In this document: positions 1 through 64,000 of the stretch, piece after piece
How positions within the stretch are numbered: position 1 is the first letter of the stretch
Layout: the number at the start of each line of letters is the position of its first letter
DNA from: Zygnema circumcarinatum SAG 698-1b
Taxonomy: Eukaryota; Plantae; Zygnematophyceae
Assembly: GCA_037447605.1 (NCBI GenBank)
Contig: CM074806.1
Location: 868,001-932,000, forward strand
Direction of reading: 5' to 3'
DNA length: 64,000 nt
Notes under the pieces: model-generated
Database searches by the model: none
What the model was told of the DNA's origin: nothing
The model's input: the letters and a program-made list of their open reading frames with translations, nothing else
Position numbers and translations under genes: made by a program

Positions 1-197
1 TAGAGTGTGTAGGGCTGGTCATGGGGAGAGGTGTCCATAGGGGGGCCACTTTTCTGAGACGGTTCAGAAATCTCTGGGTAAGGGGTTGACTGAATTAGGC
101 GGCTCCCAGCTCTTGGCTGGGACACTACAAAGTATTTTGAGGGCTTCGGGTTTTGGCTGTCGGCGGGTACGTCATTGATCAAGACCTGAAGGGCCTG

Positions 198-844
198 CTA
201 GAGCCCCGGGGTCTCCTCTAAGATGTCGCATGCAGATTCGTTGGTCATAACATCCTTCAACACGTCGCTGGCTAAAATTATGCACTCATCATCCTCTGTT
301 CTCTCTGTATATGTCACTTCAGGTACAGTCTAATCACGTTATAGTGACACTGTTTATAAGAACAGCATGGATATACTGACTTTTTTTCCGGGAACGGAAT
401 TGCACCACTGCAGATCCTGCGCCAGTAGTGACGCCATTACGGATATAATGACGTTGAAAAACCCTGATTGTTACTATATATTCATAATGTCGATATTATC
501 CACCCACGTATTGGAATATGCGTTACAAATATATTACGACCGTACACATTATCGAATAATATCGTCAGATATCGACTTGACCGTATATATCAACTTATCC
601 GTACATATGCTCACTAGGGTTCGTACACACCTACCCACGTGACGATTGCCCAAAAAGTACAATGTACGGTATCAAAGTAGTACGGATATACCGCAAAAAC
701 ATATGTAATAACATTGTTACTATAAATGTGAAATGACAAACGGGTCATTACCGATATAGTGACACAAATGTGTGGGGACCGACACAGTCACTATAACGTG
801 ATTAGACTGTATAGCAATAGCGTAAAGCTTTGAATATCTGTCCC
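198..844 (-). pseudogene. PP2C (clade A/ABI1-like) phosphatase exon, degenerate and interrupted by a MITE
   Basis: An AG acceptor lies at 845-846. Removing 326-809 plus one TA gives GDRYSKLYAIAIPEVTYTERTEDDECIILASDVLKDVMTNESACDI, which matches the PP2C motif GDRYLKP..PEVT..R..DDECLILASDGLWDVM.NE.AC. The DGxW motif is degraded and a stop follows at 198-200. Confidence 0.7.
326..809. mobile_element. Tc1/mariner-type (pogo/Stowaway-like) MITE, 484 bp
   Basis: Perfect 23-bp TIR CAGTCTAATCACGTTATAGTGAC at 326-348 and 787-809; TA TSD at 324-325 and 810-811. Confidence 0.92.
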
Positions 845-2336
845 CTGCAATTCCAGGAATCCGTCCACAGCATATAGTCAGGCACAATCCCTCTAGTTGT
901 GCCTTCACGAGTAGAGAACACATACAATGTCCATCTATCATCGTCTGGCGGTTTTCCATTGTGCGACCGACTACCCATCCATCTGATTACATCACGATGC
1001 GCAGGTGCCCTCCATACAAAGTTGAGAGCCACAATACCAAATGTCACTGTACTACATGCATCCATTTGGCATTGGAATCTGGGTCGGTACTCGAGGCCCT
1101 TCTTTCGTTTCGTACAAAATTTCAACCACACGCTTACAGGGGAGAAAAGTTCCTCGCTAAACCTTTCGCCGTTCAGATCAGTTCACTTGAATTGAACAAT
1201 CCGATTACTAAGACGTGTTCGCAGACAGTGGTGGTTTGGTCTTTTCCAATGTCATGTCCGGAAGTGGAGTCAGCGAGATGCGCTTATTTGCCTTCCTTCT
1301 TTCGCAGCATGGTCTCAAAACAAGTCATTACTGTCATACCTTTAAACCCCCCCACATGCAAGTGGCGGCTGACTTTCTTTACAGCATGTGTTCTGCATAT
1401 GATCTGGAGGCGACTTGCCAGCATTATTTCTTTGAGTAAATCTCCATTTCCAAAGTATCCCACCCCCCCATAAACTAACACCACTGAATACATTTTAGAC
1501 TTTTTTAACACCGATTACATCCATACAGTAGACCAAACCAAAATTCCAACCAATTATAGTCACAAATGCAATGAACAAACAAACCGATCAGTTCCCCTCC
1601 GTTAAAGCCTTTATTTAAAAAGAATAAGGATGTAAAACATAAGCTGTACACCAAAAGTCACTACATCCACAACTTTCAACAAGAGATAGTCATCATCCTT
1701 AAGGCTCTCTCAACGTTTCCTGTCTCCTTTCTGGAGCAGCGAAACTACGCATAGGGGGAAGTGGCGGCTATCAGATTCTGAACACTCCAACAACGACGGC
1801 CTTATCTATGGAAGCATTGAAACTAAAACGGTCTGTTCAAGGGCTGATAGCATCCACAAATCAATCAATAAAGTTGACTCAAGCTAAGCTTGGACTTCGA
1901 GCCGTCTCGATTTGACTCAAACAAAAAGACGAATGTTCTGTGAACACTGCGCCCTCAATGTCTCTGTTCACAGTTTCTGTGAGAGACCAGCAACAGCGTT
2001 CCTTATTCAGTCGACCTAAAAAAATAGAAAGCGACTCTGAATGCCCGCTAATGCACCCTTCTATCCCTCCAATCTTTTTCCTCAAAAAAAAATGGACAAC
2101 CGTCCTTTGCATAACTCAATGTCTAAGTATTATACGGGCTTACTCGAGCCCAGAAATGATCAATGGTGGCTCTCTTCGAAAGCTCGTCGTAGGCCTGCGG
2201 CATTATTCTCTGACATAATAATAAACAGAGAGGGAGAACCATGGGGAAGGAATCCATGCAAATAGAGGTAAACAGACAAACCGAGGGTTCGGCTCTGGCC
2301 TTGCCGGCAACTTCCAATATTCAGCAAGGTCTTGAA

Positions 2337-3917
2337 CTACCGCTTTTTAGAGGCAACACCTCGAGCTATATGGCTATGTGTTGACAGCCATCGCTTCAAG
2401 GAGCTCAGCATCCCCTTCCTCCCTTTTGCCCTCTCGTGCTGTCCCTCCAGCTGCTGCTCCGACAACACAGGGCCTGACATCGTGATAAGTTGGGAGACAG
2501 GCCGGCGAGGAGAAGGTTCGTCTGTAGAACTTGGAACACTTCGACTATTAGAAAAGGGAGAGAAACGCGCATTGCCCCCCTTCCTGTTGCCCCCCCTCCT
2601 TGCCCAATCAAAGTTTCCAAAAGGTCTCCTTGCACGATGCAGCTGATCTCCTGCTTGCGACTCAACAGTTTGCCTTCCAGAACTCTCAAGATTCGAATCT
2701 GGAGGAGACAAAGTAATAAAACATTCGATGAAAGCACCAATCAGAAAGCTGTCAATGATAGCATATGTTCAAACGCACAACAAGCAACCAGAAAAACTCA
2801 ACGTGTGACCTTCTCTGACTCTCTTTCTCTCACTCACTCACTCACTCACTCACTCACACAAACGGACATCCGCAGAAGTCTACTTACAGCTTTCCTGTGG
2901 AAGCGGACCACTTTGAAGGAGGCCCCTTGTTTTGCAGTCGCAGTTTCTAACAGCCTCTACGGGCGAACCGACAGTCCATCCCCGACCGGAGAAAATTTCC
3001 GCTGCATCAGTCCAGATTTCAGAGCTTTCTGAAGCATTACAACATCTTCCTTCACTTGCAGACACTCTGAAACCAGAGAACCGGTCAGACAGCCATCCAC
3101 TGTGTGTGATCGCCGTCGATGGCTCTAACGTCGCTTGCAGATCCGTTGAATAAAGGGAGACGTGGGCGGGAGAGAGCCGAGACGAGCCCACAAAGAGATC
3201 AATGTCTATGCCGTATTTATCAAAATTTGACCACTCCGAATGCTCATCAGCCGCGGCTGTTGCTTGCACTCCCTCCGAGAAGGCGGCTATTTCATCTTCC
3301 TCCTCTCCGTCATCTATCTCTACTGATGAATAATTGTGCCATCTCATGGAAGGAAGCGAAGAAATGCTCCCCTCCAAAAACTCTCCTCGTAAAGAATTCA
3401 TACCCCACGAATCGGAACTGTCAAAGGCTCCTTCTCCCTCGCTTGGACCGCTCCTCCGCTGATGCCCGCTTTCCTCAGAACCCCTCAGGTTCTTTGTTTC
3501 TTTCATGGCAGCCATGGCGCCCGCTTGACGATCGCAGAAGGTGTCACAAAACGCTTTCTGTTCCTCTGCCCTTTCTTCGCTTGCTTGCTCTGCCCCTGTG
3601 GAGCAGAACCAGACGGACTCTGAGTGGGAGCGGGGAGACAAGGAGGGAGTGAGCTGCGGAGAAGAGTCGCTACTTGAGCCCGGGCAGAAGAGCACAGTCT
3701 TTGGTGACATGAGCTGAGCACATGTACACGAACTCACTCCTCCCCCTCCCTCTCCCTCTCCCTCTTGCTCCCTCGCTACAGTTTCAAGATTCAATATGGT
3801 GTCAGCGAGCTGCTGCACATCCATGGCCCGCCTTGACTGCAGCTCCTTCCAAGGCCCAATGCCCTGGAGAGAGCTGGTCAGAGTGCAGGCCCTTGCAGGA
3901 GCGGCAGCGAGGCCCAA
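2337..3917 (-). CDS. Low-complexity Ser/Glu-rich protein, 5' exons; possibly the N-terminal part of the PP2C-like gene
   Basis: 345-aa ORF 2880-3917 with a likely GTAAG donor at ~2887, and a 124-aa ORF 2337-2711 downstream. A CT-rich leader and GC-rich promoter-like region lie upstream. No recognisable domain. Confidence 0.45.
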
Positions 3918-4059
3918 TGCGGCTCAAAGAGGGGCCTGGAAGCATGTCCCTCCCTCGCGCTGCGCGGGACAAAGTGGAGGACGAGAGGGCGCAACACACG
4001 CAACCAGGGGAGAACGAGAGAGGAGCCAACGGCGCGATAGAAGCAGCCGGGGGGGGCGA

Positions 4060-4200
4060 GAAAAAGAGAGAGAGAGAGGAGGGGGGGGAGGAGGAAAGAG
4101 GAAGGCAATGGGGGGGTAGGGAAAGGAGGAGAGGGAGAGGGAGAGGGAGAGGGAGGGAGAGGGAGAGGGAGAGGGAGAGGGAGGGAGAGTCGGAGGGAGA
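4060..4200. repeat. Polypurine (GA/GGGAGA)n tract in the putative 5' UTR/promoter
   Basis: Run of GGGAGA hexamers and GA dinucleotides. Confidence 0.8.
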
Positions 4201-5799
4201 GGCCGGCAGAGGTTCCGCGCGGAGCGGAGCGGCTTCTCCCCAGGGCCGCCCTGCGGGCCGCGTGGCGCAAGTGGGCCTCGCGGAGTACTCCTTCCGCGTT
4301 ATGCCACTCGCGGGCGCAGTACTCGCTTCGCCAGTCGGCCGTACGTGGTTCCCGGGCCGTGCGGTTTGGCGCCGGGCGGCGGCGGAAAGCGGGGGCGCTA
4401 GGCGACAAAGTGCAGGGGGGCGGGAGGGCTTGGCGCGTAGCGGCAAGTTGGGGGCCCGGGCGGGCGATTCGTCCCCGGGCAGTACGAGGGCGCGGATGCA
4501 GACAAAAGTTCGTACGAATGCGGATTCGGAGGGAGATTGTTGCCGGCTTTGATTGGCGGCAGGCGGGCGCAGGGAGGGCGCGCATTTGATTTCAGGGAAT
4601 CGTAACGAATTTCTGAAGGGGTGGAATCCGTTGGAATAAGTGGGTGGAACCGCTAATGAGAGGATGCCACGTCGGATTCAGGGAGCCCGTGGACGTATTG
4701 TATTGGCTAACAGATGTACTTTTTAAGGCCGTACAGATTTAGCCCACTGTGTGCCGTACCAAGCCACTATGACCGCCTCACGACAAGTAGTTGTACGGCG
4801 AATCGGCGGCTGGGCGTATCTGTACGGCGGATCCCGTGAGCCGCCGTCTGCTGCAGAGGTCCACTGTTGAATTACCGGATCAACTTGGCGGTGCAGCGTC
4901 GACATAGGAAGATTTTTCCATACGATTTGATGGTTGACCAGACGATCGCGGCTTGATCCAGAATCCAAACGGGTTCAACGTACCCTCGCCGGAAAATCAA
5001 CCTTTTCCAGGAAGCCGCCGGCGAACCGCCGGATGTGACGCGCGTACGGACAAGATGGCGCGACCTTACGTAACGCCTTTGGGCCGAACAGCGACGGAAA
5101 GGGAGATTTTGGCAATGATGAGGCGTACGAATAGGGGGCCACGGGCGGGCGACCCCCGGCTGAGCGACGGACGGTTGTACGAAAGCGGGAGCGGCCGACT
5201 GACGGGAAACTTCGGCGGACGCAAAAATGATGTCATCCATCCTTTGGGTCGTAGATTCGGGTTCAATACGATACGGGTCCCAGGGGTCGCTTCGGATTTG
5301 GCGGACCTTCTGTACGGACGCGCTACGCCGCTTGGGAGATAAACATTGGTTAATTCGCCGAGTTAAGAACTGAACTGTGGACACTGCGGAGTGGATCAGG
5401 GCTGCCGCAAACGGTTGGCCCGGCTGCCAGGGGTCCACCACGAGCTCAAAACGAGGCATTCAAAATTCCGCAAGTGTCAACTTCGAGCCTGGGTGTGCGA
5501 AACGCGGATCGGCGTGATCCCAGCCGTCGGATACTCCAAGAGCCGACGCGACATCGAGATTTCACCTCGAAATTTTTTTGCCCGGTGCCTCTTCCTTTGT
5601 CCAAATGTTGATCAGGTTCAGAGTGAGGTCCACCTTGAACCTGTCCGCAAAAAGAGACTTTTTTAAAAAACAAAAATGAATAGTCGATGCCATTCGGACG
5701 TTCGATTTTAAGTTTGTTCTATTTTTTAAATTTCGCAATAGTTATTGTCATTTTAGTCCCAAACACCTCGGTGGTACGGCACTGTGGGGCTGGGCGCGG

Positions 5800-5975
5800 C
5801 CTGATGGCCACGTGGCACAAGCTGCTGGACGTGCCCGCCCACGGCCACGTGGGAGATCGGGGCCGTATGTACGAATGATCTGAGGGCCGTACGAACGCCA
5901 CTATGTGAGCCACGTGGCGGAACTGTGACATCATTTCTATGTGCCGGCACGTGGCCAAGGGGTCACGTCACGCCG
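5800..5975. promoter_or_regulatory. Cluster of G-box/ABRE-like elements
   Basis: CACGTG at ~5809, 5846, 5911 and 5948, in GCCACGTGG-type context, within ~170 bp. Confidence 0.45.
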
Positions 5976-6285
5976 GCCTGGCTAGTCGGCTAGGATGGCT
6001 TCCATGGAGGACTTGGGTTTCATGCCGCAGTCGGACAATGTCGGGGGCCTTCCGCTGCATGGCCGACGGGTACATGCATGGGAACTGGGCGAGGTAGGGT
6101 AGTTGGCGTAGGGCTCACAATGGCGATCACATGTGCGTGGAACGCAGAAGTCACAAATGACCTGGGCTTTGAGTCAACAAGTTCAACTAATGCACTTACC
6201 TCCCAATTGGGAGGTTGGTCTTAGCCCAACTCTTAACTCTATATGTGCTTAGGTAACGAATCACCGCCTTACACAAAATTGTCCC

Positions 6286-9200
6286 TTATTCGAACATCGG
6301 AGGTGGCGAATTCCTCAAGTTCTTTGACAAGGGAATTCGGCCATACACCTCCAAAGCCTCCTTCCATAAGCCCCCATTCTGTAGCGCCCTTACGACAACT
6401 GCATATGTGGCCACGGTGGGCATGACTCCTCTCTCCTCCATTTCATAAAAAAGTCGAAGCGCCTCTTTTGGCCGGCCTCCCCCGTCGCATGCTCCAATCG
6501 CCATGTTGTACGCCTCCACTCCGGGTTCTCTTTGGCCCAAAGCCATGGGAGCCCCCTTGGAAGCTTTGGACTCCAAGGTCCGCCTAAGGCTTGTACGGAA
6601 CTCGTCCATGATGTAAAGCGCATGCTGCCATGCGCCAGTCATCTGGAAGGGCCCAAGGCACAATCGTAAGCCCATCGCGAAAGACATCATGAACATCGTT
6701 TGGGAGAATTTGGAATCCTGTCTTAGAGACAGAAAGTATGCTTTAAGTCAATCACTTGAACTTTTTTAGGAGACAGGAGGCAACGCTTTTGAACAGTAAT
6801 GGCAGAAGTGGCGGAAAGTAAGCCAGAGAGCAGAATAGGAGGGTCAATTAGGACCTCCTCTACCCCCCCCACTTCCCCTTCCCCGTCCACCCCCCCCCCC
6901 CCCCCCTTACTTTCGCTCTCCCTCTCTCCCTATCTTCTTGTTCCCTCTCTCTCACTCTGGCTTTCTCTGTCAGAGTCTCACCTCGCAGCCTCGTAGCAAC
7001 CCTAGGAAGGTCTGTGCCCATGGCTCCACGCCGTCCTCCAGCATGTGATGGTACATGGCCATGGCGGCATCCATGTCCTTTCCGGCCACACATGCGCCAA
7101 TCACTTTCGCATACCAGAAGCCGACATAGGGCCCGCTCCAAAGGCCCTCTGACTTGGCACTCTCATACAGGTCCAGGGCCTCTCCCACCAGACCTGAAGC
7201 TTCCAGTGCTGGCAGATAGGCCTACACAGATTCATACATTCAACTTCAAAACTCAGCACAATTTCAACCATCGGATAGGCAAGTACAAAATGTATTGAAC
7301 CTGATAAAGACCCCAATAAGAGCACGCTGACATGGAGAAACAGGAAATGTACCGAGATTGTGGCTCCATCGGTCCTTAATCCCGCCTGTATCATCCGGCT
7401 GTAAACTTCAGTGGCTCTCATCCCTTGCCCGCAACGGCCACATATTTTGAGCATTATGTTGAAGGTTACTTGGTCTGCCCGCAGGCCCTGCCGGTGGAGC
7501 TCTGCAAAAAGTTCCATTGCTGTTCTCATATCGCGCTGTGCAGCACACGCATTCAGAAGCACATTGAACGTCTGTACCTGCCGATTCCCAAGATTCAGCT
7601 TTCCCAGTGTGAACACATCTTCTCTGATGGAACAGAGTCGTGATTAACAATCAGATTCGAGGTCAGTACAAGGGGCTGTTGGAGATGGGCAAGAATGGAA
7701 AGGGAAAAGGAGAGGGAGTGGGAAGGAAGGGGCGTCAGAAACCAAGCAGGAAAGGATGAGAGTTTCTGGGATGGTTTTGTCACTTTTAAGGCTTACCTCC
7801 AGTTGGACACCTCGCTCCTGCATAGTCTTGAAGAGCTGTAGCGCCTGCTGTAGCTGCCGATCCTTTCCCAAGGCGTCCAACATCGTGTTGTAGCTCACTA
7901 TGGTCGCCTTGCAGCTGCCATTACCCTTGCGATCCACTCGGCCCCAACCATTTCATTTTCGTGTAAAATCATAGGGTTTTCTACTGAACCCATCACTAGG
8001 TGCTGGGCATGGATGCAAAATGAAAAAAACACGAAGTCTCCATGCATGGAGAAAACTGCTCTATCTATGGCCTTTTGAACGATTGAGATGACCCCACCGA
8101 AGCACCTTACATTCTCCGCCTACACTTGTGAGAGAACATCAGCCCTACCACCTAACCTCTCAAAGATAGTTCGTTCATTCATGATAGCAGTCTGTCTCTT
8201 TGTTTTGTTCGGCTCAGTGTTTCCCTTCACCCCCCCCCCATAAGAAGAGAGCAGAGAGGCAGCGCACCCTTGAGCTTCCATCGCCTTCCAACAACTCTGA
8301 ACCTCCTGCAGCCGGTTGGCCTTTGCAAAGGCAGCCATGGCTGCATTGTAAAGAGCAGCATCAAGCACAAGGCCTCTCTCTCCGGCCCTTTCCAATAGCG
8401 CCAAAGCGCGGTCCGGTTTATCCGCATCCGCATACACCATAACGACCTCCGTAAAAGTCATCTTGGAAGGAGCAAGCTTCGCTTCCTCCATCTTCCCGAA
8501 AAACTCGAGAGCCTGCGAAGAAACCCTAACTTTTCCTTTAAGGAGTGTGGGTGGGAAAGCGGAGTCAGAGAGAAGCACAGAGAGCATGTCTACGACTACC
8601 TTATTTATGAGACTACAAGGAGAAACCGAATACTTTATCTTCACACACAGAAGTTGGGAGTTCAAGCTTTGGTAGTGCATCGATCTCACGGAGGAGCACT
8701 GACCAGCTTCCACTGACCGGCCTTTCTGCAGACGCCAATAATCGCACCATATGTCACTTCGTTGGGGCACAAGCCTCTGCCTTGCATCCAATCCAAGGCC
8801 TCCATGGCAGCTTTCCATTGGCCGGTCTCCCGACACGCATTCAGATATATGTTGTATGTCTGGACCTGCTTTTAACCACGCACTTTCAACCGTTTACTGT
8901 CTCCTCTTCTCTTTTCCTTTTCGGAACAGAAAAACTGGCCACCTTCTCTTTCTTTCTCCTCTAAATGTTAAGGCAAGGGTGCAAGCGTGAATCATCCACC
9001 AAACGACTGTATACAGATTCAAGTTGAGGCATCCCATCACTGTAAACTCCTCATGTCTTTGTTTCTGTGAGAGAACGTCAGAAGTGACCAGGGGGAAGCG
9101 AGAGAGGGAGGGGGAGGTTGGGAAAGTGGGGTGAGTGAGAAAGGTGGGGCAGAGGAAGAAAGAGAGAGAGGGAGGGAGAGAGAGAGAGAGAGAGACTCAC

Positions 9201-11774
9201 CTTGGGTTTTGCTACTTTGCTCGCTTGAAGCAATAAAAGTACTTCCCTGGCCTTCTCCCAATGCCCTGCCCGGCCCAGCGCCTGCATCACCACAGAGGCC
9301 GCATACTCCGACAAAAGATGTCTCCCATTCATTGCTTCCAGATAAGCCTCGCACCTCCTCCACTGCCCTGCCTTACTGCATGCCTCGATTACCTGAACAT
9401 CAGAAGGAGAGAGAGAGGAGGAAGGGGAGAGAGGGGAGGCCACGTAATCGAAGTGTGAATAAAGGTGTGAGAACGGAAAGGCATGCAAGTTGGACAGAAG
9501 GCAGGCAGGGTAGGAAGAAAAACTCAATGATTCCAAGTTACAAGAAACGGACAACTGAACATATATGCAGAGGAGGAGGAGAAGCCAAGAGGCGATAGAG
9601 GAAGACTGAGATTCTCGACGGAGGAAGAAAAATGCGAGATGTGCGCAGACACACTCAATTAGTAAAGAGGGCGAGAGTGGTCGACATCACTAACTCTGGT
9701 AAAACTAATGTAGTCAGGAGTGAGCCCTTCTTGCACCATAATCTCCAGCAGGCCCTCGGCCTTCCTCCAGTCGCCCATGGATGCATATGCCCTCAATAAT
9801 GTATTGAAACTCGCAATGTCAGCAACCGGAGAATTGTGCCCAAGCAACCCTCTACTCTCACTGCTTTTTACTAGACCAGCTGCAGCCGTTCTATCACAAG
9901 ATAAAGGAGACTTTTCTGTACTTGTGGTTGCTCCATACTTTTTATTCTGTACATCAGTTTCCGCTTCTCTACTCCCATCCATTTTTTTTTCCCGATCACC
10001 TTTTTCTGCTCCGTTCAGTGTGCTCAGTGCTCCGTTTCCTTCCTCTCCCACTTCTCCCTTTCCCTCCTCTATAACTGTGACTTCTGGAGCCCTTCTCAGG
10101 CTGCCGTTTCTGCTCCCCTTTCTCCTCATCTTGTCCAGCAGAATTTCAGCCTCTCTCACCTTTCCTCCCTCACAATACGCCAAAAGCAATACATTATAAG
10201 TCACGACATCTGCTTTGAGTCCCCTCTTCTCCATAAATTCCATGAGTTTCAGCGACAGGTTAAGCTCCCGTCCCTTTGCCAAAATGCTCAACACGTGGGT
10301 GTAGAGATCCTTCATGAACTCTGGCCTCTCTTTGACCCCTCGCTCTCCGCTCTCAGCCTCCCTTCTTTCTCTACCTCCAGCTCCGTCTGCGCCCGAAGAA
10401 GGTTCTGTTGATCTAACAAAGACATTTGAATAATTCGTCCCTTTAGCTGCCGGATTTTCTGACAATCTCCAATGCATATTTTCGAAGGCGACTAGAACAT
10501 TCAAAGCGAGCTTCGCACGACCTCTGGCTGAGAGCTCCTGCAGAAACATTTCAACGTTAGGTTTCAGCAACTGCGTGGCATATAGTAGCTATTCGATGTG
10601 CTTGACCCGGACTTTTTTTGGGCAAGCAGTGTCCAGATTGAAAGTGATTTCACTCACATTGATTAGCCTGACAAGAGCTCTAAAGACTTGCCCTTCGTGT
10701 GGCAATAGCAGGAGATGGTCAAGTAACATTGATTCCAACTCTCCTTCCCCCGCTGTCTCCATCGCTTGTAAAAGTGCTTGCATCTGCGGGCACCTAGCCA
10801 AAAGTTTTAAAAGATGGTTCGATAAACGGGGACTTTACAGTATTTAAACGATGTGGGAGACATAAACATAAAAGGATGAAATATTGTTCCGCATCATTCA
10901 GCTCGAAACCTATTAAGGTTTTAAAGTTTGGGGAACTTCAAGGTCAGAAAAAAGAAAACTCACGTAGTCAGGCTGCTCTCACCTCATTAGATGCTTTGGT
11001 TGTGTCACGCCTAAAGGGAGAATTTGCCTCCTCAGAGCCTCTGTAAGCGGTGCCTATCACTACTCCGGCTGTCACAGGACTTCTTTCTTTCTTGACATTT
11101 GGCTCTATTTTCATCTCTCTTTTCTTGAAAAGCTTCTGATTATTTCCATCCTTCCGATGCCCTAAAGACCTTGAAGCGCTTGAAGCAGACTCAAGGCCTG
11201 CTCTCTTCCAAACTCTCCGACGATAGCCCGCCCCTGTTTCCAGGCCTACTTCAAGCTCAACAGTGTCTTGATTTCTTGCATAAACGGCATCCTTATCGAA
11301 TTTCAAATTGACATACTCCTCTATTTTTGACCCATTTTTGTGACTTCCTTTCAAAATAGTGGCTGCCCCCTCTGAAATTGCCGACTCTTGAAGCAAATTT
11401 TCTTCAATGTCTGATTCCAAAGACTTCCCCTCCTCGCAAGAATCGGATGATTTCCGAGAAGCATGGCCGTGCCGAAAATCAGTAAACTCCCACTTGGAAG
11501 AAGCTCCCCCAGAGGTACCTTCAGAAGGCTCAGAAAGAGCAGAAATCAGAGTTCCTTTCAGCCCTTTCTTTTGAAGAGTCTGCAGAGTGCAGCCGCGGCG
11601 GGCGGATAAAGCCCCATACAGCTGCGACAAAGAAGCAGAAGCCGGTCTCCTGCCATGCCTGGAGACCCACAAAAACTGCACAACCCTACCCCCCCCCTCA
11701 TGGCCGAGCGCCCCGTGGCCGCAAGGGGAGGGCCGCAGGGAGTAGTGCCACGTGGACATCGTTGCAGGAGCCAT
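6286..11774 (-). CDS. P-class pentatricopeptide repeat (PPR) protein, multi-exon, probably organelle-targeted
   Basis: Successive minus-strand exons carry PPR motifs: DVVTYNVLLLAYCEGGKVREAEILLDKM, DIASFNTLLRAYASMGDWRKAEGLLEIM, IVSYNTMLDALGKDRQLQQALQLFKTM, VQTFNVLLNACAAQRDM, VEAYNMAIGACDGGGRPKEALRLFYEM. GT-AG introns are present and the N-terminus resembles a transit peptide. Internal boundaries are approximate. Confidence 0.9.
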
Positions 11775-12062
11775 GGACGGCGCACATGGCGGACCTCACA
11801 CGCGCGGGGCTGCAGGGCTCTCGCCGACTGCCACGTGTCCTGTCAAGGGCGGGGCGGGGGAGGGGGGGGGCGAGGGAGGAGCACAGGCCACGTGGCGGAA
11901 GGAGAAGGATTTCTGGCGGGGATGGCCTGAATGGGCGCCACGTGGAGGAACCTGGCGAGTTTCTGAGTGGCGGAGGCAATTATGACGTGGCAATAATTCA
12001 TGACGTGGACCAATCAGCAACGAGGAAGGAGTCAACGTGCTACATTTGGCCACGTGACGTGA
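11745..12062. promoter_or_regulatory. G-box/ACGT-element cluster in the divergent PPR/RecQ promoter
   Basis: At least five CACGTG and two TGACGTGG sites in ~320 bp. Confidence 0.5.
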
Positions 12063-12789
12063 TTTGATTGGCGAGGTCCATCCGGTTGCTTACAGTTCAA
12101 ACAAGGAACAACGTTTTTCAAGGACGGTTTGATGCTGATTGGTTTCAGAGAAGAGGTTGGATGGAATTTGAATGAGAACAGGTTCAAGAAATCTGAAGTT
12201 TGATTTTGAAGCTGCTCGAATACAGGAAGGACTCGTTGCTCCATTTTATCTTTTTATGTTTATTCTGTTGAACTTAAACTGAAGGAGAGATGTCCAGAAT
12301 TTGCACATGCAGTACTCATCTTTGGTTAGGAGATGGGATCATTCTGAGAGCAGATTTACCATCAGCATGTTTTCTCGACTTCAACTACATCAAGAGTTTT
12401 TAACAAAGGCAGTACCTTGACAGGTGGCAGTCTGCGACCGGTAGGTCATTTGTGACCGGTTCCTCGTGGTTCTCCATTCTGGTGTCTGTCCATGTACATT
12501 TGATGGCATCGCCATAGTGAGATTAACGCCAATTCATTTCTCTTTTCTGTTTTTTCGATGTTATTTATTGGATTACGAAACATGCCGTTACACTTTTCCC
12601 TGACATCTCCTTTCCTTTTGTCACGCTACCCTGAGGAGAGTGACCTTCTTTGGGAACAATTCCTGTGATTACTTCGAGTTGTAAGACTTGAATATTAAGC
12701 AGAGATGAGCGATTGGCTCATGAGAGGCTGCATTGCCATTGCAATGCATGCAGCCATATGCAGGTGGTCTGGTGCGACCTGCAGCAATT

Positions 12790-16540
<3,751 letters not shown>

Positions 16541-17133
16541 AAAGCTTGCAAAGCAGACTGGAGGGAGGAGGTTACGACAAGGAAAGCGAAAGGGAACAGG
16601 AAAGGCAGAGATGTTTTGATCTAGTTATGCGAACTCCAATTTTCTGTTTTCGTTTATCTTCCTTTTTATTGGGTTACTGTGTACAGAGAGGATGAATAAC
16701 TTTCAACAAAGAAAACAAAATCCCGAATATAGCATGCATCCCTCTGTCTATGAAATCGCATTCACTGCCAGCAATTAACGTATTAAAGTATTGAGAAGTT
16801 TCGAAGTTAACATACAAAAACCAACACGATAACAAACACGTTCATTAACAGGAACACGATCACCACCGGAACAGTGCTCTTGGCATCCAACGCCTTAGTT
16901 GTGCTTCGAATAAAGTGTGGTACAAGTACATGGTGTGCAGATGCAAAGGGTCCTCTCCAACCACAGAGCACAACCTGCCCAGAATTACCTCGCACAAGAA
17001 AAGCCATTGAGTTACATTATTTAAGTACTGGTGTCAAAGGCGTTACATTTTTGGTCCTACTTCTACTTTCGACCGCTCCAACCCAAATAGATTACATAAT
17101 AAGATCCACCGGCAGTAGGGCCGGTACTGCTGT

Positions 17134-18657
17134 TTAAACAACAGTGATCTGCCCCTGCATCCACGGGTGAGGTGGGCAGTGGAAGCCAAAAACTCCCTTC
17201 TGAGTGAATGTGTAGCTGTAGGTGAAGGGCGGAAACTTAAGATCCCAGCCTCCTCCAACGCCTTGGAACATATTCCGCGCTTCATCATCATCTGCGGAAT
17301 TACAGAAACAAAGATATATTGAAGGTCAATTCCTCGGAGAACTATCCACCAGCAACCTTTAAAATTCATTCATTCTAATGTAAGGACATTCACTAGCTTC
17401 ACATTGCTTGAACCAAGTAAACTGCATACCTTGAAAGCCGTGTGGTCCGTCCAAGTACTCCCATTTCACTGTGGTTCCTACGCTGACTGTGGCGGACGAC
17501 TCCGCCGGCATCACATCATAGTACCACTTTAGGTTCACCACTTGCGGGGGAGGAGGAGAGAGCTTTGCTGCAGCATGGGGCACCCAAGCACAGGAAACAG
17601 AGGGCCATTTAGGGTTACAGTATTGGGAGGGGAGAGACGGCTGCCGTCGACACGATAATGTACGAACAAGCCTCTGCATTGATTAATTCGGTCCACTGGT
17701 AAAACACTAATTGATGAGTCCCAAAAACAAAAGAGGTAAAGGGCGAGTGCACGTACAAGGCGGAGGCGACTTTTTCATCGGAGGGGGGGTCGACTTTTTC
17801 ATCGGAGGGGGGGTCGACTTCTTCATCGGAGGGGGGGTCGACTTTTTCATCGGAGGGGGGGTCGACTTTTTCATCGGAGGAGGGGTCGACTTTTTCATTG
17901 GCGGCGGCGGAGGCTTATTCGTTACCGCTGCAGCGACCCCCAAGGCAAAACCGCCATCATCAACAGCATTACACGCAAATGCATGGTCGTACATACACAT
18001 CCGCATACATACATGCACAGAGGCATGCATGCGCACAAGCACACGCCCCCGCCCATGCGTGTGCTCTTCTATGCATGGTGCGTGTTCCATACATCGACAA
18101 ATGTACTCGTATGCCAAACACAAAGGCCACCGCAGAGACGTACCAAGTCTGCGGGCGGAGCGGAGCATCTCCACGCCGGCGCCCGCCGTAGATTCGGTCG
18201 CTGCCAATATGAGCACCCCGCATTTGTGTGAGAAACGTTAGCCACACGGCATGCCGCAGCACACCAAGCAGAAGAGGGTTGGAGCAGAGAGCCTGTCATC
18301 CAGCGGAACACGCGAAATTGAGCAAGTAGTGACTGCCGCGAGTCGAGGGCTGACAAAAGGGCAAAATGCGGCCTACCCTCTTCCAGTCGCCGCACGAGGC
18401 CATTCCCCGCCTCTCCCGCGCTGACATCGGCTTCTGCATGTGCCATTACATCACCACAAGCCACTTTACATCACATCACCTCACATTGCATCACATCGCC
18501 TCACATTGCATCACATCCAGGCCGTTACAGGAAGGCGAGGGGCACACCAAGTAAGCGAGAGCCTACCCGAAGTGACGGAAACGACGAAGAGGAGCAGCAG
18601 GAGTGCGCCGCAGGCCGACATCTGGACAGCGCGGCGGTGCATAGCCATGGCGGCCAT
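17134..18657 (-). CDS. Secreted extensin-like repeat + type-1 blue-copper (amicyanin-like cupredoxin) protein, copy 1 (223 aa)
   Basis: Six exons with phase-1 GT-AG introns: 18657-18567, 18433-18377, 18200-18144, 17927-17757, 17567-17430, 17291-17134. The product is signal peptide, (PPPMKKST)x6, then ...TVSVGTTVKWEYLDGPHGFQ...YSYTFTQKGVFGFHCPPHPWMQGQITVV*. Confidence 0.88.
17757..17912 (-). repeat. 24-bp coding tandem repeat (PPPMKKST) x6
   Basis: Direct reading of GGGGTCGACTTTTTCATCGGAGGG-type units. Confidence 0.95.
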
Positions 18658-19198
18658 GGCTGCTCCGGTAGTGGAAGGAGAGCCGGAGAGTGGGCGAGAG
18701 AGAGGGGCGGAGGTGGGGAATAACTTCTTTTACCGCCTGCTGCGCCGCCTCTTTAGCCGCGGGTGCGTTGTTACGGTGACCAAATCCAGCGGACAATAGA
18801 CCTTACGGTACGGTACAGCCGTATGGTACGGCTGGATGGATCGTGTCCGTATACTATTGTCAACGAAGTTCAATGCGTAATGCTCTGACAGGGGAAGTTC
18901 AGCGAATGAAATGGCGCCACGTGACAAAATGTTAAACTGGTAAATGTTCATAAAAGCACCAGGACGCTACAAGTACAGTATCCGCAGTACGGACTTGCCT
19001 GTTCCTAGAGCCCGCCCGCCCGTGCCCGCGGCCCGCGAGAGGGCCTCGCTCGGTCACGCGAGTCAACCGGACGGGACCGACAAAACGCGGGTGCCGCTGC
19101 GGCCACGTGAAAGGACTCTGTTGGGCCACGTGGTCGCCGTACGAGGGTGAGGGCGGCAGCAGCCAGAGGCAGGACCGACTGTTGGGGGCGGCGAGGCG

Positions 19199-19283
19199 GC
19201 GGATCCCATAGAATTCCGCAGCTAAGCGCCAGTGCGCAGGAATAGTACTGGGATGGGTGACCTCTCTGGAACTGTTGCACCCG
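19199..19283 (+). pseudogene. 5'-truncated 5S rRNA-derived sequence
   Basis: GGATCCCATAGAATTCCGCAGCTAAGCG...TAGTACTGGGATGGGTGACCTC...TGTTGCACCC aligns with plant 5S rRNA from nt ~29 to the end, including A-box- and C-box-like segments. Confidence 0.8.
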
Positions 19284-20075
19284 AAAAAAGCTTTTGCTTT
19301 TCTGAACTTCAAGAAAAAGCACAAAAAGATGGAAGATGTCTCTGAACTTAAACGACTCTTTTTTGCTTTTTTTTTCCTTTGTTTTTTCTCTTTTCCAAGG
19401 CCGACTATAACTTGAAATGTGAAACTTCAAAATGAGCCTACAGGCAAGCAGTGCATGCATGCATACAACCAAGCAGGCAAGCAGTGCATGCATGCATGCG
19501 ATGGCGCGGGGGACAAATGGCGAAAAGGAGCGCTCGTTCACCTTCCAAATTTGCACTCCGGCGCCGTGTGTTGCTGAACGAGAAACACGTAGGTGGCCCC
19601 GTAGGCTGGAACTGCCAACGGGCCAATGCCGCCACATACCTCCATGGAACGCCGCCCTCCGTGGGTTCCATGGCGGCGAGGCCGCCCCCTCTCAACGGTC
19701 CTCCGTCCACATAGACTCTCATCCGCGAGCGGACGTGGCGCCACAAAGCTCACACGTGCTGCTCGTCCCCTGCGTCCGTCAGAGTGTCCTTGACGACCTC
19801 CAAGAGCATACGTTTTGAGACGCCGGTCGCTTGTTTTTTTCAAAAAAGCGCGTTTTCAATATCTCGTGCTTAGCCACTTGCAGGCTTTCCTTCAAGCTCA
19901 CCTTTTCGTTGGTTGTTTTATTTCTTTTAAAAGGCAGAGAGCGGTTGTACAGGGAGTGATATTTTTATGCTTGTATCTGAAACTTTCGGCCTTTTTTACA
20001 GCAGGAGCTTCGTTTCTTCTTTTTTAAGAAGTTCAAGAAATTGGCTAGTTCTTACATCCGCAGGGAAAAGCAACC

Positions 20076-22021
20076 ATGGCTTCTCTGCTCTTTCAGCAAG
20101 CAGTTGTCGCTCCGTCTTCATTTGTAACGCAGCGTTTCCACCATGGCTTCTGTCCTTGTCGTGCTCCCGCCCTGGCTTTGAAGAAGACGACCATCTCAAC
20201 AATCGGTTTGAATGCTGTTCGAGCAAGCGGAGAAGGTGAAGACATTCCTAAGGAGGATCACACGAAAAAAAGGTAGAATTGCGTCAAACAAATTGAAAGA
20301 AACCTTCAAGAATGAAGGATGTTCTATTCAGTAATCAGTGTCTGGCGCTAGCTCTTTGAATAATTGTGTTAAATCAGTCTGAAATTGCTTCCCTGCTGAC
20401 AGCTATATTCAGTGTTGCTCTGCGTTGGACAAGCTGACGATGCCTTTTTTTATCGGTCGGATGCGTTTGTCGCCGCTTGTGTGATGTTTGGCATGTGCGT
20501 CATCATCGCCATGTTTTCCTTTTTTTGGAGATTCTGTGTGTTAGAGTGCAGCTCAACTTCAATTGTAGTTTCCTGAGCCATAAAAACTGCTTATGTTGGC
20601 TTCATTAGGATTTCCAGAGAGGAATTATCGACTTAACGTCATCCGTTAAAAAATTTAAAATGTTCAAGGTCTTCTTCTTATGTCCTTGTTGTACTGCAGT
20701 TTTGAAGACGCTATTATTGTTGCAGTCAGTTTAGTAAAGGCTTGAGATTTGTTTCTAGGAGGATAGCCAAAATCACCTCTCTGGTCGACACTGTTCGGGT
20801 TACTTGTCTGCTTATATCAACAGCTTACCATAAACTAGTAATTCTCTTACGAGCAAATTAGAATATAAATTTGCAGTGCACGTACAACATCAGAGCAGCA
20901 CCGAAAAAAAGTATGAATTGAAATTCTCCTGGCTTCGCATAGGCTGCTGGCATGGTGCATCTCATCTTTTTATGGCGAGTTCACCTGAGAATGAGCTGCG
21001 GAATCGAGCATTCTGAAAAGCTCATCTGAAAGCCTTGCAACCTGCATATTGTGGAGCCTGCGTTCTTTCTAAACTGTTATCATTCTCTCTTTGCACAGTA
21101 ACCTTTGCTTCCAAGACTAGTCGAGTGGGCCACACCCGGCCCCAGCATTTCGACAGTGGTCTTTGCAAAAGTCAACCGGGCTGTCACTCTCAGAGCACAC
21201 GTGTAGCAATAAGTCTCTGCAAGATGGCTGACGGGGTTTCTCTTTGCTGTTCATGTTTGGCAGCATCAACGAAAGCTGCAATGGTGGAATTCAGAGAATG
21301 ACTTCTGTTGCAGTGGCTCTTCTAGCAGCTGGCACGCTTTTGATGATGCCAGCTGGCGATGCCCTTGCTGCAAAGTCAGGAGGGCGCGTTGGTGGTTCCG
21401 CTTTTCGATCCTCTCCTCCACCATCAAGATCTGCTCCACGTCCGCCTCCTCAAGTCAACAGGTCAAGGTATAATTTTGTCACTCTTTATGGAACAGTGAG
21501 GACACCTGTACTTGTTGAAGTGGTTAATTTTTGTGAAGGAATGTGATTTCTGCCTCGCCGTTCATAAATCTAAACATTTAGAAAAAACCGATCAAGATAT
21601 AGAGGCAAAGCAATTCCTTCGTGAAGCCTTCAAATGCTGGCAAGTTCAGGCATTCACAGAAGCTATCCTCTCATTAAGATAGCCTGTTGTGAGAAAACTG
21701 TTCTGGATTGGTTGACAGTCTGAACATGAACCGTCATACCATTTGTCTGACTATGAACCTTGGGACTGCTGCAGGACAAGTGTATTTATTAGTCCGCCAG
21801 CGATTGCACCTCCCATTTTTGGCTATGCTCCAACCCCGTTCTTTGGAGGATTTTCCCCTTTCTCTCCTTCCTATGGTGGATACTCGTATGGCCCTACTGT
21901 CGCAGTTACCGGGGGAGGCGGCGGCCTGTTTTCGTTTCTGTTTTTCTTTGTGATTGCTGGTGTGGTCTTCAACGTTATTCGCAGCCTTTTTAGAGGACCA
22001 CGGGATGACGATTATGATTGA
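20076..22021 (+). CDS. Small plastid-type Gly/Pro-rich membrane protein (AAKSGGRVGG family; resembles Arabidopsis At5g57345 and the N-terminus of DUF1517 proteins)
   Basis: Three exons (~20076-20272, ~21264-21468, ~21775-22021). Transit-peptide-like start, ALAAKSGGRVGGSAFRSS, a Pro/Gly/Tyr-rich segment, a TM helix and an acidic C-terminus (RDDDYD*). The family assignment is from recall. Confidence 0.75.
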
Positions 22022-22707
22022 AGCACCCTTTGACTGCTTTTGAGCATCTGCGGAAAATTTGTTTAGCCGAGTTGACAGAGAAATGCCTTTTTTCTCTCCA
22101 CCAGGAGTTCAATGAGTGGCTTACAGCACCTGTTTGGTTTGGCCACTTGTTTTTTTCGGGGGGTTGTGTTGCAACAGATAAAGCTTTAGAGAACGGGAAA
22201 AGCAATTGAAATTTTGACGAAACTTTGCGAGTGTGTGAAATACTATATTTTAGGATCAGGAAAACCGTGTCTAGCAAAGTAGGGAGGCGTCGATTCTATA
22301 ATATCGGAGTATATTATAGTGATGTTTCCCTTCATACGCAATGTTAAGAGTGGTTTATGATTTCACATGTGCGTGTTGCTTTCGAACTTGCTTGGTACTT
22401 GCTGACCTTCTCCTTCGTCCTTGTTTCCCTCTCACTCTCTTTCTCCTGTCTTTTCATCTTCTCCATCTCCTCCCTCCATTTCCCTCGCCCTCGCTGCCTT
22501 TCCCTCTTCGGGCTTTACCGTGCCATTGCCATTCACCTCATCCTTCATTTCCCCTCATCCCATCCATAAAGCCATGCCCTTGTCCAGCAATACATTTTCA
22601 TTCGTCTTTCCGAGAAATGGGTGCAAGTGATAACAGGAACCGAATGGCAGGCTTGTCTGACTACAGAAGCTCCTTTTCTGATCGGTTTTTGAGACTGACC
22701 TGGGATA

Positions 22708-24395
22708 CCATTTCAGCGGATATTGTTATTTTTTACCCCTCGTGTTAAAGCTGTCCATTACTGCTGATGTTCTCGCATGCTGTTCTGCCCTTTTGAACTT
22801 GTGCAGCTTCCAGCCGTACTTTCTGAAGGCCTGACTGTGGTTGTATCCCCCCTCCTTTCCCTCATACAAGACCAAGTTACGGCGTTAGTTCATGAGAGAG
22901 GCATTCCTGCAACATTCCTGTCCTCCTTGCAGACTTCACAACAAGCATTCAGCGTTATCCAAGAATTGAAGTAAGGCCTTCACTTGCTTTCCTTGTGGCT
23001 TCCACGTGTGTATGAGCCAAAGTATGCATGCCAGCTGTCTCCCTGAAGACGTGTGTTGTGGCACAATCGATTGAATTCTCCTTCAACGATGCATTCATCG
23101 CGATTGCATATTGCAAGAATTTGATTCTAACTGTTGTGCAGAAAACAACGTCCCACATGCAAGTTGCTCTATGTGACTCCAGAAAGGATTGCCGGTAGCC
23201 CATCCTTCCAAAGAATTCTCGAACAGCTGCATTCTAGGGTTAGGCCCAACTTTCCTTCCCTTGGAGCTAATCAACCACTCACTAGAGAGCAGCGAGTTTC
23301 CTCGCTACATGAACTTCCACACTTTAAATGAAGCCTCCATTTCCGTTGAATATTTTGACTTTTCTAAACTCTGGTTGTTCCTGGCTGAGCAGGGGCAGCT
23401 GGCCCGCTTCGTTATCGATGAAGCTCATTGTGTGAGGTAGTATTAACCATTTCTATATACAGCTTTTCCAGATGTACAGCTTACAACTTCAAGCTCTTTT
23501 TGCTTCTTACGAGCGTGAAGGCTGAGCTCGTCATAAAGTCAGCTTAGACGTTGTAGGGTTCTCCGGCTTGTGCAGCCAACGGGGAGTGGAAGCCAGAGTG
23601 GAATCGTCGATTGTCTGTCAACGAACGAATGCATTCGAGTGTGGGAGTATCTCTGCAAGGAGTTGAAGCTCAATGTGGGATACTACCGTGCAGGCTTGTC
23701 ATGCATAGCATGCCCAAGTCCATTGAGGGCTACTATCAAGAATCGGGTCGGGCCGGACGAGACGGTTCGTCTGCAGGCTGTTTAGTTTTGTATGGAAAGA
23801 GGGATATCTCGCGCATTATCTGTATGCTCAGGAAAGGCGGGCTGGGCAAAGGGAGCTTTCGACTAGGGATGGAGCAAGCCAAAGCTATGCAGGCCTACTG
23901 TGCTGACCAGGTACACCGCACTGCAGGACAAAGAGCCTCCCTCCCGGCCCTCCCCCCCTCCCTCCCCCTCTCCTCCCCCTCCCCTTCCACACATCCCCCT
24001 CCCTTCCCTCCCTCTCTTCCCTCCCCCTCCATACTTCTTCCCTCTCCCTCCTTTGAAACGGATCTGTTTACGTTTCTCATGACCACAATTCATGACTTTT
24101 CACGAGCTCATTATGCGCAGTAATGTCGCTGATGCCACCTTCTCCTGAGCCATGCTTGTTTCATGGCTGCAGACAGACTTGTGGCTAGAAGCTGAGTGTG
24201 GGGTCGTTGGCTGTTTCTATGGCTGCAGATGAAATGCCGACGGCAGATGCTGCTCGGGCATTTTGGCGAAGCATTTGATGCGGCTGCTTGCAGTGGCGGA
24301 ACTAACAGATGCGACAACTGCAGTGACTCGCTGGGCAACTAAATCGGAGGAGCATCTGGAAGACTTTTAAAAAGCTTGCAAAGCAGACTGGAGGA
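22708..24395 (+). pseudogene. Truncated duplicate of RecQl1 (3' part)
   Basis: Near-identical to 14040-16570 but lacks the 5' exons, has two internal deletions (junctions ~23585 and ~23700) and an earlier TAA at 24340-24342. Confidence 0.9.
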
Positions 24396-25056
24396 CGAGG
24401 TTAATGGATGGATGTTAATGGTAGCATCCTTTTCATCCAAGTGGCGTCAGCGTGGCATCCATTGCACGGCGATGGCCTCGTGACGACCAGGTCTCGCGGC
24501 TCAACTCGATTTCAAAGACTTTGCGTGGCTATGCCACATGCTTACATTGGCAGCAGTGGACGCCCGTGGTTTGATGGAACCATCATGTTGTCGTTGAAGG
24601 TGATGATGATGTTGTTGTTGATGATGATGATGAGGATGACGATGACGATAATTAGTTATCTAAAGACTTGAGAGGGAGGCAGGGCTTCCTCCCGATAAAT
24701 CACACTATAGCTGGCATGCACTTAGCATATGGCAAATCTCAGAAGTCAACCTTCGATAACAAACACGTTCAATCATGAACACAAACACACACCGGGTCAG
24801 TGCTCTTGGCATCCAACGGCTTCGTTGTGCTTCGAATAAAGTGCGGTACCAGTACATGGTGTGCAGATGCAAAGGGTCCTCTCCAACCACAGAGCGCAAC
24901 CTGACCAGAATTACCTCGCACAAGAAAAGCCATTGAGTTACATTATTCAAGTACCGGCGCCAAAGGCTTTACCCTTTTGGTCCTACTACTTTCGACCGCT
25001 CCCACCCAAATAGATTACATAATAAGATCCACCGGCAGTGGGGCCGCTACTGCTGT

Positions 25057-26624
25057 TTAAACAACAGTGATCTGCCCCTGCATGAACGGGTGAGGTGGGC
25101 AGTGGAAGCCAAAAACTCCCTTCTGAGTGAATGTGTAGCTGTAGGTGAAGGGCGGAAACTGAATATCCCAGCCTCCTCCAGGGCCTTGGAACATATTCCG
25201 CGCTGCATCATCATCTGCGGAATTCCAGAAACAAAGATATATTGAAGGTCAATTCCTCGGAGCACTATCCACCAGCAACCTTTAAATTTCATTCATTCTG
25301 ATGTACGCACATTCACTAGCTTCACATCGCTTGAACCAAGTAAACTGCTTATCCAGTCAGTTGGCATCCCAGATTGCCACGTGTTCTCTGCGAATCGCTA
25401 GCTGTCCATGGTTCTGTCACATACCTTGAATGCCGTGCGGGCCGTCCAAAAACTCCCAATTCACTGTGGTGCCTACGCTCACTGTGGCGGAGGACTCCGC
25501 CGCCGTCACATCAAAGTACCACTTTAGGTTCACCACTTGCTGGGGAGGAGGAGAGAGCTTTGCTGCAGCATGGGGCACCCAAGCACAGGAAACTGAGGGC
25601 CATTTAGGGTTACAGTATTGGGAGGGGAGAGACGGCTGCCATCGACACGATAATGTACGAACAAGCCTCTGCATTGATTAATTCGGTCCACTGGTAAAAC
25701 ACTAATTGATGAGTCCCAAAAACAAAAGAGGTAAAGGCCGAGTGCGCGTACGAGGCGGAGGCGACTTTTTCTTCGGAGGGGGCGACTTTTTCTTCGGAGG
25801 AGGGGGCGACTTTTTCTTCGGAGGAGGGGGCAACTTTTTCTTTGGCGGCGGAGGCTTCCTCCTTACCGCTGCAGTGATCCCCAAGGCAAAACCGCCATCA
25901 TCAACAGCATTACACGCGAATGCATGGTCGTACATACACATCCGCATGCATACATGCACAGAGGCATGCATGCGCCACGCCCCCGCTCATGCGTGCGTTT
26001 ATCATGCATGGTGCGTGTTCCATACATCGACAAATGTACTCGTATGCCAAACACAAAGGCCACCGCAGAGACGTACCAAGTCTGCGGGCGGAGCGGAGCA
26101 TCTCCACGCCGGCGCCCGCCGTAGATTCGGTCGCTGCCAATATGAGCACCCCGCGCTTGTGTGAGAAAGGTTGCGCCACACGGCATGCCGCGGCACATTA
26201 TCAGAGGGAAGCAGAAGAGGGTTTGGGCAGAGAGCCTGTGAGCATCCAGCAGAACACGCGCAAACTGAGCTAGTAGGGACTGCCGCGAGTCAAGTGCTGA
26301 CAAAAGGGCAAAATGCGGCCTACCCTCTTCCAGTCGCCGCACGAGGCCATTCCCCGCCTCTCCCGCGCTGACATCGGCTTCTGCATGTGCCATTACATCA
26401 CCACACGCCTCGTTACATCACATCGCCTCACATTGCATCACATCGCCTCCACTTGCATCACATCGCCTCACATTTCCTCACATCCCGGCCGTTACAGGAA
26501 TACGAGGGGCACACCAAGCAAGCGAGAGCCTACCCGAAGTGACGGACACGACGAAGAGGAGCAGCAGGAGCGCGCCGCAGGCCGACATCTGGAGAGCGCG
26601 GCGGTGCATCGCCATGGCGGCCAT
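25057..26624 (-). CDS. Extensin-like repeat + amicyanin-like cupredoxin protein, copy 2
   Basis: Same six-exon layout; four PPP(P)KKK[S/L] units; C-terminus FHCPPHPFMQGQITVV*; splice sites retained. Confidence 0.85.
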
Positions 26625-27331
26625 GGCTGCTTCGGCGAAGGAAGGGGGGAGAGAGTGAGGGAGAGAGAGAGGATGAGAGAGGAGGAGAGAGCGCCACATC
26701 AACCGCCTGCAGCGCCGCCTCTCTAGCCGCGGGCGCCTTGTACGGCCTCCGTACAGGGCCTACTGTACAGTACAGTACAGTAATACAAAATCGAGCGGAC
26801 AGAGGACCGTACGGTATCATACAGCCGTGTGGTACGGCAGGGTGTCCGTACATATTTGTCAACGAAGCTTAATGCGCACTGCTCGGACAGGGGCGGTTCG
26901 GCGACTGAATTGACGCCACGTGGCAGAATGTAAATTGGTCAAGGTCCGTAGAAGCAGCAGGACGCTACGAGTAAAAGGCGGCAGTGTAAGACACGACAAT
27001 TCTCAGTACCGAATAGTTTATAGAATGCGTATTTTATTAAGCTTAAAGCAGCACCAGTATAGAGAACTCTTTCTGATATGTGTTTGACGGGAGATTCTTC
27101 TTCCTCTGTACGGACTTGCCTGTCCCTAGAGCCCGCCCGCCCGCGTTCGGGGACCGCGAAGAGGGCCTCGCCCGGTCACGCGAGTCAACCGGACGGGACC
27201 GCCGGAACGCGGGTGCGGCTACGGCCACGTGTCCGGATTCTATAGGGCAACGTGCCCACAGTACAGTACGACAAAGGGGGCGGCAGCAGCCAGCTCGTTG
27301 GCAGGACCGATAGTTGGGGGTGGCGAGGCGG

Positions 27332-27416
27332 CGGATCTAATCAGAATTCCGCAGCTAAGCGCCACTGCGCAGAAATCGTACTGGGACGGGTGAGCTCCCC
27401 GGAACTATTGCACCCG
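27332..27416 (+). pseudogene. 5'-truncated 5S rRNA-derived sequence (copy 2)
   Basis: GGATCTAATCAGAATTCCGCAGCTAAGCG...GTACTGGGACGGGTGAGCTCC...TTGCACCC, paralogous to 19199-19283. Confidence 0.7.
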
Positions 27417-27530
27417 AAAAAGGCTTGTGTTTTTCTAAACGTCCCATTTTTTTTATTTTTTATTTTCTCTTTTCTTAAGGCGTCTACAACTTGAAATGTG
27501 AAACGTCAACATGAGCCTAAGCACGCATGC

Positions 27531-27773
27531 AGGTCTGAACCGTAGGTCCATGTGATGAAGGAGCTTGAACGCAACTTGTGAAAACCCTTGGGTAGTGTGA
27601 TCAAGGGCAAGCACAGTTTAGGTGGGGAGGAAAGTAATAGAATGGTATACAAGGAGTTGTATGGCCTGGTACCTAAATCCGCGGTTGTCTTTTAAAGGTT
27701 AAAAAACACGGTTGAACCGTGTGGGTACCGGAAGGTCTTGAGATCAAACCCTGCTTGAGGCTTGTTTGCTACA
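27531..27773 (+). mobile_element. Diverged partial TRIM (internal region, PPT and 3' LTR)
   Basis: Similar to the reverse complement of ~43583-43815; PPT AGGTGGGGAGGAA; ends in GCTACA. Confidence 0.65.
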
Positions 27774-27779
27774 GAAGTG

Positions 27780-28220
27780 GAGCTTGGGGTACACTTGTCC
27801 ATGTTAACTTCGCCAAAACCTCCTTAGCGTACTTCTCTTGGCAGAGGAACATGTTGCCATCCTTCCCCCTCTTAAGCTGAATGCATAAGAGATACTCTAT
27901 AGGGCCGAGATCTGACATCTTCTGCTACAAGAGGTCCTTGAGACTCTAGATGCTCTTCATAGAGGGGCTCACAATGATGAGGTCATCGACGTAGATGCCT
28001 ACAAACATCCGATCATCGCCCTCTCCCTTCTTGTACACTAAGTGGTCAGCATTGAAACGAGTGAAGCCATTCTTTACAAACAGGTTGTGGATCGTTTGGT
28101 ACTAGATCATCGGTGCTTTCTTGAGTCCGTATAGATTCGTTACAAGTCTGCAGCTAAGGTGCTTTACTCTTGGTTCAACCGTCCCCTCTGGTTGCTATAT
28201 GTAGATCTCTTCAACAGGTT
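27780..28220 (-). mobile_element. Degenerate Ty1/Copia reverse-transcriptase fragment
   Basis: The minus strand reads ...DRMFVGIYVDDLII... around 27975-28015, with a LYGLK-like motif upstream and stops. Confidence 0.75.
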
Positions 28221-28222
28221 TC

Positions 28223-29200
28223 TGTTGATGTATAGCGCACATCAAGGTGTTGGTACTTAGTTCCTAGCATGAATGTTATCCGGGAGATCAATGTGCTGGT
28301 ATAGGAACAATGTCCATGCATGAATGGTCATGTTTGGTGTAGGACCGTACAAGGGGGGTGCCCATATTGTTAGGGCACAGTACGGTAGGTCTAAGGATGC
28401 TCTAGGGTCGTAGGTTACGGCTTAGGCTTAGACCGTACCAAAGGGGGTGCGCGGAATGCGCTTGAACGAATGGAGCGCGGCGTCGTTATGGACGCGGCGA
28501 TCTTTGGCGCGAGCGGTGGATCTGCACGAAGGGACATGATTGGTCGCGACAGCGTGCAGAACGCGACGCAGTCTTCGTGCGTGACGTGATGCATTGTTCG
28601 GCAGTGTCGGTGGAAACATTGGAGATGTCGGCAGTGAATGAGGAGGCGACACGTGGACCCGTCCGCGGCTCTGACGAGGTCAACTGAGAAGGGGACCGAG
28701 TCGCGGGCCGCAAACATGTACGGCTGGGCGGCGGCACAGCACGGACGACCTTTGTGTAGGTCGGTGCTGGCGTAGGTTCACGTGAGGCCGCGACGCTGGC
28801 TGTTGAACGGCCTGCTTAGCTGTTCACTGCATGCACTCGCTAGTGCGTCTGTGACATGACATTGAGTGGTCACATCACGCCGGCCGCCATTGTTTAAGAG
28901 GAAGTTAAGCATAGCTCTCCTACTCACTCTCTCTGAATGTTATGCTGCTCGGCCTATGTTTTTTAGGAAAATTATGAGGAGGCTCAGGCCTAGAGGAGTC
29001 CGGCCTTATGTATGAAGGTCAAGAAGGAACTAGCTCTCATCATTCTAAGCTTTAGTGAAAGAGTTAGATGATGTGTCCCTCAAGGGTTGAGGTAGAGGAG
29101 GAGTTCATGTAGGCAAGTAATGCTTGGCTACTGTAGTAGGGGTGTAAGCTATCTATCAGAGGATAGGATAGTGCTCATGTGAGGAGGAGAATCTAGCTTA
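28223..29200 (+). mobile_element. LTR family A fragment
   Basis: Starts TGTTGATGTATAG and is homologous to the first several hundred bp of the solo LTR at 49699; the end is not defined. Confidence 0.65.
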
Positions 29201-29229
29201 ATATGTAGATTTCCTAAGGAGCTTGTATT

Positions 29230-31100
29230 AGGGGGGATCAGACCTTGACCATCGCCAAACCAATTTCGTAAGCCCGTCGGGCCTATTCCGCCGTGTACGG
29301 CAGGCCTTTTTCGCAAAAAATGGCCGTTCGGTAGTTTCGGGCGCCGCGAATTCAAGAAAATAATTATTTTACCTTCGTATCTCCGAGCCAGGTCTGACTA
29401 GGGATGGATTAGTTACGATTATATATTATATATTAGATTATACAACTGTGACGAATAGATAACGGCTGATATATATTAATTTACAACGCCTTTACAACAT
29501 GTACGGTCGTACGGTCGTACGACTGAACGGGATTATGTGGCCCGAGCACGAGCAGACAGAAAACCAGGCGAACGCATTTCGCAACGCCAACGCCAAAACG
29601 ACCTAATTTTGGTATGGTACGATCGTACTGTCGTACGGTCGTTAATTGTTCAAAGCGAGTGGGTATAATATATGTAATAAAGTGTTTTACTTTGTAATAT
29701 ATTACTAAATTTAAACCCGTTGTAAATTATATAATATATTCGGAATTTATAACGCGGGCCATCCCTAGGTCTGACCCCCCCCTTTTCGCCTCGCCGCGCT
29801 CCCTCCGCCGCCCGCCGGCCGCCGCCCGCCGCCCTCCGTTTTGTCGCCAAGCGCGCCTAACGCGTGCGAGAGGTGTTAGTGTTAGTGTGCTATAGTTAGA
29901 CATTGTATGGGTTCACACTAACATTGTTGTGGTCCTCAGTTGGGAAACATGAGATCTGCTAGTAGTAGTCCTAGGAAATACGGTCGGGCCAAATGTCGGT
30001 GGCCCGTACGCTTTTCGGGCGCGGAGAATGTCGGTGATGTCGGCGGACCCGCGTCAGACCCTTAGTGCGGTCCGCGGACTGTGACGAGGTCAACTACGGA
30101 GGAGACCGAGTCAGCAGCCACGCAGACAAGTGTGAACAACGCGGAAATGCGATGACGGAGATTTTGTCGCTGACGGGCGCTGGATGTGTACTGCCGCTGG
30201 CCAATCGAACATGTGGCGCTGGCGCGACGCTGCATCGCGACGGGCAAGCGGGCGGAAGCTTCTCATACGAATCCGGACGCATAAGTTCGCGATGGGCGCG
30301 AATCACTTTGGACGCACCTAACTAGGCCCGCCGCTGGTGTAGGTTTCTTCTTACGTAAGGACCGCAATGCCGATGTTGAACGGCATTCGGTCGGCCGGAA
30401 CGATGTAGAAGTGCCGTGACGTGACATCGGTCAACTAGGAAGATGTCACATAACACGGCAATGGCGGAATATAGGGTATAGCTTGATTATGTAGGATAAC
30501 CACATTAGACTACTGTGACCTCGCGGACTTATTCCCAGGTCAGCTGGTGTTAAGTCAGGCCGCCCGCTGTGTCGCAAGGTAGTAAGTGGCGAGAAGTAGC
30601 TAGTGAGAGGGGAGAACTTCATGTGGGTGACATTCTTATTTGGCGCGGTTTGTCGCGGTTTTCTCCCACTCTCGCGGTGTGATTTCCTACCGCCCAACTC
30701 GTTCATTCGGTGGAGTTATGGGCTATGAGTGAAGTGAGATAGAGTGAGAGAAAGTGAAGATGTCTTCATCGGTGGGAACCGGAGTTCCAATGGAGGGCGA
30801 CACGCGAGGTGGCGCCGGGAGCAATGAACAGACCCACGCTCCAACAAGAGGCACTCGCACGTGCGTGACGCGCATGGCGACAAGGCGGGGCACGATTCCT
30901 CATCGGCGGAAAGCTGGAATTTCGAATCGCAGGGCCTCCGGAGGCCCTGCGTTTCGGCGAGCGGATTTCGGAAATTTGGGGCCATTTTTGTAACCTATTC
31001 CGTAAGACTTTGATCTGACATGATTGTGTTCGGGGAGCCGCTACTTTCCGATCCAAACCCCGTGAAACGGAATCCAACGACCCTTCCGCGTGATGGTGGA
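29230..31100. mobile_element. AGGGGG-TCAGACCTTGACCATCGC MITE, interrupted by an AGGGATGG MITE (29400-29766) and a solo LTR
   Basis: Same family as 55927-56495 in the opposite orientation; preceded by ATT; the right end is lost. Confidence 0.75.
29874..30846 (+). mobile_element. Solo LTR, Copia family B (973 bp)
   Basis: TGTTAG...CCAACA; 5-bp TSD AGAGG at 29869-29873 and 30847-30851; homologous to the LTR at 33264-34224. Confidence 0.9.
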
Positions 31101-31849
31101 AATTTCGGAATTTCGGTAGTTTACGGTCAGCGTCCCGGCACCTCACACCCAGCGAAATTTAGGAGTGCTGCCTTCAAGAAATTCGCCCCGATTTTGCCGT
31201 AAAACCACTTTTTAAACGCAACCGCTAATCAAAGGGGGCGACTTAGCTTCACAAAGGTAATTTTATTCTCAATGTAGTGTACGATTTCACGGGCAAACAA
31301 AGTGGTTTTCGGCTTAAAACGTTGTTTCACACTCCTTCGCAACAGATACGCACCTTTTTCGCCGAAATACGGATGGTGATTGAAATGTATTTGAAGCGGC
31401 GTATGCCTGGCGCGCATCGTTTACATGATTGCCGCGTATAGCGACGCTGGAAGTATAGCGGTACCGCATACGGCAAAACGAGATGCATGGAGTCCGCGAC
31501 GGTAGCTCTTAATGACGGAAAACCTACGTAAAAAGATAGGCACATAACGTAGCCGCGGTTTCGTGAAAAAATCTGTCGCTTTTACTCGCCATTTTCAACG
31601 CCCGCTGATTCCTTACAACTTTTCGCTGGGCTCGCTTCACACGCCACGGGTCCCAAAACATACTTGTCACGCCATATGTTGCCGCTGACCAATCATGTCG
31701 CCCACGCGTTTCCCGTGAGCATCTCAGACGCTACAGTTTCGCGACATTTTTGCCGCGCGAAAGCGGCAGCGTAGACATCAGATGGGGTCTCAGCCGCACC
31801 TAAATACGCGTCCGCCAAAACATGGCGATCCCGCCGCGAGTAGTCCTTA

Positions 31850-34224
31850 GGAACACGGTCGGGCCAAATGTCGGTGGTCTGCATTTCGTTTGCGAACGTG
31901 GCGTATGTCGGCGGAACTGGCCAGCGTAATTTTTAGCGGCGTCCGCGCGACTTACCGGTGGTCAACTACGCAGAGACCTTGTTCTCAGCCTAATGCCGGA
32001 CAGCGGAACGGCGCGTGAAATGCGCGATGATCGAGATTTTGTCGCTGACGGCGCTGATGTGTACGGGCGCTGACCGAACATGTGATATTGCTGGCTACGG
32101 ACGCTGCGACGGACGGGCGCTGAAGTTCTCAAGGCTTCAACGGACGCATGTTTCCGGGGATTGGCGGAACTGCATCGACGACCTAACTAGGGCCTGCCGG
32201 GCCGGGCGTAGTTTACGGCTGACCGCAATGCCGCACGTTGAACGCGGCACTGGCCGGGCCGGAACGCGATAAGAGGGAGCGGCCGTGACGTGACATCGGT
32301 CAACAAGGAAGATGTCACATAACACGGCCATGGCGGTCTATAGGGTTTAGCTTGATTATGTAGGATAACCACATTAGACTACTGTATTCCCGTGACTTAT
32401 TCTGTGCCTACTCGTGTTGCTGGGCTGCCCTGCTTGTGTCGCAAGGTAGTGAGTAAGGGGAGAAGTAGCTAGTGAGAGGGGGAGAACTTCATGTGGGTGA
32501 CATTCTTATTATAAAGGAGTTTTAGAGCCGTGAGCTTTCTCCTACACTTTCTCGTGTGTGATTTCCGCTGTGCTCATCTCTATNNNNNNNNNNGCTATCG
32601 GAAGTTTAATGTACCTAATGATTGGTACTCGACCGGACTTGGCGAAAGCTGTGAGCGCCGCGAGTCGGTTCATGGAGAATCCCGGCCCTGAGCATTGGGA
32701 GGCCGTAAAGCGAATCTTTCGGTTCGTACGGGGGACCTTGGAGTACGGACTCCGTTACGAGAGAGGGCCGAACAGAGTCATCGGGTACACCGACTCTGAC
32801 TGGGGAGGTGACGTGGACACATCGCGATCGACCTCCGGATTTGTTTACCTGAACGCAGGTGGAGCGATCTCATGGAGCTCGAAGCTACAGGATTCGGTTG
32901 CGTTGTCTAGCACCGAAGGCGAGTACATGGGAGCATGTCACGCAGCGAAGGAGGGAGTTTGGTTCCAACATTTCTTTGATGAGTGTAAGAGGCCACAACG
33001 TCCCTTGACTTTGTTCACGGATAACCAGTCGTCCATTGCTCTTGTTGAAAACCCTGTGTTTCATAAGAGAACAAAGCACATCAGAGTGCAATACCATTAT
33101 GTGCGAGAATTGGTAGAGGAGGGGATGATTGTTGTGAAGTTCGTGGGGACGAAGGAGCAGGCTGCGGATATGTTGACTAAGGGAGTTAGCGGGGAGACAC
33201 TACTAGTGAATAGCAGACTCATTGGGCTAGGGCCCATGAGGAACTGAGTCCCAAGAGGGGGATTGTTAGTGTTAGTGTGCTATAGTTAGACATTGTATGG
33301 GTTCACACTAACATTGTTGTGGTCCTCAGTTGGGAAACATGAGATGCCGTGGTAGTCCTAGAGGCTCTGATTAGGGCAAATAGCCGGTGGTCCGTCACCT
33401 GCGGCTTTTGGCCTTGAGGAGAATATGCGGCGATAGCCGGTAGGAACGCGTCGGAGACCCTTAGATATAGCGATCATGGGACTCACGGCGAGGTCAGCTA
33501 CGGAGGCGGAGTCGGCGACCCGCAGCGGGCAGTGTGAAACAGCCTTGAAATGCGATAGCGGAAATTTACGTCAGCGGGCAGCGGATAATATCTGGCCTTG
33601 AAATCGAACACATACCGCGCGAAGCTGTCTGGACGAAGCGGCGGAAGATGCGCGCTTCGAGCGAGGCGGCAAAGATTCGAATGGCGGAAGCATACGGGCG
33701 GCCTAGCAAATTGTGGCGTAGGTTTCTGAGACGCAATGCTGGATGTTGAGCAGCGTACCGGCTGCGAAGCATGAGGGCGGCGTGGCCGTGACATCGGTCA
33801 ACTAGGAAGATGTCATGTAACACGGCCATGGCGGTATATAGGGTTTAGCTTGATTATGTAGGATAACCACATTAGACTACTGTAGTCCCGTGACTTATTC
33901 TGTGCCTGCTCGTGTTGCTGGGCTGCCCTGCTTGTGTCGCAAGGTAGTGAGTAAGGGGAGAAGTAGCTAGTGAGAGGGGGAGAACTTCATGTGGGTGACA
34001 TTCTTATTATAAAGGAGTTTTAGAGTCGAGCTTTCTCCTACACTTTCTCGTGTGTGATTTCCGCTGTGCTCATCTCTGTGTTCATTCTGTGAGTTATGGG
34101 CTATGAGTGAAGTGAGATAGAGTGAGAGAAAGTGAAGATGTCTTCATCGGTGGGAACCGGAGTTCCAATGGAGGGCGACACGCGAGGTGGCGCCGGGAGC
34201 AGTGAACAGACCCACGCTCCAACA
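31850..34224 (+). mobile_element. Ty1/Copia element B: partial 5' LTR, gap, RT/RNase H end (32594-33247), PPT, 3' LTR 33264-34224
   Basis: [49 protein letters not shown] motifs; PPT AAGAGGGGGA immediately before TGTTAG. Confidence 0.9.
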
Positions 34225-34271
34225 CATTTCAAATCACTATCCGTACATCCGACAAAAAAAGGTCTATATTT

Positions 34272-35307
34272 AGGAAAATGATACAGCGGCCCCACTTTTT
34301 GGATATCGGCGCCCCCTTTTGGGAAAAATTGTACTTCTTTTTTTGGCTAATCACTCCCCCCCTTGGATCTTTCTGGAGGAGAGATCTTGTAGACAATCGG
34401 ACCCCGCGCCTCGCGCGCAGGATCCGACCGTGCACCGACGTACGGCCCCGCGCATCGCGGCGTGGCCCGCGAGATGCGGCGAGCCTACGGAAAAGTTGTC
34501 CTCACCTGACCCGTTTGGGTCAGAGGTTGCCACGTGGCAGTCTGCCATTGGACAGCCCTGCTGCCGGTCCCCCATGCCGATACAGTGGACCCCCATAATA
34601 TTTTCGCCATGGCTTCGGCAAATACTGGGCGAAAATATTGTAATTTGCAAATATAAGGTCCGTGTTACCAATAGGCGAGTGGTATTATGTTAGAGTTCAT
34701 GTCTGTTCGTACGTATCGTATCGTATCGTATCGTCACGTGATTTAGATACATGAGCTCCTATTGGTGCCGTACGTATACCGTACGACTTAGATATTTTAT
34801 TCGTACTTACCGTACAGCGTAAAAGCGTGACCCATGTTTGAAAGCCGTTTCGATTAACAGATTTTGTATTGGAGAATAGGTCAGATTAGGTTAACACCCC
34901 TAATACGTTAACATTGAGTTACCGTACAAAAAGGTGGTTTCGGCAAAATCGGGGCGAATTTCTTGGGGACGCACTGTACAAGGTGGAAAATATTATGGGG
35001 GTCCACTGTATCGGCATGGGGGACCGGTAGCAGGGATGTCCAATGGCAGACTGCCACGTGGCAACCTCTGACCCATGAGGACAACGTTTCGTAGGCTCGC
35101 CGCATCTCGCGGGCCGCGCCGCGATGCGCGGCGCCGTACGTCGGTGCACGGTCGGATCCTGCGCGCGAGGCGCGGGGTCCGATTGTCTACAAGATCTCTC
35201 CTCCCGAAAGATCCAAGGGGGGGAGTGATTAGCCAAAAAAAGAAGTACAATTTTTCCCAAAAGGGGGCGCCGATATCCAAAAAGTGGGGCCGCTGTATCA
35301 TTTTCCT
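34272..35307. mobile_element. Non-autonomous foldback-like DNA element with ~300-bp TIRs (AGGAAAATGATACAGCGG...)
   Basis: Long inverted termini; further copies at 42952-44444, ~41770-42030 and ~35500-36790. Confidence 0.75.
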
Positions 35308-37451
35308 AAATATAGACCTTTTTTTGTCGGATGTACGGATAGTGATTTGAAATGTGTTGGAGCGTGGGTCTGTTCACTGCTCCCGGCGCCACCTCGCGTG
35401 TCGCCCTCCATTGGAACTCCGGTTCCCACCGATGAAGACATCTTCACTTTCTCTCACTCTATCTCACTTCACTCATAGCCCATANNNNNNNNNNGGGGGG
35501 GGGGGGGGGGTGAATAGCCAAAAAAAAAAAGTACATTTTTCCCAAAAGGGGGCGCTGATATCCAAAAAGTGGGGCCGCTGTATCATTTTCCTATTTTCGC
35601 CCCAATTTTGCCGAAACCACTTTTTTGTACGGTAACTTGTGTTAGCCGTACTGCTCGTACTGCTCGTACTGTTCGTACTGTTCGTACTATCTGTACTAGC
35701 CGTTACGGGCTTACGCAAAACGCACCTAATCTCCCCGCTCGTGCCGCCGTAAGAGGCGCTCGCTCTTCTCCCCGTCTTCTTGACTTCAATACGATAAGAT
35801 ACGATACGATACGGTCAATACGATACGAAACTCCCCGATGGTTGGATGACGACAGTATGCACGACAGTATAAGCGTCACGATATGTCACGATACGATACG
35901 ATGTTAACTGATACAGTACGATACGATACGATTTGGTACGGTACGATACGTACGGTTCAACATGAACTCTAACATAATACCGCCCGTCTATTCGTAACAC
36001 GAACCTTATATATGCAAATTTAATATTTTCGCCTCATTTTACCCGGAACCAGGGTGGAAAATATGAGGACCCCCTACTGTATGATATCGTACCGTATCGT
36101 ACTATCTCGTTTAGTATCGTATCGTATCGTGCCATATCGTGACGCATGGACGTAGTTTTCCGCTTTCTGTTGTTCGTCTCAGCTCGTACGGCTCGTACGG
36201 ACAATACCCTATCGGGGCGTTTCGTATCGTATCGCCTAGTATCGTACAGTATCGTACCGTTCGTTTCGTATCGTATCGTATCGAAGCTAGGAAGAAGGGG
36301 AGAAGAGCGGGCGCCTCTTACGGCGGCACGAGCGGGGAGATTAGGTGAGTTTTGCGTAAGCCCGTAACGGCTAGTACAGATAGTACGGGCAGTACGAATA
36401 GTACGGCTAACACAAGTGACCGTACAAAAAGGTGGTTTCGGCAAAATCGGGGCGAAAATATAGAGGACGCACTCCTTAGGGTGGTAAATACGAGGACCCC
36501 CAACTGTAGTCGTTACGGGCTTTAGCAAAACTCACAGAATCTTCCCGCACGTGCCGCGGTAAGTGCGGGCGCTCGCTCCTCTTCCCAAATTCTTCTTGGT
36601 TTCGATACGAAACGATATGCTGGGGTACTGGGCGATACGCCACATAAGGCACGATATGGTGCGGTACGATACGTAACGACGTACATGAACTCTAACATAA
36701 TACCGCCCGCCGATTGGTAACACGAACCTTATATTTGCAAAATCGAGATTTTCGCCCCATATTTGCCAAAACCATGGCGAAAATATGACGACCCCCTACT
36801 GTACACCGGCCGTATGGTAATGCCGTACGGTGGGACACGGTGTGCGCAGAGCACCATGGTGGGCGTAGCCACCGCTACATGCATGCATACAAGTAGGCAA
36901 GCAGTGCATGCAAGCGTGCAGGCATGCAGGCAGGCAAGCAGTGCGTGCAGGCGAACAGCCAGGCACTGCATGTGCATGCAGGTACGCAGGCAGGCAAGCC
37001 ATCATGTTGTTTTTCAAGAAGATGTTGTTGTTGATGATGATGATGACGAGTTTTCTAGAGACTTGAGAGGGAGGCAGGGCTTTCACCCGACAAATCAAAC
37101 TGGCTCGCCTACATTTAGCATACGGTAAATCTCGGAAGTTAACATACGATAACAAACACATTTTTTAACATGAACACAAACACACACCGGAACAGTGCTC
37201 TTGGCATCCAACGGCTTAGTTGTGCTTCGAATAAAGTGTGGTACTTGCACATGGTGTGCAGATGCAAAGGGTCCTCTCGAAGTAAAGAGCACAACCTGAC
37301 CAGATTTACCTCGCACAGGAAACGCCATTGAGTTACATTATTGAAGTACCGGTGTCAAAGGCTTTACCCTTTTGGTCCTACTACTTTCGACCGCTCCCAT
37401 CCAAATAGATTCCATAATAAGATCCACCGGCAGTAGGGCCGGTACTGCTGT

Positions 37452-39281
37452 TTAAACAACAGTGATCTGCCCCTGCATGAACGGGTGAGGTGGGCAGTGG
37501 AAGCCAAACACTCCCTTCTGAGTGAATGTGTAGCTGTAGGTGAAGGGCGGAAACTGAATATCCCAGCCTCCTCCAGGGCCTTGGAACATATCCCGCTCTG
37601 CATCATCATCTGCGGAATTCCAGAAACAAAGATATATTGAAGGTCAATTCCTCGGAGCACTATCCACTAACAACCTTCAAATTTCATTCATTCTGATGTA
37701 CGGACAGTCACTAGCTTCACATTGCTTGAACCAAAAAGACAGCTTATCCAGTCAGTTGGCATCCCAGATTGCCACGTGTTCGCTGCGACTCGCTAGCTGT
37801 CCGTGGTTCTGTCGCATACCTTGAATGCCGTGCGGGCCGTCCAAAAACTCCCAATTCACTGTGGTGCCTACGCTCACTGTGACAAAGGACTCCGCCGCCG
37901 TCACATCAAAGTACCACTTTAGGTTCACCACTTGCGGGGGAGGTGGAGCGAGCATGGCTGCAGCATGGGGCACCCAAGATCAGAAAACAGAGGACGATTT
38001 AGGTTTACAGTATTGGGAGGGGAGAGACGGCTGCCATCGACACGATAATGTACGAACAAGCCTCTGCATTGATTAATTCGGTCCACTGGTAAAACACTAA
38101 TTGATGAGTCCCAAAAACAAAAGAGGTAAAGGCCGAGTACACGTACACGGCGGAGGCGACATTATCATCGGAGGGGGTGACTTTTTCTTCGGAGGAGGGG
38201 GCGACTTTTTCTTTGGAGGAGGCGACTTTTTCTTCGGAGGGGGCGACTTTTTCTTTGGAGGAGGAGGCGACTTTTTCTTTGGAGGAGGAGGCGACTTTTT
38301 CTTTGGAGGAGGAGGCGACTTTTTCTTTGGAGGAGGAGGCGACTTTTTCTTTGGAGGAGGAGGCGGCTTTTTCTTTGGACGAGGGGGCGACTTTTTCTTT
38401 GGCGGCGGAGGCTTCCTCCTTACCGCTGCAGTGATCCCCAAGGCAAAACCGCCATCATCAACAGCATTACACGCGAATGCATGGTCGTACATACACATCC
38501 GCATGCATACATGCACAGAGGCATGCATGCGCCACGCCCCCGCTCATGCGTGCGTTTATCATGCATGGTGCGTGTTCCATTCGTCGCCAAATGTACTCGT
38601 ATGCCAAACACAAAGGCCACCGCAGAGACGTACCAAGTCTGCGGGCGGAGCGGAGCATCTCCACGCCGGCGCCCGCCGTAGATTCGGTCGCTGCCAATAT
38701 GAGCACCCCGCGCTTGTGTGAGAAAGGTTGCGCCACACGGCATGCCGCGGCACACCATCAGAGGGAAGCAGACGAGGGTTTGGGCAGAGAGCCTGTGAGC
38801 ATCCAGCAGAACACGCGCAAACTGAGCTAGTAGGGACTGCCGCGAGTCAAGTGCTGACAAAAGGGCAAAATGCGGCCTACCCTCTTCCAGTCGCCGCACG
38901 AGGCCATTCCCCGCCTCTCCCGCGCTGACATCGGCTTCTGCATGTGCCATTACATCACCACACGCCTCGTTACATCACATCGCCTCACATTGCATCACAT
39001 CGCCTCACATTGCATCACATCGCCTCACATTGCATCACATCGTCTCACATTGCATCACATCACTTCACATTGCATCAAATCACCTCACATTGCATCACAT
39101 CGCCTCACATTGCGTCAGATCGCCTCACATTGCGTCACATCCCGGCAATGACAGGAAGTCGAGGGGCACACCAAGCAAGCGAGAGCCTACCCGAAATGAC
39201 GGACACGACGAAGAGGAGCAGCAGGAACGCGCCGCAGGCCGACATCTGGAGAGCGCGGCGGTGCATCGCCATGGCGGCCAT
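37452..39281 (-). CDS. Extensin-like repeat + amicyanin-like cupredoxin protein, copy 3
   Basis: Same exon layout; ten KKK-containing units, mostly SPPPPKKK; DGPHGIQ and FHCPPHPFMQGQITVV* intact. Confidence 0.85.
38975..39140. repeat. 20-bp intronic minisatellite (CACATCGCCTCACATTGCAT)n
   Basis: About 8 units in intron 1 of copy 3, versus about 2-3 in copies 1 and 2. Confidence 0.9.
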
Positions 39282-39663
39282 GGCTGCTTCGGCGGAGGAA
39301 GGATAGATAGAGAGAGGCAGAGAGAGTGGGGAGAGGCCTCGTTCAAAGCTTGCAGTGCCTCCTATTAGGCGCGGGGACCTTGTACGGCCTCCGGGTCAGT
39401 ACAAAATCCAGCAAACGAAAGTCCCTACGGTACGGTAAAGCCGTGTGGTACGGCGGGATGGTTTGTGTCTGTACACATTTGTCAACAACTTTAATGCGTA
39501 CTGCTCTGGCAACGGCTGTTCAAGAATGAAATCGCGCCACGTGGCACAATGTAAACTCGGCAAGGTCCATCGAATGAGCAGGACGCTATAAGTAAAGGCG
39601 GCAGTGTCGGACACGACAATTCTCACTACCGAATAGGTTTTAGAACGCGTACGTTAATTAAAT

Positions 39664-40673
39664 AGGGGTAGTGATATTTCCACCCCTTTTTTGGATCCAA
39701 ACACCCCTTCCCGGCCGGGCAGATTTCAAAAGGGATGAAAAACAGAAAATGCGTCTTTCACACCTTTTTGGAATCGATACCCACCTTCTTCCGTCGGCTG
39801 ATTTTATTTTTGCTAACCAAGGAAAATGATACCCCGTCACCGCATTTTGAATACTGTATCTCGCCTCCCTGATTTTTTTTTTTGAGGGAAAGAAATATCT
39901 GCCTGCCCGAATCCGCTCGGATCGGAAGATCCGTCCGCCACGAGATCGTTCGCGGGTGTCCATCCTTCACACGTGTGTGTCAATCGCAGCTGTCGATTCC
40001 CTCGCAGATCACACCACTGCAGATCACCGTTCGATCTGCAGCCGGGCTCAATCTTAGCGAATGGAAAGCGCCCACGAGTCCCGTCAAAGCCAATCCGCAC
40101 GTGCGAGTGCGCGCGACCTTCGGCCCGAGATCTCGTCATTGTTAGCTCCCAGCCAATCAACATCTGCCACGTGTTAAATTTTTGACGTGGAAATTTTTGA
40201 TTGGCTTAATATCTCAATGTACGAAATTTTGGGTTCCTCAAGTTGCGACCGTGGACACGTGCCATGCGCTGTGACCGAGCCCGGCTGCCGATCAAATAGT
40301 GATCTGCCGTGTTGCGATCTGCGACGGAATCGACGGCTGCGATTGACCGCACGCGTGAAAAAAAATCAGGTAGGCGGGATATTCAAAATGGCGTGACGGG
40401 TTATTATTTGGAGAACTATATACCGCCCCCCTTTTTTTGGTTATCCCACCACCGTTTTTTTGAAATCCGACCCTCCCATTTCGGCTATTCTGCCCCCCTC
40501 CCCCATTTTGGATATTTCGGGAGGAGATCGCCCCCCTGTTTTGAATATTTCTTTCCCGCGCCTCCCGTCCTCTCCCCGCCCCTCCCCTGCCCTCCNNNNN
40601 NNNNNTTTTGAAATCTGCCCGGCCGGGAAGGGGTGTTTGGATCCAAAAAAGGGGTGGAAATATCACTACCCTT
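39664..40673. mobile_element. Non-autonomous TIR element in the promoter of cupredoxin copy 3
   Basis: ~65-bp TIR AGGGGTAGTGATATTTCCACCCCTTTTTTGGATCCAAACACCCC...; absent at the homologous position of copy 2; contains a gap. Confidence 0.85.
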
Positions 40674-41041
40674 AAATAGAACCAGTTCTTAAATAGAGTA
40701 CTCGTTCGGATATGTGTTTGACGCGAGATATTTCTTTGTACTACTGATCCTGAAACCCGGATCTCCGGACCGCGCGAGAGAGGGCCTCGTCCGGTCAAGC
40801 AAGTCAAACGGACGGGACCGCCGGAAACCGATTCTGCAGCCACGTGGCTGTTTTTTTGTTGCTCCACGTGGCAGCCAAACGAGAGAGGGGGCGGCGGCAG
40901 CCAGCGCGTTGGCAGGACCGACTGTTGGGGGCGGCGAGGCGGCGGCTGCGCTTGTTGTTTTGCGGTATCCTAAAATATCGGGTCGAATGGCCATATCGAC
41001 TACGTTATATACATGGAAAACATTCACTTATAGTTTAGCGT

Positions 41042-41148
41042 AATGCGATTATACCTACGCTATTACGCCGAATCCCATCAGAACTCCGCAGCAGTGCCTG
41101 TGGGCCGGAATAGTACTGAGATAGGTGACCTCCCGAGAAGGTCCGGTG
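41042..41148 (+). pseudogene. Near full-length diverged 5S rRNA-like sequence
   Basis: ATGCGATTATACC...CCGAATCCCATCAGAACTCCGCAG...TGGGCCGGAATAGTACTGAGATAGGTGACCTCCCGAGAAG; TATA-like motif ~35 bp upstream and a T-run downstream; the A box is damaged. Confidence 0.8.
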
Positions 41149-42048
41149 CCCTCTCTCACTATATTTTTTCAATGTCTCTTTTCCAAAGGCGTCGACAACT
41201 TGAAATGTGAAACTTCATCATGAGCCTGCATGCAGAGCAGTGCTTGTGCATGTGCATGTTGTTGGAATAGGACCCTCTCCACCGCTCCCGGCTCCTCTAG
41301 CCGAGTCACCTTCCATCGGAACACTCGTTCCCACCGAGGAAGACATCTCTCTCAATCGCTCAATAACATTTACTCAAAGACCATATTGTTAGTGTATATA
41401 GTTAGCTTAGATTAGCAAGTTTGTGTTGGCACTTAGTTCATAGAGGTGTGCTTCTAGGTGTGAGATGTATGGGGGCAGACTTGCTTCATTGTATGACTCA
41501 CGAGCGTGCGCAGGGCGGCGAGACCGACCGAGCGGCCGATCCGGATATTGCGGTCGGGTGTCCGACATTCAACATCGCTCCGAGGAATCTTTTCTGGAGT
41601 ACGGAGTCTTGGAATGTTGCGGAGGCAAAAGACAGCGGAGTCGGTGGAGCCTACCTCGAGCAGGCGAGTTAGTCTTTGTGAGGGACGGCGGGGTGTATAG
41701 CTCGGCGGTAGAGTGCATGGCCACATGGGTTAGTACGGTGGTGTTGGTACAGTAAGGGCGTGCTCCTCATATTTTCCATCCTGTACAGTGCAGTGCGTCC
41801 CCAAGAAATTCGCCCCGATTTTGCTGAAACCACTTTTTTGTACGGAAAATGATACAGCCGCCCCACTTTTTGGATATCCGCGCCCCCTTTCGGGAAAAAT
41901 TGTACTTTCATTTTGGCTAATCATCCCGCCCCCCCCCCCCCTTGGATCTTTCGGGAGGAGAGATCTTGTAGACAATCGGACCCCGCGCCTCGCGCGCAGG
42001 ATCCGACCGTGCACCAACGTACGACGCCGCGCCGCGATTGTCTACAGT

Positions 42049-42441
42049 AGGGATGGCCCGCGTTATAAATTCAGAATATATTATATACTTTACAACGGGT
42101 TTAAAAGTAGTAGTATATTGCAAAGTAAAACACTTTACTACATATATTATACCCACTCGTTTTGAACAATTAACGACCGTACTCGTACGGTCGTACGGTC
42201 GTACCATACCAAAATTAGGTCGTTTTGGCGTTGACGTTGCGAAATGCGTCCGTCTGGTTCACTCTGTCTGCTCGTGCATCCGTACCGCATAATACCGTAC
42301 AGCCGTTCGACCGTACGACCGTACGACCATACGACCGTACATGTTGTAAATGCGTTGTAAATTAATATATATCAGCCGTTATCTAGTCGTCACAGTTGTA
42401 TAATATAATATATATTATATAGTCGTAACTAATCCATCCCT
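42049..42441. mobile_element. AGGGATGG MITE
   Basis: 8-bp TIR AGGGATGG/CCATCCCT; TSD AGT; homologous to 29400-29766. Confidence 0.85.
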
Positions 42442-43582
42442 AGTCGGCACGCATTGAATTTCCTTGTCGGCGAAGTGGCGGTAGAACGAGGATGTCAAGG
42501 GGCACGTGGCGGCTGCTGAATGGCCATTGGATATGTTCTATGCGAAAACTAGACGGTCAAATTCGTTAGATGTTCCATGCTGTTCTATGATTCCTCACGA
42601 CAGGGAACGGAGCAAGTCGTAGAACTGAAGTACATAGAACGAGTTCCAAGTGCGGCGGCTGGGCCTGGGAAGCAGTAGGGCCCCACAGTGCCAGTTGGAG
42701 GGAGGCAGGGCTGCTTCTGGAGCTGCTGATTCACTGTTTTCAAGGCGGTACTACTATGCAGGTTAGTTTCTTCACAGGAATGGTGTTTGATTATTTCTGT
42801 TTGTTTGACTAGGCTTAGGTTCAGACTCCGGCAGTATTGAGTTCTGGTCGTCATACTTCTGCTGCTGAGTCAGCTTCTGCTGCCCGCATAATACCGTACA
42901 GTCGTACGACCTTACGACAGTACATGTTGTAAAGGCGTTGTAAATTAATATAGGAAAATGATACAGCGGCCCCACTTTTTGGATATCGGCGCCCCCTTTT
43001 GGGAAAAATTGTACTTTTTGGCTAACGGGCCTCCCGGATCTTTCGGAGTGAGAAATCCTGTATATACCCGGACCCCGCTACCGCCAGATCCCACCGCACC
43101 GATGGGTACGGGCGCCAGCGCAGACGCGCGTGTCGCCGAGATGCCAGCCTACGGAACGCTTGTCCCCACCTTTCGACCGCTTTGGGTCGAGGTTGCCTCG
43201 TGGCAGTCTGCCATTGGACAGCCCTGCTGCCGGTCCCCCATGCCGATACAGTGGACCCCCATAATATTTTCGCCATGGTTTCGGCAAATACTTGGCGAAA
43301 ATATTGTAATTTGCAAATATAAGGTCCGTGTTACCAATAGGCGGCGGTATTATGTTTAGAGTTCATGTCGGGTTAAATTAAATGTCGTATAAATATCGTA
43401 TAAATGCAATCTGATCATTTAGATACACGAGCTCTATTGGTTCGTGCGGTATACGTGCACGACTTAGAATTTTATTACGTACTTACCGTGCAGTAAAAGC
43501 GTGACCCATGTTTGAAACCCGTTTCGATTAACAGATTTTGTATTGGAGAATAGGTCAGGTTAGGTTAACACCCCTAATACGT

Positions 43583-44028
43583 TGTAACAAACCTGCCAAC
43601 TGCAAGGTTTGCACACAAGACCTCCCGGTACCCACACCAGTGCTTTACCATTAAAAGGCAACCGCGGATGTAAGTACTCGGCCATACAACCCATGTATAG
43701 CGTTTTGCTACATTCCTCCCCACCTAAACCGGGCTCGTCCTCGAGCGCACTCAAGGGGTTTTCACGAGCAGCGTTCAAGCTCCTTCAACACATGGACTAC
43801 GGCCTACGGTTCAGGCCACTGGCCAACCGTACCATGCTCAGAGATCACGGTGTTTTTAGGGTGGATTACAAATACCGGGCACTAGGCTCTGATACCAATG
43901 TAACAAACCTGCCAACTGCAAGGTTTGAACACAAGACCTCTCGGTACCCACACCAGTGCTTTACCATTAAAAGGCAACCGCGGATGTAAGTACTCGGCCA
44001 TACAACCCATGTATAGCGTTTCGCTACA
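43583..44028 (-). mobile_element. Intact TRIM (terminal-repeat retrotransposon in miniature), 446 bp
   Basis: 130-bp LTRs at 43583-43712 and 43899-44028 (TG...CA); PBS TGGTATCAGAGC and PPT AGGTGGGGAGGAA on the minus strand; TSD TACGT; the empty site is visible at ~34900. Confidence 0.95.
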
Positions 44029-44502
44029 TACGTTAACATTGAGTTACCGTACAAAAAGGTGGTTTCGGCAAAATCGGGGCGAATTTCTTGGGGACGCACT
44101 GTACAAGGTGGAAAATATTATGGGGTCCATCAGACGTGGCATGGGGGAACAACGCGAAGAAAGCGTTCCATCGGCAGATCACATTGGCGTCCTGACCCAA
44201 ACGCGTCGTGCGGAGTACAAATTCTTCCTCGTAGGCTCACCGCATTCGCTGCCACGGCCATGATGCGCCGCCGCACGCCGGTGCACGGTTTCCGATCCCC
44301 GCAGGCGCTGGGTCCGATATTGTCTACAAGATCTCTCCTCCAGAAAGATCCAAGGGGGGGAGTGATTAGCCAAAAAAAGAAGTACAATTTTTCCCAAAAG
44401 GGGGCGCCGATATCCAAAAAGTGGGGCCGCTGTATCATTTTCCTTAATATATATCACTAATATCAGCCGTTATCTAGTCGTCACAGTTGTATAATATAAT
44501 AA

Positions 44503-45314
44503 GGGGGCGACTATTTACAGTGTACGTTTTCATTTCAGTGGTTGTTTAAAAACCTTATTGCCCGGCGCTAGCTTTATATTTCAGAGATACAGACGGATGT
44601 AGCGATAGTGATTTGAATGTAAATGGCGCTGCCTACAATGTATAGGGCGAACACGTGGAGCGTACAGGATTGTCGCGCAAAACGTGACAAGTATGTTTGG
44701 GACCGTGACATGATGAAACGAGACGCGAAAAAAGTGGAGTCCGCGGACGGCAGTCGGAAATGGCGGGAAAAAAACTGACAGATTATTCCTGAAACACGCT
44801 ACGTTATGTGCCCTATCTTTTTCTGTCAGTCTTAATTCCCGCCATTTCCGCCTGCCGTCCGCGGACTCCACTTTTTTCGCGTCTCGTTTCGTCACGTCAC
44901 GGTCCCAAACATACTTGTCACGTCATATGTTGCCGCGACCAATCCTGTCGCTCCACGTGTTGCGCCCTTATACCTTGTAGACGCGCGCGCTTCGTACTTT
45001 TCAAATCACTATCCGTACATCCGACGAAAAAGGTCTGTATCTATTCTGAAAAAGTATGAAACAGCGCGGGGCAGCCAAAAAAAGGTTTTTTTTGCTGCCC
45101 CCCGAAAACGTACACTACATTCAGAAAACGTACACTAGGGGGTGTCAGACTTAACAAAATCTTACGAAAAGCGTTACGAAAAAAAAGGTTACGAAAGTAC
45201 TCCGCCGCAGGAGGATCGCGATTATACTGGAGTACTCGTTCTGATGTCAAACTTACGAACACGCGTACTGAAATTTTTTAAGTCTGACACCCCCTACTGT
45301 AAATAGTCGCCCCC
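44503..45314. mobile_element. GGGGGCGACTATTTACAGTG TIR element containing a 159-bp MITE (45137-45295)
   Basis: Inverted termini with an apparent ATAATAA flanking duplication; the inner MITE has TIR AGGGGGTGTCAGACTTAA and TSD ACT. Confidence 0.8.
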
Positions 45315-46140
45315 ATAATAATTATATAGTCGTAACTAATCCATCCCTACCCGCGCCTCGCGCGCAGAATCCAACCGTGCACCGACGTACGGCGCCGCGC
45401 CACGATTTGAATCCCAGCCGTCGAATCTTTCACAGGTTGCACCACGATGACCGTTCGATCTGCAGCCTCGCTCGGTCTCGGCGAATGGCACGCGCCCACG
45501 TGACCAGGTATAAAGACGGTCCGACGGTAAGTTCGGGAACGGCACCCGGCGGCGCCTGGACTCGTCCGTACGGTTAAAGATACTGTAATCGAATTCGGTT
45601 CTTTTAGAAACGTGGTAGGGTCGCAGCTTAGAGTAAATAACAGGCTGCGGATCAAGATCCTCGTGCGTTGCCTTTTTATAGAAATGTCTTCGAACCTTAA
45701 TTATATGAAGTGGACTGAAACGATAACTGATCGAACACATAAGCTGTATGGGTATGCGATATACCCCTTTTTCTGCGCATTCGATCCAACGAAACGTACA
45801 ACCAACCAGGTCCGTAACCGTTTCGGGCGTTGTCAACCGAACCATTCCAAATCTTGCGTGTCCCGTGTTTGACAGAACAAGCTGTTACGGTTTACCAACC
45901 CACCCCGGTACAAACATGCCGTTTCGGGCATTGTCAACCGACAATCACAATCCCCCGATTACGAAAACCGTACAAAAAAGGGCCATATCCTCGTCCAAAA
46001 GACGATTGTCCGAATACAGGGGGTCCTCGTCATATTTTCCACCTTCAACAGTGCGTCACCAATAAATTCGCACCGATTTTGCCGAAACCACCTTTTTGTA
46101 CGGTAACTTCTTGTTAGCCGTACTGTTCGTACTATCCGTA

Positions 46141-46177
46141 CCCTAAAAACCCTAAAACCCTCAAAACCCTAAAACCC
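46141..46177. repeat. Telomere-like (CCCTAAAA)n units beside a gap
   Basis: CCCTAAAAA CCCTAAAA CCCTCAAAA CCCTAAAA CCC. Confidence 0.55.
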
Positions 46178-46879
46178 GTNNNNNNNNNNCTAACAAAAGA
46201 GTTGTTGCTGATCATTCCGAGGATCCTCCTGATCTGCTGAGGATGGAACATGGAGTGGAGTGAAGGGGAGAATGGTGGAAAAATGAAGGAAGAAAAGGAT
46301 GAAGAAGAAACATCGAGAGTGGAAAGAGCAGAATGGTGGAGGGGGGAAGGAAAAAAAGGAAGGGAAGTAACATGGAGTGTGATGAAGGGGAGAATGGTGG
46401 AAGGAAGAAGGAAGAAAAAGAAGGAGGAAGGAATTAGATTGTAGTGAAAAGGAAAATGGTGGAAGGGAGAAGGAAGAAACAGGGGGAGACAGGAACATGG
46501 AGTGTGGTGAAGGGGAGAATGATGGAAGTGAGAAGGAAGAAAAAGGGGGAGGAAGGAAAATGGAGTGTGTAAAGGGAAGAATGGTGGAAGGGAGAAGGAA
46601 GAAAGAGGAGAGGTTGTTGATGAAAGATGAAGGCTACTAACTAACAAGTCGCCTGGCCACCACGCTTTGTCGCCAGTCTCAGGAGTCCACTGCTGGCCGA
46701 TCGTCACTGTCGGCCAGCCTGTGGAATTGGCTCCGCTTCTACTACTGCCTATCCGCCGGGCTGGCCTGGTGGAGTCCTATTCGTCACCGGGCCTGGCTTC
46801 ACTGCTGGCCACCACAGGAGTCCACCGGTTACCACTTTGTCAAGTCATTTGCCAACCGCACCGACTTTAAAGACTGGTC

Positions 46880-47352
46880 ATATGGAAATTATGGAAATTA
46901 TGGAAATTCTGGAAATTATGGAAATTATGGAAATAAGGTTCGTTCTTACGCTTACTTTCAAGTATTGCATAGCAAATAACCCTGGACTGATTTCGGAAGG
47001 ACCCGGTCCTGGAGATGATGATGTTCGCAAAGATCGAAAAAAGTCAGAAATATATGATCATAATCAAAAAAAGGTTCGTACTTACACTCTCACTCATGTG
47101 TTCTATAGCAAATAACCCTGGATTGATTTCAGAAGGACCCGGTCCTGGAGATAATGATGTTTGGAAAGATCGAAAAACGTCAGTGATATATGATTATAAT
47201 AAAAAAAGGTTCGTACTTACGCTATCACTCATGTGTTCTATAGCAAATAACCCTGGATTGATTTCAGAAGGACCCGGTCCTGGAGATAATGATGTTCGGA
47301 AAGATCGAAAAACGTCAAAATATATGATCCTAATCAAAAAAGGTTCGTACTT
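46880..47352. repeat. 9-bp (TATGGAAAT) repeats followed by three ~135-bp tandem repeats
   Basis: AGGTTCGTACTTAC...GCAAATAACCCTGGA...GGACCCGGTCCTGGAGAT units repeated three times. Confidence 0.85.
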
Positions 47353-48175
47353 CACATTCCCATTCTTCACATTTTCTTCTTCACCTTTTTTTTTTCTTTT
47401 CTTTTTCTTCCTTTCTTGTTGTTTTTTTTTTTTTTTCTGTATGTGAATGTGTACGGTTGTGTGTCTGTGTCTGTGTGTTTGTCTGAATGTGCGTATTCTT
47501 TTAACAGAAACAACAAAAAAAAAACAACAACTTTTTATTACAACATAAGGCCTAATGTTGTAATATTTAGATGAAGCGGGAAGCGGGGCTGCCCAGTAGC
47601 AAACTGCTACGTGGGCGATCCGTGCTGGCCAGTGGCGCGACGCCACGCCACAGTGGGCGCCGACGCCACGCGGGTCGGGTCTCTGCTGAGCGATGTCAGT
47701 CTTATCAACGCATGGTCCGGCCGCGATCCGCGGGCTAAGCAGCCGCCTCAATATCTAACCTGCGTCCGTGATAGGTCGATGGTCGGATATCCGACCCACA
47801 CGCGTGCCGCGCCGCAATGTCGTATGTCCGACACGCGCGCGCGACACGCCGCTGTACGGAACTGTGCGTGTCCGATGTACGGGCGCGACGCGCAGTCCTT
47901 ATATGTCGGTCCGCCCGTACCGACAGGATCTTGGTTTGGGCGGACGATCAGTACGGTACGTTGTACGGAGATCTCCGTGGTGCGCTGAGCGCCACGGTGG
48001 TTGTAGCGTTTCGCTAGTATGCGTTAGTGTGTCGATCAGTACGGTACGTTGTACGGAGATCTCCGTGGTGCGCTGAGCGCCACGGTGGCTGTAGCGTTTC
48101 GCTACAGTGTGCGTTTGTGTGTCTGTGTTTTTTTTGTTTTTTTTTAAACAAACAAAAAAAAAGAGCACTCTCAAT

Positions 48176-48322
48176 AGGGGGTGTCAGACTTAAAAAATTT
48201 CAGTACGCGTGTTCGTAAGTTTGACATCAAAACGAGTACTCCAGTATAATCGCGATCCTCCTGCGGCGGAGTACTTTCGTAACCTTTTTTTTCGTAAGAT
48301 TTTGTTAAGTCTGACACCCCCT
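48176..48322. mobile_element. AGGGGGTGTCAGAC mini-MITE
   Basis: TIRs, TSD AAT; the empty site is visible in the duplicate at ~48455. Confidence 0.9.
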
Positions 48323-48976
48323 AATATTACAACATCAGGCCAAATGTTGTAATATTAAGATTGTTTTTTTCTTTTTTTTTTTCCCTGTGACTGTGTTTGT
48401 GTGTGTGTGTATTTGCGTGTGTGACTTTTACAAAAAAAAAAAAAAAAAAAGAACACTCTCAATATTACAACATCAGGCCAAATGTTGTAATATTAAGATT
48501 GTTTTTTTCTTTTTTTTTTCCCTGTGACTGTGTTTGTGTGTGTGTGTGTGTATTTGCGTGTGTGACTTTTACAAACAAAAAAAAAAAAAAAATCAAACTA
48601 ATTAATACAACATGAGGCCTCATGTTGTAATATTTAGATTGATTATGTTTTTTTTTTTTAAACCACACACAAACTGCGACGACAGAATGAGGCCTCATTC
48701 TGTCGTCGCAGTTTGTGTGGTTTTTTTTTGGTTTTTTTCCCATTTTAGGGCTACGTGGCAACACCTGACTAGATAAGCATTTGATCCAACGAAACGCACA
48801 ACCAATCAGGACGCGCGACGTGGCAACGTCAGACTCGCGGCAACTATACCCCATTTTCATTAAATTCATCATTCACAAACTAACCGAATCCGTACACCAC
48901 ATAAATCATCAAAATCAAACGCCGTCGTATATAGAAAACGACTCGTGGCAATGACAGAATAAGTACGCAATATACC

Positions 48977-51275
48977 CAGGCCTCTTCAAATAGGGGATTT
49001 CGGCTTAAGATAGGGGACTGTCCCCTAACTTGGTTTTGTAAAAACACGTAAATATGGACTGTACGGACGAAACCGTGCACGTACGGACGAGAATTTTGTG
49101 GAGACCTTGTTTCATCATTTCCCAACACTGCTACCGTCGAGTCTGATTTTTCAGTAATTGGATGGGAGAAAGACGAGTTTCGAAAGAGGTTGACAGACTT
49201 TTCATTAGAAGGCATTCTTCACTGCAAACAGTTTGATAGTTTGACCGCTCTTCGAGGGTCTCTTTGAGTAGTTTGCATCACTTCTATAGCTGTCTTGATC
49301 AACCTAAAACTCCTAAGGGAGTGAGACCATTTTTCATTTCATTTCTAATTTTAGTTCCTATTTCAGTTTTTCTTTTGTGACTACACCTAGAATTTCAGAG
49401 GTTATGATTTGGAATAGAGTTTTTGTGAGGAAATTTTAAGACTATGATGGATTCTAAAGTGATACTTGGAGTAATTAATGATGGATGGGAAAGGAAATAG
49501 AGAGCTTAGGATTGGATCTACAAAGTTTCAGTGCAATTGGGTTTTTGAATAAGCAACTATATGTTGTGATTGCCAAATGCACAGTTGTTCTAATTGATTG
49601 GTAAAATTTACCAATCTATAAAAGTCGAAGAGGTTGCACCAGTTTCTAAAGCCGTGTTGTTATACCAACAAGTAAAGTTCATATACATCATTGCTATCTG
49701 TTGATGTATAGGTACATCAGGTTGTTGGTACTTAGTTCCTCGCATGAGTGTTGTCCATGAGAACAATGTTGTGTTGGGACAATGTCATGCATGGATGGTC
49801 ATGTTTGGTATAGGACCGAACATGGGGGGGGGTGCCCGTATCGTTAGGGCACGGTACGGTAGGTCTAGGGAAAGTCTAGAGTCAAAGGGTTACGGCTTAG
49901 GCTTAGACTGTACCAAAGGGGGTGCGCGAAATGCGCCTTGGTTGAATGGAGCGCGGCCGTACGGACGGCGCGCGACTGTACGGATGAAGCGGAAATGAAC
50001 GGACTCGGTGATTTTGGACGCGAGAGGCGGATTTGCGTGAAGCGACATGATTGGTCGCGACAGCATGCAAATCGCAGCGTGATCTCCGAGCGTGACATGA
50101 CGCATGATTTGGTACAGTATGTACTTTGGAGGTACGGATGTTGGTCGGTGCTGAAATGTCGGTGCGACGAATCAGCATGAGGCGCGGAGTCAGCAACGTT
50201 TTCATCTGGAAGACAGTGGCGAATCAGAAGGTGCCACGTGTCAAGTGTGACCTGTATAGGCGCAGGCTTGCTTCATCGTACGACTCAGGAGTGTGCGCGC
50301 GGAGGCAAGACCGGCCGAGCGGCCGATGCTGATCGTACGGCCACGGAGGCGAGACCGACTAAGGGACCGATGCGGATCATGCGGTCGGGAGTCCGCCAGT
50401 CAACGTTGCTCTGAGGAATCTTTTCTAGAGGGTGGAGTCTTGGAATGTTGTGGCGGCAAGGAGTCGGCGGAGCGTACCTCGAGGAGTACGGAGTTAGTCT
50501 TTGTTAGGACGGCGGGATGTGTAGCCGGCGGTAGAGTGCATGCCCACCTGGATTAGTGCGGTGGTGTTGGTACGTTGCCAAGCTAGATGTACTTTGCATA
50601 GCAAGACACGAAGTAGTTTAAGGTTGTTTGAATTAAGGTTGTTGCATGTATGGTCCCGGCGCGTGTGACGTGACATGGTCACGTCACAGCCCCATACTAT
50701 ATAGTGAGAGTGGGTGTGTAAGTTAGTAACCTTCTTGATGAGCATTGCAAAGCTATGGTAGTTTCTACAGTAGTTAGAGGCAAGGCTTTGGCAACAGGAG
50801 GTGGACCTTTGTGAGGAGTCTCCGTGTGTGGAGAGTTGTCTCACGTGAAGGTGGAGTTATCATGTGTGGAAAGCTTGGCTAGGCTTATGGGGGCTTGAGC
50901 TGAAGAGCTTGTCATGATAAAGGAGTTTTAGGCTGGGAGCTTTCTCCTTCGTTTTTCTATTCCGCCTCTTGTGTGTTGTGTATGCACTTGAGTGAAAAAT
51001 GAATGAGAGTGCTGTGGGCACAGGGAGAGAAGCTTCCATGGAGGTGAAGAGGGGGAAAGGATTGAAGTTGAATTTGCTTCTCAACCTTTTGCCACCTCAC
51101 ACTCACACTATCGTGGTTGCAAATGCAATTCATTTCCTTTTTGTTTTTAACCAAAAAAATGCTTTTTTGGGGCTTGTGTGGTATTTAAGTTGAAATCACG
51201 TAAACTAATCTCAAAATCTTACATAAATAAGCTATTTACGATATTTAGGGGATCTCCCCTATTTGAAGAGGCCTG
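48977..51275. mobile_element. Non-autonomous hAT-like element
   Basis: TIR CAGGCCTCTTCAAATAGGGGA; 8-bp TSD AATATACC at 48969-48976 and 51276-51283. Confidence 0.88.
49699..51107 (+). mobile_element. Solo LTR, family A (1409 bp), nested in the hAT element
   Basis: TGTTGA...TCACA; 5-bp TSD CTATC on both sides. Confidence 0.85.
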
Positions 51276-51621
51276 AATATACCCCATTTTCTGCGCATGT
51301 TGAGATCCGTACAATCGTACATGTCGTACGGAACGTTTGTTTGGAAGTTGTGTACGGAATAGTACGGACTGAGTAACACGTGTTGAGTGCTTAGGGAGTT
51401 GTGTGAATCTCAAGACCTTTGATCGTATGGTTTGTGTTGTTCATCATGTTTTACATTTTGGCGGCGAGGTTTTAGGAAGGCTAGATATAAGACTTCAGTT
51501 TTGTGTGTCTTTCTCAACTTGAGCTTCAAGGAAAGCATAGGATGCTGAGCTCTTGTTAAGTTTTGGAATAAAGTTTTTGTGGATATATGCTCTACTCCTT
51601 GGATGCTTGAGATTGTTGGAA

Positions 51622-54600
51622 ATGTCTAGAAAAGGGAAGGCCCACAAAGATGAGATGGATGATAATGAGAAAGATAGAGGCTCAAGTTCTACAAGTGGTA
51701 TCAGAGCGACAGGAGATGATGATACAGAGAAATACTCAGTTACATTGTTTGATGGGACGAACTACCTCTCTTGGAGTCAAAATATGGAGGCTGTGTTGGA
51801 AGCTAAGGAGCTGATGGAATTGGTGGACGGCACTGAAGCCACACCAGACAAGGAGAAAGAGCCCAAGGAGTTTGCAAGCTGGAAGAAAAGGAACGGTAAA
51901 GCAAAAGCCTTAATACTCTCCTCCATGAAATCCCCTCACGGACTAGCACTTAGAGGACTGACTGCAGCAGAAATGTGGAAGAAGCTCCAAAACATTTACT
52001 CTTCGAAAACTTCAGCACAAGGGATAGCAGCGTATGCAGAATTTACGTCTATCAGGATGGGGGAGACAGAAAGTCTGGATAATTACAATGTCAGATTTGA
52101 TAGCGTTCTGAAAACACTGACAGAAACTGGAAGATCCATCGTAGAAAATGATCAGGCCTATATGTATCTTCAGAGTCTGTCCTCTAAATACGAGATGACG
52201 GCCGATAACCTCACAAATTACCTGCATCAATCAGGAATGTCATTAGAGGATGTAAAGGCTAGGATCATCGAGTATGATAGGCTGAGGAGGATAAGAAAGG
52301 AGGGAAAAGTGAGGCAAGAGACGGCATTTGCAACCATGACTAGTGGAAACTACAGAGGTCGGGGAGGAGGACAGTCAAGCAGAGGAGGTCATGCAAACAG
52401 AGGAGGATACATGAGCAGTAGAGGAGGATATGAACCGAGAGGAGGATATGAACCGAGAGGTGGACACAACAGCAGAGGTGGATTCAGAGGTAGAGGTGGA
52501 AGTTTTCAAGGAGGAAGTTTTCCCAGCTACAGAGGAAGAGGAGCAGGAGCAGGATTCAACTCATTTGACAGCGGTGGAAGGTTTTCAGAAATCACCTGCT
52601 ATACATGTGGCGGAAACGGCCACACATCCAGAGACTGTCGTGCTGGCGGAGGCAGAGGAGTTGCAGCATATGGAGGCGGCCCTCAAAATCGCAACAGCCA
52701 AGGAAATACAACGTTCAGAGGTAGTTGCTACACCTGTGGACAGCCAGGACATTCAGCAAGAAACTGTATGAGTAGAAGTACAGCAAATTCTGCAACTACT
52801 GAACAGACTGAAGGATACGCTACAAGTTTTGGAGTTTCCTCAGTCAATCACCTCTCCATCAAGAGATCAGACTGGATTATAGATTCAGGAGCAAGTGCTC
52901 ACATCTGTACAGAGAAGGAGATGTTTGAAGAGATGCACACTTTGAATGTGCCTATCACTGTTCAAACAGCAAGTGGACAAAGGTTCAGTGTTACAGAGAG
53001 TGGAAGAGTAAGATTGATTTTAAAAACAAAGGAAGGGAATGTAGAAACAGTTCTCACAGATGTTTTGTACTCTCCACAAATGATCCACAATCTTTACTCA
53101 GTTTGCTATATGCTTGATCAAGGGGTAGTGACACTATTTGACATAGGAGGAATTCAGATGAGAGAAAGGAGCACATGGAATCTAGTTGGAGAAGGATTCA
53201 GACAAGGACAGACTGCGTTCTTGAAGTGGGAGAAACCCAAATCTCTACCAGTGACTGCAAATCAGGTGGATGTGGAGGAGAATCTGGAGAAGTGGCACAA
53301 GAGATTAGGACATCTCAGCTATTGGGGAATGAAAAGCATGGTAGAGAAGAATTCAGTGATTGGAATTGAGGAGATGAGAGGAGACTGGAGTCCCAACATG
53401 TCATGTGAAGACTGCTTGAAGTGCAAGTCTCACAAACTACCACATAAGACCCATGGAGAAAGGAAGTACCGAGCAACGAGGAAGCTGGAGCTGGTTCACT
53501 CCGACATTTGTGGCCCAATTTCACCTGCAAGTAGGAGCAGTGCAGAATATTTCATCACCTTCATGGATGACTATTCTCGTAAGTGTTGGGTAGCATTCCT
53601 AAACAGTAAATCTGCAGCGCTAGATTGCTTTAAGCATTGGCAGAGAGTGGTGGAGACAGAAACAGGGGAGAAAATTGCAGCTTTGAGGACAGATAATGGA
53701 GGAGAGTTTACCTCAAATGCATTTATGCAGCATTGTAAGGACGCAGGGATAAAAAGGCAATTTACTGCACCTCACTGTCCTGAAAGCAATGGTGCAGCAG
53801 AAAGATTGAATCGCACTTTGGTGGAAATGGCACGATCAATGCTTCATGGTTCCAATCTGCATTTGAGTTTTTGGGCAGAGGCCATCAATGCAGCGATTCA
53901 TGTGAGAAATCGATGTCCCACATCAGCCTTGAATGATGGCAAGGTTCCAGAAGAGCTTTGGACCGGGTCCAAGCCCACAATTTCTCACTTACGTGTGTGG
54001 GGGTCCAAATGCTTCGTCAATATTCCACATGCTCAGAGGAGAGGGAAGATGGATCCTACCGCATGGACAGGATGGCTGGTTGGATATGATCATGAGAGTT
54101 TGACCTACAGGATTTGGGATGCTCAGAATAATGCAGTCAGGCGCAGCAGGGATGTTCAATTCGTGGAGAAAGGAGAAGTCACCAGAAAAGACATGGACTC
54201 ATGGAGTGTAAAGGGGTTAAGTGAAGAAATGCAGGATGAGGAGAGCGCTAAGGAAGACCCAAGCCCCACAATTTTGCAAGAAAGGGATGCTGAATCAAGA
54301 GATGATTTGGAGTCAAGGTTGGAAGAATCAGAATCACCCGAAGAATTGTCAAGAGAGGAGATTCCTACCTTGAGGCGAAGTGCACGCATAGCTAAGCGGG
54401 AGGCGTTCACACCATCAAAAAATGACCGCCCAAGGAACTTTCGAAGGGCAGCAGAATCCGTGGATGCTCTCACAAGGATTCCTAGAGATACTGACAATTT
54501 TGCTTACGTTGCAGCCTGCACACGTGCAAAACCAGATGAGCCACAATCATTTCAGGAGGCCATTGAAGGACCAGATAAAGAGAAATGGAAGCAAGCTATC

Positions 54601-56650
54601 AAGGATGAGCTGCAGAGCTTAAAGGAAAATGACACGTGGTCGTTGGAGGAGTTGCCAAGTGGAAGAAATGCAATCGGATGCAAGTGGACTTTCAAAATCA
54701 AGCGCAAGGCAGATGGATCGATTGAAAGGTACAAGGCAAGACTGGTAGCTAAAGGATATTCACAGACAGAAGGCATAGATTACCAGGAGACTTTTGCTCC
54801 AGTTGTGAAATTCAATTCTTTGAGATCGTTAGTGGCTATTGCAGCAGCTGAATCGATGCAGATTCATCAATGGATGTAAAGACAGCCTTTTTAAATGGAA
54901 AATTGACTGAGGAGATTTACATGGAGATGCCAGAGGGAGTGATGAAAGTACCAGGAAAAGTCTGCAAGCTACATCGGACAATTTATGGACTTAAGCAAGC
55001 ACCTCGAGCCTGGAATGAGAAGTTGGATGACGTAATGCAGAAGAATGGATACAGGCAATTCAAAACGGACCCTTCAGTCTATATCAAAGGAGAAGGAGAG
55101 AATCGAATCTACATTGGAATCTATGTAGACGACATTATCATTGTCAGCAAGTCTACAACAAGCATTGGAGCATTGAAGAAGATGCTTCACCAAAATTTCA
55201 AAATGTCAGACATTGGAGAGGCGACATTTCTACTTGGAGTTCAGATTAAGAGGGGGCAGAATGGTAAGATTTTACTCACCTAAGAGTAGTATGCAAAAGA
55301 TGTCTTGGAGAAGTTCCGAATGCAGGATGCCCATCCGTGTTCCTCACCGATGGATCCAAGTGTGAAGCTATCAGCAGCTGATTGCCCCAAGACCAGAGAG
55401 GAAGAGGTGGAGATGCAGGAGTGCCTTATCGACAAGCCATTGGGAGCCTAATGTACCTCACCACAGGTACCAGACCCGACCTCGCAAAAGCAGTGAGCAG
55501 TGTGAGCCGATTTCTGAATAACCCTGGATATGCACATTGGGAAGCAGTGAAGAGAATTTTTCGCTATGTGAAGGGGACGGCAGAGTACGGACTATCGTTC
55601 AGCCTGGTGAGTCTATTCAAGTGTACGGATATTCAGACGCTGACTGGGGAGGAGACGTTGATACCGGTAGGTCCACGTCAGGATATGTGTTTATGTGTGG
55701 AGGAGGATGTATCACATGGAATTCGAAGTTACAGGAGACAGTTGCGCTGTCCAGTACTGAGTCAGAGTACATGGCAGCTTGTCACGCGACGAAGGAGGCG
55801 ATATGGCTCAAAATGTTCTTTCAGGAGTGTGGATATGCACAAGATCCAATTTTGATTTTGATCGACAATAAATCAGCGATTGCACTCACAGAGAATCCCG
55901 TCAACCACAAGAGGTCAAAACACATTAGGGGGGGTCAGACCTTGACCATCGCTTACGAAATTCAAAGATTCCCTATACGGAAAGGTATTGATTTCGTTTC
56001 CAGGTTTCGGATCGGAAGCCGCGGCTCCCCCGAACCTGTCACGTCCCGTCCGTACTACGGAATAGGTTACAGAAATGCCCCCAAATTTCCGAAATCCGCC
56101 GAAATCCGCTCGCCGAAACGCAGGGCCTCCGGAGGCCTTGCGTTTCGGTTTTGTTGAAAAGGCAGCAAATCCGCCGATGAGGAATCGTGCCCCGCCTTGT
56201 CGCCATGCGCGTCACGCAAGTGCGAGCGCCTCTCGCACGTGTGAAGCGCGCGTGGCGATAAAACGGAGGGCGGCGGGCGGCGGGCGGCGGGCGGCGGAGG
56301 GATCGCGGCGGGGCGAAAAGGGGGGAGTGAGACCTGGCTCGGAAATACGAAGGTAAAATAATTATTTTCTTGAATTCGCGGCGCCCGAACCTGCCGAACG
56401 GCCACTTTTTGCGAAAAAGGCCTGCCGTACACGGCGGAATAGGCCCGACGGGCTTACGAAATTGGTTTGGCGATGGTCAAGGTCTGACCTCCCCTATTGA
56501 TCTCTATTACCATTTCATACGGGAACAAGTCAAGAAGAAGAAGATCCGAGTGGAATTCGTACGGACGACAGAACAGGCTGCGGATATGATGACAAAAGGA
56601 GTATCTGGAGCGATTCTTCGCACATGTGTTCAACTGATAGGAATGATGTA
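51622..56650 (+). pseudogene. Copia gag-pol polyprotein, copy 1 (disrupted)
   Basis: Gag with two CCHC knuckles, protease WIIDSGAS, integrase HKRLGH/C..C/D..D..E, RT YVDD and RNase H. Frameshifts at ~54870, ~55420 and ~55605, stops at 55281 and 55287, and a MITE insertion. Confidence 0.93.
55927..56495. mobile_element. MITE inserted in the Copia RNase H
   Basis: 26-bp TIR AGGGG(G/A)GGTCAGACCTTGACCATCGC; TSD ATT; removal restores KRSKHIDLYYHFIRE. Confidence 0.92.
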
Positions 56651-57002
56651 GCGATTGCACGGATCAGAGGGGGATTGTTGAGATCCGTACAATTGTACAT
56701 AGAGTCGTACGGAACGTTTGTTCGGAAGTTATGTACGGAATAGTACGGACTGAGTAACACGTGTTGAGTGCTTAGGGAGTTGTGTGAATCTCAAGACCTT
56801 TGATCGTATGGTTTGTGTTGTTCATCATGTTTTACATTTTGGCGGCGAGGTTTTAGGAAGGCTAGATATAAGACTTCAGTTTTGTGTGTCTTTCTCAACT
56901 TGAGCTTCAAGGAAAGCATAGGATGCTGAGCTCTTGTTAAGTTTTGGAATAAAGTTTTTGTGGATATATGCTCTACTCCTTGGATGCTTGAGATTGTTGG
57001 AA

Positions 57003-60000
57003 ATGTCTAGAAAAGGGAAGGCCCACAAAGATGAGATGGATGATAATGAGAGAGATAGAGGCTCAAGTTCTACAAGTGGTATCAGAGCGACAGGAGATGA
57101 TGATACAGAGAAATACTCAGTTACATTGTTTGATGGGACGAACTACCTCTCCTGGAGTCAAAATATGGAGGCTGTGTTGGAAGCTAAGGAGCTGATGGAA
57201 TTGGTGGACGGCACCAAAGCCACACCAGACAAGGAGAAAGAGCCCAAAGAGTTTGCAAGCTGGAAGAAAAGGAACGTAAAGCAAAAGCCTTAATACTCTC
57301 CTCCATGAAATCCTCACGGACTAGCACTCGCAGTATAATCAGACTGCAGCGAAGCTCCAAACACACCGTAACTCAGCGTCAAAGTATACATTCCGACCAA
57401 ACCCGAAATAACCGACGCAGGTTTATCTGCACCGAGCCCATCCTGCACGCCAGTATGCGCATCACCGAAATGGCATGCGTTTATGGCTTTGCGCGGCGAT
57501 ACCAAACCGCGGCCCTGGTGCTCCATATACGTGCCGATCTGGCGGTAGTGAGTATATAAACCCGCAGGCATAAGTGTTCCAGAGTGCACAGCAGCATTCA
57601 GAGTGGTGAGGTGGAAGTTTTCAAGGAGGAAGTTTTCCCAGCTACAGAGGAAGAGGAGCAGGAGTAGGATTCAACTCATTTGACAGCGGTGGAAGGTTTT
57701 CAGAAATCACCTGCTATACATGTGGCGGAAACGGCCACACATCCAGAGACTGTCGTGCTGGCGGAGGCAGAGGAGTTGCAGCATATGGAGGCGGCCCTCA
57801 AAATCGCAACAGCCAAGGAAATACAACGTTCAGAGGTAGTTGCTACACCTGTGGACAGCGAGGACATTCAGCAAGAAACTGTATGAGTAGAAGTACAGCA
57901 AATTCTGCAACTACTGAATAGACTGAAGGATACGCTACAAGTTTTGGAGTTTCCTCAGTCAATCACCTCTCCATCAAGAGATCAGACTGGATTATAAATT
58001 CAGGAGCAAGTGCTCACATCTGTACAGAGAAGGAGATGTTTGAAGAGATGCACACTTTGAATGTGCCTATCACTGTTCAAACAGCAAGTGGACAAAGGTT
58101 CAGTGTTACAGAGAGTGGAAGAGTAAGATTGATTTTAAAAACAAAGGAAGGGAATGTAGAAACAGTTCTCACAGATGTTTTGTACTCTCCACAAATGATC
58201 CACAATCTTTACTCAGTTTGCTATATGCTTGATCAAGGGGTAGTGACACTATTTGACATAGGAGGAATTCAAATGAGAGAAAGGAGCACATGGAATCTAG
58301 TTGGAGAAGGATTCAGACAAGGACAGACTGCGTTCTTGAAGTGGGAGAAACCCAAATCTCTACCAGTGACTGCAAATCAGGTGGATGTGGAGGAGAATCT
58401 GGAGAAGTGGCACAAGAGATTAGGACATCTCAGCTATTGGGGAATGAAAAGCATGGTAGAGAAGAATTCAGTGATTGGAATTGAGGAGATGAGAGGAGAC
58501 TGGAGTCCCAACATGTCATGTGAAGACTGCTTGAAGTGCAAGTCTCACAAACTACCACATAAGACCCATGGAGAAAGGAAGTACCGAGCAACGAGGAAGC
58601 TGGAGCTGGTTCACTCCGACATTTGTGGCCCAATTTCACCTGCAAGTAGGAGCAGTGCAGAATATTTCATCACCTTCATGGATGACTATTCTCGTAAGTG
58701 TTGGGTAGCATTCCTAAACAGTAAATCTGCAGCGCTAGATTGCTTTAAGCATTGGCAGAGAGTGGTGGAGACAGAAACAGGGGAGAAAATTGCAGCTTTG
58801 AGGACAGATAATGGAGGAGAGTTTACCTCAACTGCATTTATGCAGCATTGTAAGGACACAGGGATAAAAAGGCAATTTACTGCACCTCACTGTCCTGAAA
58901 GCAATGGTGCAGCAGAAAGATTGAATCGCACTTTGGTGGAAATGGCACGATCAATGCTTCATGGTTCCAATCTGCATTTGAGTTTTTGGGCAGAGGCCAT
59001 CAATGCAGCGATTCATGTGAGAAATCGATGTCCCACATCAGCCTTGAATGATGGCAAGGTTCCAGAAGAGCTTTGGACCGGGTCCAAGCCCACAATTTCT
59101 CACTTACGTGTGTGGGGGTCCAAATGCTTCGTCAATATTCCACATGCTCAGAGGAGAGGGAAGATGGATCCTACCGCATGGACAGGATGGCTGGTTGGAT
59201 ATGATCATGAGAGTTTGACCTACAGGATTTGGGATGCTCAGAATAATGCAGTCAGGCGCAGCAGGGATGTTCAATTCGTGGAGAAAGGAGAAGTCACCAG
59301 AAAAGACATGGACTCATGGAGTGTAAAGGGGTTAAGTGAAGAAATGCAGGATGAGGAGAGCGCTAAGGAAGACCCAAGCCCCACAATTTTGCAAGAAAGG
59401 GATGCTGAATCAAGAGATGATTTGGAGTCAAGGTTGGAAGAATCAGAATCACCCGAAGAATTGTCAAGAGAGGAGATTCCTACCTTGAGGCGAAGTGCAC
59501 GCATAGCTAAGCGGGAGGCGTTCACACCATCAAAAAATGACCGCCCAAGGAACTTTCGAAGGGCAGCAGAATCCGTGGATGCTCTCACAAGGATTCCTAG
59601 AGATACTGACAATTTTGCTTACGTTGCAGCCTGCACACGTGCAAAACCAGATGAGCCACAATCATTTCAGGAGGCCATTGAAGGACCAGATAAAGAGAAA
59701 TGGAAGCAAGCTATCAAGGATGAGCTGCAGAGCTTAAAGGAAAATGACACGTGGTCGTTGGAGGAGTTGCCAAGTGGAAGAAATGCAATCGGATGCAAGT
59801 GGACTTTCAAAATCAAGCGCAAGGCAGATGGATCGATTGAAAGGTACAAGGCAAGACTGGTAGCTAAAGGATATTCACAGACAGAAGGCATAGATTACCA
59901 GGAGACTTTTGCTCCAGTTGTGAAATTCAATTCTTTGAGATCGTTAGTGGCTATTGCAGCAGCTGAATCGATGCAGATTCATCAAATGGATGTAAAGACA

Positions 60001-61454
60001 GCCTTTTTAAATGGAGAATTGACTGAGGAGATTTACATGGAGATGCCAGAGGGAGTGATGAAAGTACCAGGAAAAGTCTGCAAGCTACATCGGACAATTT
60101 ATGGACTTAAGCAAGCACCTCGAGCCTGGAATGAGAAGTTGGATGACGTAATGCAGACGAATGGATACAGGCAATTCAAAACGGACCCTTCAGTCTATAT
60201 CAAAGGAGAAGGAGAGAATCGAATCTACATTGGAATCTATGTAGACGACATTATCATTGTCAGCAAGTCTACAACAAGCATTGGAGCATTGAAGAAGATG
60301 CTTCACCAAAATTTCAAAATGTCAGACATTGGAGAGGCGACATTTCTACTTGGAGTTCAGATTAAGAGGGGGCAGAATGGTAAGATTTTACTCACCTAAG
60401 AGTAGTATGCAAAAGATGTCTTGGAGAAGTTCCGAATGCAGGATGCCCATCCGTGTTCCTCACCGATGGATCCAAGTGTGAAGCTATCAGCAGCTGATTG
60501 CCCCAAGACCAGAGAGGAAGAGGTGGAGATGCAGCGAGTGCCTTATCGACAAGCCATTGGGAGCCTAATGTACCTCACCACAGGTACCAGACCCGACCTC
60601 GCAAAAGCAGTGAGCAGTGTGAGCAGATTTCTGAATAACCCTGGATATGCACATTGGGAAGCAGTGAAGAGAATTTTTCGCTATGTGAAGGGGACGGCAG
60701 AGTACGGACTATCGTTCAGCCTGGTGAGTCTATTCAAGTGTACGGATATTCAGACGCTGACTGGGGAGGAGACGTTGATACCGGTAGGTCCACGTCAGGA
60801 TATGTGTTTATGTGTGGAGGAGGATGTATCACATGGAATTCGAAGTTACAGGAGACAGTTGCGCTGTCCAGTACTGAGTCAGAGTACATGGCAGCTTGTC
60901 ACGCGACGAAGGAGGCGATATGGCTCAAAATGTTCTTTCAGGAGTGTGGATATGCACAAGATCCAATTTTGATTTTGATCGACAATAAATCAGCGATTGC
61001 ACTCACAGAGAATCCCGTCAACCACAAGAGGTCAAAACACATTAGGGGGGGTCAGACCTTGACCATCGCTTACGAAATTCAAAGATTCCCTATACGGAAA
61101 GGTATTGATTTCGTTTCCAGGTTTCGGATCGGAAGCCGCGGCTCCCCCGAACCTGTCACGTCCCGTCCGTACTACGGAATAGGTTACAGAAATGCCCCCA
61201 AATTTCCGAAATCCGCCAAAATCCGCTCGCCGAAACGCAGGGCCTCCGGAGGCCTTGCGTTTCGGTTTTGTTGAAAAGGCAGCAAATCCGCCGATGAGGA
61301 ATCGTGCCCCGCCTTGTCGCCATGCGCGTCACGCACGTGCAAGCGCCTCTCGCACGTGTGAAGCGCGCGTGGCGATAAAACGGAGGGCGGCGGGCGGCGG
61401 GCGGCGGGCGGCGGGCGGCAGGCGGCGGAGGGAGCGCGGCGGGGCGAAAAGGGG
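57003..61454 (+). pseudogene. Copia gag-pol polyprotein, copy 2 (disrupted), with the same MITE from ~61044
   Basis: Near-identical to copy 1; 787-aa ORF 58036-60399; shares the same stops and the RNase H frameshift. Confidence 0.93.
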
Positions 61455-63109
61455 NNNNNNNNNNAAAAAAACAGTGGCGGGATAACCAAAAAAGGGGGGC
61501 GGTATATAGTTCTCCTAAAGTTTTTGTGGATATATGCTCTACTCCTTGGATGCTTGAGATTGTTGGAAATGTCTAGAAAAGGGAAGGCCCACAAAGATGA
61601 GATGGATGATAATGAGAGAGATAGAGGCTCAAGTTCTACAGCGCATTCGATCCAATGAAACGCACAACCAATCAGGACGCGCGACGTGGCAACGTCAGAC
61701 TCGCGGGTGTCTTCGCAGTTTGTGTGTGGTTTTTTTTTGGTTTTTTTCCCATTTTAGGGCTACGTGGCAACACCTGACTGGATAAGCATTTGATCCGACG
61801 AAACGCACAACCAATCAGGACGCGCGACGTGGCAACGTCAGGCTCGCGGCAACTATACCCCATTTTCATTAAATTCATCATTCACAAACTAACCGAATCC
61901 GTACACCACATAAAACATCAAAATCAAACGCCGTCGTACATAGAAAACGACACGTGGCAATGACAGAATAAGTACGCAATATACCCCATTTTCTGCGCAT
62001 TCGATCCAATGAAACGCACAACCAATCAGAACGCGCGACGTGGCAACGTCAGACTCGCGGCAACTATACCCCCTTTTCATTAAATTAATCTTTCACAACA
62101 TAATCGAACCCGTCGTACGGATCAAAACGATGACAAAGCTTTTGCCTACGGCAACGCAAAAACGCGAAATATTGTACATGGAGGACCTGGGCCAATCACA
62201 ATTTGCTACGTCATATATGTGGACACGTGGCAGTTGGTTTGCCCATCATCATCAGCATCACGATCATTTGGTTTGGTGATTGGCTTCCAGTTTTCCACAG
62301 GCTGGAGTCCAGCTCACAGTTTTGCGGAGATCTCGGGCCGAGGGACGCGCGCACTCGCAAGTACGAGGTGGACGGATCTTAAAAAAAAAACCAAGGGGGC
62401 GGGATATCTAAAATGGGGGGGGGGCGGGTTGTCATTCTCCTTCCAAAGGTGCTATAATTTGAAATGTGAATCTTCAATATGAGCATGGGAGCAGTCCATG
62501 TGCATGCATGCATGCAGGCCATGCATGTGTGTATGCATGCATGCATGCGATGGCGCGGGGACACATGGCGCAAAGGAGCGCTCGTTCACCTTCCAAATTT
62601 GCCCTGCAGCACCGCATGTTGGTGCACGAGAAACACGGTGGCCCCGTAAGCTGGAACTGCCAACGGGCCAATGCTGCCACATCCCTCCATGGAACGCCGC
62701 CCTCCGTGGGTTCCATGGCGGCAAGGCCGCCCCCTCTAAATGGGACTCCGTCCACATAGGCTCTCATCCGCGAGCGGACGTGGCGCCACAGAGCTCACCT
62801 GTGTCGTGCGTCCCCTGCGTCCGTCAGAGTGTCCTTGACGACCTCCAAGAGCATACGTTGTGAAGTCGGTCGCTTGCTTTTTCCAAAAAGGCCGCGTTTA
62901 ATATCTTGTGCGTAGGCTCCTCTAGGCTTTGCTTCGAGCTCACCTTTTCGTTGGTTGTCGTTTTTTGAAGGCAGAGAGCGGTACTGGGTGTGATACTGTG
63001 CTGCTTGTATCTGAAACTTTCGACCTTTTTTACAGCAGGAGCTTCGTTTCTTCTTTTTTAAAAAGTTCCAGAAATTGGCTATTTCTTACATCTGCAGGGA
63101 AAAGCAACC

Positions 63110-63307
63110 ATGGCTTCATTGCTCTTTCAGCAAGCAGTTGTCGCTCCGTCTTCATTTGTAACGCAGCGTTTCCACCATGGCTTCTGTCCTTGTCGTGCTC
63201 CCGCCCTGGCTTTGAGGAAGAAGACCATCTCAACAATCGGTTTGAATGCTGTTCGAGCAAGCGAAGAAAGTGAAGCAAATCCTAAGGAGGATCTCACGAA
63301 ACAAAGG
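63110..63307 (+). CDS. Exon 1 of a second copy of the AAKSGGRVGG-type membrane protein gene (runs off the window)
   Basis: 62460-64000 is highly similar to 19410-20950: promoter, exon 1 MASLLFQQAVVAPSS... and intron 1. Confidence 0.8.
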
Positions 63308-64000
63308 TAGAATTGCGTCAAACAAATTGAAAGAAACCTTCAAGTATGAAGGATGTTCTATTCAGTAATCAAGTGTCTGGCGCTGGCTCTTTGAATAATT
63401 GTGTTAAATCAGTCTGAAATTGCTTCCCTGCTGACCGCTTTATCCAGTGTTGCTCTGCGTTGGACAAGCTGACGCTGCCTTTGTTTATCGGTCGGATGCG
63501 TTTGTCGCCGCTTGTGTGATGTTTTGCCTGTACGTCATCATCGCCTTGTTTTCTTTTTTTGGAGATTCTGTATGTTAGAGTGCAGCTAAACTTCAATTGA
63601 AGTCTCCTGAGCCATAGAAACTGCTTTTGTTGGCTTCAGCTTACGATCTCCCGAGAGGAATTATCGACTTAACGTCATTGGTTAAAAAAAATATCCAGCA
63701 TGAATTTAAAATGTTCAAGGTCTTCTTCTTATGTCCTTGTTGTACTGCAGTTTTGAAGACGCTATTATTGTTGCAGTCAGTTTAGTAAAGGCTTGAGATT
63801 TGTTTCTAGGAGGATAGCCAAAATCACCTCTCTGGTCGACACTGTTCGGGTTACTTGTCTGCTTATATCAACAGCTTACCATAAACTAGTAATTCTCTTA
63901 CGAGCAAATTAGAATATAAATTTGCAGTGCACGTACAACATCAGAGCAGTACCGAAAAAAAGTATGAATTGAAATTCTTCTGGCGTCGCATAGGCTGCTG

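Follow-up and report, generated by a model that had tools for sequence, protein, structure and literature searches.

Three minus-strand genes of six exons each, A, B and C, were modelled in a 64-kb window, the whole stretch of DNA that was analysed (Table 1). We read them as recent tandem paralogues, members of a small family of zygnematophyte type whose products, secreted type-1 (blue) copper proteins, would serve as a wall- or mucilage-held one-electron copper shuttle working like uclacyanins. Taken as a whole, this reading appears to us about evenly balanced between right and wrong.

Table 1. Positions of the three gene copies, their parts and the surrounding duplicated blocks in the window
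Feature	Position	Strand	Remarks and basis
Gene copy A	17134-18657	minus	six exons, 223 aa; exon model and all five joints in RNA-like contigs
Copy A exons	18657-18567, 18433-18377, 18200-18144, 17927-17757, 17567-17430, 17291-17134	minus	exon model
A exon 1	18567-18657	minus	signal-peptide-like segment (basic n-region, hydrophobic core); hydropathy
A exon 2	18377-18433	minus	57-nt propeptide exon, RRL motif close to end; identical in A, B, C
A exon 3	18144-18200	minus	57-nt propeptide exon, RRL at end; identical in A, B, C
A exon 4	17757-17927	minus	Lys/Pro-rich rod of 24-nt repeats
A exon 5	17430-17567	minus	rod end and first half of cupredoxin; first His ligand codon 17442-17440
A exon 6	17134-17291	minus	second half of cupredoxin and stop codon; Cys 17178-17176, His 17169-17167, Met 17160-17158; PF00127
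3' UTR region of A	16878-17133	minus	A-type contigs reach 16992
Gene copy B	25057-26624	minus	six exons, 205 aa; exon model and B-specific spliced contigs
Copy B exons	26624-26534, 26380-26324, 26133-26077, 25868-25752, 25562-25425, 25214-25057	minus	exon model
Copy B ligands (first base of codon)	His 25437, Cys 25101, His 25092, Met 25083	minus	
Gene copy C	37452-39281	minus	longest rod; six exons, 259 aa; C-specific exon 4/5 joint and intron-2 letters
Copy C exons	39281-39191, 38937-38881, 38690-38634, 38425-38147, 37957-37820, 37609-37452	minus	exon model
Copy C ligands (first base of codon)	His 37832, Cys 37496, His 37487, Met 37478	minus	
Duplicated block around copy A, incl. part of RecQ-like gene	14040-19310		matches 22709-27443
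Copy B block	24606-27040		matches 37001-39661

All 15 introns of the three genes are of the GT..AG type and in phase 1, and the reading frames contain no internal stops. Five of five copy A joints were found at the modelled places in RNA-like contigs from four runs of three studies (the runs were taken as RNA because they contain spliced joints, not from the run records), and read depth over copy A was confined almost wholly to exons. B-specific letters in the contigs match copy B exactly (13 in exon 5 and five in the covered part of exon 6), as do 3' UTR variants with a poly(A) end; aligned on the 3' UTR of A, a B-type transcript has its poly(A) end at the position corresponding to 16878. For copy C, one loose contig end fits the exon 4/5 joint, and the intron-2 letters are C-specific. 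The first-pass annotation had proposed six-exon, phase-1 models on the minus strand and a check of their splicing; the introns, the open frames and the exact A joints, together with the spliced variants of B and C, bear these models out.

An assembly artefact can be excluded, since the two N gaps between B and C (32584-32593 and 35485-35494) are intergenic and affect no exon or intron, exons and introns differ by a few per cent, the flanks are different and the spliced transcripts are copy-specific. Besides A, B and C, no further or degenerate copies were found within the 64-kb window. The copies lie among RecQ-like exons, a PPR gene and transposons. An internal duplication that gave rise to exons 2 and 3 was unsupported (only 21 of 57 positions identical).

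Each product has a signal-like segment, a propeptide in which RRL occurs twice, a Lys/Pro rod and an acidic PF00127 head of 90 aa (pI 4.4-5.0); the chain has a mass of 22-27 kDa and one putative copper site. The highest 11-residue Kyte-Doolittle mean of the N-terminal segment is 3.2-3.4 in A, B and C, with an RR pair ahead of the hydrophobic stretch and a hydrophobic core from about residue 18. This pattern of hydropathy and charge would fit the signal peptide of chimeric extensins. No hydrophobic tail was found at the C-terminus (top 11-residue mean in the last 25 windows, 0.27-0.43), where the chain stops at its last strand. The rod measures 47-101 aa across the copies (21-39% of the chain) and holds 14-34 Lys or Arg, no acidic residue and no Tyr. 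The Lys-rich [S/T]PPP(P) repeats of the first-pass annotation are confirmed as a basic, proline-rich rod, with SPPP motif counts of four in B and nine in C; in copy A, however, the repeat is mostly K-K-S-T-P-P-P-M and just two true SP3 motifs are present. One of the cysteines of each chain lies in the domain, the other in the signal segment.

The ligands in A, B and C are the His of D-G-P-H, followed by C-P-P-H-P-[W/F]-M, so that all four type-1 positions are kept in every copy, as had been claimed. Profile searches of the window protein were run exon by exon, and the fold and some profile results rest on homologue domains. Exon 6 alone reached 25.7-27.7 bits with PF00127 (A 25.7; cut-off 21.2) and full-length homologues 24.9-74.7 bits. 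PF02298 gave no match either with the exons (E≤1) or with whole homologues (E≤0.1), which settles the choice between the two profiles in favour of PF00127. As a proxy for the fold of the window domain, we used the Mesotaenium domain closest to it (50-54% identity): the prediction (pLDDT 94.9) is a cupredoxin beta-sandwich, with Z 10-12 against a Nitrosopumilus cupredoxin, plastocyanins (10.5-11) and amicyanin, and Z 7-8.3 against phytocyanins. In 13 of 13 family domains, four of four ligand positions are kept, although the domains are mostly 31-54% identical between subgroups. This retention argues for selection on the metal site. Outside the ligands, the head seems to be under little recent constraint, as non-synonymous divergence between the A and B domains (13/212) equals that of the introns (45/844; Fisher p=0.62). 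The residue following the first His is Gly in A-C, Asn in amicyanin and Ser or Thr in the relatives. Residues at this position tune potential and stability (PMC12723479), and the copper site of A-C may thus be atypical.

The head had been called amicyanin-type. Amicyanin (Paracoccus denitrificans MauC) is indeed the best PDB sequence match of exon 6 (E 8e-7), A-C have a C-x2-H-x2-M loop in which Pro fills both positions, and six of seven loop residues of B and C, both prolines included, are like those of amicyanin, which differs in having Asn54 in place of Gly. With the amicyanin profile TIGR02657, however, exon 6 alone, which is part of the domain, scored 31-33 bits against a cut-off of 110, homologue domains also stayed far below that cut-off (best E 6.6e-10; P0152, 23.7 bits), and a mau (methylamine dehydrogenase) gene context is absent around A-C. 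By these measures the head does not belong to the amicyanins; the likeness is limited to a short ligand loop that is missing in the relatives and common to many prokaryotic cupredoxins. Plastocyanin was rejected as well (TIGR02656, 17-24 bits against 87.85; a hydrophobic core at about residue 18 as opposed to a plastid bipartite transit peptide).

Free trees place the window domain among the algal domains, joined with Mesotaenium domain 3 (88/89) and away from amicyanin. The careful tree left out 37 redundant or long-branch rows, and its plastocyanins are phage ones only. The algal domains fell on one side of a branch in 56% of bootstrap trees (about 100 columns), and AU tests rejected neither a grouping of the window domain with amicyanin (p 0.098) nor one of the algal domains with phage plastocyanins (p-AU 0.156). 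The best non-algal matches are Bacteroidota T9SS-exported Copper-bind proteins (PF00127 and PF18962; P0157 and P0160, E 5e-13 and 2e-11). They are exported too and gave the best Atlas structure match (TM 0.84), and P0157 and the window domain have a Trp-containing N-terminal strand in common; unlike A-C, they are bacterial and carry a T9SS sorting tail in place of the rod. The family profile gave 67 bits for one Bacteroidota secreted domain versus 15-19 bits for phage plastocyanins. Exon 6 had no match in phages and weak partial matches only in metagenomes. The best matches suggest horizontal transfer of the head from Bacteroidota; the trees fix no donor.

Homologues are Mesotaenium endlicherianum ME000243S04013 (P0008) and four EukProt transcriptome proteins (P0048, P0155, P0156 and P0152). 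They resemble A-C in a putative signal peptide, K/P-rich SPPP(P) rods, the domain subfamily (31-54% identical) and the four copper ligands, and share with the window domain a W-x3-V..A.AT..VG..V.W N-terminus and an F.G.GGG insert. They differ in having one to three domains before, between or after the rods, or, in P0156, no rod; the versions with several heads on rods fit a relay or scaffold. The first-pass annotation did not recognise the architecture and stressed its reverse order. No description of the A-C family was found in the literature searched, yet the layout is not unique, as P0152 has the same order with an RREL propeptide motif at the place of RRL; the rod comes first in A-C, but this is no rule of the family. 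The ligand loop is longer by one residue (C-x2-H-x3-M) in 10 of 10 homologous domains; it is possible, but rather unlikely, that the lineage of A-C regained an amicyanin-like short loop, which could make the potential pH-dependent at wall pH. The homologue searches covered proteins between 0.55 and 1.75 times as long as the query and sharing exact 5-mers with it, one search being dominated by Pro-rich candidates; within this scope no homologue from land plants, Chara or Closterium was found, which does not prove that none exists.

In the shuttle reading, the chain would probably enter the ER by its signal peptide, as its hydropathy suggests, and then be cleaved at the RRL sites on its way through the secretory pathway, which would remove the propeptide. 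Hydroxylation would probably turn the K-K-(K)-S-P-P-P(P) rod into a polycationic stalk, extended as polyproline II over up to about 15-31 nm, and this stalk would attach to acidic pectin or mucilage by charge and not through Tyr cross-links. The head is predicted to be a domain of the plastocyanin/amicyanin class, probably of prokaryotic type, that phase-1 exon shuffling brought together with the rod. It would hold one copper by His-Cys-His-Met and pass single electrons from donors to acceptors located in the wall, for example phenolics, ascorbate or secreted oxidases. In support, amicyanin, whose ligand set and loop spacing are those of A-C, shuttles electrons (PMC12723479). The rodless P0156 would argue against tethering as a need of the family. 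What phytocyanins themselves do biochemically is not settled either (PMC7575197).

We consider it possible, but rather unlikely, that the proteins are extracellular copper buffers or scavengers, in which the rod holds high-affinity heads in wall or mucilage that capture trace copper or detoxify an excess, redox activity being incidental. The intact metal site is consistent with this, as are multi-head relatives, which would raise capacity, and CupA, EfeO and FtrB, metal handlers that share the fold (Z 7.9-9 with the Mesotaenium proxy). However, one copper per chain of this mass would be a costly sink, and no extra His/Met/Cys-rich metal motifs were found in the chains of A, B and C. GTAC is the core of copper-response elements, and five to eight such cores occur per 350 nt upstream of each ATG, which places these stretches in the top 2-11% of the window; as GTAC is over-represented throughout the window (334 versus 142 expected), this promoter signal is weak and uninformative as to copper response.

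A role as a structural or adhesive matrix protein is equally unlikely. Here the rod would be the working part, an extensin-like polycation binding pectin or mucilage, and the cupredoxin a compact binding or oligomerising module. Rod length, free to vary among the copies, and the about neutral rate of head divergence between A and B agree with this. A purely structural module would, however, be expected to lose its Cys, as in the ENODLs, which lose copper binding (PMC4499708), and the family has kept its ligands throughout; moreover, P0156 retains the head without the rod.

That the head is a diffusible or surface signal freed by propeptide processing, a chemocyanin/plantacyanin-like cue for instance in conjugation, seems improbable to us. 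The RRL propeptide exons are invariant while the head diversifies (non-synonymous differences, 1/148 in the N-terminal part versus 13/212 in the domain; p=0.01), a pattern known in recognition proteins, but gene conversion can also account for identical exons. Three 2017 runs under the same species label contain nearly no words of the genes, which might mean conditional expression; these runs may be from another strain, and expression was seen in four runs of three studies. An organellar, plastocyanin-like carrier of the thylakoid lumen, to which the RR pair ahead of the hydrophobic stretch, the closeness in fold to plastocyanins and the unrejected clade with phage plastocyanins would point, is highly improbable, because the hydrophobic core begins too early for a stromal transit peptide to precede it, rods of the extensin type are a feature of the secretory pathway and the family profile favours the Bacteroidota domain over phage plastocyanins.

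Plant extracellular type-1 copper proteins have been taken to be phytocyanins (PF02298). When wall glycoproteins are surveyed by bioinformatics, PF02298 is the only such domain searched for (PMC12209756), and these surveys would therefore miss the A-C family, which may have arisen independently as a counterpart to the copper proteins in the cell walls of land plants. If its members are wall redox carriers, the sister group of land plants has reached this solution by convergence, and the proteins, being small and easy to express, offer a model for the role of apoplastic blue-copper proteins. The natural variants of the loop (C-x2-H-x2-M versus C-x2-H-x3-M) and of the residue after the first His (Gly, Ser or Thr) provide a comparative set for cupredoxin redox tuning.

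Among known systems, the phytocyanins (uclacyanins, plantacyanins and stellacyanins) are alike in combining a secreted type-1 copper domain with a wall-glycoprotein-like, proline-rich region. In uclacyanins such a domain is joined to one of the wall-glycoprotein type, and the site of action of UCC1/2 is a nanodomain of the wall (PMC4499708, PMC7575197). The His-Cys-His-Met ligands of uclacyanins and plantacyanins are those of A-C. In contrast to phytocyanins, A-C have a PF00127 domain, an extensin-type basic rod and a proxy fold that matches phytocyanins less well. They also lack the conserved disulfide Cys pair of phytocyanins (PMC4499708), having one Cys in the domain, and the C-terminal hydrophobic tail of a GPI signal, which is frequent but not universal in that family. 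The view that A-C are not phytocyanins therefore holds. Nor are they classical extensins, which have SPn throughout and Tyr cross-link motifs, given that their rod makes up only part of the chain and contains no Tyr. Chimeras with proline rods are a known class, the 'other chimeric EXTs', common in green algae (Liu et al. 2016, PMC4769139); copper, cupredoxin or plastocyanin heads go unmentioned in the main text of that study. A-C share with this class two or more SPPP motifs within a Pro-rich domain and a non-HRGP domain, here PF00127 and not LRR, kinase or formin, and probably the signal peptide, and differ in a rod without Tyr cross-link motifs. We conclude that A-C are an undescribed variant of the chimeric extensins.

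The minus-strand gene is present in three copies in the 64-kb window (A, 17134-18657; B, 25057-26624; C, 37452-39281), and a search of the same 64 kb for a fourth found none. Each copy has six exons, with borders set by anchors common to the copies, and the open frames encode 223 (A), 205 (B) and 259 (C) residues. All 15 introns are GT-AG and in phase 1, in agreement with the six-exon genes proposed in the first-pass annotation.

That annotation had also called for RNA evidence of splicing. We aligned contigs from three studies (four public runs) to 16300-19100. They span exons and UTRs and leave the introns almost uncovered, and all five joints of copy A fall at the predicted bases; the runs have no RNA label on record and were taken as RNA because of these spliced joints. 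A second contig class matches copy B exactly (13 defining differences in exon 5 and 5 in exon 6) and continues through B-type 3' UTR letters into poly(A). One loose contig end corresponds to the junction between exons 4 and 5 in copy C. We conclude that all three copies are real and transcribed; contig depth is unfit for ranking genes by expression level. Two contigs of run X3 extend for at least 255 letters unlike the window past the 5' end of exon 1 (18668, 18718), and these extensions could come from chimeric contigs, from an additional 5' exon or from a further paralogue outside the window.

Comparison of the window with itself revealed two tandem segmental duplications, in which the A block is repeated around B and the B block around C. 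The A block carries 3' exons of a RecQ-like gene, which is spliced and expressed where it adjoins copy A. These exons recur around B, a partial duplicate that travelled with the duplication producing this copy. N gaps (32584-32593 and 35485-35494) lie within the transposon-rich B-C spacer and affect none of the genes. A 1.5-kb repeat inserted between A and B (19405-20949) is found again, 90% identical, at the window end (62452-64000). One of the Ty1/copia copies contains a 1108-aa gag-pol ORF, and relatives of the foldback/MITE-like elements are dispersed at 41.8-46.1 kb.

Further features of the window
Feature	Position	Strand	Remark
Multi-exon PPR protein gene	about 6300-11800	-	PPR repeats in ORF 9659-10570
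RecQ-like helicase exons (Helicase_C end)	14040-16715 and 22709-24403	+	domain match
10/20-nt tandem repeat, intron 1 of each copy	18468-18517, 26416-26484, 38948-39141		2.5 to 8.4 units between copies
More diverged copia fragment	32594-33247		adjoins N gap
Foldback/MITE-like elements	34095-35484 and 35592-36460		398-nt arms 99% complementary; 175-nt arms 86% complementary
Short telomere-like ACCCTAAAA array	46140-46177		adjoins N gap
Two tandem Ty1/copia LTR retrotransposon copies	51298-61454	+	98-99% identical

The segment encoded by exon 1 combines a basic n-region with a hydrophobic core (11-residue hydropathy 3.2-3.4), a hydropathy and charge pattern consistent with an ER signal peptide. 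Exons 2 and 3 (57 nt each) are identical in all copies, and each encodes one RRL motif, located at the exon end or close to it. Secretory subtilases typically cleave propeptides at motifs of this kind, and we infer that they would do so here. Exon 4 is a 24-nt repeat encoding an extensin-like rod 47-101 residues long; Pro makes up 42-48% of it, 14-34 residues are basic, and neither acidic residues nor Tyr occur. Exons 5-6 encode a 90-residue acidic cupredoxin domain (pI 4.4-5.0), which closes the chain in A, B and C with no GPI-like tail after it. Exon 6 by itself exceeds the PF00127 cut-off, and the profile scan of the exons gave no match to PF02298, which answers the choice between these families posed in the annotation. 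The spliced models likewise bear out its Lys-rich Pro repeats, its ~90-aa tailless cupredoxin and the four type-1 Cu ligands (His-Cys-His-Met) in every copy.

Between A and B, exons 2-3 have zero differences against ~5% intron divergence (p 0.004). Non-synonymous changes in the domain number 13 over 212 sites, not below the intron rate (p 0.62). All ligands are kept despite this intron-like divergence. The numbers are small; the pattern may stem from selection on the head that is either relaxed or diversifying, or else from 5' gene conversion. A G-box/ABRE-like CACGTGGC lies ~270-300 nt upstream of all three ATGs (near 18920 for A), and several GTAC cores are conserved in the three promoters; as signals these elements are weak, the promoters being ~83% identical overall and GTAC enriched window-wide.

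Homologues were searched exon by exon, the joined protein being used in local computation only. Exon 6 found P0008 (Mesotaenium endlicherianum ME000243S04013), with a signal peptide and three cupredoxin domains separated by K/P rods, and the transcriptome protein P0048. Profile searches added P0151/P0155 (three domains), P0156 (signal peptide and a single domain, rodless) and P0152, whose layout equals that of the window proteins: signal peptide, short RREL propeptide, KKKSPPPPP rod and one C-terminal domain. Among the algal members no E value was above 5e-32, and among the next proteins none fell below 5e-13; this gap is somewhat overstated, as algal members contributed to the profile. The 'reverse order' of rod then head thus holds for the window genes and P0152, but on these sequences it is one arrangement among several in the family.

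His-Cys-His-Met is retained in 13/13 family domains. The ligand loop is C-x2-H-x2-M in the window genes, whereas all ten outside domains have C-x2-H-x3-M, and the first His is followed by Gly in the former and Ser/Thr in the latter (10/10). The label 'amicyanin-type' therefore fits in ligand set and loop spacing, but the likeness is a loop-length feature of the window lineage; this short length is common to many prokaryotic cupredoxins.

The Mesotaenium domain nearest the window domain (50-54% identical) has a confident predicted fold (pLDDT 94.9). This fold reaches Z 10-12 against a Nitrosopumilus cupredoxin, plastocyanins and amicyanin, and Z 7-8.3 against phytocyanins. The top non-algal matches, by sequence and by Atlas structure, are proteins of Bacteroidota that carry a T9SS export tail. 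In the tree, the window domain pairs with Mesotaenium domain 3 (support 88/89) within a nine-domain algal group (94/72) near the T9SS domains and distant from amicyanin and plastocyanin. AU tests did not reject grouping the window domain with amicyanin (p 0.098) or the algae with plastocyanin (p 0.156), and a bacterial origin of the algal domain is a lead, not a result. The Bacteroidota cupredoxins P0157, P0160, L002-L004 and L007 have, like the algal family, a first strand containing Trp and lack the F-x-P motif that is usual in that strand; two of them have a T9SS tail by Pfam.

Beyond the established gene structure, splicing, expression, domain family, ligand set, rod composition and homologues, we propose that the chain would be secreted and its propeptide then removed. 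The rod prolines would be hydroxylated and the rod held electrostatically by acidic pectin or mucilage, and the head would load Cu and transfer one electron at a time. We see an even chance that the protein is such a wall-held electron shuttle. That it is instead a Cu buffer seems unlikely, and equally so that it is a structural rod whose head serves for binding. A role as a signal is improbable, and one as an organellar carrier very improbable.

Amicyanin, the best solved relative of exon 6, binds copper through His53, Cys92, His95 and Met98, and mutations of its Pro94 hamper His95 flipping and raise the potential (PMC12723479). The Pro94 equivalent is kept in the window loop, so a pH-sensitive potential of the window head is a testable prediction; its actual value is uncertain because Gly occupies the Asn54 position, a difference from amicyanin. 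By the tests applied here, the window proteins do not qualify as phytocyanins, amicyanins or plastocyanins. They fit the 'other chimeric extensins', a catch-all class common in green algae (PMC4769139, PMC10762512), and the main text of neither paper mentions a copper head. The annotation regarded the architecture as seemingly undescribed; P0152 shares it, and we found no description of the family in the literature searched, which covers few subscription journals. We thus appear to have an undescribed domain combination inside a known class; it belongs to a small algal family, and its function is putative. Uclacyanins, in which a type-1 Cu domain is coupled to one of the wall-glycoprotein kind, function in a lignifying nanodomain of the wall (PMC4499708, PMC7575197), and by analogy the window proteins probably work like them.
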